Virus record (IMG/VR): IMGVR_UViG_3300008255_000098
Direction: 5' to 3' (one strand)
Origin: a virus
Lineage: Duplodnaviria; Caudoviricetes
DNA length: 64,000 nt
Shown here: positions 1 through 64,000 of the stretch, piece by piece
How the letters are laid out: every line of letters begins with the position of its first letter
Numbering within the stretch: the stretch's first letter is position 1
Position numbers and translations under genes: made by a program
Notes under the pieces: model-generated
The model's input: the letters and a program-made list of their open reading frames with translations, nothing else
Databases searched by the model: none
What the model was told of the DNA's origin: nothing

Positions 1-33
1 CTCTGACGGAAGATATGGATATATCAGAAGACT

Positions 34-273
34 CTAATCTAAAACAGTAATTTCCCAAAATTGTTGGAACATACTCACAGACCTATATTTTCTATTGATA
101 AATTTGTTTTTAACTAAAATATCAATATACAACAATCTTTCTTCTTCATCCCATTCGACAGAAGAAATTATTCCATAATCATTCTCGAAAAGAGATAGTA
201 TCTGTTCATTTACAGTAGTTTTAGGTTTTACTAACTTACCTAAAAACATTTTTTCAATTTTCGAACCGGGCAT
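34..273 (-). CDS. hypothetical protein
   Basis: 79 aa ORF directly downstream of and co-oriented with the HAD gene; no recognisable motif. Confidence 0.5.
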   Translation of the reverse strand: MPGSKIEKMFLGKLVKPKTTVNEQILSLFENDYGIISSVEWDEEERLLYIDILVKNKFINRKYRSVSMFQQFWEITVLD

Positions 274-275
274 TT

Positions 276-833
276 TTAAACCAATTCAATTAAAAAGGTA
301 ATATTTGGAAATTCTTTCTCTAGCTCTTTTGCCGCAGCGATGTTTCCTTCGTTGTCATCAAAATATACTAAAAATCCTAAATTTCTGGCTATAATCTGTT
401 TACGAATCCACTTTTTCTTACGAGTAGCTGCAACATGACGATCACTAAGAGTTGGATTTTTGAGTCCGACTGGAATAACTTGTACGCTACTAATACCAAA
501 TTTTTTTAAAAATTTATAAACTGGCGACGGGTCAAATCGTGCAGTCAAAATTACCACATTATCAGGCCCAAGAGTTCTTATATCTTCAATAAATTCTTGG
601 AATAGTGGTAAAGTTTGCATATTAGAAAGATTTTCTAGTTCTGATAAATCAAACTCTTCGTTTGGCTTAAGCTCGTACTCATAAAATTTACTTACAGGAA
701 TTTGCTTCCTTTTTTTTGTTTTTGTATTTTTGATATGCACAATAGACTTTGTAAAGACAAGAGTATCATCAAAATCATATATATGCAATGTATTTTTACT
801 AGTATTTTTCAAGAGCCCTTTTAAATATATCAT
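276..833 (-). CDS. HAD-superfamily phosphatase (polynucleotide kinase-phosphatase / RNA-repair HAD-like)
   Basis: HAD motif I IYDFDDTL, motif II VILTAR, motif IV YFDDNEGN. Confidence 0.75.
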   Translation of the reverse strand: MIYLKGLLKNTSKNTLHIYDFDDTLVFTKSIVHIKNTKTKKRKQIPVSKFYEYELKPNEEFDLSELENLSNMQTLPLFQEFIEDIRTLGPDNVVILTARFDPSPVYKFLKKFGISSVQVIPVGLKNPTLSDRHVAATRKKKWIRKQIIARNLGFLVYFDDNEGNIAAAKELEKEFPNITFLIELV

Positions 834-925
834 AAATTAAAAAGTTTTTGGACTAATTTAGTTTGACGTGAATTTCAAAACTAGGATAATCTGTGTGAAT
901 AATTTAGACTAAAATTTCCCAATTT

Positions 926-1083
926 TATTAGAAAACGAAAATTAAAAACGCAAACAGGATTTACAAAATTAGATTTGTATACTGTACTTAGTGAATAAGA
1001 GGAGTCCGAAATCATCAAAAAAAGTTATGAATCCTCCAAAACCTATCCTGTCAGTTATGCTGTCGTGAGTGGGTAATTCACTA
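926..1083 (+). mobile_element. non-autonomous IS200/IS605-type tnpB-element remnant
   Basis: 934-1026 is near-identical to 4589-4679; ends in GCTGTCGTGAGTGGGTAATTCAC, a variant of the GGGTAGTTCAC right end shared by other copies. Confidence 0.65.
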
Positions 1084-1119
1084 TTACAAGTTTCTTTTCT
1101 ATTTAGTTCATAACCACTA

Positions 1120-1125
1120 TATTTA
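1120..1125 (+). promoter_or_regulatory. putative late promoter motif TATTTA
   Basis: 7 nt upstream of the neck gene ATG; the same motif recurs before more than 20 late genes. Confidence 0.55.
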
Positions 1126-1132
1126 ATAAATA

Positions 1133-2410
1133 ATGGCAACCTTTTTAACAACGCTAAATCCAACAAACTTTGGATTTTTTGACGCAGATAAAGTATTCCA
1201 AAAGGATGCTGATAAAATTGTTATGTTTGTTCTACGCAAGCTCGGCGAAGATGTTTTATCAGTTGAGCTTACAAAAAAACAAATTTGGTCATGTTTTGAA
1301 GAAGCAACACTGGCGTTTAACGCCCAAATTATTGAATATCAGGCTAAATCAAATTTGGCTTCATTACTAGGTCACCCTACGGGGTCAGTAGACCCAAACA
1401 ACCCTACTGAGAACACAGCTAAACTTGACATCAACCTAACGGATAATTATGTTCGGCCCAACCTTGAATTTTTAGTTAGACAGGCAGAACCATATGCTTC
1501 TGAGGTTGGATTCGGACAATCTTTAGATACATACAGCGGCTCAATAACTTTACAGCGGGCACAACAAGATTATGACCTTTATACAGATCTCAAAGATGGA
1601 GACGGAAATCCTTTAAGTACTTTCATGCCCGCAGGCAGCAAAGGACGAATGAAGATTGTTGAAGTATATCACACAGCGCCTATTCAGTTTGTGTACAACT
1701 CTAACTTGGCGTCCAACTTCATTGCTTCAGGAATGCCGGTAGAAAGTTTTATTCCAGACACTAGGTTTTATGTTTTGCCGTTGTTTGAAGATATCCTTCG
1801 AGCACAAATGCTTGAAACTGCTCAGCGTGTTCGCCGTTCTCACTATCATTATAGAATAGATGGAAGAAATCTTAGGATTTATCCAACTCCAAATAATTTA
1901 CTTCCAGGATTTAGTGATAAACTTTGGGTACGTGTAGCATTCCCGCCTTCAGCGGTACCTGGAGTTATAGGAACAGATTTTGTGAGTGGAACACTAAGTC
2001 TTAGCGGCGGGCAACGACCAGCTGTGCAAGATGATACTCTTTTTGGCGTTTCTCACCCAGCTAACATTCCTTTTGGTTTGATTAATTATTCTTCTCTGAA
2101 CCCGTGGGCAAAATATTGGATTTACCAATATACCCTAGCTTGCTCTAAAGAAATATTGGGGCTTATTAGAGGAAAAATAAAAAGCTTTCCAATCCCAGGT
2201 GCTGAACTTCAGTTAAATGGTGATGAACTAATAACCCAGGCACGAGAAGACAAAAAGGATCTTTTGTCTGGTGAAGGCGGACTGAAACAAACCTTAGACA
2301 ATCTTACATATGATAAACTAGCCGAGACATCAGCAAATAAAGCAGAATTTGAGTTGAAACAACTACAGATGACGCCTATACCACCAAAATATAATATTTC
2401 TTTTGGGTAA
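1133..2410 (+). CDS. neck protein / head-tail adaptor (T4 gp13-like)
   Basis: 425 aa; LRKLGEDVLSVELTKKQIWSCFEEA N-terminus and LACSKEILGLIRGK...LPG.LNG C-terminal pattern typical of gp13-like neck proteins; morphogenesis context. Confidence 0.7.
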   Translation: MATFLTTLNPTNFGFFDADKVFQKDADKIVMFVLRKLGEDVLSVELTKKQIWSCFEEATLAFNAQIIEYQAKSNLASLLGHPTGSVDPNNPTENTAKLDINLTDNYVRPNLEFLVRQAEPYASEVGFGQSLDTYSGSITLQRAQQDYDLYTDLKDGDGNPLSTFMPAGSKGRMKIVEVYHTAPIQFVYNSNLASNFIASGMPVESFIPDTRFYVLPLFEDILRAQMLETAQRVRRSHYHYRIDGRNLRIYPTPNNLLPGFSDKLWVRVAFPPSAVPGVIGTDFVSGTLSLSGGQRPAVQDDTLFGVSHPANIPFGLINYSSLNPWAKYWIYQYTLACSKEILGLIRGKIKSFPIPGAELQLNGDELITQAREDKKDLLSGEGGLKQTLDNLTYDKLAETSANKAEFELKQLQMTPIPPKYNISFG

Positions 2411-2487
2411 ATTATACAAACATGACCTTTAGGTTCCATATTCACGCCCAATGATAATACCATGCCGATTTTGGGATTATACAATTA

Positions 2488-2534
2488 GTGAACTACCCAC
2501 CCCATCGCTTTGGGCCGTCGCCGTGAAGATAGTC
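2488..2534 (-). mobile_element. isolated tnpB-element right end
   Basis: reverse strand reads ...CCCAAAGCGATGGGGTGGGTAGTTCAC, matching the right-end consensus of the other copies. Confidence 0.55.
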
Positions 2535-2613
2535 AAAATATAACAAGAAATTACTGCATTATTATTAGATTCAAATCCTTGTAATTTTGTGTTATGGTTA
2601 GGTCGAGGTGTGA

Positions 2614-3510
2614 ATGAACAGTTTAATTTCGCAACACTTGCGTCAGATCTCAATCTTGTATCAAATTCAAGGTAACACTTGGCGTTCTAGAGCCTTCACC
2701 CAGGCCGCAGAGGGCGTAGAAAGTTTTGATGAACTCATCTCTGATAAAAATGTTACGTCGATTATAGGGGTTGGTAAGGGTATTAGTAGAAGCATTCTTG
2801 AATATCAAAAAACTGGTACCTCCCTAAAGTTTGACGAACTTAGTAAAGAAATTGATCCACAATGCCTTTCGATGCTTGCAGTAAAAAGTGTTGGACCAAA
2901 AACTGCATGGAAATTTTACCAAAATGGAATCAAAAACTTTGATGAAATGGTTGTTGCCTGGAAAAAAGGAAAACTCGATGATCGTTTTGACGAGCCTATG
3001 CGTCAAGCTATTAACAAGAAAGAAGCACGTATAAATAAATATACTGCAAAAAAAATGGCAGATGCGATGTTGGCCGCTCTTAAACTTCAAGAAGGGGTTA
3101 TTCGTGCAGAAGTTGCAGGTTCAGTGCGTCGTGGAAAAGAAACCTCTAAGGACATTGACATTTTAGTATCTGGAAAAACTTCTGCTCGTAGTGGTTTTAT
3201 TTCTGCGTTTACAAAACTTGGAAAAATAATAAATGTTGGGGATACTAAGTCTTCAATTTGGTTTACTCTTGGAGAAAATACCATTCAGGCAGATTTGCTT
3301 GTTGTCCCTGATAATTCTTTTGGAGCCGCTTTGCAATATTTCACTGGTTCAAAGGCACACAATATTGAAATTCGAGCGAGAGCACAAAAATTGGGATATA
3401 AAGTGAATGAAAAAGGTATTTTCCAAGGAACAAAAAAGGTCGGCGGCAAGAACGAGGAAGATATTTATAATATTTTAAATGTCAAAATGCCGTCGCCTGA
3501 AGAGAGATAA
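2614..3510 (+). CDS. polX: DNA polymerase X family (PolX, no PHP domain)
   Basis: N-terminal lyase/HhH region (WRSRAFTQAA, IIGVGKGI), AGSVRRGKETSKDIDILV, QADL and YFTGSKAHN motifs. Confidence 0.9.
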   Translation: MNSLISQHLRQISILYQIQGNTWRSRAFTQAAEGVESFDELISDKNVTSIIGVGKGISRSILEYQKTGTSLKFDELSKEIDPQCLSMLAVKSVGPKTAWKFYQNGIKNFDEMVVAWKKGKLDDRFDEPMRQAINKKEARINKYTAKKMADAMLAALKLQEGVIRAEVAGSVRRGKETSKDIDILVSGKTSARSGFISAFTKLGKIINVGDTKSSIWFTLGENTIQADLLVVPDNSFGAALQYFTGSKAHNIEIRARAQKLGYKVNEKGIFQGTKKVGGKNEEDIYNILNVKMPSPEER

Positions 3511-3530
3511 AATATAATAGATTTTGAATT

Positions 3531-3567
3531 TAAAAGGACAGACTATCCAGGATAGTCTGTCCTTTTA
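3531..3567. terminator. perfect 18-bp inverted repeat, likely bidirectional intrinsic terminator
   Basis: TAAAAGGACAGACTATCC-A-GGATAGTCTGTCCTTTTA just after the polX stop. Confidence 0.75.
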
Positions 3568-3608
3568 TTTAAAATTGTTCTTAGAACAATAATATTTACA
3601 AAAGAACA

Positions 3609-4424
3609 ATGGAACTCAAAAATATCGTAGAACTCTTGGTGGAACAAATTATTTCGGAAGTTGCTGAAGCGCCTGAGAATGCACCATTTGGAAATTTCTT
3701 ATTCGCACCTCGGCGTGATGACTTAACACCGGACGAACAAAAAGAACAAAATACAAAAATAGAACAAGAGTTTTTTAATGCGCTTAAAGACCATTATTCA
3801 GGAAGAGATTCTGAAGGTTTAGGAATGCTTGCAAAGAAACTTTTGTCGGTAAAACAAAAAGGCTGGTATTCAAAAATTTTGACTCCTGTAAATGAGATAG
3901 TATATCGTTTTCTTACAAAAGTTTCAGTATATAAAGCAGCTAAGATTGTCAATAGCACTCGACAATATTTGGTTGGTGAACCAATAACTAAAAAAAATAT
4001 TGAAGACTACAATAAAGGAGATGGTAATAATATTAATTCAATAACAAATATAACCAATCATGGACCTGGGATATTGCACCCTGACAGAGATTCAGCATTC
4101 TCGTATGGTATACAATCTTGGTCTGCAAATCTAATCTTGGATTGGATCATAGATGATTTAGACGCTCCAAGCCTTGGACCAAAAGAGAGCGCAATCGTTA
4201 TTGCAGCAAAAACAAACAATAACAAAAACTTTTTTTTGAATCCAAGTGGTATTGAAAAAGTTAATAGCTTGCCCTCGTTTGCTTATTAACAAGATGAGGT
4301 CGTATCTTATGGACCCATAAATTTTGATGAAGCTTTCGTTATAACAAACAAATCAACTAATGTTCATATTAGTCCTGAAGACTATCTTACACCTTTGTTG
4401 AAGTTTACAAAGACTCGTAAATAG
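3609..4424 (+). pseudogene. R-S-E clade ADP-ribosyltransferase-like protein with capsid-leader, interrupted by in-frame TAA at 4287
   Basis: IVYRF (R), QSWS (S) and, read through the stop, QDEVVSYGP (QxE); collinear with paralog 27270-28384 (IVFRG, MSWS, EGETLSIGP). Confidence 0.65.
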
Positions 4425-4544
4425 TCGTTAGGTATACAATCTTGGTCTGCAAATCTAAACATGGATTGGGTCATAGAAGATTTAGGCACTCCAAGCCTTG
4501 GACCAAAAGAGAGCGCAATCGTTATTGCAGTAAAAACAAACAAC
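4101..4544 (+). repeat. ~120 bp diverged direct duplication (4101-4220 vs 4425-4544)
   Basis: about 10 mismatches in 120 nt; copies 324 nt apart, in the same frame. Confidence 0.9.
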
Positions 4545-4545
4545 T

Positions 4546-4566
4546 GTGAACTACCAGATAGTTCAC
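4546..4566. mobile_element. two tnpB-element right ends fused back to back
   Basis: GTGAACTACC-AGATAGTTCAC palindrome; each half matches the right-end motif. Confidence 0.5.
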
Positions 4567-4582
4567 GTTGGTTCAAATGTTG

Positions 4583-4859
4583 TTAGATAACGAAAATTAA
4601 AAACGCAAACAGGGTTTGCAAATTCGTTTGTATACTATACTTAACAAATAAGAGGAATCCGAAATTATCAAAAAAAGTTGGAATGTAAAAAAACATCAAA
4701 GATAATACGTAAAAACAATATTTTAAAAATATTGTCTGGTTCGGGAACTGAGTCGGACACTAAACAAAAACGGAATAAGGCGTTGTCATCATTAGGGCGA
4801 GTCTGTGACCTCCGAAATCTATCACACGACAGCATAGCTGTCGTAGAAGGGTAGTTCAC
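4583..4859 (+). mobile_element. non-autonomous tnpB-element remnant (promoter region + tnpB 3' end/omega-RNA region + right end)
   Basis: remnant SGSGTESDTKQKR...LGRVCD resembles TnpB C-terminal tails; ends GCTGTCGTAGAAGGGTAGTTCAC 4 nt before the next ATG. Confidence 0.75.
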
Positions 4860-4863
4860 TGTT

Positions 4864-5565
4864 ATGGCTAGATTATTTGTTACAAATCGTGAGATGCAAT
4901 TTATAAACGATGTGACTAAGGAATATATTAAAGATATTTCTGGCCAATATATTGTTTATTACCCAATTTCAATCTTAAAAACTCAGGTTCACCCAGTATA
5001 TGATGAGGCTATACAAAAAATATTTGATAACCCTATCAAAATAGATGCTGTAGTTAGTCAGCCAGAGAGCAGCAACTCTATTGGTAATTTTACCGTAGAA
5101 GCAACCACAAAACTAGAGATTTTTATTCAATCACGAGATTTGTTGGACAAAGGGTTTCAACCAGAACAAGGTGATTTTTTTAGTTACGGTGCTGAAGTAT
5201 TTGAAGTTTTAACATCAGTTGAGCTTGGAGACATGTTTGGCCAGGCAGAATACAATATTTATTGGAAACTGACTAGTAAACTTGCAAGGTCTGGAAGATT
5301 TGATCTTCCTGATTTCAAGAAGCTCCTAAGGGATGCTAGATCCTTTAAAGACGCTAGTATACAAAAAACTTTTGAACAACAGCGAGGCCTGGCAGAGAAT
5401 GAAACAGATGGTGCCTTGGGGGATGTAAGGCAAGTTCGTGAAAGGCTTGCTGACGACATGGCTCCGATAGCCCTGGATGAAGGGCCTAGAAAAGTAACGA
5501 CAACAGACGAAGATATATCCGACACTACCGGAGAAGGTGGAACAACTTCTTTTTATAACGAATAA
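4864..5565 (+). CDS. neck / head-closure protein (T4 gp14-like)
   Basis: MARLF...GQYIVYYPIS...HPVYDEA and PEQGDFFSYG motifs; position in head-tail joining cluster. Confidence 0.65.
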   Translation: MARLFVTNREMQFINDVTKEYIKDISGQYIVYYPISILKTQVHPVYDEAIQKIFDNPIKIDAVVSQPESSNSIGNFTVEATTKLEIFIQSRDLLDKGFQPEQGDFFSYGAEVFEVLTSVELGDMFGQAEYNIYWKLTSKLARSGRFDLPDFKKLLRDARSFKDASIQKTFEQQRGLAENETDGALGDVRQVRERLADDMAPIALDEGPRKVTTTDEDISDTTGEGGTTSFYNE

Positions 5566-5574
5566 AAAAAATAA

Positions 5575-6057
5575 ATGATTACAAAATTAAAAAAGCCAAG
5601 AAAGAAAAAATCACATTTTAAAACTGGCGTTCATATATCAGTTAAATGTAAAAATGGGCCTGCAAAATATCGAAGCGGATGGGAAAAAATTGTTTGTGAG
5701 ATGTTAGATTTTGATACAAACGTTTTGTATTATGAATACGAGCCATTTAAACTACAATGGTGTTCAAATATGAAAACTTGTAGAATTAGAACTTACATTC
5801 CTGACTTTTTAGTTGTATACTGTAACGGAACTAAAAAACTTGTTGAAGTTAAAAGCAATAGATTTTTGAATAGCAAACACGTACAAAAAAAGGCAATGAT
5901 AGGAAAATCATGGGCACAAAGAAACAACGCAGAATATCAGTTTTGGACGGATCAAAAAATTGCAGCATTCAAGAAGATTCTTCAAGCGAACAAAAAAACG
6001 CCAGTTGTGAAGAAAAAGAAAAAAGTACAATCAAAAAAAGTGGTCCTTGTAGGTTAG
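5575..6057 (+). CDS. head completion nuclease (T4 gp4 / TnsA N-terminal PD-(D/E)xK-like)
   Basis: YRSGWE, YEYEP, YIPDF and VEVKS motifs. Confidence 0.75.
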   Translation: MITKLKKPRKKKSHFKTGVHISVKCKNGPAKYRSGWEKIVCEMLDFDTNVLYYEYEPFKLQWCSNMKTCRIRTYIPDFLVVYCNGTKKLVEVKSNRFLNSKHVQKKAMIGKSWAQRNNAEYQFWTDQKIAAFKKILQANKKTPVVKKKKKVQSKKVVLVG

Positions 6058-6629
6058 TAGATATTGGATTAGATATTTCCACCTCGGCAGTCGGGATTGC
6101 AGTTTTAGATTCGGTGACCGGGGAAATGATAAAAATAAAAACTATTAGACTGGATAAGGCAAAATTTAAAGATATCTGGGATAAGGCGTCAGAGATTAAA
6201 AAATCCTTCAAGTCTATAATAGATGGACAGTGTGATCTCAAGCGAATTTTTGTTGAACAATCTCACATGAGATTCACTCCTGGATTTTCTAGTGCAAAGA
6301 CGCTTTTTGCTCTATCGAGGTTCAATGGCATTGTTTCATATATTGGATATGAACTTTTCCAAGTAAAGCCAATGATGATAAATGTTAGAACTGGTAGAAA
6401 GAAGCTTGGAATTAAAATTGACAGAAAAGACAAGACGAAAGACAATAAGACAAAAATCTTCGAGGCTGTAAGGTTGTTACACCCAGAGTTCCCTTGGATA
6501 CAACATTTAGCAAAATCTGGTAAACAAAAAGGCAAGATGGTCTATGACAAATATAACTTTGATATGGCCGATGCGTACATAACAGCAGCCGCAGGCCAGA
6601 TTGAGTATCCATACACAGTAGGTAAATAA
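5910..6629 (+). CDS. RuvC-like Holliday junction resolvase
   Basis: IGLDISTSAVG, IFVEQ and DMADAY catalytic motifs; true start uncertain (long overlap with the upstream gene). Confidence 0.8.
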   Translation: MGTKKQRRISVLDGSKNCSIQEDSSSEQKNASCEEKEKSTIKKSGPCRLVDIGLDISTSAVGIAVLDSVTGEMIKIKTIRLDKAKFKDIWDKASEIKKSFKSIIDGQCDLKRIFVEQSHMRFTPGFSSAKTLFALSRFNGIVSYIGYELFQVKPMMINVRTGRKKLGIKIDRKDKTKDNKTKIFEAVRLLHPEFPWIQHLAKSGKQKGKMVYDKYNFDMADAYITAAAGQIEYPYTVGK

Positions 6630-7009
6630 TGTTTATTCCAGGAGACATTGTTTCTGGGAAAACTGACACAAAGGACCTTACACCAGGACATGTGTCACGA
6701 AATCCATATGATGAAGATTTAGAAATTTTCTACTCAAAATACAAAGAGATATTGTTGGCCATAGAATATCCGGCCATAAGGTATTCAGAAAAATATAAAA
6801 ATATAATTGCAGATACCGAAGAGAGAAAAATCAAAAAAATTAAAAAGATTAATTGCAATATGGTTGGTTTGGTTGTAGAGGTCGCCGATGGCGATGGCAG
6901 TGATAACCATAAAAATGGGGTGGTTGCAGTTTTAGTCGGAGAAGAGATTTTGTGGTTTTTTTCTCATGACTTACAACTTTTAAAATTTTCTACCATAAAA
7001 ACAAAATGA
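6629..7009 (+). CDS. hypothetical protein
   Basis: 126 aa ORF translationally coupled to neighbours on both sides. Confidence 0.6.
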   Translation: MFIPGDIVSGKTDTKDLTPGHVSRNPYDEDLEIFYSKYKEILLAIEYPAIRYSEKYKNIIADTEERKIKKIKKINCNMVGLVVEVADGDGSDNHKNGVVAVLVGEEILWFFSHDLQLLKFSTIKTK

Positions 7010-7614
7010 AAAAAAATAAGAAAAAAGTGGAACGAGACCCGAATGATTTTTATGAAACACCTAACTGGTGTACAGAACGGCTCTTAGAAAAAGTATCTTC
7101 ACGTTTACAGGTTGGAAACTGGTTGGAGCCATGTGCTGGTGCAGGTGCTATAATTAGAACAATTAAAAATTCTGGGATTACTCCTAAATTTACAGCAGTT
7201 GAATTACAAGATAAATTCAAGCCATACTTAGAAAATATTATTGACCCAACAGAAGTTTTTATTACGGATTACATGACTTGGAATCCGAAGAAAAATATTA
7301 AATTTGACGTAGCTATTGGGAACCCTCCATATAAATTTGCCCAACAGGTTATAGAACATTCTATGCAACACGCAAAACAAGTTTGTATGTTGTTGCGTTT
7401 AAACTTTTTGGGTTCCGAAAAACGTTGTGAGTGGCTCAAAAAAACTAATCCTGATATTTTTATTCTTCCAAATCGGCCCTCTTTTAGAGGAAAAGGAACA
7501 GACGCAACTGAATATGCGTGGTTTTTTTGGGATGACAAATCAAACGGGAAAATTACAATTTTAGATTTGACTTCAAAACTTGTAAGGTCCGCAGAAAAAA
7601 ATCTACCAAAATAG
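7006..7614 (+). CDS. DNA amino-methyltransferase (N6-adenine/N4-cytosine)
   Basis: DFYETP, LEPCAGAG SAM-binding motif, NPPY catalytic motif. Confidence 0.85.
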   Translation: MKKNKKKVERDPNDFYETPNWCTERLLEKVSSRLQVGNWLEPCAGAGAIIRTIKNSGITPKFTAVELQDKFKPYLENIIDPTEVFITDYMTWNPKKNIKFDVAIGNPPYKFAQQVIEHSMQHAKQVCMLLRLNFLGSEKRCEWLKKTNPDIFILPNRPSFRGKGTDATEYAWFFWDDKSNGKITILDLTSKLVRSAEKNLPK

Positions 7615-7657
7615 TTTTCTAAACACAGACTAGTGTTTTGTTACCTGTTTGTAAAAC

Positions 7658-8013
7658 GGAGCGTAAAAAACCCATCCATCGTTTTTACGTGTCGGATGGG
7701 ATGCCAAAAAAGCGACAAACGCTAACCTTGTGTGTAATTTTTTTAGACATAATGAAAGCAAATTTTTGTAAATGAATGAAAGCATTAAAAATTTAGACTA
7801 TCTAACAGTAGAATGCAGCAAAGAATATACTTAAAAACAAGGTATAAATATATTGTCGGATTCTGGGACTGAATCCTATGTTTTTTAAAGCAAAATAGAA
7901 GTGAGACATTTTTACCATTTATTTTAGATGAGACTACGGCTCCAGAAGAAGAAGAAGAAGAAGAAGCTCAACCCACCAACTTTTTAAGCTGCCGAGAGCG
8001 GGCAGTTCTTCAC
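7658..8013 (+). mobile_element. non-autonomous tnpB element with left-end hairpin and degenerate right end
   Basis: GGAGCGTAAAAAACCCATCC...GGATGGG left end; interior highly similar to the reverse complement of 37769-38060 and to 26423-26788. Confidence 0.75.
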
Positions 8014-8028
8014 AGTGGAATAAACATT

Positions 8029-8787
8029 ATGAAAATTTTACAAGAAATATATTATGAGATTGCTAAAGTTTTACTCGAAATTAAAACCAATTTCAGTATG
8101 CAGGAGTTTAAAAATCTTCAGTCATTAGAAGATATGGTAAAATATGCTGATACTCACTTGCAAAAATTAGGCGCAGGCTCTAGCAGAGTCGCTTACTTGC
8201 TAAGCAATCGGTATGTACTAAAACTCGCTATTCCCGCTGCGGCGGATAAAGGCATAGGCCAAAACAAGGGGGAAGTTAGTGTTTTTACAAACCCAAAAGC
8301 AAAGAATATTGTTAGTGCAGTTTACGATTATAACCCAAAATATCACTGGCTCATTTCAGAGCTAGCTAGACCAGTAAAATCTCCTCAAGAGTTTGAGCAG
8401 CTTGCTGGTATTTCTTGGAATAATTTTTCTACCATGATTAAAAACTATAAAAGCTGGCAAGAAATTATTAATGATCAAGATGCCGAGTATAATGATGCAC
8501 TAGCTAAAATGCAAAATAGAATTAATGCTCTTCCGCAAGGAACTAAGCCGCCAGACATTTTGCAAAACAAAATAAATAGACTTCTTAACCTAAAGAAAGA
8601 ACTAGCCGCAGTGAGCAAGAATCCAATTTTATTAGGTGCGTTATCCTTGATAACTGAAGTAGGTCTAATGCCGGGTGATATTGAAGAGTGGGACCACTGG
8701 GCTAAAACTGCCGATGGGAGACTAATAATAATTGATTATGGATTTACTAGAGATTTAGTAGATCTGTACAAAACTAAGGTTGCATAA
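8029..8787 (+). CDS. protein kinase-like fold protein with capsid-leader
   Basis: LGAGSSRVAY glycine loop, VLK lysine, GE alphaC, PGDI catalytic Asp, IIDYG (DFG-equivalent); paralog at 38978. Confidence 0.7.
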   Translation: MKILQEIYYEIAKVLLEIKTNFSMQEFKNLQSLEDMVKYADTHLQKLGAGSSRVAYLLSNRYVLKLAIPAAADKGIGQNKGEVSVFTNPKAKNIVSAVYDYNPKYHWLISELARPVKSPQEFEQLAGISWNNFSTMIKNYKSWQEIINDQDAEYNDALAKMQNRINALPQGTKPPDILQNKINRLLNLKKELAAVSKNPILLGALSLITEVGLMPGDIEEWDHWAKTADGRLIIIDYGFTRDLVDLYKTKVA

Positions 8788-8827
8788 CATTATCAAATAA
8801 TGTTGTACATGAGCCTATTTATATCAA

Positions 8828-10033
8828 ATGGCAAAAAATGTTACCAGACAAAATATTCCACAAGATCCACGTAACCCAAAAGTTCACGTAAACTCAGGAT
8901 TTGAAGGGGACAGTACATCAGATACTTTTTTAATACCTCCATGCGGAATTGAAGATGCCGACGAAGCATTATTTCAACTTTTTGATAAAGATATTGGATT
9001 TACTGTAAGGCTTGTTGAGGCAAGTAACAAAAAAATTCAAATTAAAAAACCTTTTGTTATTTTCGCTACTGGTGAGCGTTTCGCAATCGCAAAGCGCCTT
9101 CGACCTCCTAGAGACAGAAACAACTCCTTGATGCTTCCAGCCATTTCGATTCGAAGAACCTCAATTGAACAAACCTCCGACGATATTACTGGGAGAGGTA
9201 TAAATCAGTTCACTGGAGATTTAGTAATAAAAAGACGTCTCGCCGCCGAAGATAGAGATTACCAAAGCCTTATAAATAAATTAGGTTTCCAGAACATAAG
9301 CGGGTCTTTATCTACAAGAACAACTGGCGAAGGACAAAATTCTGTAAAACAAGGCGGTTTATTAGAAACCAATATCAGTAACAATAATGTATGGGAAATA
9401 ATAACAATCCCACAACCACAATTTTTTACTGCGGTTTACGAAGTAATTTTTTGGACTAGCTTTACTCAGCATATGAATTATATGATTGAAACATTTATAT
9501 CATCATTTTTACCAAACGACAGGACTCATAAATTAGTTACTGATAAAGGATATTGGTTTGTGGCCCATACGGATGACACATTTCCAAACCAAGAAAATAT
9601 TGATGATTTTACTGAGGACGAGCGTATTTTGCGTTATTCGATGAATATCAAAGTAAAAGGATATATTTTAGCTGCGCAACATCCTACTAATGCAGTTCCA
9701 GTAAGAAGATGGGTTTCTTCACCTGAGATATCTTTTGAAATTAAAAATTCTTCTACGCAAATAATAAACAAAGAACACCTAGAACGCCCACCGCAAAGAG
9801 ATCCAGATTCTGTTGACGGATTTATGTTAACAGACTTAAATCTAGATTCGACACAAGAGACTCAAACATTAGATAGCAGATACGCAGTTAAAAAAGATAT
9901 TGTCAACAACAGGTCTGGAAAGAAAACAACTAGTTATGTTGCTATTTTAGAAACTAACCAAAAAAGCGGGGAGACAGTTTATCGAGCAAGTGATATTAAA
10001 ACTTTGGAAAGTTTTATTAAAACTTTAAAATAA
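8828..10033 (+). CDS. tail terminator / tail completion protein (gp15-like)
   Basis: KPFVIFATGERFA...MLPAISIRRTSIE and PQPQFFTAVYEVIFWT patterns; immediately precedes the sheath genes. Confidence 0.55.
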   Translation: MAKNVTRQNIPQDPRNPKVHVNSGFEGDSTSDTFLIPPCGIEDADEALFQLFDKDIGFTVRLVEASNKKIQIKKPFVIFATGERFAIAKRLRPPRDRNNSLMLPAISIRRTSIEQTSDDITGRGINQFTGDLVIKRRLAAEDRDYQSLINKLGFQNISGSLSTRTTGEGQNSVKQGGLLETNISNNNVWEIITIPQPQFFTAVYEVIFWTSFTQHMNYMIETFISSFLPNDRTHKLVTDKGYWFVAHTDDTFPNQENIDDFTEDERILRYSMNIKVKGYILAAQHPTNAVPVRRWVSSPEISFEIKNSSTQIINKEHLERPPQRDPDSVDGFMLTDLNLDSTQETQTLDSRYAVKKDIVNNRSGKKTTSYVAILETNQKSGETVYRASDIKTLESFIKTLK

Positions 10034-10155
10034 ATTTCTTTTTGCTACAATATTCTAAAAGATTTTTTTAAGATTTCATTAAATAGTGAAACAGTGATAT
10101 TTGCAACCTACTTATACACAGTATACTACAACCCTTTTAAAAGGATAATAATCAG

Positions 10156-13100
10156 ATGGCTAGTCAAATTTTTAACTTCCCAGGCTTTTTCGATAGAGAG
10201 ATAGACCTTACCGCAAGACAACAAACACCTACTGGAGTACCAGCTGGTGTTATTGGGACCTCGGAGCGTGGTCCAGCATTCGTACCATTCACTGTTGGTT
10301 CTTTTGCAGATTATAGAACAATTTTTGGGGATCTGAATGTTCGGCACAGTGCTCCTTATGCGGTTGATAAATTTTTAGAAAATCAGTCCGCACTTACCTT
10401 TGTAAGGGTTTTAGGAGCTGGGTCTAACGATACTTCCGCTGATATTGACGCTACTCGTTCTAAGGGAACAGTTAAAAATGCTGGTTTCGCTATTAGCGGA
10501 ACACTTGGAGAAGTGCCTAGCAGCCCAGCTGTTAGCCAGGGCTCTGTACAGTTTTTAGTTGCTACCCATTTTGTTTCTGGAAACGAAGCATTCGGTATGC
10601 CGATGTTCACAAATAACAACTCTACGCTCGTGACTGGTTCCGCTGACCTTGTAAACTTGGTTCGAGGTGTTATTTTTACCGCAAGCGGAACAAGAATTCA
10701 AGTTCTTGACCATGACGAAAATTATACTGAAATTGCTGATGCTATAGCAACACCCAATAGCACCACACGTTATTTCAAGATGGTAATTTCATCCTCTGCT
10801 GGTGCTAGCTTTGGAACCGATGAAGGATTTTCCGGAGTTAGAATTTACACTGCGTCTCTTAACCCAACAGATGACAACTATTTCGCAAAACTCTTGAATA
10901 CAGATCCTGAAAAGTTCGGTGATGAAAAACATCTATTGTACTCTGACTTTGCAGTTGACGCCGAGATAGCTACTTTAGAAACTGGTGCAGGAACGGTTGC
11001 AATAGCAAGCGGAAGTTCAAATACTTCTACAACAAGCGGAGACACTTCCCTTCCGTTCTTAAATGCGTTTGGAAAGTTCAACACTCGTTATACCACCCCT
11101 CGTTCTCCTTGGTTTATTTCTCAGCCATATGGACAAACTGAACATGATTTGTTTTATATTGAGGCCACCGACGATGGAGCATACGCAAACTCTCGGATAA
11201 AAGTTTCAATCACAAACATTCAAAAATCTGCAAATCCAAAAGATAAGTTTGGGACATTCAATGTTGTGGTTCGTGCTTTTGATGATACCGATGTCAATCC
11301 AAAAATTTTAGAACAGTTCAGCAGCCTAAGCTTGAATCCTGCCACAGATAAATATATTGGAAAAGTAATCGGAGATAAGAAAGCTCGATATAACTTTGAT
11401 GCTGAAAATGCTGAGGATAGACGTTTGCTTACCACAGGAATGTACGCCAACAAAAGTCGTAATATCAGAGTTATAATTTCAGATGCTGTAGCACAGGGCT
11501 CTATTCCTGCTGATGCTGTCCCATTTGGTTTCCGTGGAATTGAACTTCTAAACACCAATACACTATTAGCAGATACTACAGGTTCTTCAGGACTTGGAAC
11601 TAGCGGAAGACTTGGAATTCATGGGTCTGGGCTTAACGGAAGGCTTGAAGGAGCAATAGTTCCGCCAATCCCATTGCGCTTCAAAGTTACTCGTGGAGAA
11701 GTAGATAATACAGCGGGTGGTTTGATTGGAGAAGCTGGAATCTCTGAAGTAGCGGACGCACGTTACTTCTGGGGTGTTAAATTCACAAGAAACAACAACA
11801 ACCTAAATCCAAATATCGTAGGACTTGAGAACAAGCTTATCCGTTCGTTCACAAATTTTTCTGGTATAGAAAAACTTGATGTTTTGGTTACCGGATCTAA
11901 TAAAGATGTCTTCAACAACAACAAGTTTACTCTAGCGAGAGTTGCACTTGGCAACAGTGCTTTAGCTGATGTAACTTCATCCGTGAATAGCCACATGAAA
12001 GAAGCTGCCTATATTCGTAATGGTAGTCCTGACAGTTTTGAGTACAAAATTACTGACGGTGCGGTAGATCGTATTACTTTAGCTACTCTTTACCAGAAAA
12101 GTACCTCGGCATCAGAATTCAACAAGTTTTCTGGTTTTGCCAAGTTCACCACTTTCTTGTATGGAGGATTTGATGGTACAAACACATTAGACAAAAACTC
12201 GGCCATGCAGAATGATAGGTCAACCTCGTCTGAGACTCGTTCAACAGATGGTGAAGAAGGAAATGCTTCAAGCACATTTGTTTCTCCAGGGTTTGATGTA
12301 AACCAAAACGGCGCAGGAATCCAAAATGCTTCTGTAAACTCGTATAGGGTTGCAACAAACATCATTACTGACACAATAGCTTCTAATGTTAACATCGTTG
12401 CAGTGCCTGGGCAACGAGACCCTTTGGTAACAGATTATGTTTCAGATGCTGTTAGAGACTTTGGAATCGCATTTTATGTAATGGATATTGCTTCTTATGA
12501 CTCAAGTGCAGACCGTATTTGGGATAACGAGCCAACCAAATATATTGACGTAGAACAAACTGCAAATATTTTTGAACAACGTGCAATCGACAACGAATAT
12601 GCGGGTGCGTATTTCCCAGATGTTGTTATGGAAGATACTATCAACAGAAGAAAAGTAACTGTTCCTTCAACAATTACAGCCCTTGCTGCTCTTGGATTCA
12701 ATGATAGAGTAGCATATCCATGGTTTGCTCCTGCTGGATTCAATCGTGCGGCTCTTAATTTTGTTGATCGAGCAAAAGTACGAATTCGCCAAACAGAACG
12801 TGAGAGATTATTCTCTGTTCATATCAACCCAATAGTTAAATTCCCAGGGAACAGTGCAAATGTTATTTTTGCTCAAAATACCTTAGAACAAGCTGAAACC
12901 GCATTAGGTTCAATCAACGTAGTTAGAATGTTGAATGAGCTAAAACGCCAAGTTGCAGATATTGGAAATAGAAAAATTTGGGAGCAAATTACACCTAGCC
13001 TATATACTGATCTTGAAAAATCTTTCAGAGGAGTTCTTAACACAATTACTTCTCAGGCAGGAATCGAAAGATATGAAGTTGTTGTTGATGGAAGAAATAA

Positions 13101-13221
13101 TACAAACATTGACAGAGAAAATAACACTGTTAACGTTCGTATTGTTCTAATACCGACAAGGGCAGTTGAGTTTGTTGCTATTGATTTTGTTATCACAAGG
13201 AGCGGCGTAGAATTTAGATAA
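10156..13221 (+). CDS. gp18: tail sheath protein 1 (gp18-like)
   Basis: N-terminal FPGFFDREID...GVIGTSERGPAFVP; C-terminal WFAPAGFNRA, INPI, SINVVRML and PTRAVEFVAIDF sheath motifs. Confidence 0.9.
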   Translation: MASQIFNFPGFFDREIDLTARQQTPTGVPAGVIGTSERGPAFVPFTVGSFADYRTIFGDLNVRHSAPYAVDKFLENQSALTFVRVLGAGSNDTSADIDATRSKGTVKNAGFAISGTLGEVPSSPAVSQGSVQFLVATHFVSGNEAFGMPMFTNNNSTLVTGSADLVNLVRGVIFTASGTRIQVLDHDENYTEIADAIATPNSTTRYFKMVISSSAGASFGTDEGFSGVRIYTASLNPTDDNYFAKLLNTDPEKFGDEKHLLYSDFAVDAEIATLETGAGTVAIASGSSNTSTTSGDTSLPFLNAFGKFNTRYTTPRSPWFISQPYGQTEHDLFYIEATDDGAYANSRIKVSITNIQKSANPKDKFGTFNVVVRAFDDTDVNPKILEQFSSLSLNPATDKYIGKVIGDKKARYNFDAENAEDRRLLTTGMYANKSRNIRVIISDAVAQGSIPADAVPFGFRGIELLNTNTLLADTTGSSGLGTSGRLGIHGSGLNGRLEGAIVPPIPLRFKVTRGEVDNTAGGLIGEAGISEVADARYFWGVKFTRNNNNLNPNIVGLENKLIRSFTNFSGIEKLDVLVTGSNKDVFNNNKFTLARVALGNSALADVTSSVNSHMKEAAYIRNGSPDSFEYKITDGAVDRITLATLYQKSTSASEFNKFSGFAKFTTFLYGGFDGTNTLDKNSAMQNDRSTSSETRSTDGEEGNASSTFVSPGFDVNQNGAGIQNASVNSYRVATNIITDTIASNVNIVAVPGQRDPLVTDYVSDAVRDFGIAFYVMDIASYDSSADRIWDNEPTKYIDVEQTANIFEQRAIDNEYAGAYFPDVVMEDTINRRKVTVPSTITALAALGFNDRVAYPWFAPAGFNRAALNFVDRAKVRIRQTERERLFSVHINPIVKFPGNSANVIFAQNTLEQAETALGSINVVRMLNELKRQVADIGNRKIWEQITPSLYTDLEKSFRGVLNTITSQAGIERYEVVVDGRNNTNIDRENNTVNVRIVLIPTRAVEFVAIDFVITRSGVEFR

Positions 13222-13326
13222 TATAAATTGATATTCTAGAATAAACAATATTTTAAACAAAGAATACTATTTAAACAAAACACGCACTAAGATGTATTTC
13301 TAAGGACTATAATAAAGATATGCAAA

Positions 13327-13332
13327 TACTTA
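13327..13332 (+). promoter_or_regulatory. putative late promoter motif TACTTA
   Basis: upstream of sheath 2; recurring motif. Confidence 0.5.
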
Positions 13333-13350
13333 CCATAACAGGAAATAAAA

Positions 13351-16300
13351 ATGACAATTAATTTCAGCAGCGCAGGAGTTTCAGCCAGAGTTATTAACTT
13401 AACTGGCCCAACAGCAACTCAACCATTAGGAATACCAGCAGGCGTTATCGGAACTTCACAAAAAGGTCCGGCATATGTGCCAGTGACGGTAGCCACAACG
13501 CAAGATTTCACAGTTGTATTTGGGCAACCAGCAAATGATAAATCAAACGGACCTCTTTCGGTAGCAGAATGGCTTAAAACACAACAAGCTGCGACTTTTG
13601 TCAGAGTTTTAGGCTCGGGCCAGGGAAAGAAAAGAGAAACTTCTGGTGACAACCAGGGGAGAGCCATCGGTGCAGGTTTTGTTGTCGGAGATGAACAGCC
13701 TACCGCTGCTGGGGCTCTTGGTAATAATATTTATGCAAACTCCGGTGGAAGCCCTACTGGACGTTTATATTTCTTAAATGCTTTTATGTCTGAATCAAAT
13801 GGCTCTGGTGTCTTTACAGATGCTGGGCTTTTAGGCGAGGCGCAGCCGATTATTCGAGGCGTTATTATGGCAGCTTCGGGTGTTATTTTACGTCTTTCTT
13901 CTTCAATCACTGGGACAACTAACAGCACGCCGTCTCCTTCTCTGATAGCAACTGAAGAAACTGCAAGTGGCTCAAGCCTTGGTTCAATAAATCTATCTGG
14001 CGGTAGACAAGAATTTATAATGTTATTGAATGGGCATAAAGGAACTGATGAAAACTATCCAAGAGTTATTACAGCTTCTTTGGATATAGATGCGCCAAAC
14101 TATATTGGACGGTCTCTTAACACAGACCCGCTTTTGATGGAAAAAGCGGGATATATGTTGTATGCAGATTATTCTGTACATCCAAACTTAGCTGTAGTCA
14201 CTGGTTCAAATGTTTTATCAACAGTAACCATGGATAGCTTTTCGGCAGGCGTGCTGGTGGGATTAGAACCAGCCATTTTCCTATCTTCTGGCTCTCTTAC
14301 GAGAAATTCTGGTTCGGTTATTGCTCCAAGTTATGAAAATTGGGAAGATAGATTCGGGACCCCAAAATCTCCTTGGATTGTATCACAAAAGTTTGGTGGA
14401 AAGCCACAAAACTTATTTAGAATTCATGCTCTGGATGACGGAAAATGGGATAACGACAAAATAAAATGGTCAATAGAAAATCTGACACCATCTATTAGCG
14501 ACGCTAATCCATATGGAACTTTTGACCTTCTGGTTAGAAAATACAATGACACAGACAAAAACAGAGAAACGGTGGAGGCTTGGAGAAAGCTTTCTCTTAA
14601 CCCAAGCTCTGATAACTACATAGCACGAGTCATAGGAGATACACACGTTTTCTATAACTTTGATGCTGCCGAGGGTTCACAAAAAATTACCGAGACAGGA
14701 GAATATCCTAATCGTTCAAGCGTAATTCGAGTCGAAGTTGCTGGCGCAGTCGATAGTGAAGAAGTTGACAAAACAGCGTTGCCAATGGGCTTCAGAGGTA
14801 TTGCTCATCTTGTTACTTCAGGATCCGCTCCGCTTGCTTCGATGTTGGATCCTATTACAAGTGTAGTTTTTGGAACTGCTGTTGGAGATCCAGCACAGAA
14901 TGTTGTTCAAATGCCAGTTCCTTTCCGAAGTAATATCAACGTTGGGGCGGCTTCTTCGCAAAGAGCAGATAAGGGACTTTATTGGGGAGTTCAGTTCGAA
15001 AGAAAACTAAGCGTTTCAGAACAAAACTCAACTAGTGAAGCTGAAAAAAGCATATCTTCATATACCACTTACTTCCCAAATTTCCAAACAACCTATATGA
15101 ACGTAGTAGTTGATAACAACGAAGGTACTTTAGATAGCACGGCAAATGGTATACTAGATGCTGATAGATTTAACAATAACTTGTTTAGTCTTGAAAATAT
15201 CGAGATTACACAAACTGCTACTGGCACAGCAGATGCTTCAACTCTAACGAGTTGGAACTATGTTCGAAACGGAAATATCGTTGACAATGGGTCAGTTAGA
15301 GCTTTGACAGCTACAGATTTAGCAGACTCTTCAGTTAGACAGGTTGCTAAATTCAATGGTATAGTTCAAGGTGGATTTGACGGAGTACGTATCTTTGATA
15401 ACGATACAGCTGAGTTAACAAACACGGCTATTATCGAAGAGATGGACAATGCAAATCGAGGAACATCTAATGGACCGACTGTCAAAGCCTATAAAAAGGC
15501 GCTAGACGTTATTGTGGACGACACTGAAACAGATATTCAGCTATTGACTATTCCAGGTGTCAGACATCCAATTATTACGGATGATGCAATAATCAAAGTT
15601 GAGGAACGTTTCGATGCTATGTATATCATGGACCCAATAGTATATGATACTACAAATACATTAGTTACGGCTTCTTCCCAGGACATCAGTGTTACTTACA
15701 CAGCAAATAACCACAGGGATAGAGGAATTAATTCTTCTTTCGCAGCTGCGTATTTCCCAGATGTAATCATTAGAGATGCACAAAATAATGTAACAAGACA
15801 AGTTCCTCCGTCAGTTGCCGTTCTTGGAGCATTTGGCTTAAACGACTCAGTAGGACACCCATGGTTTGCTCCTGCTGGCTTTGCCCGAGGAGCTTTGTCT
15901 AGCGCAGAACAAACTGTCCTGTCACTGACTCGTGCAAACATGAATAGCCTACAAGACGTAAAGATTAACCCGTTGGTTACTTTCGCTGGATCTAATGGAG
16001 TAACTGTTTGGGGGCAACGAACACTTCTTGGAAGTGACAGTGCCCTTGAAAGAGTAAGTGTTAGAAGATTGTTGATTAGCTTGCGTAGACAGGTTAAACA
16101 AGTTTCTAGAAGATTTGTTTTTGAGCAAGGCAGAGCAGAAACACTTGCAAGATTCTCACAACTTGTAAATCCAATTCTCAAAAAGGTTCAAGACCAAAAT
16201 GGTCTTGAGAAATTCCTTGTAAGAATTGACACTTCTACCACCACACAAGCGGACGTTGAAAACAGAACGATAAGAGGACAAATATTCTTAGTTCCTACAA

Positions 16301-16368
16301 AGACCTTGGAATTCTTGTCAATAGATTTTGCTGTGACAAACCAAGCAACATTTGTTTCTAGTATCTAG
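13351..16368 (+). CDS. gp18: tail sheath protein 2 (gp18-like paralog)
   Basis: SAGVSARVINL...GVIGTSQKGPAYVP; WFAPAGFARG, VWGQRTL, VRRLLI and PTKTLEFLSIDF motifs. Confidence 0.9.
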   Translation: MTINFSSAGVSARVINLTGPTATQPLGIPAGVIGTSQKGPAYVPVTVATTQDFTVVFGQPANDKSNGPLSVAEWLKTQQAATFVRVLGSGQGKKRETSGDNQGRAIGAGFVVGDEQPTAAGALGNNIYANSGGSPTGRLYFLNAFMSESNGSGVFTDAGLLGEAQPIIRGVIMAASGVILRLSSSITGTTNSTPSPSLIATEETASGSSLGSINLSGGRQEFIMLLNGHKGTDENYPRVITASLDIDAPNYIGRSLNTDPLLMEKAGYMLYADYSVHPNLAVVTGSNVLSTVTMDSFSAGVLVGLEPAIFLSSGSLTRNSGSVIAPSYENWEDRFGTPKSPWIVSQKFGGKPQNLFRIHALDDGKWDNDKIKWSIENLTPSISDANPYGTFDLLVRKYNDTDKNRETVEAWRKLSLNPSSDNYIARVIGDTHVFYNFDAAEGSQKITETGEYPNRSSVIRVEVAGAVDSEEVDKTALPMGFRGIAHLVTSGSAPLASMLDPITSVVFGTAVGDPAQNVVQMPVPFRSNINVGAASSQRADKGLYWGVQFERKLSVSEQNSTSEAEKSISSYTTYFPNFQTTYMNVVVDNNEGTLDSTANGILDADRFNNNLFSLENIEITQTATGTADASTLTSWNYVRNGNIVDNGSVRALTATDLADSSVRQVAKFNGIVQGGFDGVRIFDNDTAELTNTAIIEEMDNANRGTSNGPTVKAYKKALDVIVDDTETDIQLLTIPGVRHPIITDDAIIKVEERFDAMYIMDPIVYDTTNTLVTASSQDISVTYTANNHRDRGINSSFAAAYFPDVIIRDAQNNVTRQVPPSVAVLGAFGLNDSVGHPWFAPAGFARGALSSAEQTVLSLTRANMNSLQDVKINPLVTFAGSNGVTVWGQRTLLGSDSALERVSVRRLLISLRRQVKQVSRRFVFEQGRAETLARFSQLVNPILKKVQDQNGLEKFLVRIDTSTTTQADVENRTIRGQIFLVPTKTLEFLSIDFAVTNQATFVSSI

Positions 16369-16387
16369 TCTTTTACAAATATCTAAG

Positions 16388-16417
16388 TAAAGCGGCGAAC
16401 AGCCGCTTTATTTTTTT
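16388..16417 (+). terminator. intrinsic terminator after the sheath operon
   Basis: TAAAGCGGC-GAACA-GCCGCTTTA followed by a T run. Confidence 0.8.
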
Positions 16418-16450
16418 AATATTTCTTTTATTTTGAAAATTTATAAAACA

Positions 16451-16606
16451 GGGCGTGAAACCCCATCCATCGGGTGGGATGTTAAAAAAGCGGGTGGACT
16501 TGTGAATCTTGTGATAGGAAGTATTAACATATTGTTTCTGGTGAAGCTTCACCAATTTGTGATTGTTGCAAAATAATTGTATCTTTACAAAAAATCAGAC
16601 TATTTA
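16451..16606 (+). mobile_element. tnpB-element left end remnant ending in a late-promoter motif
   Basis: GGGCGTGAAACCCCATCCATCGGGTGGGATG hairpin like the other left ends; GACTATTTA at a similar spacing as in 7658 and 26423 copies. Confidence 0.6.
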
Positions 16607-16625
16607 CTAACTGAATAAGGAATCT

Positions 16626-17261
16626 ATGAAACTTACAAAATCTCAACTTAATACTTTGGTTAGGCAAGCTATTCGCAAATCTCTCAATGAAACAATGAGA
16701 TTTCCAAAAAACTCAACCAAAGTAAATGACCAAAATGACGTTGGTATGTCAAAAAATGATTTATCAGCACACCTCTCCGCTGAACGTGAAAAAAAGCAAA
16801 GAAAAGATGTTCAACAACGTAGAGCTTCAATGCGCAATACTTCTCGTGGCATGGAGTTGGAAAGCGGATGTGAACTTACTGAGGACCAACACGAAGGGCG
16901 TGAAGATTACTTAAAAAAGCTTCGTAGTGCTGGTTGGGACGATACAGAAATTTTAGAAGAGTTAGTTCTGGCTATGTCAAACTCTGAGGCCACAGAAAAC
17001 TTTAAGTATATTTTAGACAAGTGGGAACACAACGGTGAGGAACCAGAAAGAGAAGAGTTGGTGGGCAAGGAAGTGCCTGCCGCCGATGGCAGCGACTACG
17101 GATTTCGAATTCTTAATTTTCTCCCAGACACCGACGATTACACGGGACAAATCATCACTTGGAGCACAGGCGTTCCAAGCGAACAGACGACTAGAGAGAT
17201 AGACGCCTTCAAATTGTCCTACCGTTATATACCGGGGAAGGCCAGGAAGTCCAGAGTTTAG
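16626..17261 (+). CDS. hypothetical virion protein with class I leader
   Basis: MKLTKSQLNTLVRQAIRKSLNE leader. Confidence 0.7.
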   Translation: MKLTKSQLNTLVRQAIRKSLNETMRFPKNSTKVNDQNDVGMSKNDLSAHLSAEREKKQRKDVQQRRASMRNTSRGMELESGCELTEDQHEGREDYLKKLRSAGWDDTEILEELVLAMSNSEATENFKYILDKWEHNGEEPEREELVGKEVPAADGSDYGFRILNFLPDTDDYTGQIITWSTGVPSEQTTREIDAFKLSYRYIPGKARKSRV

Positions 17262-17401
17262 CGGGTATCTTGTGAATGCGCTTTGTTGAACTCAATGCAA
17301 AAAATGTATGAAGGAAATGAATATTGTCGTCGGCGGAAAATGGTTCGAAATATGGCCAAAACACATTAGGCACATCATCACCAAAAAGAAAAGCTAAAGA
17401 C

Positions 17402-17439
17402 TTAGCAGACTCTTCAGTTAGACAGGTTGCTAAATTCAA
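17402..17439 (+). repeat. 38-nt exact intergenic copy of sheath-2 coding sequence (15319-15356)
   Basis: TTAGCAGACTCTTCAGTTAGACAGGTTGCTAAATTCAA occurs at both positions. Confidence 0.9.
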
Positions 17440-17487
17440 CGATACAAGAGTCTCAACTAGTTAATAAAGAAAGCAAAAGAAAAGATT

Positions 17488-17715
17488 ATGAAAGTTACAA
17501 AATCCCAAATTAAAGAAATGGTTCGTGCCGCCGTCAGAAAACAACTCACTGAAGCTAGTTCTGGGGTTGAGGTAAAAAATGTTATGATTGATGTTTTACG
17601 AGATAGTGGTATGACAGATACTGATATTCTTACACAACTCGTAGCTGCATTAGATGACCAAAGTGTTCGAGTAGCTCTAGGAACGTTAGTTGGTCAAGCA
17701 CAAAGCAAAAAATAA
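17488..17715 (+). CDS. small virion protein with class I leader
   Basis: MKVTKSQIKEMVRAAVRKQLTE leader; body similar to the middle of 16626 (LRDSGMTDTDILTQLV vs LRSAGWDDTEILEELV). Confidence 0.7.
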   Translation: MKVTKSQIKEMVRAAVRKQLTEASSGVEVKNVMIDVLRDSGMTDTDILTQLVAALDDQSVRVALGTLVGQAQSKK

Positions 17716-17967
17716 ATGAAAATATCAAAGGCGCAGCTAGAAAATCTAATAAAAGAAGCAGTCAAAAAACAATTAGATGAATCTGTCTCCGTTGGAGAAA
17801 TTGAAAACAGAATTGCAAGACTTGATAGGCATAGGCTAGAAAACAATCTTAGTGTTTATGAAATTTTAGAAGACGTATTGGAGCAGATTGACAATGAAAC
17901 CTGGGAAGCGATCTTAAAAGGAATAAATTATAAATACGGAATATCAAACAAAAACAATTCGATATAA
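17716..17967 (+). CDS. small virion protein with class I leader
   Basis: MKISKAQLENLIKEAVKKQLDE leader. Confidence 0.7.
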   Translation: MKISKAQLENLIKEAVKKQLDESVSVGEIENRIARLDRHRLENNLSVYEILEDVLEQIDNETWEAILKGINYKYGISNKNNSI

Positions 17968-18001
17968 GTACAGTATATTATAAGTTTAGCAGGGAAATTT
18001 T

Positions 18002-18463
18002 ATGAAATTAGATAGAACACAGTTTAAAAAGGTTTTAAAGGAATGTATGCGAGAGTTAATTGACGAAGGTGCATTTAGTAACGTAATGAAAGAAAGTAAC
18101 TTCCGTCAAGAAGCTTCTAACGAACGCCCAGCCGCAAATGATTTTGTTGCTTCGAGCCAAGTCGGAAATTCTTCTCCGAATGATCGACTTAAAGAAATTT
18201 CTAGAGCTGCCGCTGCTCAGATTTCAAAAGGGGATCCTAAATCTCGTGCAATGATGGAAAGTATTTTTGAAGACACTGCTCGCACAACGTGGCAAAGACA
18301 AATGGAAGCTGAGCGTGGCGGTACAGGACAAGATGAGGTCTATGTTGGCGACGAAACAAGTGCAGAAGTCAATGCACAAGAGATGGCTATGTTAGATGTG
18401 TTAAGTGGTGGCCGTGGGGCTCAACATTGGGCAGCTGTTGCACTTGGGAAAACAAATAAGTAA
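18002..18463 (+). CDS. putative head-assembly/core protein with class I leader
   Basis: MKLDRTQFKKVLKECMRELIDE leader; upstream of scaffold and MCP. Confidence 0.65.
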   Translation: MKLDRTQFKKVLKECMRELIDEGAFSNVMKESNFRQEASNERPAANDFVASSQVGNSSPNDRLKEISRAAAAQISKGDPKSRAMMESIFEDTARTTWQRQMEAERGGTGQDEVYVGDETSAEVNAQEMAMLDVLSGGRGAQHWAAVALGKTNK

Positions 18464-18579
18464 AATCATTTTTTGTGAATTTTTCTTTTAAAAATATAAT
18501 AAAATCATTTTTCGTGAATACTTCTACGACTAAACTATTTCTAGCGAATATTTACACCATGTAAGGAAACTAATTTATC

Positions 18580-19059
18580 ATGCCTAACCATCACCAACTT
18601 GTAATAGACGCCCCGGTAACAACTCGGGGCTCAGGAAGATCGAGTACGACAGATCTTCTTATAGCTTATCCAGCTTCTCCGACTAACACCCTAAGTGATG
18701 CAGATATTAAAGACCTTTTCATAAACACTGTTTTAGCACAAGCAACTGGTGGAATTGTTAATGATGGCGGACATACTTTCGGCGAAGTAGCAATTGATTA
18801 TGCTGCTGCCCCAAATATTGAAGAAGTTGTCGTTGGCGGCGCAGGGCTCCCTGGCAATCCACATGCTCCAAACATTGTTTCTCCAGGCGAGGGCGTAGAC
18901 CCAACAACTATGCCAGATGGAAGCGCAATTACTTTGGCGGCAAAGGGCCAAGGCGGACCATTCCCAGGATATGTCGGTGGCGACAATCCTAGTGTAACAA
19001 GCGCAAATGTTACTCCACTTACTATTGGCAGTCTTTCGGGTCACGGACACACGGCTTAA
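18580..19059 (+). CDS. Gly/Pro-rich hypothetical virion protein
   Basis: 159 aa; TATTTA at 18549 and an SD-like AAGGA upstream; directly before the scaffold. Confidence 0.65.
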   Translation: MPNHHQLVIDAPVTTRGSGRSSTTDLLIAYPASPTNTLSDADIKDLFINTVLAQATGGIVNDGGHTFGEVAIDYAAAPNIEEVVVGGAGLPGNPHAPNIVSPGEGVDPTTMPDGSAITLAAKGQGGPFPGYVGGDNPSVTSANVTPLTIGSLSGHGHTA

Positions 19060-19073
19060 TCAAGGAATATTTC

Positions 19074-21374
19074 ATGACAGACTTGTATACAGAGGCACTA
19101 AAAGATGCACAAAAAATTCGAGAGATTGCAGAAACTGATGCAAAAAATCGTCTCGTAGAAGCACTTACGCCGTACATCAAAAAAGTAATCGCAAAAGAAG
19201 CAGCTGGCGACAGTGACTTTTATTTTGAACAAAACGATAATCCAGAAGATGATGAAGATGCTCTTGATTTAAATAATCCGACAGATGTTCCAGCAGCAGT
19301 TGCACCACAAGCACCAGTTCCGGAAGGTCAGCCTTCTTCTCAAGCAGGAACTGCACCACAAGCACCACAAACAACACCAGGGCTTACTGTAAACTCTACG
19401 CCAACAGATGTGATGGGTGATGAAGCAACTACCCTCCCTATTAAAACACCAGGGTCAGAAGAACTTGTAAATGGTTCAATGCCAGATTCTGACGGCAAAA
19501 TTACTGTTGACTTCGAAGATTTATTTGTCAATGGAACCTCTGACCAAGTTACTATAACCCCGCAGGGGCAAATGGCTCCAATGGAAGCCCCTGTAGCCCC
19601 TACAGGGGGCGAAGAAGTTTCTCCTGGGCTTGGGGTTGATAAAACCTTAAATACTGGTAACGAGCCTCCAGTGGCAAATGGTGAGCCACTTGAGCCACTT
19701 GAGCCAACAGAAGACGAAGAACAACTTGATCTTTCGACGAAAGAGTCAATCAACTATAAAGATTATAAAAGAGTTTTTTCAAATATCTCAGAGAGAATTG
19801 ATATGACTCTTTACAAAGATAAAGTTTCAAATATAGTATTTGAAACCCTTAAACAACGGTTATTTGATTTACTGGAGGCAGTAGATACAATGAGAGACCG
19901 TGGAACTATTTCAGGTAAGCAAGCACAATTAAACGAAAACAAATTAGAATTTTTGTTTATAAAGCTGAAAGAGGCGAGTTTGCATAATAGTTACTCTAGT
20001 AATGGAAATAAAGGCCCAGATATGACAACCCTTAAAGAATTCGCAGCACAACTTTTTGAAGAAGATGAAAATCTTGCAAAAGATTCGGTTAGTAGTGGTA
20101 AAACCGGCGTTCCGGTTGATGAAGAATATTCAGCCCACGCAGCAAAAGTTTCTGGTGTAGACCCGAAGCTCGGTGGAGCTAAAGATATCAAGGTTTCGCA
20201 AAGTAAACATCTTGGTAAGGGTGAAGCTCTTCCAGATAGTTCAGACCCTGACGAAAAACCTTGGGGTGAAGGTTCACCAACAGTAAATGAAAATAGCGCA
20301 GTTGGCCTTGATGACACAGACGAAAAGCCATCTGACGAATTTGAAGTTGACGATGCAGAGCTTGCTGAAGCAGTAAGATCTATTCGAAAAGAAAGCATCA
20401 AGAAAAAGCTTTCAGCACTCCGTGAAGCTGAGAAAAAAGAAGGACTCAACGTTGAGACTTCAGAAGACTATCCAGATCCAGGCCCTGAGGGTGGCGAAGA
20501 CCCATCTCACGATAAACTTAAGGAAATGTTAGAAATGAGAATGAACGAAATGATGGATGAACAAGACGATGATGACAACGACGAAGACGAAGATATGTCA
20601 AAAGTTCTCGACGATGACGAAATGTCTGTTGAAGATGATTTAGATTCTGACGAAGAACTCCCAGAGGACGAAGACGCTGATTTAGTTCTTTCAATAGACT
20701 TGCCACCAGAAGTTGAAAAAGAGTTAGCAACTCTAGGTCTTGATGACCTCGATGTGGATGTTGCTCTTAATGTTTCTACAGACCTCGACGACGACGAAGA
20801 AATAGAAATTTCTGACGAAGACGAAGACGAAGACGAAGACGATGCCGAAATGCCTGAAGAAGAAGTTCTTGAGGACGAGTATATGGGCGGGGTAGACGAA
20901 ATGAAAGAAATGAAAAAAATGAAAAACGAAGCGAAAAGACAAGCTAACAAAGCAAAGCTTCTAGAAAAAAAGCTTCAAAAAGCAGTACGACTTCTTCGTT
21001 TACAAAATAATAAGCTTACTAACCTTGAGGAACAATTAGTTGAAACTAATCTGTTTACTTCAAAGGCAGTATATTACAGCAAGTTCCTCCAAAGGGCACT
21101 TACTGAAAAGGCTCTAAGCAAGAAAGCGTTACAACAAATTGTAGAGCACCTTGACAAGGGTCGATCGGTTGCTGAAACAAAAGCAATCTATAAGAAAATT
21201 GAGAATAAGCTCAATGAACATGCAAATGCTTCCCGCAAATTGGGCGGTTCTTCCTCGAAGGTGACCAGACCAGGGAGCGCAAACTTGAATGAGAGTGCAA
21301 ATTCTCAAACAAGGAATGATCCGGAAACTCAATCCAGCAATCGCTGGCAGCTTCTTGCAGGCATTAAAAAATAA
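19074..21374 (+). CDS. prohead core scaffolding protein (gp22-like)
   Basis: very acidic, many LxE sites, C-terminal coiled coil ending RWQLLAGIKK, immediately upstream of the MCP. Confidence 0.75.
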   Translation: MTDLYTEALKDAQKIREIAETDAKNRLVEALTPYIKKVIAKEAAGDSDFYFEQNDNPEDDEDALDLNNPTDVPAAVAPQAPVPEGQPSSQAGTAPQAPQTTPGLTVNSTPTDVMGDEATTLPIKTPGSEELVNGSMPDSDGKITVDFEDLFVNGTSDQVTITPQGQMAPMEAPVAPTGGEEVSPGLGVDKTLNTGNEPPVANGEPLEPLEPTEDEEQLDLSTKESINYKDYKRVFSNISERIDMTLYKDKVSNIVFETLKQRLFDLLEAVDTMRDRGTISGKQAQLNENKLEFLFIKLKEASLHNSYSSNGNKGPDMTTLKEFAAQLFEEDENLAKDSVSSGKTGVPVDEEYSAHAAKVSGVDPKLGGAKDIKVSQSKHLGKGEALPDSSDPDEKPWGEGSPTVNENSAVGLDDTDEKPSDEFEVDDAELAEAVRSIRKESIKKKLSALREAEKKEGLNVETSEDYPDPGPEGGEDPSHDKLKEMLEMRMNEMMDEQDDDDNDEDEDMSKVLDDDEMSVEDDLDSDEELPEDEDADLVLSIDLPPEVEKELATLGLDDLDVDVALNVSTDLDDDEEIEISDEDEDEDEDDAEMPEEEVLEDEYMGGVDEMKEMKKMKNEAKRQANKAKLLEKKLQKAVRLLRLQNNKLTNLEEQLVETNLFTSKAVYYSKFLQRALTEKALSKKALQQIVEHLDKGRSVAETKAIYKKIENKLNEHANASRKLGGSSSKVTRPGSANLNESANSQTRNDPETQSSNRWQLLAGIKK

Positions 21375-21400
21375 GTAACGGAAAATAGCTTTTAGGCAAA

Positions 21401-21406
21401 TACTTA
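21401..21406 (+). promoter_or_regulatory. putative late promoter motif TACTTA for the MCP
   Basis: 24 nt upstream of the MCP ATG, followed by a GAGG SD. Confidence 0.55.
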
Positions 21407-21430
21407 GAGAAAGATTTAGAGGATATTAAA

Positions 21431-23353
21431 ATGAGTACATTTACACTGTCACAGTTGGCAGAAGGCGTTCAAAGGCGTTCCCTTGGAACAGACACTCCAC
21501 GTATAACAAGGAAATGGGCTGCCACGGGCCTTCTTGAGAACCTTACAGGGGTCAATCGTGATAACATGTCACGACTTCTTGAAAACCAAGTGGTTGAGCT
21601 TCTTAGGGAGACAAACGCATTATCTACTGGTGGAGCAGGACTTTCGTCAAGCGGAAAGGTAGCTGGTTTTACCAATGTTGCCTTCCCAATTGTTCGTAGA
21701 GTTTTCGCAGGCTTGATTGCAAACGAAATCGTTTCAGTTCAGCCTATGTCTCTACCAACGGGTCTTTTGTTCTACCTTGATTACTCCTATGGTTCGTCCG
21801 TCGGTGGTGATGCAGGTTCAACAGCAAACCAATTTTCAACGACATCTATTGTTGATCCTTCGACTTATACCAGTCAAGACTCAGTTTACAACAACCCACG
21901 TGGTTCTGGTGTTCGTTCGGGATCACTTGCAACAGGTGGTCAATACGACCTTGCTGGACATGGTTATTCCAAGGTCCACAAACAAGCAAAGAACCTTTTA
22001 TCCACCGCTGATAGCGTTGGTTATTGGGCAGGTGGTTCCACCTGGACCGCAGCTGGTACAGTTGCTTCTTCCGCAGATTTCGCTGGTTTCAACGCACGTT
22101 ATGCAATGTATGACGCAACCGTTGAAAACGATGTAACTGATGGACTTCTTGATTATACTTTCGTATTTGTTAGCGCATCACAGTTCACCACCAACATCGG
22201 CGGCGCAGATCTTGACAATGTAAACCAAGTTGCTCTTACGGGCTTTGGTGCTGCAACTCAATCCGCTGTAGAGTGGGGCGAGAAATATCAAGGCGGACGA
22301 GGAGTTCTAAACCTTCGTAAGCTCAACCAAAGAGGAAATTGGGATTCAGCCACTGGCTTGTTCTCCCCAGACCCTTTGAACGGCTCGCATCTTATGTTTG
22401 TTGTGCGTCTTGCTAACGCAGGTACAGCACCGACCCTAACGGCTGTTGTCGGTAACGAGGTAACAGCTTCCGCTGCTATCGCAGACGCACTCAGCGTAAA
22501 CTCTGATGGTTCAACCCTTACGATTCCAAGCTTCGAGTCTAACTTCGCAGTTGACGCAAGCCCACGTATCCCAGAAGTTGATATCCGTATCGAGTCAACA
22601 GCTGTAACCGCTCAGAGCAGAAAGCTCAGAGCCCGTTGGTCACCAGAAATGGCGCAGGATCTTACCGCATTCTACAGCATTGATGTAGAAGTCGAGCTTA
22701 CAAACATTCTCTCCGAGATGATTACGCTTGATATCGACCGTGAAATCTTGAACGACCTTCTTACACAAGCAGGAGCAGCAAATCTCTTCTGGAGCCGTGC
22801 CCCAGGAAAGATTGTAAACAAGTTCACTGGCGCTGAGGCCCTCCAGTCCAGCACATTGAGCCCTGGCCCGATGGCATTCGTAAACATCCAAGATTGGTAC
22901 CAGACTCTTCTTGAAACCGTTACCGATGCTGCAAACACCATCCACAGAAAGACACTTCGTGGTTCCGGTAACTTCATTGTTACAAGCCCTGATGTCTGCA
23001 CAATCATTGAGCATCTTGTTGCTTACAAGCCTTCCTACAGAGTAGACGCTGATGGACAGGTACGAGACAACATGGTAGTTGGTGCCGAAGCTGTAGGTAC
23101 TTTGAACAATCGTTACACGATTTACAAGGACCCTTACTTCCCAAGCAACAAGCTTCTTGTAGGTTTGAAGGGTAACACCTTCCTTGAGTCCGGATTTATT
23201 TACGCACCATACGTACCTCTTATCTTGACGCCTGTCATCTACGCACAGGAGGACTTCACTCCACGTAAGGGTGTCATGACTCGATACGGAAAGAAGATGG
23301 TCAGAAATGATTTCTACGCAACCGTAACAGTATTAGATATGGGTCTGATTTAA
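21431..23353 (+). CDS. gp23: major capsid protein (T4 gp23 family) with large insertion
   Basis: KWAATGLLE, FPIVRRVF, VSVQPMSLPTGLLFYLD, SRKLRARWSPEMAQDL, IYAPYVPL and PRKGVMTRYG motifs. Confidence 0.95.
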   Translation: MSTFTLSQLAEGVQRRSLGTDTPRITRKWAATGLLENLTGVNRDNMSRLLENQVVELLRETNALSTGGAGLSSSGKVAGFTNVAFPIVRRVFAGLIANEIVSVQPMSLPTGLLFYLDYSYGSSVGGDAGSTANQFSTTSIVDPSTYTSQDSVYNNPRGSGVRSGSLATGGQYDLAGHGYSKVHKQAKNLLSTADSVGYWAGGSTWTAAGTVASSADFAGFNARYAMYDATVENDVTDGLLDYTFVFVSASQFTTNIGGADLDNVNQVALTGFGAATQSAVEWGEKYQGGRGVLNLRKLNQRGNWDSATGLFSPDPLNGSHLMFVVRLANAGTAPTLTAVVGNEVTASAAIADALSVNSDGSTLTIPSFESNFAVDASPRIPEVDIRIESTAVTAQSRKLRARWSPEMAQDLTAFYSIDVEVELTNILSEMITLDIDREILNDLLTQAGAANLFWSRAPGKIVNKFTGAEALQSSTLSPGPMAFVNIQDWYQTLLETVTDAANTIHRKTLRGSGNFIVTSPDVCTIIEHLVAYKPSYRVDADGQVRDNMVVGAEAVGTLNNRYTIYKDPYFPSNKLLVGLKGNTFLESGFIYAPYVPLILTPVIYAQEDFTPRKGVMTRYGKKMVRNDFYATVTVLDMGLI

Positions 23354-23395
23354 GGCTTAACCAGACGAAGCTGCCCTTGGTAGCGAATAACTAAG

Positions 23396-23430
23396 AAAGG
23401 CAATCGGTTTACGATTGCCTTTTCTTTTTT
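23396..23430 (+). terminator. intrinsic terminator after the MCP
   Basis: AAAGGCAATCG-GTTTA-CGATTGCCTTT followed by a T-rich tail. Confidence 0.85.
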
Positions 23431-23636
23431 AAATTCTTCCATGATTTCGGCTTTGTTCATAAAGGATCGCAATATAATATAATAGTAAATGATTTTTATT
23501 TTAGGGTTACACAACCGTACGTTTTTGTTGTTCCTAGAAGAAACTAAAACCATTAACGACATTTTGAAATATTATTTCGTCGAAGAAATACTTTTACAAG
23601 TTTTATTTCTATGCTTTGTTTGAAGAGAAAATTAAA

Positions 23637-23859
23637 ATGAACGAACGAGATTTTTTTTTACTGGTTACAAGGTTACTTTGAACTTACCGACACAAACAAA
23701 TTGTCAGAAACCCAAGTTCAAATCATCAAAGAACATATGTCATTGGCTGCTAAGAAAGTAACTACAACTTCTATTGCGGCAACAACAACAACATTTTTTG
23801 ATAAGCCTGTTAAAGTAGAACCAAACGTGATGAAACTGCACACTATCTTGACCTGTTAA
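23637..23859 (+). pseudogene. small phage hypothetical protein frameshifted in a T9 run
   Basis: removing one T at 23651-23659 gives MNERDFFYWLQGYFELTDTNKLSETQVQIIKEHM..., 73 aa open to TAA 23857. Confidence 0.6.
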
Positions 23860-23898
23860 TTGGTTTATATTCTTTTACAGTTGTTACACAATAATTTT

Positions 23899-24096
23899 AT
23901 GAAAGAAACTCCTCAGTATGACGTGGGAATGCTTGTTCCTATTCGAGAAGACCAGTAAACTTTCAAGAACAAGGAATTTGATTACAAGTTTCTAATTCAG
24001 TTAGAATTTGGCAAAAAATGGCGGGTCGAGGCTGTGGAGGGAAACCATCATACGAAAACTGCCACTCAACTAAGGATGGATAAAATCTCTGCTTAA
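23899..24096 (+). pseudogene. small ORF with one in-frame TAA (23956)
   Basis: MKETPQYDVGMLVPIREDQ*TFKNKEFDYKFLIQLEFGKKWRVEAVEG... Confidence 0.4.
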
Positions 24097-24167
24097 AATT
24101 AAAATTTAATAATTACGTTGAAATACATACTTACTCTAGGTAAGTAAAGATTGTGAATAATAAAATT

Positions 24168-24566
24168 ATGGCATTTACAAAAAATAGATTTCAAAAGTTA
24201 GCTGGGATTCTTAAAGAAAGTAAAAAACCTATAAATGAAGAGTTAGATGCTCCTAGAGATTTCTCAGAACTTCAAGATTGGCTAGACAGACGGCCAGGCG
24301 TTTCTGCTAAGGTTGCAAAATTGATTGAAGAAGAAGAAGACGAATCCAAAGCAGCAGAATGGTTGCTTACTAACTTCGACTATGATCTATCAATGTGGTC
24401 CGGAAAGGAATTAGTAGAATTTTTAGAACAATATACAACTTCTAATGATGAACACGACGACGATGACTACGATGATAGAATGGATGGGGATTTTGACAGT
24501 GCCATGGCCTCCGCTGGATTTGGTACCGATGAAGACTATGGTTTTAGCGGCGGGGAAGATTGGTAA
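24168..24566 (+). CDS. acidic virion protein with class II (RFQKLAGI) leader
   Basis: MAFTKNRFQKLAGILKE; C-terminal DGDFDSAMASAGFGTDEDYG; TACTTA at 24128. Confidence 0.7.
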   Translation: MAFTKNRFQKLAGILKESKKPINEELDAPRDFSELQDWLDRRPGVSAKVAKLIEEEEDESKAAEWLLTNFDYDLSMWSGKELVEFLEQYTTSNDEHDDDDYDDRMDGDFDSAMASAGFGTDEDYGFSGGEDW

Positions 24567-24571
24567 AAAAC

Positions 24572-25072
24572 ATGTTTAATAAAAAAAGATTTCAAAAATT
24601 AGCAGGTATCCTAGTTGAAGGAACACACACTGGTGAAAAATATAGACATAACAAAGTTTACAACGTCATAAAACATAAAATGTCACAATTCTTAGAAGAA
24701 AAAGGCGACGACGTTAATGAAGTTATAGTAGAAACTATGAAAGATGCAATGGAAAACTCTCGTGGGGAGGAGCTTGATCACAGATCCTTCAGTGCTGATG
24801 ATTTTCTTGGAGAATCAGATATAACAGAAATGTTTCTAAAATTTCTAGGTAATCAATATCTTGTTGACGTATTAAATGGAGATGATGAAAGTCAGGCGGC
24901 GGCGGAAAATCACCAGGCAGCTTGGGATGCGGCCTACGAAGCTATGAATGAATGGCTAGAAAAAGTATCCTATGATGATTTCCAAGTTGCACTTGAAGAC
25001 ATAAGAGACAGTGAAGAACTTGCTAGAGACCCAAATGGCTATTATGGTGTTTCTGATAAAGATTTTTATTAG
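24572..25072 (+). CDS. acidic virion protein with class II leader
   Basis: MFNKKRFQKLAGILVE; C-terminal RDPNGYYGVSDKDFY. Confidence 0.7.
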   Translation: MFNKKRFQKLAGILVEGTHTGEKYRHNKVYNVIKHKMSQFLEEKGDDVNEVIVETMKDAMENSRGEELDHRSFSADDFLGESDITEMFLKFLGNQYLVDVLNGDDESQAAAENHQAAWDAAYEAMNEWLEKVSYDDFQVALEDIRDSEELARDPNGYYGVSDKDFY

Positions 25073-25319
25073 AGCATAAAACCCTACTTTTTTTGAATGA
25101 GAAAAGTTAGCCCATGTGCAGGGAATGAGCGAAGCGAACGAGCAAAACAGGCAAATCTCTTTAGGACAGTAGTAGTGAGATGAGAGTCACCATAATAGAA
25201 ATCACCTAAAGCTTGACGCTGACCTAATCTCCCTTCCAACGCCCAATTAGAAATCCATCAAAAGGGATAAAATTCAATTTTTCTTCGGTCCAAATTTTCA
25301 GTGAGGATACTGTTCATAG

Positions 25320-25488
25320 TATGTGCGGTCGAGAGATAGCTAAAGTAAATCGACGATTTTTAAGGTAGCAGAATAGAATTCGCAGAATGAGAGGAATAAT
25401 TGATTGTTTGTCTGATGTGATAAGACCTAAAAAGAATGGGTTGTTAGTTGGGCCGGAAGCTCGACGTCTTAGCGGTGGGGTAGTTCAT
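25320..25488 (+). mobile_element. decayed tnpB 3' end and right end
   Basis: ends GAAGCTCGACGTCTTAGCGGTGGGGTAGTTCAT; left boundary uncertain. Confidence 0.55.
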
Positions 25489-25549
25489 TAGAACTAATTC
25501 TTAGAGATTTTAGTTTACAAGCAAACCTTAGTAAGTTATCATATAACGT

Positions 25550-25849
25550 ATGAAACGTTATTATGCAAAACCAGACACTTGGTTCAAAGAAGGAAGTGAG
25601 TGTCAAAAAGGAGACGAAATGTTCCCACCCGGTTCCTTAGCAGATGGGGCGGCGACCGAAGAAAAAACGGGAAGCTCAATTTACCGAGGAATCTATATTG
25701 TAGGAACTTGTACCCCAAGTGGACAAACGGGCTATGACACCTTTTGGTATGATAAAGGATATACCGAGGGCGACGAAGTAGAAATGTCTGAGCATTGTTG
25801 CGACGATGAATTCTTTGTAGTAGAAGTGCAGGAGGAAAAAGTAATATGA
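25550..25849 (+). CDS. hypothetical protein
   Basis: 99 aa, YAKPDTWFKEG N-terminus; coupled to the next ORF. Confidence 0.65.
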   Translation: MKRYYAKPDTWFKEGSECQKGDEMFPPGSLADGAATEEKTGSSIYRGIYIVGTCTPSGQTGYDTFWYDKGYTEGDEVEMSEHCCDDEFFVVEVQEEKVI

Positions 25850-26253
25850 AAATATTTTGTGCAGCGTGTGGCAACGAAGTCTCTAAAAAAGAATCAGATA
25901 TACACAACGAGCAATATAAATGTAAAAATTGCTTGGACTCTAACTCAAATTATTGGAAAAACAAGGCTGTTAAAAACGAAAAAGAAAAAGCGTTATTACA
26001 AAAAACTCTTGAAGAATATTCCAGAAAACTTGATGAAACTAATAATATTTTGGAAATTTTAATAAAAACTATTAAGTCACATACGGAAGTCTTTGTTGAC
26101 AAGATCCCAGAAGAAGATTTTGCAGAAATATTAGATGCTGTAACAATGGCAGAAAAATCTTACAGAGGAAACATTATCAGTAAGTTAGTAAAACTTTCTA
26201 TAGAAACCGAGTATTTTCCAGTAGTATATCCTGCTTCATATAGTAAAAAGTAA
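25846..26253 (+). CDS. zinc-ribbon / coiled-coil hypothetical protein
   Basis: CAAC...CKNC motif at the N-terminus. Confidence 0.6.
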   Translation: MKIFCAACGNEVSKKESDIHNEQYKCKNCLDSNSNYWKNKAVKNEKEKALLQKTLEEYSRKLDETNNILEILIKTIKSHTEVFVDKIPEEDFAEILDAVTMAEKSYRGNIISKLVKLSIETEYFPVVYPASYSKK

Positions 26254-26422
26254 CCATAGTCTATCTGATAACCTCTCGTCTCACGCAGATGTCCAAACAT
26301 AAGACGAAAAATCCTTTTCTAGTGCCCTGCTAGACCTTGTAAGGCTTTTTAAAAGTTGTCACGTGCTTTGGTATACATATATTTACTGGTCTCTCTAATC
26401 TATTCCTGTTAAAAGTATTTTA

Positions 26423-26788
26423 TAAAACCCATTCATCGTTTTTATGCGGGATGTAAAAAAGCGACAAACGCTAATCTTGTGAATAAAAACGATTTGTACT
26501 GATGTATTGTTGTGCTGTGATTTTTAAGACACAATGAAGCAAATTTTTTTGCAAACGAATGGAATATTAAAAGTTTAGACTATTTAATAGTGAATATCAC
26601 AATAGAGACATAAACACTACAAAAAGAATATTCTTCTTAAAAAAAGTATTAAAAAAAATAACATCGTCAGGAACAGGCGATTACACGGGTGGAGCTATGA
26701 ATAAGACTTCTTCTTAGAAAAAACACAAAACCGTGAAACCCGAAGCCCAATCCATCAGCTTTTTTGTTGTCGTGGGTGAGTAGTTCAT
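26423..26788 (+). mobile_element. non-autonomous tnpB element
   Basis: left-end AAAACCCATTCATCG...GCGGGATG, shared AAAAAGCGACAAACGCTAA block, GACTATTTAA motif, right end GAAGCCC...TGTCGTGGGTGAGTAGTTCAT. Confidence 0.75.
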
Positions 26789-26800
26789 AAAGCAGGAAAA

Positions 26801-27028
26801 ATGAAAATTACTAGCGAACAATTAAAACAACTTGTCACGGAAGCAGTTAGAAAGAATTTAGGAGAAAATACTTTCCACTTTTTATTAGCAGACGAAATTG
26901 ATCAATTGGCATCAAAGACAGCAAAAGTTTTTGTCAAAGAACTTAAAATAGAATTACCTGAGGATAGGGAAGAGGTTATGTGGGAAGTAAAAGAATATCT
27001 TAAGAATATTGCAAAAGAGTGGATGTAA
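26801..27028 (+). CDS. small virion protein with class I leader (possibly truncated)
   Basis: MKITSEQLKQLVTEAVRKNLGE; the downstream region looks like decayed coding sequence. Confidence 0.65.
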   Translation: MKITSEQLKQLVTEAVRKNLGENTFHFLLADEIDQLASKTAKVFVKELKIELPEDREEVMWEVKEYLKNIAKEWM

Positions 27029-27269
27029 TAGAAAGTTTTTTTAAAAACCATTCACAAAAATTAAATTGCTACCGAAGTATATAAAATGTTTGAAGAAGCA
27101 TCCCCAATCAGAGGCGTCAAAAGACGATGTGCTTGAAAAATATTTACGGGCCGATAAAAGCATCTTCCTAAAGGAAGAATAGCGGCGAGCACAAGCCAAA
27201 TACTTGGGGGAAGATGAATTTTATACTCAACATATAACTTATGCATATTTAATTGAAATATTTAACAAT

Positions 27270-28384
27270 ATGGATTCACTTTTAAAAAAACTTATTAGAA
27301 GAGAAGTTAGAAGAATAATTTCCGAACAAGACATCGACGATGTATTTGGAAACCATTTATGGGCAGATAAAAATGAATTTCCAAAAGAGAGAACTAAACA
27401 GTTTAATGAACCAAACACGGACTTAGAAAAAAAGTTCTTTACTGTTCTCGAAGATTATATTGAAGGGATTCTACACTTGGAGAGCCGGGGTCTGACGCCA
27501 TGGGGGAATTTATTAAAAATGTTTTACGCCCACTTAAAGTACTGAATAAATTTCCTGAATATATCAACCCACCTAAAAATATAGTTTTCAGGGGCATGAG
27601 TAACCTTTCTTTAAAAACGGCGACAAAGATACTTGGAATTTCTGAAAAAGAGCTTATTTCAATGTCTGGTGTTTCGCAAAAAATAGCTGTTAGTTCGACT
27701 GTATACCCGATCAACGAAACTATGTCTTGGTCAAGTAACAAAGATATACCAACCGCATTTTCATACTTTGGTGGAAATGGAACCGATGAAACTCATGTGA
27801 GTATTATTATGTTGGCTAATCTATATGATTCAGGTAATGATTTTTACTTGAATATTAATAATATTGCGCAGAATTATTCAGGTTTTCCATCATTAGCTGG
27901 CAAAGAGGGAGAAACACTTTCTATCGGACCAGTTAAAATTCACGCAGCATATGTATATGTTGTAAACTTAAGAAAAGAAATAGAGGACGAAAGAAAGAGT
28001 TTCAGCGCATTATTACCAGAACTAATATCAAAAATTTCTGCCGAAGAAATCAAAAAAGATCAAGATGAGAGCGAGTCAGCAAAAGGGAATAAAATAATAT
28101 TCAATAAACTTAATAAGGCTTTCACCGAAATTTTCCAAAAATATAATCTAAAGATAAAACAAATAGATAGTTTTGTTAATTCAGTTTTATATTTTATCTC
28201 AAATGTTCGATTACCTAAAAGTTCTTTCAGCGACGATGAAACACTTGAAACACTTGAAACACTTGAAACACTTGAAACGCATCTAATTGATTCATTCGAA
28301 GATCAAATACCTGATTTATTTCAAATATTTGAAATAGAACAAGGAGAAATTGAAAAATTTGAAGAGTTTGTCAAAAAGAACTAA
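27270..28384 (+). pseudogene. R-S-E clade ADP-ribosyltransferase-like protein with leader, split by a -1 frameshift at a G5 run (~27502-27506)
   Basis: MDSLLKKLIRREVRRIISE leader; adding one G joins ...TPWGEFIKNV to IVFRG / MSWS / EGE motifs; paralog of 3609. Confidence 0.65.
28238..28279 (+). repeat. 9-bp tandem repeat (GAAACACTT)4+ encoding ETL repeats
   Basis: direct reading; in frame within the ART-like C-terminal tail. Confidence 0.9.
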
Positions 28385-29199
28385 ACTTCTTGCAATATTG
28401 CTCTTATTGTTTCTTGGATTATAGCAGCTAAGCTACGCCGAGCTTCTCTGATTTCTGGCTGTTCTACTTCAAAAGTACCAGTTATTTTTGGAGGATTTTT
28501 AACGGCCTTCCAAATATACCACGTAACTGCTTGCAGTCCTTGAGGAGTTAATCCAACCAAGTCAGCAACTTTCATATAATCTTGAATTATAGCTTTACGT
28601 TCAACTTTCGTTGGGGAACTCATATTTTTAAGTGGAGTTTTAATTCCACGCCAAACATTTATTGCGTGTCCATCCAACACTAACTCATTTTGGACTTTTT
28701 CTGGGTTCATCAAGGAATCAAAGAATACCGACACTTTTGGACCGTTAACATATCCAATATTGCCAGTATTTAAAATTTTCATTGCTTTGCGAACATTAGT
28801 TTTATATGCAGGAATTCCACTAGGTTCTTCTATTCCGTCTTCCCAGGCTTTCATAACACGGTCGGCAGACATAAGATTTAATTTCCAGCTCAAATTTGGG
28901 CTCAACACTGCGCATACCGCAGCAGAAACTGGGACAGGAATATCATATTTTGTCGCCAACTCTTTTACATGCCCGTGAGCATATTGATACCAGTTACTCC
29001 AATAGTCGATTTCTTCTTTTGATGCTTTTTTAAGCACAGCCAAAATATTGTGAGATCCTTCATTTTTAAACAGATTCATTTCTTCATGAGGAATTTTTTT
29101 CCTACCTGGTTCGTTCATTACATAGTCAGCATTATGTGCGTTTGTAGAATATTCTTCTTGTTCGAAAAGGAACTCTAGGAGTTTACTGAAAGATTTCAT
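28381..29199 (-). CDS. DUF7178-like protein (predicted HhH-GPD glycosylase-like fold) with leader
   Basis: WY..A, AVLSPNLSW..N, GPKV..F, LDGHA and QAVTW motifs recalled for this phage family; TATTTA 6 nt upstream on the minus strand. Confidence 0.55.
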   Translation of the reverse strand: MKSFSKLLEFLFEQEEYSTNAHNADYVMNEPGRKKIPHEEMNLFKNEGSHNILAVLKKASKEEIDYWSNWYQYAHGHVKELATKYDIPVPVSAAVCAVLSPNLSWKLNLMSADRVMKAWEDGIEEPSGIPAYKTNVRKAMKILNTGNIGYVNGPKVSVFFDSLMNPEKVQNELVLDGHAINVWRGIKTPLKNMSSPTKVERKAIIQDYMKVADLVGLTPQGLQAVTWYIWKAVKNPPKITGTFEVEQPEIREARRSLAAIIQETIRAILQEV

Positions 29200-29254
29200 A
29201 TCAGTAAATATGATTTATAAAATGTTTTTGGTTATAACAGGCGTATTTAAAATC

Positions 29255-29683
29255 ATGAGTAATAATTTAGAAAATTTACTAGAAGAACTTTTTCCTAAAA
29301 ACTTGCAAATAAATGAAGTCAACAATATGGATCTCGAAGATTTTACTGCGAAAGCGGAAACTATAACAGATGAGCGATTGCTAAAAATACAAGATGACTG
29401 GGTTGAAAACGGCATAAAAACTCCAAATGAAATTTTTTGGTTTCCTACGGAAGAACTTATCAAATATCGAGAGCCATTTTACAAAAGCAGAGAGCCATCG
29501 CTTAAAAACAAAGAGCCCAAGAGATTTGACCCAAAACAGCCACTACAAATAGTAATTGGAAAAAATGAAATTGAAATAGTTGGCGAAGGTGGGATTAGAC
29601 TAAAAACAGCAATTCAACTTGGTATTCCATACGTTCCAGTAAAATTCTATTTTAGAGCCGTAACAAAAAATAAATCATTTTGA
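29255..29683 (+). CDS. ParB/sulfiredoxin-like domain protein with leader
   Basis: PLQIVIG...GEGGIRLKTAIQLGIPYVPV (the GxHR motif is degenerate); TATTTA at 29244. Confidence 0.5.
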   Translation: MSNNLENLLEELFPKNLQINEVNNMDLEDFTAKAETITDERLLKIQDDWVENGIKTPNEIFWFPTEELIKYREPFYKSREPSLKNKEPKRFDPKQPLQIVIGKNEIEIVGEGGIRLKTAIQLGIPYVPVKFYFRAVTKNKSF

Positions 29684-29729
29684 GTATACTTTATAACAGA
29701 CATCTATTTAAGAATGTTACGGATACAAA

Positions 29730-30299
29730 ATGGCATTTTTAAAAGAACGATTGCAAAAATTAGCAGGGATTACCAATCCACAGATGTTGACAGAATCAGC
29801 ACGCCCATACGATGATGAGGCGAAAAAAATGATACATGATGTACCTGCTTATTTACGTGCTATTCATCTTTGGTTTCATGGCGCTCACCACACCACCCGA
29901 GGCGCTGACTTCGCTGGCGATCATGCCTATCTCTATACAAGAATTTACACTGAGGTCCAAGATGAAGTAGATGGAGCCATAGAAAAAGCGATAGGCGTCA
30001 CTGGTGAACAACGTATGGCATGTCCGAAATGTTTAACAGAACATGCAGTTGAGATTCTTGGAAAATATGCAAATCCCCCGGAGTTAGAACCACGGGATAT
30101 TGCAAAAGAAGGTCTTCATATGATTGAAGACTATATTTCAATGATAGAACACACCTTCAAGGTGTTGGAAAGCAAAGGAATGCTTACCCTCGGAATGGAT
30201 GACCAACTTGCGGCTTCGGCAAACACACATGAAACATACGTATATTTATTGAAGCAACGAGTCCGAAGTTATGACGATGTTTCACAAAACTTGTTATAA
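29730..30299 (+). CDS. Dps/ferritin-like protein with class II leader
   Basis: MAFLKERLQKLAGI...LTE; HLWFHGAHH...FAGDH..LY...Y...DGAIEK and HETYVYLLKQ ferroxidase-type pattern. Confidence 0.75.
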   Translation: MAFLKERLQKLAGITNPQMLTESARPYDDEAKKMIHDVPAYLRAIHLWFHGAHHTTRGADFAGDHAYLYTRIYTEVQDEVDGAIEKAIGVTGEQRMACPKCLTEHAVEILGKYANPPELEPRDIAKEGLHMIEDYISMIEHTFKVLESKGMLTLGMDDQLAASANTHETYVYLLKQRVRSYDDVSQNLL

Positions 30300-30674
30300 T
30301 AGTTTTATCGAACAATTTTCTGGCAAGTCATCACTAAATCCTTTGGCAACTTCTACCACAAATTTACAAGGTGGAGTGAAATATTTCTGTTGGTTATTAG
30401 CCTTCATTGGTATAATACATACCATTTCTCCATCGGTGTTGAACCCGATTAAATCTAAATCAAAAGAAACATTTCGCATATGAAAAGTGCGCCCTAGTTC
30501 ATCAGAAAATAGAAAGAGCAATCCCTCAGACAAACTTGGGGAGTGTAAATGATGTTGATAGCCCGCTCCACGCTCTGCATCTGTTTTGAGAACTTTAAGT
30601 TGTACTGGCTTTCCACCAATTAAAACTTTCCATTGTGGATTCATAATACTAACTAGCTTTAGCAAATAAAACAT
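30294..30674 (-). CDS. DUF192 family protein
   Basis: TDAERGAGYQ, GLLFLF, FHMRNVSFDLDLIGF and FVVEV motifs. Confidence 0.75.
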   Translation of the reverse strand: MFYLLKLVSIMNPQWKVLIGGKPVQLKVLKTDAERGAGYQHHLHSPSLSEGLLFLFSDELGRTFHMRNVSFDLDLIGFNTDGEMVCIIPMKANNQQKYFTPPCKFVVEVAKGFSDDLPENCSIKLL

Positions 30675-30676
30675 TT

Positions 30677-30950
30677 ATGAATAACAATCAAATCAAAAAA
30701 TTTATTTCATAAAGAAAATAAAAAAATATTAGAAAAAGTTTCTGTCCCTAGGCAGGAGACGACAAAGCTTACTGCTTAAAAAAATCAATATTTTAGACAT
30801 CTCACAAAAGTATTTTCTTTTCTAAGATGGTGAATGCAATCTAAATTTCCTTAAACTCAATGGATGGACTAAGAGACCCAAATTTTGCAAAAAAACTTCA
30901 AAAAGAATATACATCAGAAACGGTAATAACGTTGAACAAACTATAATAGG
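30677..30950 (+). pseudogene. heavily decayed leader-bearing gene
   Basis: MNNNQIKKF / FIKKIKKILE leader-like start across a frameshift, followed by fragmentary coding-like frames. Confidence 0.35.
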
Positions 30951-31177
30951 CGATACAATATTTCACAGGCGGCACTAAATAAATCGGAAAGCTGTTGTTG
31001 ACCAGTTAGTAAAGTTTTTAGTAATCAGAAATTAAAAATTATTTCTACCTGTAAAATAAACTAGTCGGTATTCACAATTTTCTAAAAGAATTTTGTTTTA
31101 CCTGCATAACTAAAAAATATAGTCTTCACTATAAAACAAATATGAAACTACTTTTAAGATAAAAACGTCGTAGAACA

Positions 31178-31183
31178 TATTTA
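31178..31183 (+). promoter_or_regulatory. putative late promoter motif TATTTA for the tail tube
   Basis: 28 nt upstream of the tube ATG. Confidence 0.5.
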
Positions 31184-31211
31184 CCAATAAGACAAAAGAA
31201 GAGAAACCAAA

Positions 31212-31703
31212 ATGGCAGAAACACTTTCAGTTACAGACATGCTCCCAACTAAGTTTGAACCGTTAACAAAACGAAGGTTCTTGCTTGCAATCGAAGGTAT
31301 TGATTCCTTTTTGATTAAGACAGCAAATAGACCAACGTATTCCACAGAAGAAGTTACGATCAACTGGATCAACTCTACTAGGTATCTTGCTGGAAAAACT
31401 ACTTTTGGTACTCTTGCTATCACTCTGCACGATCCGATTGCCCCAGCGGGAGCACAACAGGTCATGGAGTGGATTCGTTTGAACTTTGAGTCGGTATCTG
31501 GACGTGGTGGTTACGCAGATTTCTATAAACGAGACATTCAACTGAAGATGCTCGACCCAGTAGGAACCGTGGTACAACTTTGGGATATCAAAGGAGCTTT
31601 CATTCAAGAAGCAAACTTTAATGATGTCACATATGAAGACGCTGGTGCGACAGCGGAAATTTCTTTGACGCTAAGATTTGATAACTGCGTACTTCAATAT
31701 TAA
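31212..31703 (+). CDS. gp19: tail tube protein (gp19-like)
   Basis: FEPLTKRRF, LHDPIAPAGAQQVMEW, YKRDIQL and LTLRFDNC motifs. Confidence 0.9.
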   Translation: MAETLSVTDMLPTKFEPLTKRRFLLAIEGIDSFLIKTANRPTYSTEEVTINWINSTRYLAGKTTFGTLAITLHDPIAPAGAQQVMEWIRLNFESVSGRGGYADFYKRDIQLKMLDPVGTVVQLWDIKGAFIQEANFNDVTYEDAGATAEISLTLRFDNCVLQY

Positions 31704-31717
31704 ACTATACCCGTAAG

Positions 31718-31940
31718 GACAAGATAGTAGAATTCGAGTATAGCCCCACAAAAGTTCAGTATAAATGGAACCTACTGGTGATTGAATCGTTCCAACTCTT
31801 TCTTGCAACAAGTTAGAGAAGAACTTAGTCTTGACAAATATGGAGAATATAATATGCCGCCAAATGGAAAAGAATGCTTCCATATGACGTTAGGCAACTC
31901 GAAACAATTTCGGCATTATAAGTTCCACACTTATATTTAA
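31718..31940 (+). pseudogene. remnant of a 2H-phosphoesterase-like gene
   Basis: across frameshifts and a TGA it reads VEFEYSP...NGTYW*LN...LQQVREELSL...FHMTLGNSK (HxT motif). Confidence 0.45.
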
Positions 31941-31944
31941 TCAC

Positions 31945-32808
31945 ATGATAAAAAAGTTGGAACAACTCATAGAGACTATCGTAAAATCAGTTGTTACAGA
32001 AGCACACGGAATAAGTGATTTTCGACGTAACAAAAAAACTTTTGTGACGCTGTACCATATTGGCCCTCATCCTGCTAGGCCAAAACCATTTAGGCACACA
32101 AACAGAAGTCTTTCACCCGCCGGAAAAAGGTCAGGGTGGAATAGACCATATTTGGATGAACCAGTTGTTGAAGGAGTGTTCTTGAGTGACAACTGGAAAC
32201 CAGTATATGTCAACCATGGAGTACACGGCAATGTATATGCCTATAAGATACCATATAAAGCAATTGAAGCAGCTGGTGGAATACATGAATATGATTTTGC
32301 CCGTGAGATAGTATTTTCAAAAGAAATCTGGGATAAATATAATTTATCGAGTGCTCTTGTTGGTAAAGTTTATAATAAGTCAGAAGCAGAAGAAGAAATA
32401 TTGAGAAAGAAAGGAAAATTTGCTTTTATGGTCGGACATTCTACAGAATTCCCAACATCAGGCAGCGAATACGACAAAGAAAAACCAAAAGATGCCATGA
32501 AACCAATATCTCTACCGACATTTATTAAACTTTTGAGGACGCCCGTCAGTAAGCAAATAGAAATTGCGAAATTGCTGTCTCCTACATCAGTAAAAAGAAT
32601 ACGCTTTTCAATTGAAGAATATAAAATGAAGGCCGAAAACGCAAAGAAAGAGTGTCAAGAAAAGTTAAAACGAACATATAGTTCATTTGCTAATAAAACA
32701 TCTTTTCTTAACTGGTCTGGGGTTTGTAAAAGAAGGTTAGAGGAAATTAAAAACGAAGTTGTTTTAGTTAATCAGCTGGAGCATTCATTAAAACAGACCG
32801 AAAAATAA
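31945..32808 (+). CDS. ADP-ribosyltransferase-fold protein with class I leader
   Basis: MIKKLEQLIETIVKSVVTE; TLYHIG, GVFLS, GNVYAYKIP and REIVF strands in ART order. Confidence 0.5.
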   Translation: MIKKLEQLIETIVKSVVTEAHGISDFRRNKKTFVTLYHIGPHPARPKPFRHTNRSLSPAGKRSGWNRPYLDEPVVEGVFLSDNWKPVYVNHGVHGNVYAYKIPYKAIEAAGGIHEYDFAREIVFSKEIWDKYNLSSALVGKVYNKSEAEEEILRKKGKFAFMVGHSTEFPTSGSEYDKEKPKDAMKPISLPTFIKLLRTPVSKQIEIAKLLSPTSVKRIRFSIEEYKMKAENAKKECQEKLKRTYSSFANKTSFLNWSGVCKRRLEEIKNEVVLVNQLEHSLKQTEK

Positions 32809-32850
32809 TATTGCTTGTATATAACTGCTGACAATCTAGGACAGTTAGAT

Positions 32851-33756
32851 TTAATTTACCCACGTCGCCCTGACTCCAACAAGAACTCGAACTCTTGTTC
32901 CAATAATTGGTAAATTTTCGTACCTTATAACTAGGGAAGGTCCTATTTGCCAGGCTTCTGTTTCATATAAATTCACGAACATGTTTTCTTCGATTAATAA
33001 TCCAGCAGTCTGCCAGGATATTATATTTACCCCCGAATAACTTCCTGGGTCTTCTTCCCCAGGAGGAACAATACAGTCGATTGTAGTGGGCTCTACAGAA
33101 CATGACAGCCTTGTTCCAGATAGGTCTACCCCTGCGTCTCCAAGTTTAACATTTTGATAACCAGAAATAAATAGCTCATTATGAATACGAAAATAATTTA
33201 CTAAAATTCTTGTGCCAATTTGAAATCCATACTGCGTTGTTGAAAGACCTGCGGGAGTTGAAATATCGAAATAAGACAATCCTAAATTTACGTCCACCCG
33301 CAAAACATCACGAACATGTTTTGTATAAGAAAACCCACCGAGCATTCTTGTTTCATGACCAACAAGATATTTTCTATATAAAAAATCTGAAATACCTACA
33401 GCTAATAAATGAAAATATCCAGAAGCATCTGTTATAAACAAACTATCCGCTGCCCCAAAAGATATTTCTTCGGATAGATTAAGTCTACTCATTGCCCAGC
33501 CTGTATCGAATGCAACGGAGGCAGAAAAGTTTGTGCCAGGAGATCTGTTTCTTAGTAGGAAATCTGCATCAAAATTTATACGAAAAAGCGGGAACGTTCT
33601 ATTTTCTTCCTCCTCAGGCTGTTCGACATTGTTTGTATTCGCTCTAGTAAAATCTTCAACATAGTCGGTATTGATATCTTGGGAGGTGTCTTGAGCATAC
33701 ACCAAGAACGGTCGAGAAAACAAAATTAAAAATACTAAAAAAGAAATTTTATTCAT
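32851..33756 (-). CDS. secreted / outer-membrane beta-barrel-like protein
   Basis: cleavable signal peptide MNKISFLVFLILFSRPFLVYA-QD; many amphipathic alternating strands; C-terminal VRVLVGVRATWVN. Confidence 0.55.
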   Translation of the reverse strand: MNKISFLVFLILFSRPFLVYAQDTSQDINTDYVEDFTRANTNNVEQPEEEENRTFPLFRINFDADFLLRNRSPGTNFSASVAFDTGWAMSRLNLSEEISFGAADSLFITDASGYFHLLAVGISDFLYRKYLVGHETRMLGGFSYTKHVRDVLRVDVNLGLSYFDISTPAGLSTTQYGFQIGTRILVNYFRIHNELFISGYQNVKLGDAGVDLSGTRLSCSVEPTTIDCIVPPGEEDPGSYSGVNIISWQTAGLLIEENMFVNLYETEAWQIGPSLVIRYENLPIIGTRVRVLVGVRATWVN

Positions 33757-33817
33757 CTATTTAGTCTTTATTTAATAATAAAAGTTGTATCTAAAAATTT
33801 AAAGACTATTTAAATAA

Positions 33818-34117
33818 ATGGAAACAGACATAAAAAATACTATAAGAGACCTTGTTAAAACCACTATTTCACGACTATTGGAAGAGAATAATATTGTTAG
33901 TCTTGACAGGTTTAAAAAAGAAAAAAGAGACAAAGAAGGCTATTACGGAGAAGTTCTTGTTTCAAAAGACGGAATGGTTACTTTAGACCCAAATGATTAT
34001 TACTTTATAAAACTAACTCACCGAGATCAAGCAGATGCAATAATAGATGGTAATATTGAATTGGCTGAGACCCTAGGAGCTATAAAAATTCCTTTGATAG
34101 GAAAAACTATAAAATAA
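33818..34117 (+). CDS. small virion protein with class I leader
   Basis: METDIKNTIRDLVKTTISRLLEE; TATTTA 5 nt upstream. Confidence 0.65.
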   Translation: METDIKNTIRDLVKTTISRLLEENNIVSLDRFKKEKRDKEGYYGEVLVSKDGMVTLDPNDYYFIKLTHRDQADAIIDGNIELAETLGAIKIPLIGKTIK

Positions 34118-34223
34118 CTTAGTATTCCTGTAAGCCCGTTAGCATACATACCCCAAAATTGCTTCCATACTATCTTTTAAAAAGCTAACAACAAAACCAG
34201 CCGAAATATTAAAAGGAAATTAG

Positions 34224-34862
34224 ATGGAAAATGATAACTTTAACATGTTTACAGAAATAGAGAAAGATAATTTAGCAGACTCTATCAAAACTGATTTTTT
34301 TGACATCAGTAAAAAAGATAAACAGAACTTATTAAAATACAATATTGAAAAAAAAGAAATCATTTATCTAATTCCTAAAAAACCATTATTGTCTCCAGGG
34401 CAATTGCTTGGATGCAAAAATATTTTAGATAATGATGAAGAAAATTATTTTGCTAAAATAAATTCGGGAGAGTTGTCAGAAGGAGATTTAGAAATTAGTA
34501 CTCCTAATGTTGTATATGCTACAAACTTTTTTACAAGTAAAAAAGTTATGGAAACAACCCTAATGGTCGTTGGGGAGCGAATTGAAATATATAAAGTTTC
34601 TCGACATAAAATTGGAAAAACAGATTTTTCTGAACTAAAGAAAACTAGTGTAAACTACATAGTTTCACATTATATTGATGTAATTGACGGTGCTAGTAAA
34701 AAAGTTATTCAAACAAACATGTTTGAAAACACTTCTATGGTTTTTGGTACAAATTACACTACTGAAAAACTAGATATTGAATTTATAAAATATACATATT
34801 CAAACGCAAATATTGAAAAAATTATCAGTCCGTTACAAATACTTTCTACAGCTGTAAAATAA
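34224..34862 (+). CDS. hypothetical protein
   Basis: 212 aa open frame with an AAGGA SD. Confidence 0.65.
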   Translation: MENDNFNMFTEIEKDNLADSIKTDFFDISKKDKQNLLKYNIEKKEIIYLIPKKPLLSPGQLLGCKNILDNDEENYFAKINSGELSEGDLEISTPNVVYATNFFTSKKVMETTLMVVGERIEIYKVSRHKIGKTDFSELKKTSVNYIVSHYIDVIDGASKKVIQTNMFENTSMVFGTNYTTEKLDIEFIKYTYSNANIEKIISPLQILSTAVK

Positions 34863-34908
34863 GTTTCAATTTACTAAGTCTTTTCCATATTTATTTGTTG
34901 GAGACTAT

Positions 34909-35718
34909 ATGAATATTAAAGATCGTTGGATGAAATTAGCTGGGATTACACCCAAAAGTCCTACAAAATCAAAACAAAATCTAAAAGAAGGTTTTGTTAA
35001 CCTTGGAATGGCTTCCCCAGGAATTATGGGTAACCCGTTTGGTCGTGGTGCAAAAAGCTTGGCAGAAGAACAAGAGCAAGATGAAGACCAAATCAAAACT
35101 AGAAAATACGGCGAAGATAAAGAGGAAGACATGGAAGTCAACGAATCACAACTCGCTGTAGACCCATTTGAAGGTCACCCGGAAAGAGGATATAACGGAC
35201 CCGATTATGACCCGAGCCAAAATCCAGAAATCCAAGCACTTCCGAGACAGATTGGTTCGCCGCTTGACGATGAGTTCTCGTTAGACAATTTTGATCCGGA
35301 AGAGGAAGGTTTATCTGAGCGACCTCCAAAATATTATAAAAAGTCAGACGATGAGGATTGGTACGGGTCAGACGATGAGGGTTGGTACGGACTAGAAGAC
35401 ATGTCTCCAGAAGAACGTGACGAACGTGAGAGAAGAGTATTTGGCGCAAGCAACAGTGCTGGTCGTAGAGGACACAGAGACGAAAGTCATAAGCCTGCTG
35501 GCAAAAAAAACCGACACCTAAAAGAAAGAGTTGAAAGTGCAGATGAGCTTCAACAAGAGTTGAAAAGATTAATTTATGAGGCAGACGACATATTTGGCCT
35601 TCTACTAGACGGAAAAACAAAGTACAATAGACAACTTTTAAAAGTAGGACGAGGATTTTTACGAAAATGCTCACGTGCTGTGTTAGACGCAACAAGTTCC
35701 TCGTTGAATAGGGAATAA
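34909..35718 (+). CDS. acidic low-complexity virion protein with class II leader
   Basis: MNIKDRWMKLAGI; internal LKE sites; TATTTA at 34888. Confidence 0.7.
   Translation: MNIKDRWMKLAGITPKSPTKSKQNLKEGFVNLGMASPGIMGNPFGRGAKSLAEEQEQDEDQIKTRKYGEDKEEDMEVNESQLAVDPFEGHPERGYNGPDYDPSQNPEIQALPRQIGSPLDDEFSLDNFDPEEEGLSERPPKYYKKSDDEDWYGSDDEGWYGLEDMSPEERDERERRVFGASNSAGRRGHRDESHKPAGKKNRHLKERVESADELQQELKRLIYEADDIFGLLLDGKTKYNRQLLKVGRGFLRKCSRAVLDATSSSLNRE
35344..35391 (+). repeat. 24-bp tandem duplication (SDDEDWYG / SDDEGWYG)
   Basis: TCAGACGATGAGGATTGGTACGGG / TCAGACGATGAGGGTTGGTACGGA. Confidence 0.9.
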
Positions 35719-35723
35719 TAGAA

Positions 35724-36308
35724 ATGAATTTTTCAAGCAATAGGTGGAAACAACTTGCTGGTGTCTTAAAGGAAGGTGGCAATAAGCGCATATCAGCTAT
35801 AGGGTCTGATGACAGTGTGGATGGTCCTTATACAGAAATTTCTCCTTTACAGCCTATGGAACAAGACACAAAGTGTCTGCAAGAAGGCGAAGGGGAATAC
35901 CCTGCTACTGCTAGTGAGTATGCTAAAAAATTAAATGCCGAGCATGATGGACTATCTAAATTAGTAAGCGACCAAGAACATTGGGAAAAAGTTGGCATAT
36001 ATTCCGGAGAAGACTTGGCTAGATATCTAGCTATTTCTTCTTACGTGGACACATACAAAGATTCTTATGGAATACGTCCAAGACACGTGAAGTTTAGTAA
36101 CTTATCAATTGGCCAAATTGTTGAACTAACAGACGATATTATGAAAGATGCGTTAGGGGAAGAAGAAGAAGTAGAAGAAGACGATTATGAAGATGAATAT
36201 CCTGTAGATTTCGACGATGCTGTTGGGGACAATGACCCGGCGCCTGGGGATGAATATTCTGCCCTAGAAAACGAAATGGATAGAAAACACCACGGTAGAT
36301 CTTTTTAA
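35724..36308 (+). CDS. virion protein with class II leader
   Basis: MNFSSNRWKQLAGVLKE; central DTYKDSYGIRPR motif; acidic tail. Confidence 0.7.
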   Translation: MNFSSNRWKQLAGVLKEGGNKRISAIGSDDSVDGPYTEISPLQPMEQDTKCLQEGEGEYPATASEYAKKLNAEHDGLSKLVSDQEHWEKVGIYSGEDLARYLAISSYVDTYKDSYGIRPRHVKFSNLSIGQIVELTDDIMKDALGEEEEVEEDDYEDEYPVDFDDAVGDNDPAPGDEYSALENEMDRKHHGRSF

Positions 36309-36712
36309 AACCAGTCTGGCCCACTATGCTTTCCAACTAGCAATATGTGATTTATAATTTTGTAATATTTTTAATAGGTTGTAACAAAATCTTTTGATTT
36401 ACAACCATCCGGCGTTGCGGCTGCTGTGAAATTTTTAACTACAATTTCTTTTGGTAGATTGTTTCCTGTGCATTCAATAACGTCTTGACACTTATGCCTG
36501 CGACCATATCGTATGGTGTACCCCCTCGCATAGAGAAATTCCATGAGATACTAACCAAGAATAACCGGGTCAAGATCTACTACAAAAATATTAATTTTAC
36601 TTCTTCTTCTTCTTCTTCTTGTTTTTGTTATACCAAATGAGTATGAAAAAATAAAGAAATGAACTTTTATCCGAATTTTTTAAATCCGCTTGAACCAATA
36701 TCTATAGCGGGG

Positions 36713-36758
36713 TTTTGATAAGCCCTGGGGGGATTTTTAACCTCAGGGCTTATCAAAA
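36713..36758 (-). terminator. 15-bp stem hairpin overlapping the actin-like gene stop
   Basis: TTTTGATAAGCCCTG...CAGGGCTTATCAAAA. Confidence 0.7.
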
Positions 36759-37757
36759 AACTTGTGCAGCAATCAGGCAACCTTTGGCGACACTGTGTAG
36801 TGCATCAGCGGCATGACGCACTTCGCTTACCTCAAGCGGAAATTCATTTTCCGCTAATTTATCTTCAAACATTTTAACAAAGCCTTTTGCCTTTGAGGTA
36901 CCACCGGCAATTACTACTGGTAAAGGACTCACAAATTTAGGAAGATTTTTTCTTCCTTCTAAATGCACACAAAGCTGTTTAACCGTATAGTCAATTAACC
37001 TAGCATAATAAGAAGAAACTGCTGCCAAAACTGGATTTTCATTTGCTTCGCCAACAGTAAATTCTCCACCTTCTTTTTCTGCCTGGACAACAGAGTCTGG
37101 TTCCCCAGAAGCAACAGCTGACATTCTGTCAATCCAGTCACCAGATTTTGTCGTTGAAAATTTCAAAACTGGTTCACCGTTTAGCATCACGCACACATTC
37201 ACCATTCCGGCACCAAAAGAAAGAGTCACCCCCGTATAATCATCTTTTTCTAACTCGGCGTAACACAGTGCTTCGGCTTCATTTATTGCTCTAGCATCGT
37301 AACCTTGTTCAGATAATATTTTTGTTACTACGTCTTCGTGATATCCTATATCAAATTCTTCATCTTCTTGGTCAATTGGTTGTGCGGGTACACAAAAAAC
37401 AAGTTTTTCACCTGCTTTTTTCGCTTTTCCTACAACCTCTTTTAGGATATATGACAAAACTTTTCTAGCATCTTTCTCTTTTGCAGATACTACACCACGA
37501 TACATGGGACGTTTTGCGCTGTCATTTCTTTCAACTGCCTTCTCTAGTGCGTCACTTCCAAGAACTATAAATGAACCATTTTCTTCATCCTTAACAAAGA
37601 TTTTCCCCTTCAAACCCTTTTCAATCATTTTAGTTGCAATAGGGGTTGTTGGTTTTATTACATAAAATGCATCTCGGAAATCTTTATAAACAACATTTCC
37701 ATCTTTATTTTCACCAGCTAGCACTATAAACGATGTTCCGCAATCAAGACCTTTCAT
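36753..37757 (-). CDS. actin-fold ATPase (MreB/ParM/FtsA-like)
   Basis: phosphate-1 GLDCGTS, connect-1 INEAEA, phosphate-2 LSFGAGMVN, adenosine VIAGGTS; AGGAGG SD before ATG 37757. Confidence 0.8.
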   Translation of the reverse strand: MKGLDCGTSFIVLAGENKDGNVVYKDFRDAFYVIKPTTPIATKMIEKGLKGKIFVKDEENGSFIVLGSDALEKAVERNDSAKRPMYRGVVSAKEKDARKVLSYILKEVVGKAKKAGEKLVFCVPAQPIDQEDEEFDIGYHEDVVTKILSEQGYDARAINEAEALCYAELEKDDYTGVTLSFGAGMVNVCVMLNGEPVLKFSTTKSGDWIDRMSAVASGEPDSVVQAEKEGGEFTVGEANENPVLAAVSSYYARLIDYTVKQLCVHLEGRKNLPKFVSPLPVVIAGGTSKAKGFVKMFEDKLAENEFPLEVSEVRHAADALHSVAKGCLIAAQVF

Positions 37758-37768
37758 ATATCCTCCTA

Positions 37769-38060
37769 GTGAACTGCTCACCTACGACAGCAAAAAAAGC
37801 CGATGGGCTGGGCTTCGGGGATCACAGGCTCATCTAAAATAAATGGTAAAAACGCCTCACCCCGTTTTGCTTTAAAAAAAACATAGGATTCAGTCCCAGA
37901 ATCCGACAATATATCTATACCTTGTTTTAAGAATATTTTTTGTTTCATTTTACTTTTAGGTAATCTAAACTTTTAATGTTTCCATTCATTTTGAGAAATT
38001 TGCTTCGTTATGTCTAAAAAAATTACACACAAGGTTAGCGTTTGTCGCTTTTTACGCTCC
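37769..38060 (-). mobile_element. non-autonomous tnpB element inserted just upstream of the actin-like RBS
   Basis: reverse complement begins GGAGCGTAAAAAGCGACAAACGC and ends GCTGTCGTAGGTGAGCAGTTCAC; homologous to 7658-8013. Confidence 0.8.
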
Positions 38061-38072
38061 TTTATAAATGTT

Positions 38073-38363
38073 TTATTTTCCTTGCTTTAGTTTCTTAAGT
38101 TTTGACACAGCGTCAGTGATGTCTGTTTCCGAAATAGTCTCTTCGCCAAGGCTGCCAAAATTTTTAGAAAAAGAAGTTGTTTTTATTTCAGTAACAAATT
38201 TACTTTCATCTATTTCAATATTTTTACGTTTATTTAATTTTTTGTATTTTTGTATATTGGTTTTGTCAAAATCTTGAAGAAAACTATTATAAACAAAGTT
38301 AGTTCTACCTAGGGTGTATCCTAATATAAAAAATACAAATCCTATTATTATTTCTATAAGCAT
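38073..38363 (-). CDS. small membrane-anchored protein
   Basis: N-terminal hydrophobic segment MLIEIIIGFVFFILGYTLG. Confidence 0.6.
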   Translation of the reverse strand: MLIEIIIGFVFFILGYTLGRTNFVYNSFLQDFDKTNIQKYKKLNKRKNIEIDESKFVTEIKTTSFSKNFGSLGEETISETDITDAVSKLKKLKQGK

Positions 38364-38415
38364 ATTTTATTTTAACAAAAAACATAGTCTTTGGACAAAA
38401 GCACTATTTACTATC

Positions 38416-38850
38416 ATGCATCATAGTGATCCAATGAAATATACAATGGAACAACTTGTTAAAGCACTAACAGCTGAAGCTTTAGGGGAAGTTTCAAACA
38501 ACAATCTCATGTTGCAACAAGAATGCGCTTGTGAAGACAATGATGATAACGAAAATTTAGAAAACAATACTAAATGGGACCAAGTTGCACAGGCGTTGGT
38601 AGCAGAAATTAAAAATCAGTTTTCTGGCATAAGTGTTAGAGCAAACGGACCAGAAGCCGAAGAATGTATAGATAGTTTAGCTTCGCTTGTTAGTTTATAC
38701 TCTGAATATCCAATGGCATTTAAATTATTGTCCGCAGTTGAGAAAATAGCTTCCGACGAAACAGACTCACGAGTATTTGCTTCTTTAATAGTTCAGGCAA
38801 TGAATAGCGATGCGGCAGATGAGTGGAAAAGATATAACCAGCATAAGTAG
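38416..38850 (+). CDS. hypothetical virion protein with class I leader
   Basis: MKYTMEQLVKALTAEALGE; TATTTA 5 nt before ATG 38416. Confidence 0.6.
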   Translation: MHHSDPMKYTMEQLVKALTAEALGEVSNNNLMLQQECACEDNDDNENLENNTKWDQVAQALVAEIKNQFSGISVRANGPEAEECIDSLASLVSLYSEYPMAFKLLSAVEKIASDETDSRVFASLIVQAMNSDAADEWKRYNQHK

Positions 38851-38977
38851 AAGTCAGAATATGCAACGCAGGGCCAAGAGCCCACTATAGACGCCACAAT
38901 AAAATTAAGTCGAACTTTGGTACATTTCATTAGTGACAGGTCGCTAAAAATATTCTAAAATAACCACAGAGAAAAAT

Positions 38978-39808
38978 ATGGTCGATAGAGATAAACAACA
39001 AACAGACGAATTTAAAAAAGCAAACTCAAAAATTGTAACAGTTGGTGGAGAAAAAAAACTTCTATTAATGGACGATGATGAACCTAAAAATTCTGATGAG
39101 GAAATTGATTTACAGGAAATAATTGAAACTTTGGTCAGAGAAGCTTTGGAAGAAAACGAATTGTACAAGGATTATAATAAAAAAAAACTTTGTGAAGGAT
39201 ATATTGACGAAGCTGAATTCCCAAATGGTTTCAATATAGAAGAATTCAATAAAATTTCAAGTTTTAAAAATCGTGTCTCATATGCTAAAAAACATCTCCA
39301 GCGAGTTGCTGGTGGTTCTGGCAGAGTAGTCTTTGTAGTAGACCCAGAAACAGTTGTTAAAATTGCATTAAATAAAAAGGGCCAAGCTCAAAATAGTGCA
39401 GAATGGGACATTAGCAATATGGGGTATTCTGCTGTAACAAAGGTAAAAAATGCGGACACAGACAAATATTTGTATCTAGAAGTTGAACGAGCAAAAAAAC
39501 TCAACATGCGTGATTGGAAAAAAGTAACTGGTTGGAATTTTTATGACTGGATGGCTGTATTGAGAAATTACGTTGATGAACGTTTTAATAAAAAACGGGC
39601 TAGGAACATTGTTCCTGAAGACTTTGAAGAAATTGAAGAATCAGAACTTTTTTTAACCATTGTTCAAATGATTACAGATTTTAACATGCCAGCTGGTGAT
39701 ATACAGCGACCTTCCTCTTGGGGTATTGTTGAAAGAGACGGCGCAGAAACTCCTGTTTTAGTTGATTACGGATTGACTGGCGAAGTATATAAAAGCTACT
39801 ACAAATAG
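38978..39808 (+). CDS. protein kinase-like fold protein (paralog of 8029)
   Basis: VAGGSGRVVF, VVKIA, SAE, AGDI and LVDYG motifs; leader-like LQEIIETLVREALEE. Confidence 0.7.
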   Translation: MVDRDKQQTDEFKKANSKIVTVGGEKKLLLMDDDEPKNSDEEIDLQEIIETLVREALEENELYKDYNKKKLCEGYIDEAEFPNGFNIEEFNKISSFKNRVSYAKKHLQRVAGGSGRVVFVVDPETVVKIALNKKGQAQNSAEWDISNMGYSAVTKVKNADTDKYLYLEVERAKKLNMRDWKKVTGWNFYDWMAVLRNYVDERFNKKRARNIVPEDFEEIEESELFLTIVQMITDFNMPAGDIQRPSSWGIVERDGAETPVLVDYGLTGEVYKSYYK

Positions 39809-39809
39809 T

Positions 39810-41834
39810 TTAAGCAACTTCTTTTTTGTATGCGTGCAAAATATTTGGTATAAACTTTTTATATCTAAATTTTTTACTTAGCAACATGGACATAAGTTTT
39901 TCATAAGAGTTGATATCTTCCCAAGTTGTCCCTCTCCCAAAAAATATTTTTGCCATTTCATTTGGGTCTGTTGTAATCGGCTCATCTGATAGTTTTATTT
40001 TCTGCACATTTTTTTGTCGTCCAGTAGGTAGAACGGTTTTAATTTTTTGTTTTCGCATCCCATCTCTAAAATTCAAAACAAAACGAATATATTCATCTTC
40101 GTTTTCTGTTGGCAACTTAATTTCTCTAGCAATGTTACTCAACAACTTGTTTCTGTCCCTTGCTTTATAAGAACTATCTTTAGGAGCCCCTGAGTTAACA
40201 TCCGTCATCCACTGAAGATTTCCTACAAATATATCTACTTGAATAAATCCTGGTTCATCTCCACGAGACCCGTCAGATAAAAAGTTATTTATTTGTTTGT
40301 TTGAACTATCTACCAGCGGCGCTAAAATATGAAATTGACTTAACCCTTTGTTAATTGAATATTTCTCAGCGTCGCTTGTTTGTAACAGCCTATCAAGGCT
40401 ACTCCAAATATTTTTTTTGTCTTTTGAGGAAACTCCTAAAAATTTTGCTAAGTCTTTGCCGTCAATTGCAACGTCTATGTCGTTAAAAAATTCTTTTGTT
40501 TTATTACCAACAACATTGAATGGAATCCCGCCTAATCCACTATTTTTTAGTGCATTTGCTATAGCTGGCTCTAAAAGTGCTTTTGGAACTACAGAATTCA
40601 TTTCATCAAATACATTGCCTCCCTCTGTAAGGAAGTGCAAAGTTTTACTAAGTTTTTGTTCTGGTAGTAGTTCTCTTTTCATAAACATCTCAGCAACTTC
40701 CTTCGGGGGAATGCCTTGGGACAGTTTATTTTTAATTGCTTTTACAAATCCAAGATTTAATTTAATATCATTTTTTGTATCTTCAACCTTACGAGGGATT
40801 GTGATCCACTGTTGGCCTGTTTTTTTGAAATCTTCTTCGGCTCTATGTATTTCTTCTTCCCAAGCAGAAAGATATTTTTCTATATTTTCTGGGTCATTTT
40901 TAATATCTTTTTTGAATGTTCTAATTGCGCTTTCAAGCATTTTTAGAAACCTTCGATTTTCATCACCCTTTTTGAGAAATTTTTCTGTGTCAACAATTTT
41001 TAGCAATTCGCCCTCTGGGTTTTTGACAACTATACCCTCTACCTCATCACCAAATTTACTAGATACGTTTTTCTGTAATATTTGTTGTTTGGCTTCAAGT
41101 CCTAAATCTTGGATTGCTTTAAGAAGTTTTTGTTTCAATTCTTTTTCTGCTGGTTTACGAGCTGGTTTAGATAAGAAATTTCCGTGCTTTTCAATAATAT
41201 CTTCAAGCGAAACTATTATTGAAGAACTAAAATCTAGATCATGTAAATCAACATTTGGGACAGAGAAAAATTTTACTTTACTATATTTGTTAGCTTTGTT
41301 TGCAAAAGATTCCCAAATTTTTGGATTTGATAAAACGCCTGTGTTATCTTTGGAAACAGAAGTTTTCATATTAAATATTACAAGAATTCCGTTTCCAATT
41401 TTAGCCTCATCGTATATCACAATATTGTGATCATACGTTGGAACTGCCTCGCCAGCGACTTCAAGAGTATCAGTAAATTCAAAACCAAATTCTTCAGACA
41501 ACTCCTTACCTATTTCAGCCCACGGAATTTCAGATAATAACTCAAAATATTTCTTAAAACTAGTCATGAAATACAAATCTGGGATTTCCTCAGCTGAGTA
41601 CCAAATTTGTGTCTTTGAACGAAGATAAAATCTTCCGTTATCAATACCAGCCGCTCGATAACTACCGTCGATCTTTTCTGATACATGAAATTTAGCTTTA
41701 TCTAAATTCCATGCTTTTAAAAAGTTCAAAAGTTTCTGTGGAGACAATTTTTCAAGATGGACTACGCCTTCATTTAAATTTTTAAATGCTCGTGCTACTT
41801 CTTCGGTTATTAGCTTTTGTAAAAAAAATTTCAT
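39810..41834 (-). CDS. RNA-ligase-like domain fused to a Pol-beta-type nucleotidyltransferase, with leader
   Basis: ligase motifs EKIDGS, GE, EGIVVK and LKIV, no OB domain; after an internal LTE site (aa 402-404) GGNVF...NDIDVA...IQVDIF. Confidence 0.75.
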   Translation of the reverse strand: MKFFLQKLITEEVARAFKNLNEGVVHLEKLSPQKLLNFLKAWNLDKAKFHVSEKIDGSYRAAGIDNGRFYLRSKTQIWYSAEEIPDLYFMTSFKKYFELLSEIPWAEIGKELSEEFGFEFTDTLEVAGEAVPTYDHNIVIYDEAKIGNGILVIFNMKTSVSKDNTGVLSNPKIWESFANKANKYSKVKFFSVPNVDLHDLDFSSSIIVSLEDIIEKHGNFLSKPARKPAEKELKQKLLKAIQDLGLEAKQQILQKNVSSKFGDEVEGIVVKNPEGELLKIVDTEKFLKKGDENRRFLKMLESAIRTFKKDIKNDPENIEKYLSAWEEEIHRAEEDFKKTGQQWITIPRKVEDTKNDIKLNLGFVKAIKNKLSQGIPPKEVAEMFMKRELLPEQKLSKTLHFLTEGGNVFDEMNSVVPKALLEPAIANALKNSGLGGIPFNVVGNKTKEFFNDIDVAIDGKDLAKFLGVSSKDKKNIWSSLDRLLQTSDAEKYSINKGLSQFHILAPLVDSSNKQINNFLSDGSRGDEPGFIQVDIFVGNLQWMTDVNSGAPKDSSYKARDRNKLLSNIAREIKLPTENEDEYIRFVLNFRDGMRKQKIKTVLPTGRQKNVQKIKLSDEPITTDPNEMAKIFFGRGTTWEDINSYEKLMSMLLSKKFRYKKFIPNILHAYKKEVA

Positions 41835-41835
41835 T

Positions 41836-42351
41836 TCACTTTTTCATTTTTTGAATACGGTCATACATATCATCTTCATCTGCAACCCAATCCTCTTCTT
41901 TATCAGCAGCATCGTCTATCATCTCTGCTAACTTTATCAATTGGGCATTTGACTTTTCCATTCTTTCCATGTATTTTGATAGAATGGCACCGTGTATAGC
42001 ATGTTCGTTTGATTTGTTGTGGACATCTTTATATAAATCACCAAATAAGATATATGCATTTTTCCTGTCGCTCACAGCATTTTCATATATCTGCTTCCAC
42101 AATAGTTTTTTCTTATCCTCAAGAGAAGAAATTGTATCTAATAAAGCACTAAAATCTAGAAGTTGTTTTTCGGTATCTTTATCTAATTTTTTAATGTCTG
42201 TTGGAATAAATGTCATTTCTGGACGTTGGGCTGGAAAAGTCTGCGGAATATACTCATATCGTTTTTTATCTTTAGTCTGTTCATCATCATCGGCATCATC
42301 CAAAGCTTCACTTAATTCTTCTTCAAAAGTTTTGTTTAAATTATCTTGCAT
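41836..42351 (-). CDS. conserved hypothetical helical protein
   Basis: open frame coupled to the ligase-NTase gene; start chosen at MQDNL. Confidence 0.6.
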   Translation of the reverse strand: MQDNLNKTFEEELSEALDDADDDEQTKDKKRYEYIPQTFPAQRPEMTFIPTDIKKLDKDTEKQLLDFSALLDTISSLEDKKKLLWKQIYENAVSDRKNAYILFGDLYKDVHNKSNEHAIHGAILSKYMERMEKSNAQLIKLAEMIDDAADKEEDWVADEDDMYDRIQKMKK

Positions 42352-42452
42352 GATAGTAATTATACTCAAGAACCAGAAAGACAATATTGGTACAAAATAT
42401 TTAAATTCATTTTGTCATTCATATAAAATTCTTCTAAGATATAACTAAAACT

Positions 42453-44201
42453 ATGGCAAGAAGAACCGGCGGATCAGTATCAAGAGAAATCATTGGGGGA
42501 AATACCTCAAATGATGTTGGAAGTAGTTTAGAAAGTATAAGAACATCCGCAAGCAGCCCGACACTACAGCGGGCAGTAGTAATTGATGTTGTTATCAACC
42601 CAAACCTATTAACAGATATACACATTGAGGGAATAGCAAGTACTGTTAACAATCCAAGACTTGCTAGTGTGATGCCTCCAAACTCTATAATAGCACATAT
42701 CATAAGCAATGAGGGTGGACACCTAGCAAGGGGAAACACAATTTTATTTCCATTTTTCTCTTCGCACTTTCAGCTACCAGTTCAAGCAGGAGAAATTGTC
42801 CAAGTAATTTATGATGATTTTAGTCATGGAGGACAAAAAATAGGATATTGGCTTACCAGAACTAGCACACAAAGAACAGTAGAAGATGCGAACTATACTC
42901 ATTTAGATAGGAGATTACAGCCTTTCAATATCCCGTTAGCATTTACAGCTGAGGAGCGGCGGGATAGGTCTACTACGCAGCCAGATTTAGGATTTCCAAA
43001 TGGAGGAAGCTCCCTATCATCTTTTACTCTGCCCCAAAGTAGTTCGACAGATAATATTTTTGATAGCATATTGCGAAATGCAACTTCACACCTAGGGGAA
43101 GGGCAAACTATACCTTTGCAAACATTTGAATCTGTACCACGATGGTCAAAGCGTCCACAAGAGTTTGTATTACAAGGAACTAATAACACATTAATAGTGT
43201 TAGGAGAAGATAGAAAAGGTGGACCACTTGGCGCACGAGCAGAAAATAACCCAGATGCCAAAGGCCAAGCTGGAACAATAGATATTGTTGTCGGAAGAGG
43301 AAGAATAAAACCTGAATTAAGATCTGACCCAAATGGACTTTTTTCTGGGAATACCGCTCCATGGACCACAAGAAATTCCAGAAACAATATTGAGACTGAT
43401 AAAACAAAATTTCTAACTGTTCCTGGAACCACACGCTTAGAAGATAATATAAATGAAGGCGATCCGGATTTTACAAGAGATGCTGCTAGGCTGTATGTTA
43501 CCATGCAGTCTGAGGTTGATGTAAATTTTGGTATTACTGAGATGAACCTCACCCAAAACACTGTTCCTGATGGAGACAACAAAAATAAAATCTTGCAACC
43601 AAATATCGGGGTAAGCGGGACAATAAACAAAAGCTATATTGTTGGAAAATCAGACCACATACGTCTTATTGCTAGAAAGCAAGGGGATACAGAAGTGGAG
43701 GGAACAATATTATTGCTCAGAGAAGGAGTTTCAGAACAAGATTTAAACTATATTTATATTTCTAAGGACGGGACACATGTCGAGGGTCCAAAAATAATTC
43801 TCGGAAGAGGACTTGCAGATTTAGCTGGTAAAGGCCAAGACCCAACCCCAGGAGGTGAACCATATATAAGATGGTCAAAATATCGAGATACTATAGACCA
43901 TCTCCAAAAAGAAATTGTCGATCTTAAAGACGCATTGGCAAAACAAGACCAAGCAACATCAACCCAATTTGCTGCCCTAACAACATTATTGCAGACTGCA
44001 TTTACCGCTGCAATTGCCATTCCATTTAGCCCAATTCCTTCATTGGTAGGCGCTGCGGCAGCGATTGCAAAAACTGGCGTTGATTTGGCAGGAGAACGTA
44101 TCACAAATAAATTAACAGCAGACAACGCAGTCTCTACTGGAAAAACCAATACCGATAAATCTGTGGCAGCCTCTAAAAGTGAGAAAATTTTCGGGGAATA
44201 A
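42453..44201 (+). CDS. baseplate central spike/hub protein (gp5-like)
   Basis: N-terminal OB-like FQLPVQAGEIVQV, VLQGTNNTLIVLGEDR region; directly before the gp25 and gp6 homologs. Confidence 0.55.
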   Translation: MARRTGGSVSREIIGGNTSNDVGSSLESIRTSASSPTLQRAVVIDVVINPNLLTDIHIEGIASTVNNPRLASVMPPNSIIAHIISNEGGHLARGNTILFPFFSSHFQLPVQAGEIVQVIYDDFSHGGQKIGYWLTRTSTQRTVEDANYTHLDRRLQPFNIPLAFTAEERRDRSTTQPDLGFPNGGSSLSSFTLPQSSSTDNIFDSILRNATSHLGEGQTIPLQTFESVPRWSKRPQEFVLQGTNNTLIVLGEDRKGGPLGARAENNPDAKGQAGTIDIVVGRGRIKPELRSDPNGLFSGNTAPWTTRNSRNNIETDKTKFLTVPGTTRLEDNINEGDPDFTRDAARLYVTMQSEVDVNFGITEMNLTQNTVPDGDNKNKILQPNIGVSGTINKSYIVGKSDHIRLIARKQGDTEVEGTILLLREGVSEQDLNYIYISKDGTHVEGPKIILGRGLADLAGKGQDPTPGGEPYIRWSKYRDTIDHLQKEIVDLKDALAKQDQATSTQFAALTTLLQTAFTAAIAIPFSPIPSLVGAAAAIAKTGVDLAGERITNKLTADNAVSTGKTNTDKSVAASKSEKIFGE

Positions 44202-44217
44202 CTATAAAAGGGAAGAT

Positions 44218-44538
44218 ATGAGCGAAGATTCAAATAGAAGAAAATTAGTTTTTCAGGAAAAATATAAAAAAGCAATAGATGATATCATCGACGGTGCAAA
44301 ACAATTGTCAAAGGGAAATAAATTATTTTCACGTCACAAAAAAGAACCTTTAACTCCGGATGAAATTCTTGACGCTTCGGCCAAACTAGAGGCAGAAAAA
44401 AAAGCTGAACAAATAAGTGCTTTTTTGGAAGAAGAAGTGTTTGGGACAATCACACGACTTGAGGGCAGAGTTCAAGAGCTTGAAAACAAACTTTCTGCTT
44501 TAAGTGCAGCTAGTACTTCCAGCACACCAGGCGTATAA
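44218..44538 (+). CDS. hypothetical coiled-coil protein
   Basis: open frame between the spike and gp25 genes. Confidence 0.55.
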   Translation: MSEDSNRRKLVFQEKYKKAIDDIIDGAKQLSKGNKLFSRHKKEPLTPDEILDASAKLEAEKKAEQISAFLEEEVFGTITRLEGRVQELENKLSALSAASTSSTPGV

Positions 44539-44552
44539 AATTTAGTTGATAA

Positions 44553-44562
44553 TACTTACTTA
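44553..44562 (+). promoter_or_regulatory. overlapping tandem TACTTA motifs
   Basis: TACTTACTTA 2 nt before the gp25 ATG. Confidence 0.5.
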
Positions 44563-44564
44563 CA

Positions 44565-45038
44565 ATGGCACAATTAAGTTTTAAAAATGTTGGTGTTAGA
44601 GCGGATTCAATCCGAAACAACCCACTTGTTGTAAACCGTTCCACCCTTCCAATTGGGATTAAAACACCTTTGGAGCTAGTTGGAGGTTCAACTCTTTTTT
44701 TAACGCATACCAATATTGCTAACCAACTAGAAGATAACCTGAGAAACTTACTATTGACAAACTGGGGAGACAGGCTTGCAATTTATGATTTTGGGGCTAA
44801 CTTACAGCCATTAGTTACTGAATACAGCAACAAAGATGATTTTGATACTGAAGCTATGGTTCGAATAAACTCTACTATATCAAAATGGATGCCTTTTGTT
44901 TCTCCAATCGGCTTCGAAAGTTTTCCAGATTTAGAAGACAATCAATTCACAGGGAATATTCGAATTTTTTTGTCTTATGCTATCCCAAGATTAAATGTAA
45001 AAAACAAATTTCTAGAAATCAATTTGTTCATCATATGA
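44565..45038 (+). CDS. gp25: baseplate wedge subunit (gp25-like)
   Basis: NLRNLLLTNWGDRL...DFGANL and KWMPFV motifs. Confidence 0.8.
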   Translation: MAQLSFKNVGVRADSIRNNPLVVNRSTLPIGIKTPLELVGGSTLFLTHTNIANQLEDNLRNLLLTNWGDRLAIYDFGANLQPLVTEYSNKDDFDTEAMVRINSTISKWMPFVSPIGFESFPDLEDNQFTGNIRIFLSYAIPRLNVKNKFLEINLFII

Positions 45039-45045
45039 GTAAAAA

Positions 45046-46893
45046 ATGGTCATAAGTTCAAAAAATAAAATTCTTAAACAAATAAGAGAAAGAAAATATC
45101 TTAATAAAGATTTTGATAGTCTTAAGGCGGATCTATTAGATTACGCAAGAACAAACTTTCCAAATCAAATTAGAGATTTCTCCGAGGCGAGCTTGGGAGG
45201 CATGTTATTGGACTTTGCTGCTTATACTGGCGATGTTATGTCTTTTTATCTTGACCACCAGTTTCATGAATTAAACATTGATACTGCGGTTGAATCAGTT
45301 AACATCGAACGTATCATTAGAAAGGCTGGCGTGCCAATAGTGGGTGCATCTCCAGCTGTTTTAACTCCTTCAATAATTTTAGAAGTTCCTGCAACAGGTA
45401 ATCCTGCTGTTCCTGACCCCGAGGCATTGCCAATAATTCATGAGGGAACAATATCCAGAGCACAAAATGGAACAGAATTTGAAGTAACAGAAAATATAGA
45501 TTTCTCCGAGACAGATGGAAATGGAAATTTATTAGCAGAGATTTCCATAGGAAACCGAGATATTAATAATAACCCGACAACTTTTATTTTAACTCGTCCT
45601 AGTATTAGCATATCTGGATTTAGGCAGACAGATTCTTTTTCCGTTGGGAGCTTTCAAGCTTTCAAAAAATTTACTCTTTCAAAAGAAAATGTCACAGAAA
45701 TAATTCGAGTTACAGATAATCTTGGAAATGAATATCACGAAGTTGGATTTTTAACTCAGGACACGGTATTCAAAGCGATTAAAAATATTACTAATGATTC
45801 AGAGATGGTATCTGACAATCTTGTTCCTATTCCTGCCCCATACCGATTTATTTCAAATACTTCACTACTGTCTAGATTAACTACTTTAACTTTTGGTGGT
45901 GGTTCAGCAGTTACAATTGATGATGACATCATCCCGGACCCATCAGAGTTTGCAATTCCTCTTTATGGTAAAAAAACTTTTTCACGATTTACTTTAAATC
46001 CAGGAAAGCTATTACAAACTACTACTTTTGGTGTTTTAGCCCCAGGCAGTATTGTTACAATTGAATATAGATATGGGGGAGGGTTAAGTCATAATATTGG
46101 TATTAGACAAATTCGAGGGTTAACAAATCTTGTCATTAGTTTTCCAGGAAACCCACCAGCAGAGGTTTCCCAATTTGTTAGACAATCAATCGACGCACAA
46201 AATTTTGCACCGGCCGAGGGTGGCGAGGATGCTCCTACAGTAAATGAGTTAAAACAACGAGTGCCTGCGGTAAAGGCTTCTCAGGGTCGAATCGTCGGAA
46301 AAGAAGATTTGCTGGCTAGAATATATACCATGCCTTCAAACTTTGGAAGAGTTTTTAGAGCGTCTGTCCAACCAGACCCAAATAATCCTTTATCTGCTAG
46401 GTTGTTTATCATTTCTAGAGATAAAGATAAAAAATTAGTCACGTCCCCAGACAGCTTAAAAATGAACCTGAGGAAGTTTTTGAATTCCTACAGAATTATT
46501 TCTGACGCCATCGACATTCTTGATGTACAAGTTATTAACATCAAAGTTGAATTTTCTATTGTAGTTGATCCTGGATACAATTCAAATTTAGTATTACAAA
46601 CGGTTATTAATAGATTACGAGCGTTTTTCAATACAAAAAATTTCGAAATAAATCAACCCATCATAATAGCAGAAATACAAAATATCATTTTCAATAACCC
46701 CGGCGTTCTTGCAGTTAACAGTGTAAATATCAAAAATATAACAGGCACCGTCGGAACGACAAACCCACGTCTTTATTCGGATGTACAGTTTGACATTGAG
46801 GCTAACACCGACAGGGGAATTATTATTGGGCCTCCTGGCTCTATGTTTGAGGTAAGATATACTGGATTTGATATTTCAGGAGCTAGTATATAG
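45046..46893 (+). CDS. gp6: baseplate wedge protein (gp6-like)
   Basis: YLNKDFDSLK, DFSEASLGGMLLD, SFYLD, AEGGEDA and QGRIVGKED motifs. Confidence 0.85.
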   Translation: MVISSKNKILKQIRERKYLNKDFDSLKADLLDYARTNFPNQIRDFSEASLGGMLLDFAAYTGDVMSFYLDHQFHELNIDTAVESVNIERIIRKAGVPIVGASPAVLTPSIILEVPATGNPAVPDPEALPIIHEGTISRAQNGTEFEVTENIDFSETDGNGNLLAEISIGNRDINNNPTTFILTRPSISISGFRQTDSFSVGSFQAFKKFTLSKENVTEIIRVTDNLGNEYHEVGFLTQDTVFKAIKNITNDSEMVSDNLVPIPAPYRFISNTSLLSRLTTLTFGGGSAVTIDDDIIPDPSEFAIPLYGKKTFSRFTLNPGKLLQTTTFGVLAPGSIVTIEYRYGGGLSHNIGIRQIRGLTNLVISFPGNPPAEVSQFVRQSIDAQNFAPAEGGEDAPTVNELKQRVPAVKASQGRIVGKEDLLARIYTMPSNFGRVFRASVQPDPNNPLSARLFIISRDKDKKLVTSPDSLKMNLRKFLNSYRIISDAIDILDVQVINIKVEFSIVVDPGYNSNLVLQTVINRLRAFFNTKNFEINQPIIIAEIQNIIFNNPGVLAVNSVNIKNITGTVGTTNPRLYSDVQFDIEANTDRGIIIGPPGSMFEVRYTGFDISGASI

Positions 46894-46941
46894 TTGAGAC
46901 AAAATAGAGTCTCTGCCCTATTTAAAGAATGAAAATCAACC

Positions 46942-48513
46942 ATGTACAGAATATTAAAAGCCGACAAAGATACATACATTCAAAATAAGTACATTGCAGG
47001 ATCTCGTTCACTTGATTCTAATGTCGGGAATGCTGGTACTATTGATCTTTATAAATTATACAATGAAACAACTATTCCAGCAAGCACTAGTTCAATTGTC
47101 GAAATTTCAAGAGCGTTAATAAAATTTGATTATTCAAAACTTCAAGATCTAACTGGTAGTATTTTAGATTTTTCCACTGGTAGTTTTAGTGCAACAGTGA
47201 AATTATTTGATGTATACGGCGGACAAACAGTACCTTCAAATTTTACACTTGAACTTTTCCCACTTTCTAAATCTTTTGACGAAGGGAGGGGACAAGACGT
47301 TATTTCTTATAGAGACCTAGATGCTGCTAATTGGCTAACTGCTTCTCTGTCCCCAGAAGTTACTTGGTCGCAAGCTGGGGCGGGTGCGACAGGATCTTTA
47401 GGTGAAGATGTAGATGTTATTGTTAGCGGGAACCTTGGGTATGGACTTGTCCCCCTGGGCGTCACGCAAAACTTTAATAGAGGAGACGAAAATCTTTCTA
47501 TAGATGTTACTAGATTAGTTTCTGCAAGTTTAGCTGGTATTATTCCAAATAATGGTTTTAGAATTTCATTTTCCACTACAGAAGAAGAAAACGCTACAAC
47601 TTATTTCGTTAAAAGATTTGGAACTAGGCACTCTTTTAATAAAAATTTACATCCACAATTAGTTGTTACATATGATGATAGTATACCAGACCCAGGGTAC
47701 AAACCATTTTTTGACCTATCCTCTAGTTTATATGTGTATAATATTGCTCAAGGTCTACATAGAAATTTCTTTTCCGGGAGCACTGAGGTTGTTGGAGATA
47801 ACAGCTTATTGATGGAGTTGATATCTTCTAAAAGTGTTAAAATTATAACCTCCTCTTGGAGCCCTTCGCATAGTCAGAGCATCAATTATCTTACCAACAG
47901 TTTAGTGTATTTTTCGAGATCGTATAGTGGCAGTCAAGCTTCTTTCGGCTCTTTAGCACAAATAGGAATTTACAAATCCCCTTTTAACTTATCTTGCGTA
48001 GAAGACTCTGAGTTATTTTCTTTTGTAGGGGACCGAGAAGAAGTTCTTTTTGATGTATTTTGGAAGAGCCTTGATTCTACAGTACAATATGCCAAAAACA
48101 ATGTAGTTTTTCGTAAATTTCACGGTCATGCTAGTAACGTCATGGGGACTAACCTAGTTGCAAATATTACTAATTTAAAACACGAATATAACTCAAACGA
48201 AACTCAAAGATTAAGAGTATTTGCATCAGATTATAACCAAGAGGTTCCAGGGTTTAAGGTCCCAATTTCTCTGAAGTCTGTTATTATCCCTGATATGCGG
48301 TGGCAGCTTATCAAAGCCTGGACAAGAGAAATAATCATTCCGTGGGGTGCTGCAACAAAAATGTCTACAGACGTAGATGGAATGTATTTTGATTTCTACT
48401 TTTCAGATCTTGAGACAAATGAAGTTTATGAAATAGAACTTTTGTGCGGCGCTGGCCTTGGAAGAGATGTCACAATTACGAATCAGGGATTTCGATTTAA
48501 AATTTTGCCATAA
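46942..48513 (+). CDS. virion structural protein (baseplate-associated)
   Basis: ADKDTYI...SRALIKFD...NGFRI pattern; TATTTA at 46919. Confidence 0.6.
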   Translation: MYRILKADKDTYIQNKYIAGSRSLDSNVGNAGTIDLYKLYNETTIPASTSSIVEISRALIKFDYSKLQDLTGSILDFSTGSFSATVKLFDVYGGQTVPSNFTLELFPLSKSFDEGRGQDVISYRDLDAANWLTASLSPEVTWSQAGAGATGSLGEDVDVIVSGNLGYGLVPLGVTQNFNRGDENLSIDVTRLVSASLAGIIPNNGFRISFSTTEEENATTYFVKRFGTRHSFNKNLHPQLVVTYDDSIPDPGYKPFFDLSSSLYVYNIAQGLHRNFFSGSTEVVGDNSLLMELISSKSVKIITSSWSPSHSQSINYLTNSLVYFSRSYSGSQASFGSLAQIGIYKSPFNLSCVEDSELFSFVGDREEVLFDVFWKSLDSTVQYAKNNVVFRKFHGHASNVMGTNLVANITNLKHEYNSNETQRLRVFASDYNQEVPGFKVPISLKSVIIPDMRWQLIKAWTREIIIPWGAATKMSTDVDGMYFDFYFSDLETNEVYEIELLCGAGLGRDVTITNQGFRFKILP

Positions 48514-48559
48514 CTAATTTTCAAATTACTAATTCATTTCTAAAAATAAGTTAGTTTCC

Positions 48560-48565
48560 TATTTA
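48560..48565 (+). promoter_or_regulatory. putative late promoter motif TATTTA
   Basis: 12 nt upstream of the 1144 aa baseplate gene. Confidence 0.5.
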
Positions 48566-48577
48566 TACTAAATCCAA

Positions 48578-51500
48578 ATGGCAGAAATTAGAAACAACAC
48601 TAAAAATTTAACTCTTAACAGACCTGGGTTATTTTCTTCTACTACTACTAGAGGGTTACGTGAGGGCGCTAGCCATCAAAGTGTTGCGTTTTCTACCCAG
48701 AACAACCAACTTGTCGATAGTAGTATTTTAAATACAGGAAGTTTTAAATATTCCGTAGACGGTGCTGGGCTACGTTCTACTCAACAAATAAATATAGACT
48801 GGACACAATTCGAAAATCATACTTTCTACAATAGCGCACAGGTTAAAACAAATGTAGCTTTTGAGAAAATTTTTAACGAATTTCCTTTTGACGGACAAAA
48901 ATCAGAATTTGAAGATTTTTTTGCGTCACTAACTGGTTTTGAAAAATATATTTATGATTTGTTCCCTAAAAATATTGGATATATGTTTTTTTCTGGTAGT
49001 ACGACTACACCAGGGGATTTAGGAACACATATAACAGTAAAAGATACTGCTGGCGCTGCCTACCCGGCGGTGTCCTCGAAAAACACTGGCGACACAATAA
49101 TAAATCCTGGCGAAAATTCTATGACAGTAGAATTTTGGGCATATATTCCGGAAGAACAAAATTTTGGCTCAATGATCCTTGATAAACATTATGATGACGG
49201 GACTATAACAACAAGACAAGGATTTTTTATAAATCTCAACCCTTCCGCCAGCACTACGTCTGCGTCAGTTTCTTTTAATGTTGTTTCTGGTGCAATAGAA
49301 GATGTTGTTAGTGTAAATTTAGATAAAGGAAAATGGAATCATGTTGCTTGGGTATGGGATAGAACTCCAGGCGTACAACAATCATTTTGTTATGTTAACC
49401 AAAACTTACTTGCTAGTTCTTCTCAGCCTATTGAGTTTAAGACAATCTCTACACAGACCTCTGATCTTTTAATCGGCTCTGGTAGTGCCGTAACCAGTTT
49501 ATTTACCCCTACCACTACTTTTTCTGGTGCGTTAGATGAATTAAGAATTTGGCACAAGGTACGTTCAGCAGATGAAAGAAATCTATATAAAGAAAAATCT
49601 ATATTTGCTGAAGACGGATTGCAGCTTTATTTTAAATTTAACGAACCTTCTGGAAGTAACTCCTCAATAATTTTAGATTATTCAACAAACTCTGTTCATG
49701 GAAAAATAAATACTCAAGGTGTTCTTTTAGACGTAATGAATATTCCTACAGGACAAATTGCTGGTGCAAGTCCAATGGTTTATGAAAAAATGAGCAACTC
49801 TCCAGTTTTGTTCCCGTCATACCCGGACCTGATTTCTACCAGAACAGAACTTTTACTTTCTGCTTCTAGATACGACCTCAAAAATCCAAATTTAATTACT
49901 AAACTTGTCCCTGTGCATTATTTTCTCGAAGGGCAGGAGCAAGACGGCCTTGCTACTGAAACAGGACAAATCACAGAAATTTTGGAAAGCGGGACAGACC
50001 CGAGGTCAACCAAACTAGGAGCCACACAAGTATTTCTTTTGTTGTTATACACGTGGGCTAAATTTTTTGATGAAACAAAACTTTATATCCAAACACTTAG
50101 TACTTTAGATACAGTAGATTATGATATAACAGATACAGTTCCAGACCAATTTTTACTACAATATGCAAGAAACGAAGGTATAGAATTACCTCCGTTGTTT
50201 GACGGCAGCACTATAGAACAATTTATTGAAGCTGAAAATATTCAAAGTGACATTGGAACAAATGATCTAACGCTACAAAGTGTTAGAAACCAAATTTGGA
50301 GAAGAATCTTAATAAATTTACAAGATGTATTGCAATCAAAAGGTACAATACACAGTGTAAAATCTTTTATTAGGTCTGTGGGAATTGAACCAGATAACAA
50401 TTTTAGAATTAGAGAATATGGCGGGCCTAATAAACTATCGTTATCATTTGCAAGAGATAATAGAAATGAAATTTCTACAATGCTTAATTTCATTTCTGGC
50501 GGTATTGTCACTAGTCCGTATTTAGTTTCTAGTCGTTCTGAGCCCGGCTTTCCATACCCAGGTCCTGATGCTACGAATAATTCTCTTTTAACTTCTGGAA
50601 GTTGGTCATTTGAAGGTTTGTATAAATTCCCAAATGCTAATCAATCTACAATCTCACAAAGCTTGGTAAGATTCAATGTTACAGGTTCAACGGTTAGAAA
50701 TGGAGTAACTGCAAATGTTGTTTCTGTAAAGGGCGGCTACACGACTCTTTTTGTTAGAAATTATTCAGTTCCGGGTTCTGGATATCCTGTGTTATCTCTT
50801 GCGATTACTGGTGCAGATTTATTTGATAATGATCAATGGTACGTATCTTTTGGAAGAAGAAGAAACGATGATGGTTTGTCCTCAGATGTTTCAAGTTCAT
50901 ACTTTCTACGCTTAGCAAAACAAAATTTTGGCGAGATTATTGAATCACACTCAACTTCATCATATTATAATGATTTATTTGCCGGAACTAATGGAAGCGT
51001 GTGGACATCAACTTCACCTGCGGCAGCATCTTCAGGGTCTTTTATAACCATTGGCTCACAATCTCTAGATTCAATTGCAGCAGCAATATATTTGAATGGA
51101 AATGACACCGGGGCAATAGAAAAAACTACTAATTTTACTGGAAAAGCTGGACACTTTAAATTTTATTCAAAGTTTATAACTGACGCAGAATGGCCTGAAC
51201 ACGTTAGAAACTACCGATCAGTCGGCGTTGTTGACCCAACAAAAAACTTTAATTTTTCTACTACACCTACAGGTTCATTTGAAAGACTTCGTTTCGATGT
51301 TTCAACTGACCAACCTGTAACAGAATCAAATTCTTCTGGAGAGATTATCCTAACTGATTTTTCTCAAAATTCATTTAGCTTATCAGGTTCTGGATTCATA
51401 GCAAGTTCTTCTATTATTGACCCAGAAAGATTTTTTTATAGTTATCTTTCTCCAAAGTTTGACCAGGCTTCTACTACAGAAAAAGTGCGTATCCGTTCGT

Positions 51501-52012
51501 TCCAAAACTTTGAAAACGTACAAGATACTCCCTGGTCTGAACTAGCACCAAGATATGATGTTGTTGGCTCAGAACAACCAACAGATAACACAAAATTTAC
51601 AATAGATTACTCAATTACTGATGCATTAGACCAAGATATTATAACCATATTTTCTAGCTTAGAAGCCTATGATAATATTCTTGGTAACCCGGAATTATTG
51701 TTTTCTCCTGATTATCCTGACCTAGAAGTGTTGAGAGACATTTATTTTAATAAACTGACTGATAAAATGTCTCTAAAAGTATTTTTTGAATTTTATAAGT
51801 GGTTTGATACAAACCTTGGAACGTTTATATCGCAATTATTACCGAACAAAACAAAATTCTTGGGCACAAATTTTGTTATAGAAAGTGCAATTTTAGAACG
51901 TCCAAAAGTACAATATTTTTCTGAAGATATATATCTTGGGGACAATCACAGACAAAGTTTAAGAGATACAATTTTACTAAGAATTATTGCGGGGTCGATA
52001 GGGAAGTATTAA
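48578..52012 (+). CDS. large baseplate protein with LamG/concanavalin-like domains
   Basis: MTVEFW, KWNHVAWVW, FSGALDELRIW and LYFKFNE LamG motifs; C-terminal VIESAILERPK. Confidence 0.7.
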   Translation: MAEIRNNTKNLTLNRPGLFSSTTTRGLREGASHQSVAFSTQNNQLVDSSILNTGSFKYSVDGAGLRSTQQINIDWTQFENHTFYNSAQVKTNVAFEKIFNEFPFDGQKSEFEDFFASLTGFEKYIYDLFPKNIGYMFFSGSTTTPGDLGTHITVKDTAGAAYPAVSSKNTGDTIINPGENSMTVEFWAYIPEEQNFGSMILDKHYDDGTITTRQGFFINLNPSASTTSASVSFNVVSGAIEDVVSVNLDKGKWNHVAWVWDRTPGVQQSFCYVNQNLLASSSQPIEFKTISTQTSDLLIGSGSAVTSLFTPTTTFSGALDELRIWHKVRSADERNLYKEKSIFAEDGLQLYFKFNEPSGSNSSIILDYSTNSVHGKINTQGVLLDVMNIPTGQIAGASPMVYEKMSNSPVLFPSYPDLISTRTELLLSASRYDLKNPNLITKLVPVHYFLEGQEQDGLATETGQITEILESGTDPRSTKLGATQVFLLLLYTWAKFFDETKLYIQTLSTLDTVDYDITDTVPDQFLLQYARNEGIELPPLFDGSTIEQFIEAENIQSDIGTNDLTLQSVRNQIWRRILINLQDVLQSKGTIHSVKSFIRSVGIEPDNNFRIREYGGPNKLSLSFARDNRNEISTMLNFISGGIVTSPYLVSSRSEPGFPYPGPDATNNSLLTSGSWSFEGLYKFPNANQSTISQSLVRFNVTGSTVRNGVTANVVSVKGGYTTLFVRNYSVPGSGYPVLSLAITGADLFDNDQWYVSFGRRRNDDGLSSDVSSSYFLRLAKQNFGEIIESHSTSSYYNDLFAGTNGSVWTSTSPAAASSGSFITIGSQSLDSIAAAIYLNGNDTGAIEKTTNFTGKAGHFKFYSKFITDAEWPEHVRNYRSVGVVDPTKNFNFSTTPTGSFERLRFDVSTDQPVTESNSSGEIILTDFSQNSFSLSGSGFIASSSIIDPERFFYSYLSPKFDQASTTEKVRIRSFQNFENVQDTPWSELAPRYDVVGSEQPTDNTKFTIDYSITDALDQDIITIFSSLEAYDNILGNPELLFSPDYPDLEVLRDIYFNKLTDKMSLKVFFEFYKWFDTNLGTFISQLLPNKTKFLGTNFVIESAILERPKVQYFSEDIYLGDNHRQSLRDTILLRIIAGSIGKY

Positions 52013-52058
52013 AATATCCTTATTGGATATAAACTTCTAAACTATACTAATTGATTAT

Positions 52059-52937
52059 ATGGCTATTACAATTGACGAAAATGAAGACTTTGCAGGAAAT
52101 GAGTTTACTCCTTTTTATGATGGCGCCGCTCGGCGTATTGAGCAAGCTAAAAATGTTTTCGCAAACTCATCTCAGGGATATGATACAACTCTTATTGATA
52201 AGTTTCGACAAGGAGTTTCAATTAGGTCTAGTAAAGATTTATATGGTTCTACGCAACCAAAAATCTGGGCAGGCAACCTTCACCACTATATAAAAGTCTC
52301 AACTATCGGGCAAGCACGAGACTCAGTAGAATTTGGAAATAGTGCAATATTCGAAGAATTACCAATATTTAATCCAGTTTGGTATGTAGATTCTGGTTCA
52401 AGTTATCCGTTTCCTATTGTTTTTAATAATGGTCCACAACAAGAAGAAGAAGCTTCAATTGAACCTTTTACTATTCCGTTTAGAAAGCCTAATCCATATG
52501 GAAATTATTTTCCAAGATCTCCAAAAGCTAGCTTAGAAGATGGAAATAATTTTGATAACCTTGATGGTGGGACTACAAGAGTAGAACAATTTATTGAATA
52601 TAATATCCCGACTTCACCTCGATTTTTCTTAGATGAGGGCGGTGAATATTATGGACCCCTCGAAAATGCAATAGTAATTGATGGATATGCGGCTTTCAAC
52701 CAAAGAGATGTTGTTCCGTTTAACGATACCCGAGATGAACAAATTGTTGAACAAATCAATACAACCGATGTAACTTTTATATCAGAACTTAAAAAAATGA
52801 AATTTGGTTTAGACGAAGATATTCGTGGAACTTATGATAGAAAATCTGCCACAGCAGGAAATATTGTTTATGGAAACGGAGCGGCTCGTTATGGAACCGA
52901 CAGTATTGCATTTGCGGGAATGATTAAAGGATCATGA
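52059..52937 (+). CDS. putative virion structural protein
   Basis: coupled within the baseplate operon. Confidence 0.6.
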   Translation: MAITIDENEDFAGNEFTPFYDGAARRIEQAKNVFANSSQGYDTTLIDKFRQGVSIRSSKDLYGSTQPKIWAGNLHHYIKVSTIGQARDSVEFGNSAIFEELPIFNPVWYVDSGSSYPFPIVFNNGPQQEEEASIEPFTIPFRKPNPYGNYFPRSPKASLEDGNNFDNLDGGTTRVEQFIEYNIPTSPRFFLDEGGEYYGPLENAIVIDGYAAFNQRDVVPFNDTRDEQIVEQINTTDVTFISELKKMKFGLDEDIRGTYDRKSATAGNIVYGNGAARYGTDSIAFAGMIKGS

Positions 52938-54688
52938 CTAGAGTCAATAAAAAAACAAGAATTAAAGGTCTCCCGGCAAAGTTACAATTAAGTCAACAAG
53001 ATGCGATGACTGGCTCTTATCCAACTAAACTAAGAATTGCCAGTGATAATAGAACTGGAAAAACTCCTCTTAGGTTTGATGACACAGTAACACAAATGTT
53101 TTTACCCGAAAATGTTTTTTATCCATCATTACTGCCAGTTAACTCTGTTAATATAGACACAGAAACTACTAGCTCACTTTCCGTATCAGCTGTTCCCAGA
53201 AAAGGGGTAGAAGACCAGTATATAAAGTTTACGTTATCTGGTGCGCAAAATCTTCAACCGTTTGAAGACGATAACCACCCGGAAGTTGACGGAAAATCTT
53301 CTAATAACTTATTTTATACCACCGGAAGTAAAATATCTGATGCAGGCGAAGGATTCTCAAGCCCTCTTTGGTCAAAAACAAAAATAGAAATTGATATATC
53401 AGTTACTTCTGAAACTACCTACTCCCAATCTTTTGATGCATACCAAACTACTGACGGAAATTTCCAAATGTTTTACTATAGCCCGAATGCTAAAGAGTGG
53501 GAAGGGCTTGGAAGAGGCCAAACATACCCATTTTTAAATTCTGCTCCAGTTGAGTTGTTAGATGAATTATATATTGGTTTCGCTCCGTCACAAATGATTT
53601 CTACGGGGGCTGTTGCTACTTTAGCTAATGCCGGGATCCCAATTTCTACTTTTGGTTTTCCAGCCCATGTCAAATATCATGCGAAAAGCACGCAGACAAT
53701 CAATGTTTCTGATTATATTTCAGAGCCATTTTTAGTAGAAAAAGTTGTAATGGAAATTTCTTCAACCTATGAACATGGGGACGAAACACAATGGAATTCT
53801 GCTTATGCCGCCCAATATAACATTTCTGGCGCTATAAATACAGCATTTTTATTAAATCAGAGGAAGAATTTTCATGTCAGTACTTCAATTGATTTATTTA
53901 GTTCCCGTGATGAAATAGCTTTCGGGGAGAAATCAGGTACAATGCCAATTTTAATTCCGAGTAGGAGCGTAAGTACAATACGTGATTTAATTACTTGGCA
54001 TAATATTACAAGTTACAACTCAGACTTTATTACAGTTGTTAGTCACTCTGGTGGCGGCTCTGGCGAAACTTCATTTTACAATACAAAAGATTTATTTGAT
54101 AGAGATTCGGTCCTACAATCAGCAGAACCGAAGATGTCTGGAGTTGGATGGTCTGAATATCTTAAATTAGAAACAGCAGCGAGAGTACCAACAAAAAATC
54201 AAAAAGGGTTAGCTGTTGGGGCGATTGCTGAGGAGGCAAACCTATCTCTTATACGAACAGAGGTTAATCCTCTTGGCAGCAGTTTTTTTACGAGAAACAC
54301 TAGATCTGGTAGAAATTCGCTTGGTTTGCTACAGCAGACCGGAAGAGATTGGAGAACCCCTTTCGGAAGCGGTACTGTGTTTGTTAAAGATTTTGCAGGA
54401 TTCACTTCAGGATTAAGAATTCTAACGATCGACGGAATTAAAAATCACTATTTGAATAACCCATATATTATACAGCCAGGAGATCAATTAGTCCTTGGAT
54501 GGCAAATGCCTGTACCACAGTTCCCTAGTTTATTGTCTGGTAATGGTTCATGGGCTGGGAGAATTACCTTTCACCCAGGAAATTTTAAAATGACTATTTA
54601 TGGTTCGCAAATTGTCGCAGGAAAAGAACATCACGATACACTTAACCAAGAAACAACTTCGAATGTTGTCCATGAAATAATTGGATAA
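52934..54688 (+). CDS. putative virion structural protein
   Basis: 584 aa, ATGA-coupled in the baseplate operon. Confidence 0.6.
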   Translation: MTRVNKKTRIKGLPAKLQLSQQDAMTGSYPTKLRIASDNRTGKTPLRFDDTVTQMFLPENVFYPSLLPVNSVNIDTETTSSLSVSAVPRKGVEDQYIKFTLSGAQNLQPFEDDNHPEVDGKSSNNLFYTTGSKISDAGEGFSSPLWSKTKIEIDISVTSETTYSQSFDAYQTTDGNFQMFYYSPNAKEWEGLGRGQTYPFLNSAPVELLDELYIGFAPSQMISTGAVATLANAGIPISTFGFPAHVKYHAKSTQTINVSDYISEPFLVEKVVMEISSTYEHGDETQWNSAYAAQYNISGAINTAFLLNQRKNFHVSTSIDLFSSRDEIAFGEKSGTMPILIPSRSVSTIRDLITWHNITSYNSDFITVVSHSGGGSGETSFYNTKDLFDRDSVLQSAEPKMSGVGWSEYLKLETAARVPTKNQKGLAVGAIAEEANLSLIRTEVNPLGSSFFTRNTRSGRNSLGLLQQTGRDWRTPFGSGTVFVKDFAGFTSGLRILTIDGIKNHYLNNPYIIQPGDQLVLGWQMPVPQFPSLLSGNGSWAGRITFHPGNFKMTIYGSQIVAGKEHHDTLNQETTSNVVHEIIG

Positions 54689-55811
54689 AGATATGATTAT
54701 ATTTGACCAAATTGAAACAGAACCAATAACAAGTTATAGCGGAAGTTACAGTGATAATATCATATTCGGCTCATTGTTTAAAAACAACATTGACTTTTTG
54801 TCAAGTACTATTGACAATTCTACAAGACAAATAGCAGCTTTAAAAACAACTGGTATTACTCAAAAATATCTTTCCAAAGTTTCTAAATGGAGACATAGTA
54901 GATATCATGATTTTATTAATTCTAGGCAAATCGCTGGTTCTGTATCTAACTTCACCGTCGTAGAAAATGATAAAACAATAGTAGATTCAGTGACACCTGA
55001 TATTGTGCAAATTGCAACTATAAATAATGAGTGGGTGTTCTCAGGTTCTTATACGTTTCTTTCTGACCCAGATTTGAATGCAATAGCTACTCCGGTTTCT
55101 TCCTCTGCTAACGTTATTATTAGAAAATACTCTCCTTGGTTAACAAATTTTCCTTTTCAAACTGAATACAAACAAGTGGATAAAAATTTTACCTTCGGAA
55201 GAAATTTACAAGTTATTACTGCGTCAATGACTACTCTTGTCAATATTACTTTTCAAGATCCAAGCGGAGATGTTTTTACTTTAGTAGATATAAGTTCGTC
55301 TAACCCAACAGTTGATTTTGCACCTGGCGTTGTAAATTTTGAGAGTTATTGGCCGACACAATTTCTAGAGCTTCCTTTTAACATACAAAATAAATTTTTT
55401 TACAGTATTGGTGATGGATTTTTGCCTAAAACTGGGATATCTACAAAACTTAAAAGAATGCCAGGATTTTTGATTAGGCAATTTCCAGATCCAGACTTTT
55501 TGGCTGGTATGGTAATCCGGGGATTTAGGTATGGACTTTATAATTCTTCACCAGTTCATGCACAAATAAAATTTAGGCGTTCTAGATATGGACACTTTAG
55601 AGACATGTTAGAACCAAGAATTTATACTGCTTTCACAGATATAAATGGTAATATAGAATTTCCAGTTCAAATAAATTTTATTAGCGGATCCGATATAAGC
55701 AATAAAGCAAAAATCTATGTCACCGCCTCTTCCCCTACAGATTTCAATAGACGAGATAGCGGAATGTTTGATGCAAAGTATCGGAGTGGTCAACCTTTCT
55801 TCGATGGTTGA
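54681..55811 (+). CDS. putative virion structural protein
   Basis: 376 aa; C-terminal GFRYGLYN...FRRSRYGHFRDMLE. Confidence 0.6.
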   Translation: MDKDMIIFDQIETEPITSYSGSYSDNIIFGSLFKNNIDFLSSTIDNSTRQIAALKTTGITQKYLSKVSKWRHSRYHDFINSRQIAGSVSNFTVVENDKTIVDSVTPDIVQIATINNEWVFSGSYTFLSDPDLNAIATPVSSSANVIIRKYSPWLTNFPFQTEYKQVDKNFTFGRNLQVITASMTTLVNITFQDPSGDVFTLVDISSSNPTVDFAPGVVNFESYWPTQFLELPFNIQNKFFYSIGDGFLPKTGISTKLKRMPGFLIRQFPDPDFLAGMVIRGFRYGLYNSSPVHAQIKFRRSRYGHFRDMLEPRIYTAFTDINGNIEFPVQINFISGSDISNKAKIYVTASSPTDFNRRDSGMFDAKYRSGQPFFDG

Positions 55812-55834
55812 TATTTAAGTAAAGAAATTATATT

Positions 55835-56788
55835 ATGTCTGGTATTTTAAATCCAAAAAATAGACTTTTTGACACTATCTTAACTGTTGAAGGTCGAAAA
55901 CAAATTGCCGCAGGTAAACTACAAGCTAAGTTTTATGCCTTCACAGATGCAGGAATGCATTATTCGCAAGAAACAATTGTTTCTGGCGGACTTGATGAAA
56001 CATATAGAATACAACTAGAAGCAACCAGCTTGCCACAAGATACAATTTCTATTGAAGCAGATGACAGCGGAATGTTGACGGGATTCCCAGTATCTGGCTC
56101 AACTAAATTTATATTTCGTGGCGGGCAAATATTGTCTTCAACAGCTGACGGACAAATAAATACGGTAATAACAGGGTCTATCTTCAATAGTCTTGGTGAG
56201 CATTTGTTAAAATCTTCCACAAATAATTTTTCTAATCAGTATATTTTAAGAAGTCCAGACCCTTTAGATGCGGAAAATTTAGAATTTATGGTAGGTCCGA
56301 CTGCTGTAACTCACAGTATTACAAATAAAAAACCTTTTAACAAAGATAACATTTCTACAATTGATGTTACCAAAGCAGATAGTTTTTTCCAAGATAGACG
56401 TTTGAGTCATATTCCAAACTATACTTTTTTACCGCCAGTAAATAGGCCAAGACTCGGTTCTACAGACGCTACGCCCTTGGGAGAATATGTAAGTCTAAAT
56501 CAAAAATCTATTTTTTCATTTGATGATTTGGAAACAGAGCTAAATAAACTTGAGCGTAATGGGTATATGAGCCTAATACACTTTACAGAAACCTCAAAAC
56601 AAAGTAATATTTTTGCGCAGTTTTTTGAAGTAGGACAAAATGAAATGTCCAAGCTTGACGTAATAGACTTTGGAACATTCCCTGTTAAAAATGGTAGGGA
56701 CCAACATGTATTTTTCGTTGGAAAAGTTTATAATGATGATAATGGTTCAGATACTTTTATAAATCTTTTTACTATAATTTTTACATAG
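55835..56788 (+). CDS. putative baseplate structural protein
   Basis: MSGILN...DTILTVEGRKQIA...FYAFTD N-terminus; TATTTA at 55812. Confidence 0.6.
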   Translation: MSGILNPKNRLFDTILTVEGRKQIAAGKLQAKFYAFTDAGMHYSQETIVSGGLDETYRIQLEATSLPQDTISIEADDSGMLTGFPVSGSTKFIFRGGQILSSTADGQINTVITGSIFNSLGEHLLKSSTNNFSNQYILRSPDPLDAENLEFMVGPTAVTHSITNKKPFNKDNISTIDVTKADSFFQDRRLSHIPNYTFLPPVNRPRLGSTDATPLGEYVSLNQKSIFSFDDLETELNKLERNGYMSLIHFTETSKQSNIFAQFFEVGQNEMSKLDVIDFGTFPVKNGRDQHVFFVGKVYNDDNGSDTFINLFTIIFT

Positions 56789-57067
56789 CTTACAGTGGAC
56801 TACGAGACCAAGTTTTTAGTACCGTGTAGCTTATTGTAGAGGCTGTAGTGGATTTCTATTTGTAAAACGTATCAGTGCCCACGGTAAATTACTCATCGAG
56901 TAGGGAATATCCTATAATGGTGTTGCTTGTTTTTCAAAAGTATTTTAAAACTTTTGCCACGGCTGCATCTGTATTCAGTGGTTTGTAAACATAATTGTTA
57001 CCTACATCTGTTGGTTGAATATAATGTAGATAAAAATTCCATAAACCAACTACTTTAATTTTATACA

Positions 57068-57117
57068 GGAGCGTAAAAAATTCCACCCATCGGTTCTGCC
57101 GTGGGTGGATAGTTCAC
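57068..57117 (+). mobile_element. 50-bp minimal element (left end fused to right end)
   Basis: GGAGCGTAAAAAATTCCACCCATCGGTTCTGCCGTGGGTGGATAGTTCAC; internal hairpin CCACCCA/TGGGTGG. Confidence 0.7.
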
Positions 57118-57179
57118 TGTTGCTTATAGCTATAGAGTTAGCACAGATTAGAGGTAATGTTTTGTCTAAGAAATAATTT

Positions 57180-58025
57180 TTAGTATCCAAAACCCTCTAC
57201 TTTACGTAGTTCTTTATAATGTTTCTTTAAATTTGACAAAACTATACTCAATTGTTTTGAGTTAAGTGCCGTAATTTCTCTAATATAAAGAAGTACTGCT
57301 CTTTTTGACAACAAATCAATATCATCAAGATTTTCAATTATAATATTTATAGCTTCTAGAGTACGTTTTTCATTTTCTGTCTTGACACGATTTTCTAGTT
57401 CGGCAACAATGGATTCTAATAACTGTTTCATATCCTGTGTTGACATAATTTCATCATATCCGGGCACAAAATTATTTCGCTCAATTGCTTCTATGTCTAC
57501 CTGTGAAAGATTTTCTTGATAATCTAGACTTACATATTTTTTAATTTTCTTAGAATTCTGTTTTGATTTAATTGTGAGCCAATTTTTAGCAACAACGTTA
57601 AAATACGAGAACGCTTTTGAGCCTTTCGAGACGTCAAATTTATTAACTGCTGAATACAAGAATTCCAAACACTCAATTTTTAAATCTTGTTTTGTTTCAT
57701 GCATTACCTTGAACCCATAAACATTAATAAGATTTTCAATTAACGAATCAAAAGACGGAAGAATTTCTTTGACATAAATTATTTCACGTTCTTCGTCTGT
57801 TTTTGCTTCTTGATATTTTACAATTGCATCTTGTGTATGCATAGTAAAATACTGATTAGATTTTGTGCCAGGCTTTCTTCTGACTATTTTATCTTTTTTT
57901 GATGGCCTTCCAAACCTTTTTTTACTTGGTTTGATAGCGTTTCCGTCTTCATCTAATTTTACTCCGCTAACACCGGATGGTATTCTAGTAATTTTAGTAG
58001 TATTATTTGTTTTGGTGTCTAACAT
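57180..58025 (-). CDS. late-transcription sigma factor (T4 gp55-like)
   Basis: QYFTMHTQDAIVKY, DLKIECLEFL and KFDVSKGSKAFSYFNVVAKNWL (sigma region 2) with no recognisable region 4. Confidence 0.7.
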   Translation of the reverse strand: MLDTKTNNTTKITRIPSGVSGVKLDEDGNAIKPSKKRFGRPSKKDKIVRRKPGTKSNQYFTMHTQDAIVKYQEAKTDEEREIIYVKEILPSFDSLIENLINVYGFKVMHETKQDLKIECLEFLYSAVNKFDVSKGSKAFSYFNVVAKNWLTIKSKQNSKKIKKYVSLDYQENLSQVDIEAIERNNFVPGYDEIMSTQDMKQLLESIVAELENRVKTENEKRTLEAINIIIENLDDIDLLSKRAVLLYIREITALNSKQLSIVLSNLKKHYKELRKVEGFGY

Positions 58026-58458
58026 CCAAAATCATCCCTTCACGGCGAAGCGTTTCCAGGGGATTTGGAGTTCCCGGAGGCTGGCCTGGTAATCTCGGCA
58101 AAAATTCTTCTTCCTGTTGTTGTTGTCCAGAAAAATATTCTGGGTTTTCCCAAACAGTAACATACTTTCGTTTACTTCTAGCTGTAAATTTATGAATTAT
58201 CTTATTAACCACGCCTTTACATAACTTGATTTCTTCTAAAGCACCTTGTACAGAATTTTTAGCCTCCGGACTATCAAAAAACATTTGCATATTTAAGATT
58301 TCACTCATAGAATTTTCTACATTGTTTAGTGACTCAAGTGTTTCGTCGATGTCATCTTCAAATATCATAATTATTTTTGCAAATTTCCATAAAAATATTG
58401 TTGCAAATACTAAACTAATAGTTAAAAATACTGTGAAAACACCTAATAAACTAAACAT
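58003..58458 (-). CDS. membrane-anchored hypothetical protein
   Basis: N-terminal transmembrane segment followed by a coiled coil. Confidence 0.6.
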   Translation of the reverse strand: MFSLLGVFTVFLTISLVFATIFLWKFAKIIMIFEDDIDETLESLNNVENSMSEILNMQMFFDSPEAKNSVQGALEEIKLCKGVVNKIIHKFTARSKRKYVTVWENPEYFSGQQQQEEEFLPRLPGQPPGTPNPLETLRREGMILDVRHQNK

Positions 58459-59735
58459 TTATATTACTTCCTTAAACGTTTCTGTATATTGTTCGCTGAT
58501 AGCCGAAAAGCTGTAATTTTCTTGCAGCTTCTTCGCCAGTTCCTTTGCCCATTGTTGAGGCACGCCAGGACTGTGGTAAAATTTATTTAACTTTCTTTTG
58601 ACATCTTCTTCAATTGGATTTGCCCATTGCATTTCTGCAAGAAAAATTTTATTATCTACTCTTGTTTCATGAATTTTCACAAGATTATAATCTATTTTAA
58701 CAAACTTTCCTAAATTCAAAAATTCTGTATGAGCACTCCAATTTGTAGCTATTACTGGTAATCCGCAGGCAGCTGCTTCTAAAATCGGAAGCCCGAAACC
58801 TTCGCCTCTAGTTAAACTAACTAAAGCTTTGACCTTGGGGTGTCGGTACAAACTGGCAACTTCATTGTCGGTCATATCTCCATGTAGCAGATAAAACTTT
58901 GGGCCTAGACCTTTTTTTGTTTCAAGCAATACTTTAGAAAGTATATTCACCGTATTTGCTCTATCCATTTTTGAGTTTCGTCCAAAATTTGTCTTTATGA
59001 TAACTCCAACTTCTGGGCTGTCTTTAAACTCTTCTGATAACCACTTGATGGTATAAACTAAATTTTTCCTATCATTTTCTGGGTTATTGCCGCAGAATTG
59101 ACCAAATACTAAAAAATTAAAATCAGTAGTAATTTTTGATAGGTCTAAAACAGAATCTGTTGAAACAGTTGAATCTACAAGACTAACTAAGCAGTTATCT
59201 GTAAACGCTTCTGGTAAGACTACAATTTTAGTAGTACACTCGCCAGTATTTAAAAACACCCTTTTGACAAATTCTGACGGAACCACAACAAGGTCCATTT
59301 GGTTTACACAGCTACCCATTCCGGGGAACACCTATCTGTTTCAACCGCCGCTGTAATTCCTATATTATAGTCAGCTAGAAAGGGGTTCCATTCGTTTGGA
59401 AGTTGTAGTTGCATTGAAACATCATAACTATCTGATACAACTGCGTGTTGTATCAAGCGACCTACCAACCCATCGTAGGCGTCAGTATTAACTACCCAAG
59501 GTGTAACTCCCCAGCGTAATGGTTCTATAAAAAGTTCCAGATCATCTCTATTATCTATTTGTTCAAAAAGCCACCTAGCAACTTGTCTGGAATGAACTCC
59601 ATATCCTGACTGGGTAAGAACAGGGGCACGTAAAATTACTTTTTTCTTTTGCTTTTCTTTTTTAAGAAATAAATCTTCTGTATCGTTTTTTAAAAGATCG
59701 TCTATATTTCCAAGTTCTTGTATTTGTTTACTCAT
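58459..59735 (-). pseudogene. GT4 (GT-B) glycosyltransferase split by a 1-nt deletion near 59311
   Basis: upstream ORF ends ...ETDRCSPEWV and downstream frame continues CVNQMDLVVVPS...GEGFGLPILEAAACG. Confidence 0.75.
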
Positions 59736-61258
59736 CGACTTCTCCTATTAGATGTCTTTCCTTTTGGACGACTCTTCTTTTTTACTTTAGTTTTACTGGT
59801 TTTTGGTAATGATGTTGTAGCTTTATTTTGTACTGATTGTATTGAAGAAATTCTTTTCTTTTCAACAGTTTTTGTAGAAGGTGTGGAGGTTTCTGGTGTG
59901 ACCTCAGGCCCCGAGGTCAATTCACGCCCTAAAGATGGTTCGAGCGACATCAATTCCCAGCGATTTTGTTGTCCGGTCTTTTGGAATCTATCAATACAAT
60001 CCGTTAATTTTTCGTCCCACTTTTTGATCATGTCTTCATACTTGAATTCTGACTCAACGTATGCTTTGCATTTTTCGCTAAGTACTTTTTTTTCTTCAGG
60101 AGTATAATCATGAACAGTCATGAATGCTTTTGCTAGATCTTCGGTGCTTGCATAATCTTCATAGATATATGGAACTAATTGAGACCCAACCAAACAACGC
60201 TTTGCAGGGTCTAACGCAACCCCGTGTGTAGAACCATCACGATAATCTACAACTTTACTTGTTTCGCCTCCTGTTTTAAGTGCGATTATAGGCTTTCCTA
60301 CTTGCATAGAAATGAGTGTAGACAATCCAAAACCTTCATTTTTTGATACGTTTACAGTAACATCTACAAGATTATAAAGTGTATTCATTTTATCAAATTG
60401 AAGTTTCTCTGTTGAAAACCATACATTATTTTGTAATTGAAGTCGCTCAGTTACTTGCAACAAGTCTGGACCTTCTGGGTCTTTTGGGTCCGTGTGCATT
60501 ATTAGAAGGGCATTTCTGTGCCCGTGTTTGGCCTCTAGGTTATCTAGAAATAACTTCCAAGAATCTAATACATCAGCTGGTAATTTTCTAGTTGCATTTC
60601 TATTGACCCACAACGCTTTAAACCAATCTGCTCTAGGTCCAAAGTTTTGCACCAAAAGGGTGTTTCTTTCCTCAACGGGAATCTCAAAATAAACATTTTT
60701 GGGAAAGGAGTGCGGAATGTATGTTGTAGTTTCTGGAAAATGCGGCTTAACAAGTTCATATGTCTTATATGACAAACAACTAATGAGGTCAGTAGATTCA
60801 TACCACACCCTATTATAATCTGGATAAGGATCATTGTCCCAAACATGCCAATAAGCAATTGGACACAATTGGTGAACCTCATCTTCGATTTCCCAGAGCC
60901 AAATAAACTGGCGTGGATCTGTGAAGATCAACAAAACATCTGGCTTTTCTGTTGCTAATATTTGTCTAATCATGTCATGAGTACCAAACCCGTCAACAGG
61001 CTTAATAATAAAATCATCATTGACTTTAATTGTTTGGTAGTCTTGATGTTTGATCGCCCCGCCCAAACAACGAAAAGAATATTTTCCTGTTTGAATCAAA
61101 CCGTCGATTAAAAATCTAGCTTGAATACCAACTCCACTAGGAGCTAACGGGTGGTCAGACAATAATAATACTTTTTTCTTTTTAGTCGGTTTGATAAAAA
61201 GATCGTCTAATAATTTATTATCAACGGTTAATAAATCTTCTGTCATTAATTTCTCCAT
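59732..61258 (-). CDS. GT4 (GT-B) glycosyltransferase
   Basis: LLSDHPLAPSGVG N-terminus; NEGFGLSTLISMQVGKPII donor-binding motif. Confidence 0.85.
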   Translation of the reverse strand: MEKLMTEDLLTVDNKLLDDLFIKPTKKKKVLLLSDHPLAPSGVGIQARFLIDGLIQTGKYSFRCLGGAIKHQDYQTIKVNDDFIIKPVDGFGTHDMIRQILATEKPDVLLIFTDPRQFIWLWEIEDEVHQLCPIAYWHVWDNDPYPDYNRVWYESTDLISCLSYKTYELVKPHFPETTTYIPHSFPKNVYFEIPVEERNTLLVQNFGPRADWFKALWVNRNATRKLPADVLDSWKLFLDNLEAKHGHRNALLIMHTDPKDPEGPDLLQVTERLQLQNNVWFSTEKLQFDKMNTLYNLVDVTVNVSKNEGFGLSTLISMQVGKPIIALKTGGETSKVVDYRDGSTHGVALDPAKRCLVGSQLVPYIYEDYASTEDLAKAFMTVHDYTPEEKKVLSEKCKAYVESEFKYEDMIKKWDEKLTDCIDRFQKTGQQNRWELMSLEPSLGRELTSGPEVTPETSTPSTKTVEKKRISSIQSVQNKATTSLPKTSKTKVKKKSRPKGKTSNRRSR

Positions 61259-61329
61259 TTGAGATAGCAGTTTGTTTCACTTAAACCATTCTTATGGATA
61301 ACAGGTATTTTGTATCATACTAGATGGCA

Positions 61330-62331
61330 TTATTTGTCATTTTTCATTTCATTGGCGAGGTCAGCTTCATACATTTCTTTAGCAAGTTCCGTAAATTTAA
61401 CTTTAGGCTCCCAACCTAAAATGTTTTTTGCTTTTGTCGCATCTCCGAGCAAATATGGAACCTCTTGCGGACGTAAAAGTCTTTTATTAAAACGTACATG
61501 TTTGTCCGTTGATAAGTTTGCAAGTCTAAATACTTCTTCTAAAAATTCTCGTACCGTATGTGCTTCCTCGGTCGCCAAAACATAGTCACTAGGGACATCT
61601 TGTTGAACCATCAAAAACATTCCTTCAACAAAATCTTTTGCGTGCCCCCAATCTCTTTTTGCATCTAAATTTCCAAGCTCTAGAACTTCTTGTTTCCCTA
61701 GCTTAATTCTTGCAGCTGCTTGTGTAATTTTTCTTGTTACGAAAGTTTCCCCTCGGCGTGGGCTTTCGTGGTTAAAAAGTATCCCGCAAGAAACATGGAG
61801 ACCATAACTTTCTCTGTAATTTCTGCATAGATGATGTGCATATAACTTAGCTGCCCCATACGGAGAGGCCGGTATCATCTGCGTTTCTTCATTTTGGGGG
61901 TGGACTAGATTGACACCGTAAAGTTCGCTAGTGGAGGCTTGATAAAAACGAGATGTTGGGCAAACTTCCTTAAAAGCATTTAGAAGTTTTAGCGTGCCCA
62001 TTCCATCTACTTCTAATGTTTCCTCTGGAACGTCAAAAGATGCTCTAACATCACTTTGTGCTGCTAGATTATATATCTCATCGGGTTTGTATTTGGACAT
62101 TACTCTCCAAAGAGAGTGTGTGTCTGTCATATTTCCGTATTCTAAATGAAAATTTGGGTGATTGAAAATATGGTCAACACGACTTGTGCTAATTGTAGAT
62201 GCTCTTCGTTTTATACCAACTACTTTATAACCTTTTTCCAGAAGAAGTTCAGCAAGATAACTTCCGTCTTGGCCCGTAATTCCGGTGCAAAGAGCAACCT
62301 TTTTATTTTTTGTCATTATTTTCTTCTCCAC
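61330..62331 (-). CDS. gmd: GDP-mannose 4,6-dehydratase
   Basis: TGITGQDGSYLAELLL, YNLAAQS, FYQASTSE, SPYGAAK, NHESPRRG and RDWGHA motifs. Confidence 0.95.
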   Translation of the reverse strand: MEKKIMTKNKKVALCTGITGQDGSYLAELLLEKGYKVVGIKRRASTISTSRVDHIFNHPNFHLEYGNMTDTHSLWRVMSKYKPDEIYNLAAQSDVRASFDVPEETLEVDGMGTLKLLNAFKEVCPTSRFYQASTSELYGVNLVHPQNEETQMIPASPYGAAKLYAHHLCRNYRESYGLHVSCGILFNHESPRRGETFVTRKITQAAARIKLGKQEVLELGNLDAKRDWGHAKDFVEGMFLMVQQDVPSDYVLATEEAHTVREFLEEVFRLANLSTDKHVRFNKRLLRPQEVPYLLGDATKAKNILGWEPKVKFTELAKEMYEADLANEMKNDK

Positions 62332-62541
62332 TTATTTGTACACTCGCTATGTTTATATTCACCTATATGATCGTGAAATTATATTTTAGTCTACACTCAT
62401 CACCTGTGAATCAACAGTATACGACTTTTGGAGGAAAAATTATATCTTTAGACAGTATTTTTATACCATTTTTAATAAAAGTGTTTAAGTCCTCGATAAT
62501 GGTGACTTTTCATGTAAAAACATTTTTGTTTTTGTAATTTA

Positions 62542-63504
62542 TTAATTTTTGTTAATTCCCCTTACGTTTGGATAATTTTCGACAAACCATTTACACGTAA
62601 TTTTTAGTCCATCCTCTAGCGGCAAATATTTGTGTTTAAAATTAGTAGAATTGCTAGGTTTCCTAAACTGCCCTTCAGGTTTACTTCTATCCCACAAAAT
62701 TTCCCCATGATATTCAAGTATGTTTGCTACCATATACACAACTTTTTTAATTGATATTTCTTTATTCGTTCCAATATTATATGGCATTTCACTAGTATAG
62801 AATTTTTCTTCTATCTCACCACTTTCGCCAGACATTTTTAATAAACACTTAGCTATGTCATCTACAAAAGTAAATTCTCGTAATGGATTCCCCGAGCCCC
62901 AAAAAACAGGAGCGGTGTTACTAATCTTCGCTTCAAATATTTTTCTAATAATGGTTGGAAGCACGTGGCCATTCTCTAAATCAAAATTATCCTCTGGTCC
63001 AAAAATATTATTAGGAATTGCGGTTATATAGTTTCTATTATATTGTTTTCTAAAGGCTCTAGACTGTACCTCTACCATCCTTTTAGCATATGCATATCCA
63101 AAGTTTGATTCATGGGGCGGACCAAGGTGTAATTGTTGTTCTGTTAGCGGATATTCAACATAGTCTTTATCTGGATACACGCAAGTACTTAATAAAGAAA
63201 TGACATTCTGTACATTGTTTTTGTTGGCTTCCATAAGCACATTTGTGTTTATTAATATGTTTTCATTAAAAAAATCTGCTACTTGTTCGCTGTTTGCTTT
63301 TACGCCTCCAACTTTGGCAGCTAAATGTATAACCGCATCTGGTACGTATTTTTCATACATGTTTTGCGTTTGTTTTTGACTCCGTAGATCAAAATCTTTT
63401 GAACTAATTGGGATAGCTGACAGGGTACCAGGCAGATTTCGCATAATCGCTTTCCCTACCATTCCTGTACCACCTGTTATTAACAATATTTTATTTTTAA
63501 CCAT
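62542..63504 (-). CDS. fcl: GDP-L-fucose synthase
   Basis: TGGTGMVG, HLAAKVGG, LSTCVYP, YAYAKR, PNNIFGPEDNF and WGSGNPLREF motifs. Confidence 0.9.
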   Translation of the reverse strand: MVKNKILLITGGTGMVGKAIMRNLPGTLSAIPISSKDFDLRSQKQTQNMYEKYVPDAVIHLAAKVGGVKANSEQVADFFNENILINTNVLMEANKNNVQNVISLLSTCVYPDKDYVEYPLTEQQLHLGPPHESNFGYAYAKRMVEVQSRAFRKQYNRNYITAIPNNIFGPEDNFDLENGHVLPTIIRKIFEAKISNTAPVFWGSGNPLREFTFVDDIAKCLLKMSGESGEIEEKFYTSEMPYNIGTNKEISIKKVVYMVANILEYHGEILWDRSKPEGQFRKPSNSTNFKHKYLPLEDGLKITCKWFVENYPNVRGINKN

Positions 63505-63862
63505 ATTTATTTTGATTTTTTAAACAAGTTTTACAAAAGCTCTGACCTATCTATGCCAATAACTGCATACATTGGTAAAACAACATAAACTGCATCATAG
63601 CTTTCCTTCAATTTCAACGACCCTTTATTAAGGAAAACCCTAATGTTGTTATCTGCTAATATTTTAGTTATATTTTGTGGTATTTGCACTAACGGTTCAC
63701 AAGAGTTACCTAACATACAAATACCTACCATGTATAGAAATAAATTTTCCTATACCAGACGAAAAGGTACTAAACCTATTTTCTTGTTCCGAGTCGGTAA
63801 TATTAGGTGGACAAAATGCACACCTAAGTTCTAATAAAAATGTATTTTCTAATTGAGTCACG

Positions 63863-64000
63863 TTATTTCCAATACGAATAAAGCCCATTGGTGATTTCAG
63901 GGTCGTGATTTTTGATTTTTCTATTTGGTTGTAAAACTGCCCATGAATACATTTTTCTAACCAACTCTTCTAGATCTGTTTTGTCAACAAATTCTAATTC
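63863..64000 (-). CDS. 3' end of an NAD-dependent epimerase/dehydratase (partial, runs off the window)
   Basis: ELEFVDKTDLEELVRKMYSWAVLQPNR...GLYSYWK* resembles C-termini of phage SDR epimerases; adjacent to gmd/fcl. Confidence 0.5.
   Translation of the reverse strand, partial: ELEFVDKTDLEELVRKMYSWAVLQPNRKIKNHDPEITNGLYSYWK

Follow-up and report, generated by a model that had tools for sequence, protein, structure and literature searches.

Recurrent leaders around a T4-like head module

Why should otherwise unrelated genes of a phage begin with the same short peptide? A preliminary description of the DNA analyzed here (the window, the whole stretch of 64 kb) counted about 20 such leaders, sorted them into two classes, and read them as capsid-packaging tags delivering a cocktail of enzymes. 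The source phage is a distant T4-like jumbo phage from a large, uncultured clade. Its major capsid protein (positions 21431 to 23353, + strand) belongs to the gp23 family (Pfam PF07068, Gp23; 6.6e-78) and aligns with T4 gp23 and gp24. The capsid gene lies in a T4-type head module, downstream of a gene for a very acidic, gp22-like scaffold of 766 amino acids (19074 to 21374, + strand), the N-terminus of which resembles the scaffold of immuto. Flavobacterium phage immuto is a culturable relative. The scaffold gene has an untagged, glycine-rich head-module gene (18580 to 19059, + strand) conserved immediately upstream of it. The window contains sheath, tube, baseplate, and neck genes; protease, portal, and terminase genes were not found within these 64 kb. 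A gp21-type protease (Peptidase_S77) is encoded by the relatives L013, L014, LR756508.1, immuto, and Mel-JY01, and in relatives with 73 to 74% identical capsid proteins, Portal_T4 and Peptidase_S77 genes sit directly upstream of the orthologue of gene 18002 and of the scaffold and capsid genes. No near DNA match to the window was found in the phage collection, and scans of the window for Rfam families and tRNAs gave no match.

Of about 75 genes, 16 have the sequence TATTTA at most 35 nt upstream, compared with about 1.5 expected from its overall frequency, and tail and neck genes (1133, 31212, 46942, 48578, and 55835) are among those so marked. This late motif had been ascribed to most leader genes; it precedes five of those with solid leaders and five of those with looser ones.

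Eleven leaders recovered by profile searches

Hidden Markov models of both leader classes, built solely from sequences of other phages and run on the six-frame translation of the window, recovered 11 of the proposed leaders (E values of 5e-8 to 5e-3 for class I and 7e-10 to 0.018 for class II). Beyond these, the sole match below an E value of 0.3 was the C-terminus of the scaffold (E = 0.09). Nine further candidates were missed by the profiles (3609, 8029, 29199 on the - strand, 29255, 31945, 33818, 38416, an internal one in 38978, and 41834 on the - strand) and have in common just a generic helix followed by hydrophobic-x-E, a combination frequent by chance. The motif R...LAG[IV] was found six times in the window versus 0.16 times in shuffled sequence, and on the strength of this count and of the recovery by the models, a chance origin of the leaders was rejected. 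In all-against-all BLASTP comparisons, similarity between most pairs was limited to the first 22 to 30 residues, so that a short N-terminal leader is common to otherwise unrelated proteins.

The class I core family comprises five 22-residue N-termini in which residues 20 to 22 read [LI]-x-E, all on the + strand. Gene 16626 (16626 to 17261; 211 amino acids [aa]; leader at 16626 to 16691, ending LNE|T) is the first of an operon that separates the tail sheath genes from the scaffold gene, with TATTTA 25 nt upstream, and its product is the counterpart of the second half of two-leader proteins in the relatives L004 and L012. It is followed by genes 17488 (17488 to 17715; 75 aa; leader at 17488 to 17553, LTE|A), 17716 (17716 to 17967; 83 aa; leader at 17716 to 17781, LDE|S), and 18002 (18002 to 18463; 153 aa; leader at 18002 to 18067, IDE|G), the last of which has its orthologue directly downstream of the S77 protease gene in relatives. 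The fifth, gene 26801 (26801 to 27028; 75 aa; leader at 26801 to 26866, LGE|N), lies outside this cluster. A sixth, weaker member is a 91-aa open reading frame at 27270 to 27545 (+ strand; leader at 27270 to 27326, ISE|Q; profile E values of 0.0026 and 0.0052), and its N-terminal 65 residues are paralogous to gene 3609. The latter had been described as a decayed tagged gene, a view that its intact 226-aa open reading frame, with no obvious decay, does not bear out; an atlas search with its product gave nothing usable.

Gene shuffling by way of short conserved flanking sequences is known from T4-type genomes, and a 21-nt repeat lies upstream of gene 26801. The repeated 5' ends could accordingly act at the level of DNA, as cassettes that serve for recombination or translation initiation, and not as protein signals. 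We regard this as very improbable: codon agreement at shared leader amino acids is only about 30 to 65% and nucleotide identity 45 to 67%, and one of the two peptides also occurs at a protein's C-terminus, as set out below. Since the peptide is conserved and its codons are not, selection acts on the peptide, and the codon analysis largely refutes a DNA-level explanation.

The class II tag and the scaffold C-terminus

Five N-termini carry the class II motif R-x-x-x-L-A-G-[IV], with L-x-E following 0 to 10 residues past the LAG[IV] core. All five genes are on the + strand: 24168 (24168 to 24566; 132 aa; mature pI of 4.1; tag at 24168 to 24218, LKE|S), 24572 (24572 to 25072; 166 aa; tag at 24572 to 24619, LVE|G), 29730 (29730 to 30299; 189 aa; tag plus linker at 29730 to 29795, LTE|S), 34909 (34909 to 35718; 269 aa; tag plus linker at 34909 to 34989, LKE|G), and 35724 (35724 to 36308; 194 aa; tag at 35724 to 35774, LKE|G). 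An atlas protein feature search with 34909 returned nothing usable.

The same peptide ends the scaffold of this phage (RWQLLAGIKK, encoded at 21342 to 21371) and is strongly conserved there as R-[WFLM]-x-x-L-A-G-I; it thus stands both at the scaffold terminus and on passenger proteins. Among 119 codings of the exact string RFQKLAGI in IMG/VR, 109 lie at the extreme C-terminus of a scaffold-like open reading frame of 300 to 500 aa, with a gp23-like gene downstream in 96 of the 101 cases that could be tested, and 7 stand as N-terminal tags on proteins that are unrelated, including an NT5C nucleotidase. A similar peptide (...ANELLGIKK) ends the S77 proteases of relatives. Judged by these sequence comparisons, the class II tag copies the C-terminal peptide of the scaffold. 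Class II cargo therefore probably sits at the docking site of the scaffold tail. A complex prediction pairing the capsid protein (29-row alignment) with the last 45 residues of the scaffold scored 0.00 and speaks neither for nor against such docking.

A modular tag on a Dps-like protein

The product of gene 29730 had been proposed as Dps cargo, and a Dps/ferritin-like identity is supported. Its 71 homologues include 28 with the class II tag, 17 with no extension, 19 with other extensions, and 1 with a class I-like leader. At least one tag is thus modular, as the preliminary description had suggested of both, with a single Dps-like family occurring tagged, otherwise tagged, or untagged.

Some leader genes resemble each other beyond the leader (17488 and 17716, and 16626 and 17488, up to about 55 to 60 residues) and are therefore paralogues. 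This paralogy, together with how common hydrophobic-x-E is by chance, would suit an explanation that takes the leaders for ordinary N-terminal helices of non-capsid function (oligomerization, another phage structure, or stability), spread by duplication. We consider it improbable, because duplication gives no reason why the class II tag should match a peptide that ends scaffolds in more than 100 viral contigs, why it should come and go on one conserved Dps-like core, or why Glu should occupy the last position of LAG[IL]-[ILV]-x-E in 26 of the 28 class II-tagged Dps homologues.

Most other enzymes proposed as cargo fared less well. Apart from the one Dps-like protein, the solid tags are found mostly on small acidic proteins in which no domain could be recognized, which does not amount to a cocktail of enzymes, and the leaders of the kinase-like, ligase-like, and possible ADP-ribosyltransferase (ART) proteins are all loose. 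A kinase-like fold is moderately supported for gene 8029 (8029 to 8787, + strand), in which a separate N-terminal helix (residues 2 to 20) is conserved in five family members, and for its paralogue 38978 (38978 to 39808, + strand), in which the leader-like helix is internal (at about residues 45 to 60); both leaders fall outside the class I profile. When the kinase-like and ART-like alignments were used as profiles against PDB sequences, only weak matches resulted. Gene 31945 (31945 to 32808, + strand) encodes a helix (residues 2 to 21) and then a disordered linker, and has conserved His, Tyr, and Glu residues ordered as in the ART H-Y-E triad. An atlas feature search also points to ARTs (0.88 to 0.91) and is the only search that does so: Pfam found nothing on five homologues, hhalign against the Arr-ms protein of a relative gave a probability of 0.3, and a C-terminal helical hairpin dominated the Foldseek matches of the AlphaFold model (pLDDT of 70) in PDB, VIA-align wide, and AFDB clusters. 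We therefore treat the ART assignment as a lead. The ligase or nucleotidyltransferase claim comes down to a weak RNA-ligase match in a 674-aa protein (39810 to 41834, - strand), whose first 22 residues end in LNE and are class I-like but below the profile threshold. The ParB and glycosylase assignments found no match in Pfam and PHROG scans of the tagged open reading frames.

Putative prohead targeting and cleavage

We consider it probable, from the sequence evidence above, that both leader families are prohead-targeting propeptides of the type of the T4 capsid-targeting sequence (CTS). Tagged proteins would be synthesized late in infection along with the head proteins, and each would be docked by its N-terminal peptide, either in the scaffold core as it assembles or on the inner shell. 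A prohead protease of the gp21 family (S77) would then cut after the Glu of [ILV]-x-E and release the mature protein in the head, where it could be retained and injected, like the internal proteins and Alt of T4, or expelled, like the core proteins gp67 and gp68. Physical packaging, cleavage, the docking partner, and the fate of the mature proteins are all inferred here, and injection and anti-defense roles for them are purely inferential. Of the preliminary interpretation, the leaders themselves hold: they are real, conserved in the clade, and placed on unrelated proteins in and around a T4-type head module. The enzyme payload does not.

[ILV]-x-E follows each of the 11 solid leaders, and this agrees, as a sequence pattern, with the claim that they end in a T4 gp21-type site. 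The capsid protein has a comparable predicted propeptide (residues 1 to 60; 21431 to 21610) ending ELLRE|T, which aligns with MAKINELLRE|S of T4 gp24, and its E60 is invariant in 29 homologues. The placement of the genes fits as well: four class I genes lie in the tail-to-scaffold interval, two class II genes come after the capsid gene, and in LR756508.1 the majority of the 33 class I matches are grouped near its protease and capsid genes. Several observations count against the propeptide reading. No protease gene was found in the 64 kb, and no homology between the leaders and the T4 CTS was detectable by eye. In addition, the presumed cut-site residue is Asp in one relative, a residue that prevents processing in T4, and in 29730 and 34909 the L-x-E is shifted by 4 to 10 residues.

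Injected cargo or accessory scaffold

The mature parts of the tagged proteins are all acidic (pI of 4.1 to 5.4) and T4 internal proteins are basic; an accessory-scaffold role therefore fits at least as well as that of injected effectors. T4 gp67, gp68, and gp22 are scaffold or core proteins that are degraded and expelled before DNA packaging, and gp67 and gp68 occupy the equivalent slot in T4 to the tail-to-scaffold interval that holds four class I genes here (two class II genes come after the capsid gene). The tagged proteins could likewise be targeted to the prohead as accessory scaffold or core that helps to build a very large capsid and is then degraded and expelled. Besides that slot and their scaffold-like acidity, this would account for the 18002 orthologue being a conserved neighbor of the protease gene, for the lack of an enzymatic domain in most tagged proteins, and for a scaffold that is itself unusually long and acidic. 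We nevertheless judge it rather unlikely. The class II tag is found on a Dps-like protein and on the NT5C nucleotidase of another phage, both implausible scaffolds; the tagged gene set differs among close relatives, as expected of accessory cargo; and acidity does not preclude injection, acidic injected phage proteins being known in the form of DNA mimics.

Comparison with known loading systems

The 10-residue CTS of T4 is sufficient for packaging (PMC9026906, PMC12373910), and among the internal proteins of T-even phages, at least 10 have only the leader in common (PMC12373910, PMC9026906). The modular-tag idea is thus already established for T-even internal proteins, and to describe T4 as having one tag, with reusable grafting new here, understated prior knowledge. 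The T4 CTS, confirmed as MKTYQEFIAE|A from the ipII and ipIII leader sequences, was compared by eye with class I, and the two share only the initial M-K. Like the CTS of IPI to IPIII and Alt, and of the polymorphic T-even internal-protein genes, the leaders described here are short N-terminal peptides on unrelated proteins, end in [LI]-x-E (the gp21 cut site in T4), accompany a gp23-type capsid, and belong to genes of which some lie in the head module and others are scattered; the idea of varied cargo loaded in a modular way is common to both. They differ in length (16 to 27 residues), in forming two distinct families, in the acidity of the mature proteins, and in that the system is known from sequence alone. 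As one leader copies the phage's own scaffold tail, this loading system looks like a variant of that of T4. Within the limits of the literature searched, no paper describing these leaders or the scaffold-tail motif was found.

Terminal peptides of head proteins also bring passengers into procapsids elsewhere, as with the C-terminal targeting peptides of the prohead proteases SPN3US gp245 (PMC7411985) and HK97 gp4 (Duda et al. 2013, as cited in PMC7411985). The scaffold C-terminal peptide here naturally occurs on other proteins; unlike in those cases, it sits N-terminally on the cargo, with a protease site after it. The same likeness and differences hold for engineered P22 particles, which load cargo fused to the coat-binding C-terminal domain of the scaffold. 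SaPI1 CpmB mimics the scaffold C-terminus of phage 80alpha and redirects capsid size for the satellite. There too, a second protein with the capsid-binding terminal motif of the scaffold competes for or shares a docking site, but CpmB resizes the capsid, whereas the motif here is on the phage's own genes, presumably for head loading. Encapsulins load cargo, including ferritin-like proteins, into an HK97-fold shell through a short terminal peptide. The present system is that of a tailed, DNA-packaging phage with an N-terminal and probably cleaved tag; identity as an encapsulin is ruled out by the sheath, tube, baseplate, and neck genes and by the N-terminal position of the tags.

Implications

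If the propeptide reading is correct, a leader followed by [ILV]-x-E, or an N-terminal scaffold-tail motif, would provide a sequence rule for capsid-internal proteins, applicable to hundreds of uncultured jumbo phage genomes in which such genes mostly lack known relatives. The T4 loading principle would be old, diversified, and able to arise by copying a scaffold docking peptide, giving a concrete, testable site for cargo entry into the T4-type prohead and new tags with which proteins could be loaded into phage capsids. More tentatively, class II may possibly be a natural, portable cargo-loading peptide, taken from the docking tail of the scaffold and equipped with a built-in release site, that loads arbitrary passengers (Dps-like proteins, NT5C, ORFans) into the DNA-filled heads of many environmental T4-like phages. 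It would then be to phages what loading peptides are to encapsulins, and virion cargo would be predictable from sequence. Which proteins are packaged (Dps-like, nucleotidase, and perhaps kinase-like ones) matters for understanding what large phages deliver when they infect.

Two leader families

Translation from the starts at 16626, 17488, 17716, 18002 and 26801 gives in each case a 22-residue basic amphipathic N-terminal peptide (class I) with the consensus M-K-[LIV]-[TSD]-K-x-Q-[LIF]-...-[LI]-x-E. Genes 24168, 24572, 29730, 34909 and 35724 (genes are named by start coordinate) carry a class II leader, in which 4 to 7 residues precede R-[FWL]-x-x-L-A-G-[IV] and L-x-E follows directly or 4 to 10 residues further on. 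In all-against-all BLASTP, similarity between tagged proteins was confined to the leader in most pairs; the exceptions, 17488/17716 and 16626/17488, where it reaches ~55 to 60 residues, are probably paralogues. When the window's own leaders were the source of the profiles, only these leaders and gene 27270 were matched. As an independent test, profiles made solely from other phages were run on the six-frame translation of the window. Among class I sequences they recovered the same five leaders (E = 5e-8 to 9e-4) as well as 27270 (E = 0.005), and all five class II tags were picked up too (E = 7e-10 to 0.018). There was no further match at E < 0.3 besides the C terminus of the scaffold (E = 0.09). 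The R...LAG[IV] core occurs six times in the window versus 0.16 times in shuffles. Recovery of both classes by other-phage profiles, together with similarity that is mostly leader-confined, bears out the two families proposed in the preliminary description.

That description had counted about 20 tagged open reading frames (ORFs), an overstatement: 10 leaders plus 27270 were recovered by the profiles (the solid leaders), and nine were not (the loose leaders, at 3609, 8029, 29199 on the minus strand, 29255, 31945, 33818, 38416, 38978 [internal] and 41834 on the minus strand). What the nine have in common is just a helix with hydrophobic-x-Glu behind it, which is so frequent that we do not count them as members. 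Genuine tags of another kind may be among them. In the kinase-like family described below, each of the five aligned members retains the N-terminal helix L-Q-x-[LI]-[IV]-E-x-L-V-x-E-A-L, and 41834(-) opens with 22 residues of class I length that end in LNE.

Where class I leaders share amino acids, the codon is identical in only ~30 to 65% of cases, and nucleotide identity is 45 to 67%. Since the same amino acids are written in differing codons, selection acts at the protein level, and we rejected the possibility that the repeated 5′ ends are DNA cassettes. In two other loci, proteins of 407 aa (L004:6263-7525) and 497 aa (L012:3846-5369), both with a GTG start, each contain a class I leader at the N terminus and a second one inside the protein, suggesting that leaders also mark the joints of fused genes. 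The window's 16626 protein is the counterpart of the second half only of these proteins, an indication that genes have split or fused at leader boundaries.

Genomic context and timing

No near DNA match to the window (G+C ~36%) was found among 50,697 phage records. Its major capsid protein (21431-23353; T4 Gp23 family, Pfam 6.6e-78) is 30 to 45% identical to that of each of the nearest annotated phages: the uncultured 484-kb phage LR756508.1, Flavobacterium phage vB_FspM_immuto (immuto), Microcystis phage Mel-JY01 and Rhodothermus phage RM378. Closer homologues (71 to 87% identity) number thousands in the protein database, on contigs of up to 343 kb, and therefore place the window among distant T4-like jumbo phages, in a clade that is large and uncultured. 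The window also encodes tandem PHROG tail sheath paralogues of ~1000 aa each (10156-13221 and 13351-16368; full-length identity 31%), a weakly matching gp19-like tail tube protein (31212), tail and baseplate genes (45046-56788), a family X (Pol beta-like) DNA polymerase with HHH, fingers, palm and thumb domains (2614-3510) and, on the minus strand, a Volactin-family actin-like protein (36753-37757; PF25216, 8.9e-63, full length), to which MreB and Salactin matches were weaker. A 40-residue fragment at 4425-4544, 80% identical to residues 165 to 204 of the neighboring gene 3609-4289, is apparently a duplicated part of it or a copy in decay.

Downstream of the sheath genes and upstream of the scaffold gene lie four class I genes (16626-18463), in the slot that gp67 and gp68 occupy in T4. 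They are followed by a conserved glycine-rich gene (18580), an acidic 766-aa scaffold-like gene (19074-21374), the capsid gene and two class II genes. No protease, portal or terminase gene was found within the 64-kb window. In two relatives (319- and 331-kb contigs) with capsid proteins 73 to 74% identical to the window's, the order is Portal_T4, a 298-aa gene, Peptidase_S77 (the T4 gp21-family prohead protease), the 18002 orthologue with its class I leader retained, the 18580 orthologue, scaffold and capsid. The protease gene likewise adjoins head-module genes in LR756508.1, immuto and Mel-JY01. Of the T4-type setting assumed for the leaders, the gp23-family capsid gene lies in the window and the S77 protease gene in relatives.

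Of ~75 genes, 16 have the motif TATTTA, preceded mostly by C or A, no more than 35 nt upstream, versus ~1.5 expected from its overall frequency. It precedes neck, tube, tail and baseplate genes (1133, 31212, 46942, 48578, 55835) as well as 8828 and 18580. The preliminary description had placed this late motif on most tagged genes; it is found at five solid leader genes (16626, 27270, 29730, 34909 and, via its operon, 35724) and five loose ones (3609, 29199 on the minus strand, 31945, 33818, 38416), and three further class I genes follow 16626 within its operon. This motif count fits late coexpression of tagged genes with virion genes. Separately, a 21-nt repeat, TGTCGTAGRWGRGYAGTTCAC, ending ...GTAGTTCAC, occurs in five copies (up to 3 mismatches; none expected) at 1061, 4839, 26768, 37789(-) and 57097, each with a gene start directly downstream; it had no Rfam match.

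The class II tag resembles the scaffold tail

The window's scaffold ends in ...SSNRWQLLAGIKK, and the scaffolds of close relatives end in SRWQ[MV]LAGIKKGE. Similar endings are found in immuto (SRWQKLAGIIK), Mel-JY01 (ERMKKLAGIVK) and RM378 (ERIKRLAGL), with a variant form, SRMQKLADIS, in LR756508.1. The exact octapeptide RFQKLAGI, in any coding, occurs at no fewer than 119 loci in IMG/VR. Among the matches listed, it lies within 8 residues of the stop codon in 109 of 119, in ORFs mostly of 300 to 500 aa, and a gene with gp23 N-terminal motifs starts just downstream of the ORF in 96 of the 101 testable cases. It is instead N-terminal on unrelated proteins of 58 to 217 aa in seven of the matches listed; in one of these an NT5C 5′-nucleotidase domain (Pfam 1.8e-9, above the family cut-off) begins directly behind the tag. 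N-terminally tagged ORFs also occur in the culturable immuto (two, at about 111.6 kb and 25.5 kb of MW353176.1, M-K-K-Q-I-L-S-E-Q-F-[RK]-R-M-Q-x-L-A-G-I-I-T-E), in LR756508.1 (two, adjoining its protease gene) and in close relatives (three to five). The new element is that the class II peptide is the conserved C-terminal peptide of the scaffold, here placed at the N terminus of passenger proteins with a predicted release site behind it.

In tailed phages, contacts are commonly made by scaffold termini and by capsid proteins through their N-terminal regions (PMC9546572), and prohead protease C termini are known or proposed targeting signals (PMC7411985; HK97 work cited there), making it plausible that scaffold tail and class II tag share a docking site. 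Two S77 proteases of relatives (L013:5857-6465 and L014:5961-6602) end in ...R[IV]ANELLGIKK, similar to the scaffold tail RWQLLAGIKK, which suggests that the protease docks through a similar peptide. The capsid propeptide (21431-21610, and in homologues) contains a conserved K-W-x-x-[TS]-G-L-L-E-G motif (NKWKPLLEGEG in T4), a candidate partner for the scaffold tail. In T4, the scaffold gp22 begins MLKEQLIAEA and the capsid targeting sequence (CTS) reads MKTYQEFIAEA, sharing ...[LF]IAEA, a hint that the T4 cargo tag is likewise similar to a scaffold terminus.

Predicted cleavage site

Behind each solid leader comes [ILV]-x-E, and the residue after the Glu is small or polar (T, A, S, G, N or Q), in agreement with the T4 gp21 cleavage pattern originally noted. 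The capsid protein reads ...VELLRE|TNALSTGG directly before its conserved mature N-terminal region when aligned with T4 gp23 and gp24. At the aligned position T4 gp24 reads MAKINELLRE|STTT, of which gp21 removes the first 10 residues (PMC9546572); T4 gp23 is cut at ...LTE|AEIGG. E60 is invariant among 29 homologues. The capsid protein is thus predicted to carry its own propeptide with a cut site at E60, and the protease specificity that this implies would match the site behind the leaders.

Tagged proteins and tag modularity

The strongest evidence that the tag is portable and not a component of a fold comes from gene 29730-30299. Its product is Dps/ferritin-like, as previously proposed, matching PHROG DNA-binding protein (5e-5), PHROG starvation-inducible regulator (8e-4) and, weakly, DUF5856; in the database, several of its homologues bear the name DNA-binding ferritin-like protein. 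One core, ...WLRAIHLWFHGAHH..., is common to the 71 homologues, behind differing N termini: 28 bear the class II tag (26 with Glu exactly in LAG[IL]-[ILV]-x-E) on linkers of 27 to 125 residues, one has a class I-like leader, 12 and seven have two other conserved extensions, and 17 have none. For at least one tag, class II, the proposal of reusable tags grafted onto diverse proteins holds. The other extensions (in P0158-P0172 and P0186-P0194) read M-S-x-x-x-x-E-C-P-A... and M-K-x-x-I-K-E-Q-C-D-L-G... and may be further tag types of other phage groups.

The Dps-like protein excepted, no Pfam or PHROG family was found in the solidly tagged proteins, nor in ten class I-tagged proteins of LR756508.1. 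Behind their basic leaders, the predicted mature parts of the solidly tagged proteins comprise 53 to 242 residues and are all acidic (pI 4.1 to 5.4). Enzyme-like proteins are found among the loosely tagged. For the 8029/38978 family, structure modeling gave a protein-kinase-like fold, its top Foldseek PDB matches all being aminoglycoside, choline or Ser/Thr kinases (E = 2e-4 to 4e-3, probability 0.9 to 1.0, TM ~0.3), with an N-terminal helix (residues 2 to 20) apart from the core. In 31945, invariant His, Tyr and Glu are ordered as in the ADP-ribosyltransferase triad and an atlas search led to such enzymes, but none of the fold searches run confirmed the fold; the RNA-ligase match of 41834(-) is sub-threshold. 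The "cocktail of enzymes" formerly proposed, with kinase, ADP-ribosyltransferase and ligase members, is therefore not established for the window's solid tags, and the enzyme payload was overstated.

Comparison with T4 and fate of the cargo

Ten residues at the N terminus of T4 IPIII (MKTYQEFIAE|A) suffice to bring foreign proteins into the core of the prohead and are removed by gp21, which also processes Alt, gp67 and gp68 (PMC9026906, PMC5694885). T-even phages have at least 10 different internal proteins with nothing but the leader in common, and Ip1, Ip2 and Ip3 of T4 are restriction-enzyme inhibitors (PMC12373910). The loading logic here would be the same, in a distant lineage, although the window's leaders are longer, unlike the CTS in sequence and of two families. 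On balance, we think it probable that they are CTS-type prohead-targeting propeptides. After release, the mature proteins could stay in the head for injection, a fate that the Dps-like and nucleotidase cargo would favor for class II. The delivery and anti-defence roles first proposed are putative. Alternatively, the mature proteins could be extra core proteins that leave the head, a fate that acidity and head-module position would favor for 16626-18002. The leader system is real and clade-wide, and its most interesting aspects are the mimicry of the scaffold tail and a sequence rule for prediction.

Follow-up and report, generated by a model that had tools for sequence, protein, structure and literature searches.

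The gene immediately 5′ of the major capsid gene in this phage ends in a short peptide, and the same peptide reappears close to the start of five other open reading frames (ORFs). The locus thus raises the question of what one peptide does at the end of a putative head scaffold and at the beginning of unrelated small proteins. The first-pass annotation had suggested that cargo proteins imitate the coat-binding end of the scaffold and dock into the prohead in that way. The whole stretch of 64,000 nucleotides (called the window below) was analysed together with its relatives, and the features concerned are these:

19074..21374, + strand: putative head scaffold protein, 766 aa, positional equivalent of T4 gp22 (by synteny and composition)
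21294..21371, + strand: predicted releasable C-terminal peptide of the scaffold, 26 residues, after the last L-x-E site (L-N-E740)
21342..21365, + strand: core motif RWQLLAGI in the scaffold tail; KK and the stop codon come next (to 21374)
21431..23353, + strand: major capsid protein, gp23 family, 640 aa (Pfam PF07068, E 6.6e-78; PHROG_138)
24168..24566, + strand: tagged ORF 1, about 132 aa, acidic; leader MAFTKNRFQKLAGILKE; motif 24186-24209; predicted cut after L-K-E17
24572..25072, + strand: tagged ORF 2, about 166 aa; leader MFNKKRFQKLAGILVE; motif 24587-24610; predicted cut after L-V-E16
29730..30299, + strand: tagged ORF 3, 189 aa; leader MAFLKERLQKLAGITNPQMLTE; motif 29748-29771; predicted cut after L-T-E22
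34909..35718, + strand: tagged ORF 4, 269 aa; leader MNIKDRWMKLAGITPKSPTKSKQNLKE; motif 34924-34947; predicted cut after L-K-E27
35724..36308, + strand: tagged ORF 5, 194 aa; leader MNFSSNRWKQLAGVLKE; motif 35742-35765; predicted cut after L-K-E17

A peptide common to the scaffold tail and five leaders

When the + strand was read directly at 21342-21374, R-W-Q-L-L-A-G-I-K-K-stop was obtained as the C-terminus of ORF 19074-21374, and the 766-aa product ends in NRWQLLAGIKK, just as had been annotated. The five cargo starts given in the same annotation (NRFQKLAGI, KRFQKLAGI, ERLQKLAGI, DRWMKLAGI and NRWKQLAGV) were likewise found as described, and in all five tagged ORFs the pattern R[WFL]xxLAG[IV] begins 5-6 residues past the ATG; the SSNRW of tagged ORF 5 is identical to that of the scaffold. 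The bodies behind these leaders have no family in common. Tagged ORF 3 is weakly Dps/ferritin-like (PHROG_3636, E 4.8e-5; DUF5856 below the cut-off), no Pfam family was found for tagged ORF 1, no Pfam or PHROG family for tagged ORF 2 and no family for tagged ORFs 4 and 5, and language-model and structure look-ups of two of the tagged ORFs returned only unnamed viral clusters. One relative (L027) encodes a homologue of tagged ORF 4 that bears the same tag. Many proteins carry a leader of another class, MK-[LIV]-[TS]-K-x-Q-L..., in which L-x-E sites are present and the motif is absent.

A six-frame count of R[WFLM]xxLAG[IV] in the window gave six copies, as against 0.02 expected from nucleotide shuffles and 0.009 when the residues of every ORF were shuffled. 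Each of the six falls in a real ORF of the + strand, and five of them begin at most 17 residues from the ORF start (0.002 expected). The synonymous codons vary from copy to copy (R as CGC, AGA, CGA, CGT or AGG; L as CTT or TTA; G as GGC, GGG or GGT), so it is the peptide that is conserved and not a DNA repeat. The frequency of the motif thus greatly exceeds chance, and selection acts on it as a peptide.

The candidate scaffold gene

The 766-aa ORF is acidic and lies immediately 5′ of the gp23-family capsid gene; the T4 gp22 family (PHROG_237) similarly has its gene directly 5′ of gene 23 and is acidic, helical and rich in L/I-x-E. It is on synteny and composition that the ORF is assigned as a putative scaffold. 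Read from N- to C-terminus, its product comprises a helical domain that is conserved, a long middle part of acidic, low-complexity sequence, a C-terminal coiled coil and, past a disordered linker, the tail; long helices were predicted by AF2. It contains 20 L/I-x-E sites compared with 11.9 +/- 3.0 in shuffles (18 of 2000 shuffles reached 20), an excess such as would be expected of a gp22-type scaffold that is degraded at maturation.

Sequence homology to T4 gp22 was considered and rejected, since neither HMM nor profile comparisons were significant; hhalign against T4 and cyanophage gp22 gave E values of 0.13 (over 35 columns) and 0.67, the former suggestive of homology at most. The lengths also differ, T4 gp22 having 269 aa. 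No Pfam or PHROG family was matched by this scaffold or by related scaffolds, and its database homologues are all unnamed. The ends of T4 gp22 (...SVYAKVASRF) and P-HM2 gp22 (...AYVQQLAKRL) loosely resemble RWAKLAGIK.

Conservation and distribution of the motif

Among 80 IMG/VR relatives, which have the same gene arrangement and the same scaffold N-terminal domain, the tail ends the gene 5′ of the capsid gene in nearly all, and it is also found in the huge-phage record LR756508 and in the cultured phages Mel-JY01 and immuto. An independent scan with RFQKLAGI placed the motif C-terminally in 74 of the 80 loci examined, and 102 of 109 ORFs with a C-terminal motif were directly 5′ of a capsid gene. 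Weaker tails end the equivalent gene in RM378 (ERIKRLAGL), CBB (ISRNAGISKNR), RsoM2USA (ARLKELGGVN) and LR756511 (TLKTLAGRKAK). In total about 145 distinct scaffold tails with the motif were found. In an alignment of 25 diverse scaffolds, R and A were invariant and W, L and G were retained by 90% or more of the sequences; no other segment of the C-terminal region of the scaffold is as well conserved as the tail.

The likeness could in principle be due to chance, or be left over, without function, from recombination between the ends of genes, as the motif is short and has just six fixed positions. We give this next to no probability, because the count in the window far exceeds that of the shuffles, the codons differ, the same residues are kept throughout the aligned scaffolds, and the motif recurs in several lineages as well as in cultured phages.

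The N-terminal tags amount to 21 distinct sequences, from the window lineage and from others, and 12 of 18 matches to ER[LF]QKLAGI were N-terminal. Two annotated CDS of the cultured phage immuto (vB_FspM_immuto; immuto35A_42 and immuto35A_187) begin with MKKQILSEQF[KR]RMQ[FK]LAGIITE, and non-scaffold proteins with the motif at the C-terminus were found in five relatives (L039, L041, L052, L004 and L158). In most relatives at about 55% capsid identity, no N-terminal tags were detected within 10 kb of the capsid gene, and none were found in one such lineage when its entire 189-kb contig was scanned; cargo use of the motif may therefore be patchy among relatives.

Two further leads were followed and dropped. 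Capsid columns that co-vary with deviant tails (G12, K386) are confounded by phylogeny, as the deviant tails cluster in few lineages, and a motif-like stretch in the portal protein of one relative (L081) is isolated, being not conserved in 43 other portals. The C-terminus of T4 Alt contains no tail-like motif. Literature searches for the KLAGI peptide found only unrelated text, and those for virion data on immuto or Mel-JY01 found nothing useful.

Taken as a whole, the comparative data strongly support the earlier proposal that the cargo leaders copy the C-terminal peptide of the scaffold: in hundreds of relatives no part of the scaffold is better conserved than the tail, unrelated proteins of several lineages carry the peptide at one end or the other, and a gp21-type site separates it from their bodies.

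Cut sites beside the motif and head maturation

The T4 gp21-type signature [LIVM]-x-E lies between motif and body on both kinds of carrier. Of 144 distinct tails, 123 (85%) have it 2-9 residues ahead of the motif, as against 39.5% at random positions of the same proteins, and it stands 2-20 aa past the motif in 21 of 21 distinct N-terminal tags. With a cut site in this position, the peptide looks removable by a gp21-type protease.

The phage is a distant relative of T4. The conserved N-terminal propeptide of its capsid protein ends at L-[KR]-E60, E60 being kept in 79 of 80 relatives, and an S77 protease gene (gp21 family, Peptidase_S77) adjoins the scaffold gene in relatives L005, L016, L039, G001 and G002; both features indicate that the lineage matures in a T4-like way. 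No prohead protease or portal gene was found within the window, and the contigs of the nearest relatives, which are fragments, contain no protease gene either. The protease of this phage is therefore presumed from its being encoded by more distant relatives.

The proximity of the motif to [LIVM]-x-E could also mean that the motif, far from being a docking signal, is a recognition or exosite element by which the prohead protease marks its substrates for cleavage at the adjacent L-x-E, and the scaffold and the tagged proteins would then all be substrates. We regard this as improbable, given that the capsid protein and the other leader class have L-x-E without the motif, that the scaffold has one motif for its 20 L/I-x-E sites, and that the short L/I-x-E signature suffices for T4 gp21 (PMC9026906). 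Still less probable is that the released peptides are themselves the product, for instance small basic internal peptides kept in the head, with the likeness reflecting that role and not targeting. The peptide is indeed basic and bounded by a cut site, and T4 heads retain some scaffold-derived fragments, gp22* (PMC9026906). Such a role, however, gives no reason for unrelated proteins each to supply one copy from either terminus, and leaves unexplained the position of the scaffold copy, which is the shell-binding site in other phages.

A probable docking peptide and its candidate receptor

What was observed is the motif itself, where it stands, how well it is conserved, the pattern of cut sites beside it and a predicted helix; from these we infer docking, packaging and cleavage, and the motif is probably a portable, cleavable prohead-docking peptide common to scaffold and cargo. 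The scaffold has R-[WFL]-x-x-L-A-G-[IV] at its very C-terminal end, preceded by a flexible linker and an L-x-E site, and the five unrelated small proteins carry it N-terminally, ahead of L-x-E, while in relatives it is borne by other proteins at either end. As the prohead assembles, this short helix, amphipathic and basic with a terminal hook, would fill the same receptor site on whichever carrier it stands, and tagged proteins would co-assemble with the scaffold inside the shell. The gp21-type (S77) prohead protease would then cut the flanking L/I-x-E, freeing the scaffold for degradation and leaving the cargo bodies free within the head.

In the AF2 model of a 210-aa scaffold fragment, a helix spans 194-205 (to L205) and is followed by five non-helical residues, AGIKK; pLDDT is under 50 in the linker and about 74 in the tail. 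The tail sits at the extreme C-terminus after a flexible linker, as in scaffolds of the P22 gp8 or 80alpha SP type, and is predicted to form an amphipathic, basic helix with a hook-like end, although the hydrophobic moment is only 0.13 for the window's own scaffold tail compared with 0.4-0.5 for most tags. The P22 scaffold, which the first-pass annotation offered as an analogy, is an unrelated one.

As to the receptor, we place it on the inner face or the N-terminal propeptide region of the capsid protein with a probability somewhat under one half; a slightly smaller share goes to the scaffold core itself and the remainder to sites elsewhere. When the 640-aa capsid protein was modelled together with residues 722-766 of the scaffold, the complex prediction returned no answer and so weighs on neither side of the binding question. 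Of the mechanism annotated earlier, the copying of the scaffold tail by cargo is supported, and the capsid-binding step stays putative.

Docking on the scaffold core in place of the capsid protein would make the tail a scaffold-scaffold contact, for example with the N-terminal helical domain of a neighbour, and the tagged proteins would co-polymerise with the scaffold. In T4 the shell is added only once the internal proteins are in the core; these are described as having core affinity and co-purify with gp22 (PMC9026906), which agrees just as well with a receptor in the core. Furthermore, naked T4 cores form without gp23 (PMC9026906); moreover, the N-terminal domain is strongly conserved in all relatives and could thus partner the equally conserved tail. 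On the other hand, in every resolved HK97-fold system with a separate scaffold the C-terminus is on the capsid N-arm (PMC9546572), and the tail here has a predicted helix-and-hook and a basic character like that of 80alpha. Set out in this full form, the alternative appears to us somewhat unlikely.

Comparison with known systems

Phage 80alpha is among the closest known systems. The scaffold of 80alpha ends in an 11-residue helix and a 5-residue hook that bind the capsid protein (PMC5644958), and this C-terminal helix-and-hook (RIIK) is common to the scaffold and to SaPI1 CpmB, which compete for one capsid site (Dearborn 2017, PMC5644958). The predicted tail of our scaffold is similarly a helix followed by about five non-helical residues whose side chains are hydrophobic and basic, and in both cases a second protein copies the C-terminal helix and hook of the scaffold and would so take its site. 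CpmB, however, is no cargo; a parasite makes it as an alternative scaffold, and its copy is C-terminal only. In addition, 80alpha belongs to another capsid lineage, its scaffold is not degraded by a protease in the T4 style, and binding was seen there by cryo-EM, whereas for the window peptide it is putative.

Another close system is the capsid targeting sequence (CTS) of T4. In IPII and IPIII this N-terminal leader is sufficient to package foreign proteins (Mullaney & Black 1996, reviewed in PMC9026906 and PMC9958956), and the core-sorting or CTS mechanism has been described as still 'mysterious' (PMC9958956). Both systems have short N-terminal leaders on unrelated proteins (putative cargo here), in a gp23-type phage, that end at L/I-x-E. 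The T4 sequence, MKTYQEFIAE, has nothing beyond its hydrophobic-x-E end in common with the window tags, and the CTS is known only N-terminally and is not reported to match the C-terminus of gp22, whereas the window peptide also ends the scaffold and is found on proteins at either terminus.

In phage P1, cargo is loaded into a myovirus head by a signal at its N-terminus no longer than 30 residues, and it can be located on the inner side of the capsid protein; P1 differs in that it is without a separate scaffold and no shared scaffold motif has been described in it. In herpesvirus UL26/UL26.5, lambda C/Nu3 and the HK97 protease tail, protease and scaffold have a common capsid-binding C-terminus that carries a non-scaffold protein into the procapsid. 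The common end is there the result of nested in-frame genes or is protease-specific, whereas here a short motif is found on many unrelated genes and also at the opposite terminus, and it is absent from the protease of the relatives.

Implications

A broader reading, which as one joint claim we consider unlikely, is that throughout the T4 superfamily cargo is loaded by imitating those ends of the scaffold that are later discarded. On this view the LAG tail is a scaffold handle of ancient origin, still visible in RM378, CBB and the window phage and perhaps in the ...YAKVAS... of T4. The receptor would be the conserved, disposable N-terminal propeptide of the capsid protein, and any protein with the peptide of 8-12 residues at either terminus would compete with the scaffold for it and so enter the head. 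The T4 CTS (MKTYQEFIAE|A) would then imitate the N-terminus of gp22 (MLKEQLIAE|A) in just this way. Were this broader reading true, it would provide the long-sought CTS mechanism together with a two-ended, programmable loading tag.

The occurrence of one peptide on the scaffold tail and on cargo leaders, in hundreds of uncultured phages, leads to a specific hypothesis of single-site competition followed by proteolytic release, and as the peptide also occurs in a cultured Flavobacterium phage, this hypothesis is directly testable. If it is true, the tail would mark the scaffold genes of a large clade, which are otherwise unrecognisable for want of a Pfam or PHROG family, and a tag of 8-12 residues, functional at the N- as well as the C-terminus, would be a practical means of filling phage capsids with chosen proteins. 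For the phages themselves, the tag would predict which accessory genes have products that are packaged in the capsid and probably injected.

Recurrence of the scaffold C-terminal peptide at the start of five ORFs

The window derives from a large AT-rich phage (36.5% GC) which is distantly related to T4, and the motif was found at the following places around its capsid gene.

Capsid gene, putative scaffold and motif-bearing ORFs in the window
21431-23353, + strand: gp23-family major capsid protein (Pfam PF07068, E 6.6e-78; PHROG_138)
19074-21374, + strand: putative scaffold, 766 aa, strongly acidic, immediately upstream of the capsid ORF
21342-21374, + strand: scaffold C-terminus, SSNRWQLLAGIKK-stop
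ATG at 24168, 24572, 29730, 34909 and 35724, + strand: five ORFs with a leader containing R[WFL]xxLAG[IV], 5-6 residues past the ATG

The first-pass annotation had noticed the scaffold-tail peptide at five ORF starts, and this was confirmed: a six-frame count of the window gave six copies, on the + strand, against 0.02 expected from nucleotide shuffles and 0.009 from residue shuffles, and five of them were N-terminal against 0.002 expected. The R, L, A and G of the copies were encoded by varying synonymous codons, indicating selection at the peptide level and excluding a DNA repeat. Four of the five tagged ORFs had no recognisable function, and the fifth was weakly Dps/ferritin-like.

Head-gene arrangement and identity of the 766-aa protein

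The usual head-gene order in most relatives was portal, protease (Peptidase_S77), scaffold and capsid; comparison with four relative loci (L005, L039, L002 and L003) revealed that the head module is rearranged in the window at 13351-23353. No portal or protease gene was found across the whole 64-kb window, and the scaffold was preceded by a pair of sheath-like genes together with several small ORFs bearing leaders. The sheath-like genes are big and in tandem, at 10156-13221 (1021 aa) and 13351-16368 (1005 aa); the second matched PHROG_23, and the first gave just a weak match, to the sheath C-terminal domain. Pfam-matched accessory genes were located at 2614-3510, 5575-6057, 7006-7614, 28381-29199 (- strand) and 39810-41834 (- strand), the matches being to DNA polymerase of family X (Pol beta-like), to endonuclease (TnsA-like) and methylase (Eco57I-like) domains and to DUF7178, with an RNA-ligase-like domain under the Pfam cut-off.

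The 766-aa protein matched no Pfam or PHROG family. Its hhalign comparison with T4 gp22 gave E 0.13 over 35 columns, in a stretch matching the LT..QK...VE.LD block of gp22, and PHROG_237 recognised gp22 of T4 and P-HM2 and no scaffold of the window's clade; the sequence cannot tie the protein to T4 gp22. The scaffold assignment rests on gene position (next to the capsid gene, on its upstream side, in every relative examined), on an N-terminal helical domain (LYEEALAD.K.LKE.AE.NAK...) conserved in and common to all relatives' scaffolds, on the long helices predicted by AF2, and on an excess of L/I-x-E sites (20 vs 11.9 +/- 3.0).

Conservation and shape of the scaffold tail

The tail is a scaffold hallmark across a very large clade. 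In 80 IMG/VR loci retrieved by capsid protein, at identities of 51-88%, the ORF ahead of the capsid gene ended in [DE]RW[AQ]xLAG[IL]xK almost always, and equivalent tails were present in the huge-phage record LR756508 (SRMQKLADIS), Microcystis phage Mel-JY01 (ERMKKLAGIVK) and Flavobacterium phage immuto (SRWQKLAGIIK). An independent IMG/VR scan for DNA encoding RFQKLAGI gave at least 119 loci; the motif was C-terminal in 74 of the 80 matches listed, and over the full 119 loci 102 of 109 ORFs ending in it lay directly upstream of a gp23-family gene. Weaker tails were carried by the equivalent gene of Rhodothermus phage RM378 (ERIKRLAGL), jumbo phage CBB (ISRNAGISKNR), RsoM2USA (ARLKELGGVN) and LR756511 (TLKTLAGRKAK); the gp22 ends of T4 (...SVYAKVASRF) and P-HM2 (...AYVQQLAKRL) showed only a loose likeness. 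When 25 diverse scaffold C-terminal regions were aligned, the tail was their most conserved element, with R and A invariant and W, L and G at least 90% conserved.

AF2, run on the last 210 scaffold residues with this alignment, predicted confident long helices, next a linker that is rich in Gly and Ser and disordered (pLDDT under 50), and then the tail (mean pLDDT about 74), helical over ...SSNRWQLL and non-helical in the final five residues, AGIKK. The scaffold of 80alpha ends in an 11-residue amphipathic helix and a 5-residue hook (RIIK) lying against the capsid protein N-arm, and CpmB of SaPI1 copies this ending, competing for the capsid site (PMC5644958).

The motif at either end of other proteins

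A total of 21 distinct N-terminal tags were gathered, including the window's five. Close relatives with 86-88% capsid identity (L004, L027, G003 and G004) carried MTTKKRWQRLAGILTE, MVTTKARLQKLAGIINE, MTNKKRWQKLAGV..., MTEFSKKRWGKLAGI... and others; LR756508 had two, and two annotated CDS of the cultured phage immuto, immuto35A_42 and immuto35A_187, begin MKKQILSEQF[KR]RMQ[FK]LAGIITE. In a scan for ER[LF]QKLAGI, 12 of 18 matches were N-terminal, typically as MKKxLxER[FL]QKLAGI, one of them on a 519-kb contig. N-terminal use was patchy: the window's subclade showed it commonly and other lineages sporadically, and a 189-kb contig of one relative lacked N-terminal tags. Non-scaffold proteins ending in the motif were found at L039/L040, L041, L052, L004 and L158. 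One relative portal (L081:2868-4988) has NRVNLLAGVLNE in an acidic C-terminal extension; this was rejected as a shared feature, being absent from 43 other portals, and is probably isolated.

A second leader class, MK-[LIV]-[TS]-K-[SA]-Q-L..L[VI]..A[VI]RK.L.E, occurs on small + strand ORFs and is unlike the scaffold tail.

Starts of second-class leader ORFs
16626, 17488, 17716, 18002 and 26801, + strand: several in the stretch from the sheath gene to the scaffold, others elsewhere

Each of these leaders ends at L-x-E about 22 residues in. Two relatives' proteins (L039:11999-12811 and L041:7906-8931) are doubly tagged, with an MKLTKSxL-type N-terminus and an ERWQ[RK]LAG[IL][VI]K C-terminus, and could bridge two receptors. 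In L039 the gene follows immediately after the capsid gene; in L041 the protein has a ParB/sulfiredoxin-like motif, DGHHRW. On contig G001 (of L009), at ~132370, a second-class leader runs into an LAGI core, MKKSELATLVREAVLAGIEE, and may be a hybrid of both types.

Protease-type sites beside the motif

The T4 prohead protease gp21 has the signature L/I-x-E followed by cleavage (PMC9026906). In 85% of 144 distinct tails, [LIVM]-x-E was present 2-9 residues ahead of the motif, with 5-6 the commonest distance, against 39.5% at random positions of the same proteins; in 21 of 21 N-tags it followed 2-20 residues past the motif, often at once (LAG-I-L-K-E). Of 80 capsid-protein sequences, 79 kept an L-[KR]-E site at residue 60, corresponding in position to where T4 gp23 loses a 65-residue propeptide. 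The predicted leaders of the five tagged ORFs are 17, 16, 22, 27 and 17 residues, and the scaffold is predicted to release a 26-residue C-terminal peptide. By these patterns the motif is always on the putatively disposable side of a protease-type site.

Proposed docking mechanism and receptor

The first-pass proposal that cargo leaders mimic the scaffold tail is well supported, the same peptide being found on the scaffold and on unrelated proteins in several lineages. The motif is most likely a detachable prohead-docking peptide common to scaffold and tagged proteins. During assembly a single receptor site would be bound by both; later cleavage by a gp21-type protease would remove the peptide and break the link, so that scaffold fragments would exit and cargo bodies would stay in the head. 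Use of the peptide at either terminus implies that the receptor site would need no free carboxylate and would be open at both helix ends.

For the capsid protein as this receptor we see nearly an even chance. The N-terminal region of T4 gp23 is thought to be core-facing, and the tail and capsid propeptide are both conserved yet predicted to be disposable, each of which counts for it; so does the scaffold touching the capsid N-terminal region in all resolved HK97-fold systems with a separate scaffold (PMC9546572). The scaffold core is a serious possibility too, at somewhat short of an even chance, as T4 internal proteins are described as core-affine and are co-purified with gp22 (PMC9026906).

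The T4 capsid targeting sequence (CTS) MKTYQEFIAE/A of ipII and ipIII (L248) resembles the T4 gp22 N-terminus MLKEQLIAE/A (L086): when one gap is allowed, both read Q-x-hydrophobic-I-A-E-A. Leaders of T4 cargo may thus copy the scaffold N-terminal propeptide, although the matching stretch is brief and takes in the cleavage consensus.

The ingredients are each known, namely the CTS of T4, shell binding by scaffold C-termini, mimicry by CpmB, and proteases sharing a scaffold tail. The searchable literature, incomplete in coverage, yielded no description of the motif, nor of T4-type phages using a scaffold tail a second time as an N-terminal leader on cargo. With this system a long-standing question can be put to a direct test in a cultured phage.

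Follow-up and report, generated by a model that had tools for sequence, protein, structure and literature searches.

The gene at 39810..41834 (minus strand) of the window, by which we mean the whole 64-kb stretch of DNA from a T4-like environmental phage analyzed here, encodes a ligase-like module and a polymerase-like nucleotidyltransferase (NTase) module in a single polypeptide, each preceded by a conserved candidate protease site. On our preferred reading, whose chances we consider evenly balanced, the product would be a capsid-tagged precursor that is cut into a ligase-like sealer and a Pol-X-like enzyme, which would be packaged as an "extend then seal" repair pair. The observations on which this reading draws are the two modeled folds, their catalytic motifs, the recurrent pairing of the modules, the conservation and placement of both sites, and the detection of homologs of the polymerase-like half in virions.

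The open reading frame comprises 674 codons and a stop codon (ORF list and translation) and specifies a precursor of 77.0 kDa. It is a genuine, conserved gene, with 17 close and 181 representative homologs, and the identical 674-aa protein occurs on seven contigs from several samples. The observation made in the first-pass annotation is confirmed: we find every motif that it names, and homologs keep each of these without exception or nearly so. Its interpretation as a whole is partly supported. With the full-length precursor as query, tblastn against 50,697 phage records returned no match, and cultured phages were reached only via a distant family member (P0157) as query; PDB sequence searches with the single protein and with profiles of both halves and of a second ligase family (see below) gave nothing significant. 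A co-directional gene of ~171 aa with an acidic N-terminus lies upstream (41836..42350, minus strand); its stop codon is one base away from where the fusion gene starts, which makes co-transcription of both genes probable, and in L001, L002, and L006 a weak, recurrent homolog of it directly precedes the fusion gene.

The ligase module consists of an adenylyltransferase core (residues 23–282; 40989..41768, minus strand) and an all-helical C-terminal domain (residues 283–385; 40680..40988, minus strand). Within the core, motif I is EKIDG at residues 53–57 (K54, D56, and G57 invariant in 54 sequences), motif III is GE at 128–129 (E129, in the context GEA; conserved), motif IV is EGIVVK at 266–271 (E266-G267 conserved), and motif V is LKIVD at 278–282, with K279 conserved and the motif reading K-I-V-D, not K-x-K, without a second lysine. 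The core was modeled with a pLDDT of 92.9, and the VIA Z-scores of the ligase model were 11.6 for NgrRnl (rmsd 3.8 over 190 aligned residues), 11.1 for TbREL1, 10.2 for T4 Rnl2, and 9.2 for T4 Rnl1; DNA ligases scored 7.5–9.2, below the RNA nick-sealing ligases (11.6–10.2). The Pfam RNA_ligase family (PF09414) was matched at E 3.9e-5 and 24.3 bits, under its 27-bit gathering cut-off, and one homolog (P0036) reaches 29.5 bits. The ligase adenylation domain proposed at first pass from the motifs KIDG, GE, EGIVVK, and LKIV is supported and has a fold that matches RNA ligases; the absence of an OB domain also stands, as helices at 283–293, 295–313, 315–343, 347–372, and 377–385 (DSSP on the model) fill residues 283–385. 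Judged from the model, residues 23–385 are an RNA-ligase fold with a helical C-terminal domain in place of the OB domain, and a ligase-type activity of residues 23–404 (~44 kDa) is suggested by the motifs and the model together. A second, paralogous ligase-like family precedes the same polymerase-like domain at the same place.

The C-terminal module (residues 405–674; 39813..40622, minus strand) is, to judge from its model (pLDDT 95.3), a nucleotidyltransferase of minimal family-X type (Pol beta/ASFV PolX-like), made up of palm and thumb. It carries NDID at 451–454 and QVD at 532–534, and D452, D454, D534, and G443 are invariant in 95 sequences of the polymerase-like half; the pattern hG[GS]-x(9-13)-DxD is found as V-G443-N444 followed by D452-I-D454, with D534 as third carboxylate and N in place of S/G. 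When 48,161 chains were searched without bias by VIA, the ten best matches were all family-X polymerases, the first eight with Z-scores of 8.2–8.9 over 157–194 aligned residues including the thumb (among them ASFV PolX, Z 8.2 over 157 residues of its 176-residue chain) and the ninth and tenth with Z-scores of 6.7 and 6.5. The best matches outside family X reached Z 6.4 over the core alone (~90–100 residues), with CD-NTases and TUTases in this second tier, and a tRNA-processing NTase scored only 4.1; Foldseek agrees with the family-X ranking. Like ASFV PolX, the 270-residue domain begins at the palm, without the 8-kDa and helix-hairpin-helix fingers domains. The earlier label of a Pol-beta-like NTase therefore holds for the superfamily core and the carboxylates but is too generic, since the VIA matches are specifically to family-X polymerases. 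The family is remote in sequence: Pfam and PHROGs gave no match to this half, no Pfam family was found at E 0.01 or better in its 95 members (including PF10127, PF14792, and PF14791), and hhalign against the canonical PolX that the window already encodes at 2614–3510 gave a probability of 1.2%, the aligned piece being the catalytic motif. Atlas clusters of the polymerase-like family contain viruses only.

Residues 1–22 (41769..41834, minus strand) form an amphipathic leader that ends L20-N21-E22 before G23, as the first-pass annotation had noted, and that carries a second I-x-E (I-T-E) at residues 9–11; L20, E22, and G23 are invariant in all 14 full-length homologs, which are 40–56% identical. 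It is modeled as a detached helix of low confidence (pLDDT 70 and then 52, falling below 50 at residues 19–21). Leaders of 22 residues with the same K-x-L-x-E ending are also encoded by the ORFs at 16626, 17488, 17716, and 18002, small genes at the T4 gp67/gp68 position that adjoin scaffold-like and capsid genes, and a leader profile built exclusively from homologs outside the window finds the precursor leader at E 4.5e-7. The leader profile also matches the leaders of two stand-alone polymerase-like proteins (P0041 at 4e-4 and P0056 at 4e-3), the only such hits that count, as matches at E 0.1–1 are noise by a reversed-sequence control that gave seven of them. Across the window, [LIV]20-x-E22 occurs in 11 of 200 ORFs where 2.8 are expected (P ~1e-4). 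These features make residues 1–22 a candidate capsid-targeting propeptide.

The two modules are joined by a variable linker (residues 386–404; 40623..40679, minus strand) that ends L402-T403-E404, residues 393–404 reading QKLSKTLHFLTE and being followed by GGNVF. In the 14 full-length homologs E404, G405, and G406 are invariant, although the residues leading up to E404 differ in both sequence and number; L-x-E-G-G is invariant despite linker indels. More widely, 69 of 93 representatives have [LIVMF]-x-E↓[GS]G ahead of the polymerase-like domain; at position −3 all 71 of 71 sequences have L, I, V, or M, at −1 E is found in 68 of 71, and positions −2 and −4 to −12 are nearly uninformative, a pattern of conserved P3 and P1 with free P2. 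Ten fusions are without any internal motif, and L/I-x-E is a short motif that occurs about once per 47 residues. The occurrence of both sites, E22↓G23 and E404↓G405, is in excess of chance. Prohead protease gp21 of T4 cuts after L/I-x-E (PMC9026906), and both the leader site and the internal site match this specificity in sequence. The linker has a pLDDT below 50 at 394–400 in the N-half model; in the C-half model the first ten residues have 55 and residues 403–412 are of moderate confidence (~80). Genes that lack the leader begin MSGN or MGGN, and MSIKH or MGIKH, right at the predicted P1′ residue, which indicates that h-x-E is dispensable for either fold. E404↓G405 is thus the candidate internal cleavage site, GGNVF the predicted mature N-terminus of the polymerase-like half, and GVVHLEK and GGNVFDEMNSVVPK the predicted semi-tryptic N-termini of the processed enzymes. 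The stretch 393–404, read at first pass as a second leader, was rejected as a targeting signal: as part of the linker it is variable and modeled with low confidence, its score against the leader profile is below zero, and it shares with the leader only the terminal L-x-E.

The genomic setting is that of a T4-type head. The capsid protein encoded in the window is of the gp23 type (PF07068, E 6.6e-78), and its propeptide keeps LLE, LLE, and LRE sites that align with the T4 gp23 propeptide. The fusion gene always adjoins baseplate genes, and one stand-alone homolog (P0035) adjoins a gp23 gene. A prohead protease was not found in the window by Pfam scans of 40 ORFs or by tblastn with the proteases of two relatives and T4 gp21; Peptidase_S77, the gp21-type protease, is present in three of four related records. 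The T4-type late promoter sequence TATAAATA occurs 11 times in the window where 6.5 are expected, with none upstream of the fusion gene.

Modules of both kinds recur together in many T4-core phages, fused in dozens of proteins, which is the commonest arrangement, or encoded by adjacent genes. They are adjacent separate genes in L018, L016, and Atu_ph07 (gp66/gp65) and near-adjacent in PA5oct (0228/0231); ART-PolyVal and SprT-like genes stand next to the pair in L018, and the Atu_ph07 pair lies near a primase/helicase gene. Larger relatives of up to 1818 aa have at least three modules, adding a HIGH-type NTase and others. More distant fusions such as the 864-aa L007 protein keep an internal I-F-Q-E↓GG without an amphipathic leader and are encoded among metabolic genes, so that the motif may serve something other than prohead cleavage. 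Stand-alone and split versions indicate that the halves can be separate proteins, bounded in sequence exactly at the predicted cut points. The first-pass proposal that two tagged cargo genes were fused is one possible history; the leaderless adjacent pairs suggest instead an enzyme pair that was later recruited as cargo. In two cultured jumbo phages a homolog of the polymerase-like half has been detected in virions: mass spectrometry of Atu_ph07 particles found gp65 (10 unique peptides, 36.8% coverage), although the virions were PEG-purified and some cytoplasmic carry-over is possible, and for PA5oct EST35_0231 the annotation as structural protein comes from ESI-MS/MS. Both proteins are leaderless, and the leader is hence not the sole route into virions. 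Their ligase partners (Atu_ph07 gp66 and PA5oct 0228) were not detected in the virions of those phages, and we know of no direct precedent for the packaging of a ligase.

From these observations we infer a course of events: how the precursor is targeted and twice cleaved, how its products are ejected, which activities they have, and on what substrate. The fusion gene would be expressed with the late structural genes, and the amphipathic leader would dock the precursor in the prohead core, as the capsid-targeting sequence (CTS) does in T4's internal proteins and in Alt. A gp21-type prohead protease would remove the leader at E22↓G23, and the exposed linker would most likely be cut at E404↓G405 by the same protease. 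The head would then contain two separate enzymes (residues 23–404, 44 kDa; residues 405–674, 30 kDa) that are ejected together with the DNA. Inside the host, the Pol-X-like enzyme would add one or a few nucleotides to a 3′-OH end or gap, and the ATP-dependent RNA-ligase-like enzyme would seal the nick left after extension. The substrate is probably damaged RNA, such as a nuclease-cut tRNA; nicked or gapped duplex nucleic acid is also possible.

Three features of this scheme, namely packaging, internal cleavage, and an RNA substrate, have competing accounts. The modules may make up an ordinary bifunctional repair enzyme of the cytoplasm, subject to neither packaging nor cutting, with the N-terminal helix serving in oligomerization or docking and h-x-E-G-G acting as a structural cap or linker on the polymerase-like domain. 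The leaderless adjacent pairs are in keeping with this account, as are a leaderless Lig-PolX-HIGH-NTase fusion that keeps a Q-E↓GG junction in a non-structural neighborhood, the moderate confidence with which residues 403–412 are modeled, and the failure to find a protease gene in the window. We nevertheless consider it unlikely: leaderless genes begin right after the motif, so the fold does without it; conserved P3 and P1 with free P2 is the specificity of gp21; the same type of leader is found on unrelated small proteins beside scaffold-like and capsid genes; and polymerase-half homologs are virion proteins in two cultured phages. Were the precursor packaged and relieved of its leader alone, a single 74-kDa two-domain enzyme comparable to LigD would be ejected. 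Joined activities would aid a two-step repair, fusion is the most frequent arrangement, some fusions have no internal motif, and gp21 passes over most L-x-E sites in folded proteins (PMC9026906). Here, however, none of the 14 close homologs departs from the internal L-x-E↓GG, although it lies in a variable linker for which disorder is predicted, split genes show that each half works as a chain of its own, and the cultured-phage virions yielded the polymerase-like half only; this outcome seems quite improbable to us.

As to the substrate, the same chemistry might be directed at DNA, whether nicks, gaps, or ends of the injected genome or breaks inflicted by the host, in the manner of ASFV PolX with its ligase or of LigD. 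The polymerase-like half is closer to gap-filling DNA polymerases (beta, lambda, and ASFV PolX) than to RNA-specific NTases, phage DNA is the first thing that a packaged enzyme meets, and the Atu_ph07 pair lies near a primase/helicase gene; yet RNA nick-sealing ligases are closer to the ligase half than DNA ligases are, the known ligase-associated Pol-beta NTase, RlaP, works on RNA 3′ ends (bioRxiv 10.64898/2025.12.29.696909), and a canonical PolX is already encoded in the window. A DNA target thus appears somewhat unlikely. The remaining suggestions, made at first pass, were that the NTase half makes a signaling (or decoy) nucleotide or re-adds CCA to tRNA, and both are very improbable. The superfamily core and its carboxylate triad are intact and CD-NTases and TUTases appear among the second-tier fold matches, but those matches (Z ≤6.4) cover only the core, as opposed to the core and thumb aligned with family X, the tRNA-processing NTase falls lower still, and no Pfam NTP_transf_2 or CCA model was matched; the obligate pairing with a ligase points to polynucleotide ends as the substrate.

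Packaged and injected phage proteins are the first phage molecules that meet the host, and inhibitors, ADP-ribosyltransferases, and RNA polymerases make up most of those known. If the preferred reading is true, a packaged ligase and polymerase pair would add pre-emptive nucleic-acid repair to the injected functions and would give a function to a large virus-only family that is now annotated as hypothetical or "structural." The analysis also links Rnl2-type ligases, whose abundance in T4-like phages has yet to be explained, with RNA-ligase-associated NTases and with the unexplained enzyme-sized virion proteins of jumbo phages. The conserved [LIV]-x-E↓GG junction also offers a simple, testable rule to predict protease-released cargo in uncultured T4-like phages, and a candidate portable tag to load foreign proteins into capsids. 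More broadly, and with more doubt than belief, we suggest that T4-core jumbo and environmental phages may carry an unrecognized class of virion-packaged Pol-X-like enzymes, here co-delivered with a ligase as a protease-cut, CTS-tagged polyprotein and injected to undo nuclease damage (to tRNA or incoming DNA) before phage gene expression; if the polymerase-like enzyme needs its Gly-Gly N-terminus free, this would account for the cleavage motif at the end of every upstream peptide.

Among known systems, the T4 internal proteins IPI–III and Alt are comparable in having a short N-terminal propeptide that ends in L/I-x-E and a gp23-type capsid (PMC9026906, PMC5694885, PMC3012670) and, as proposed here, in delivering enzyme cargo with the DNA; T4 alt likewise adjoins baseplate genes. 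The T4 CTS is 10–20 residues long (PMC5694885); that of IPIII has 10 residues, whereas the leader described here has 22 and is amphipathic. The cargo differs in being a two-enzyme precursor with a second, internal candidate site, and the protease gene is not seen in this window. The best structural matches of the ligase module, T4 Rnl2, T. brucei REL1, and Naegleria NgrRnl (Rnl5) (Z 10.2–11.6 over 185–197 aligned residues), also have the KxDG lysine and motifs III and IV and likewise lack an OB domain, and the helical C-terminal domain of the module resembles that of Rnl2; they differ in sequence (12–16% identity), in motif V (here K-I-V-D), and in their relation to PF09414 (here 24.3 vs. 27 bits), and no counterpart has been described in them of the invariant His26 near the predicted mature N-terminus.

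RlaP (PF10127) adds one or two NMPs to damaged RNA 3′ ends ahead of ligation and is coupled genomically to RNA ligase in phages and bacteria (PMC7824862; bioRxiv 10.64898/2025.12.29.696909). The present family is likewise a Pol-beta superfamily NTase associated with an RNA ligase (fused or adjacent to it in the window, L018, L016, and Atu_ph07 and near-adjacent in PA5oct), but none of its 95 members matches PF10127, its fold is nearest to thumb-bearing family-X polymerases, and the coupling here is a covalent fusion. ASFV PolX with its ligase offers a minimal palm-plus-thumb X-family polymerase that partners a ligase in gap filling and sealing, and LigD offers polymerase and ligase activities in one chain; both differ in acting on DNA. 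The LigD polymerase is, moreover, of the primase type and not of the Pol-beta type. Polyvalent proteins are multi-enzyme polypeptides for which packaging, injection, and possibly cutting into active pieces are predicted (Iyer et al., 2017, PMC5512222). The larger relatives of the fusion gene, with three or more modules, and the ART-PolyVal neighbor in L018 recall this class; the protein described here has two modules only, without a MuF, portal, or metallopeptidase domain, and its processing would fall to the prohead protease, acting at a defined motif, rather than to autoproteolysis.

The fusion gene (39810-41834, - strand) encodes a 674-aa protein in which a leader (residues 1-22) precedes a ligase module (23-404) and a polymerase-like module (405-674). 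Seventeen close homologues share 34-56% identity with it, 63 of 181 representatives match at E <1e-30, and seven contigs from several samples carry an identical protein. The window comes from a phage distantly related to T4: its capsid protein is of the gp23 family (PF07068, E 6.6e-78), and it also encodes two tandem tail-sheath paralogues of ~1000 aa each (10156-13221 and 13351-16368, +; phrog_23), a gp19-like tube protein and Baseplate_J. A TnsA-like endonuclease (5575-6057), an Eco57I-type methylase fragment (7006-7614) and a GT4 glycosyltransferase with a further match to the "GT4-conflict" family (58459-59331) are encoded elsewhere. The fusion gene starts one base past the stop of the co-directional upstream gene and is flanked by the gene for a phage homologue of archaeal Volactin-family actins (36753-37781, -; PF25216, E 8e-63), conserved in the related phage loci L002 and L006 (77-85% identity), and by the baseplate module. 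In phage T4 (AF158101, L019/L020), rnlB (RNA ligase 2) directly adjoins head gene 24 and alt, encoding a packaged cargo with a capsid targeting sequence (CTS), adjoins baseplate genes 48 and 54. Next to its own baseplate module, the fusion gene has a location of this kind. Its convergent neighbour (38978-39808, +) stays next to it in L001, L002 and L006; residues ~80-276 of that protein resemble small protein-kinase folds (T7-kinase, RIO and ABC1 clusters; TM 0.43-0.47), a lead only, and its N-terminal extension contains the leader-like L-Q-E-I-I-E-T-L-V-R-E-A-L-E-E.

Pfam returned only a sub-threshold RNA_ligase match for the N-terminal half. Its AlphaFold model, with 54 homologues in the alignment, is confident (pLDDT 92.9) and best matches RNA ligases (NgrRnl, Z 11.6; TbREL1, 11.1; T4 Rnl2, 10.2; Trl1, 9.9; T4 Rnl1, 9.2), against Z of about 7.5-9 for DNA ligases. 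Motif I (K54, D56, G57) and motif IV (E266, G267) are invariant, E129 and K279 nearly so, and motif V reads K-I-V-D, which is unusual; residues 283-385 are modelled as a helical domain at the OB-fold place of DNA ligases. These results bear out the first-pass annotation of a ligase adenylation domain lacking an OB domain. A second family of ligase-like proteins, homologous to the first (hhalign 92.9%), occupies the same place ahead of the same polymerase-like domain; its members begin GGAxGH and have EKxDG, EGIVF and K-F-T-G motifs of their own.

None of 95 members of the polymerase-like family matches a Pfam model or a PDB sequence, and the structural model of this half is very confident (pLDDT 95.3). 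In a Foldseek-independent search of 48,161 chains, with which the Foldseek ranking agrees, the top ten matches are family-X polymerases, aligned over palm and thumb; the first eight (Z 8.2-8.9) comprise Thermus PolX, Pol beta, Pol lambda, TdT, Leishmania Pol beta and ASFV PolX, the last over 157 residues of a 176-residue chain. CD-NTases, TUTases and poly(A) polymerases come next, at Z ≤6.4 and over the core only. Residues G443, D452, D454 and D534 are invariant, and the Pol-beta-like nucleotidyltransferase recognized earlier is upheld by the fold matches and the three aspartates. Given the lack of sequence matches, the family-X ranking and an atlas membership that is almost purely viral and unnamed, this half constitutes a new family at the sequence level, built on a minimal PolX-like architecture. 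Identity with RlaP (PF10127) was rejected on the Pfam result, and identity with CCA enzymes or CD-NTases on the structural ranking, which also makes the earlier suggestion of CCA re-addition or signalling-nucleotide chemistry very unlikely. The genome also encodes, at 2614-3510 (+), a canonical DNA polymerase of family X in which Pfam recognises HhH_8, fingers, palm and thumb domains; it therefore has a classical PolX in addition to the divergent domain of the fusion.

The two halves belong together. Both are found alone and within fusions of 800-1818 aa; in locus L018, the ligase gene (355 aa) runs into the start of the polymerase-like gene (276 aa), the same adjacent pair occurs in L016 and in the cultured jumbo phage Atu_ph07 (gp66/gp65), and in phage PA5oct the two genes are two apart. 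A HIGH-type nucleotidyltransferase (PF01467), whose G-G-F-K-P-F-H-R-G-H motif resembles archaeal-type NMN adenylyltransferases, often joins the two as a third partner, fused in L007 (9971-12565) and in homologues P0013, P0024, P0026, P0028, P0039, P0076, P0083 and P0088. Just upstream of the split pair in L018, in the same gene block and before baseplate genes, are stand-alone SprT-like metallopeptidase and ART-PolyVal genes (187-2165), both typical polyvalent-protein domains.

The leader is modelled as a detached helix at low confidence. All four small genes in the T4 gp67/gp68 (prohead-core) position, just ahead of the genes for an acidic 766-aa scaffold-like protein and the capsid protein, encode the same kind of 22-residue leader ending K-x-L-x-E. 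A profile whose input was confined to leaders of non-window homologues detects that of the fusion protein at E 4.5e-7, and also matches the N-termini of ORFs 27204, 26801 and 17488 and, among stand-alone polymerase-like proteins, the leaders of P0041 and P0056; [LIV]20-x-E22 occurs in 11 of 200 window ORFs (2.8 expected). A second leader class, (R/K)-x-Q-K-L-A-G-I/V then L-x-E, is found at 24153-24566, 29730-30299 and 35724-36308 (all +); the last, R-W-K-Q-L-A-G-V-L-K-E|G-G-N-K, is similar to the C-terminal end of the scaffold-like protein (19074-21374). A short tag of similar kind, M-(R/K)-W-H-Q-L-(I/T)-E, opens the Atu_ph07 virion proteins gp61-gp63.

Both candidate cut sites, E22|G23 and E404|G405, fit T4 processing, in which the prohead protease gp21 cleaves after L/I-x-E (PMC9026906) and removes targeting propeptides of 10-20 residues from internal proteins and Alt (PMC5694885, PMC3012670). 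T4 itself has L-T-E|A in gp23, L-I-E|G in gp67 and L-R-E|S in gp24, and the window capsid propeptide retains L-x-E sites aligned with gp23. Three of four related virus records contain a Peptidase_S77 gene, which also occurs on contigs matching in length those that carry homologues P0007 and P0013; no such prohead protease gene was found within the 64-kb window. Across 14 full-length homologues, L20, E22 and G23 are invariant, in agreement with the leader ending LNE first noticed, as are E404, G405 and G406. The internal site previously proposed stands as a candidate; the stretch before it, read as a second leader, is instead a predicted disordered linker, variable in sequence and length. At the polymerase-like junction, [LIVMF]-x-E|[GS]G is present in 69 of 93 representatives (48 internal, 14 after a 12-35-residue leader, 7 after a shorter one), while 14 begin at the domain itself and 10 have another junction; P3 and P1 carry 3-4 bits and P2 <1 bit. 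The ligase-domain junction is lineage-dependent, with E at -1 in 23 of 49 and F-G-K|S in another class. Leaderless polymerase-like genes start MSGN or MGGN and leaderless ligases MSIKH or MGIKH, so h-x-E is not needed by either fold; minus methionine, these proteins would share N-termini with the predicted cleavage products.

Members of the polymerase-like family were detected in virions of two cultured phages, reached by tblastn from a distant family member. Atu_ph07 AUZ94877.1 (hhalign 98.5%) is gp65, an identity confirmed by gene order, taken from primase gp70, and by six neighbouring genes whose molecular weights agree exactly; gp65 (32.16 kDa) was detected in PEG-purified particles, a caveat on this detection, with 10 unique peptides and 36.8% coverage, and the adjacent ligase-like gp66 (38.04 kDa) is absent from the virion list (PMC6102473 Supplementary Table S5). 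PA5oct EST35_0231 (hhalign 98.7%) is annotated "structural protein, ESI-MS/MS" (PMC7318152), an annotation not carried by ligase-like EST35_0228. Both detected homologues are leaderless; the family is therefore virion-associated, and the leader is not the sole route in.

We give roughly even chances to a model in which the leader would target the fusion protein to the head, cleavage at both sites would release two enzymes, and these would be ejected into the host. Against this stand the short h-x-E motif, ten fusions lacking the junction motif, and the 864-aa L007 fusion, which retains Q-E|GG among metabolic genes with no amphipathic leader; a late promoter was looked for and none was recognised for the fusion gene. 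The L007 fusion suits an unprocessed cytoplasmic enzyme, which we consider unlikely beside the conserved leader and the virion-borne homologues. Packaging with removal of the leader alone would fit the fusions that have no junction motif; with E404, G405 and G406 invariant, it seems improbable.

Precedents exist for CTS tagging, processing by gp21, injected polyvalent proteins and Pol-beta nucleotidyltransferases associated with ligases. Four points are new: the PolX-like family, the obligate pairing of this family with ligase-like proteins of two families, its hitherto overlooked occurrence in two published virion proteomes, and the tagged polyprotein form with two candidate cut sites. The putative activities would most likely act by 3'-end extension followed by nick sealing. 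RNA is the favoured substrate in this structural comparison, because the nearest relatives of the ligase half are RNA ligases; DNA is a live alternative for the pair. The editosome TUTase/REL1 pair is an analogous extension and sealing system. The proposed extend-then-seal chemistry would likewise be analogous to that of ASFV PolX with its ligase, and to that of RlaP with RNA ligase (PMC7824862; bioRxiv 10.64898/2025.12.29.696909).
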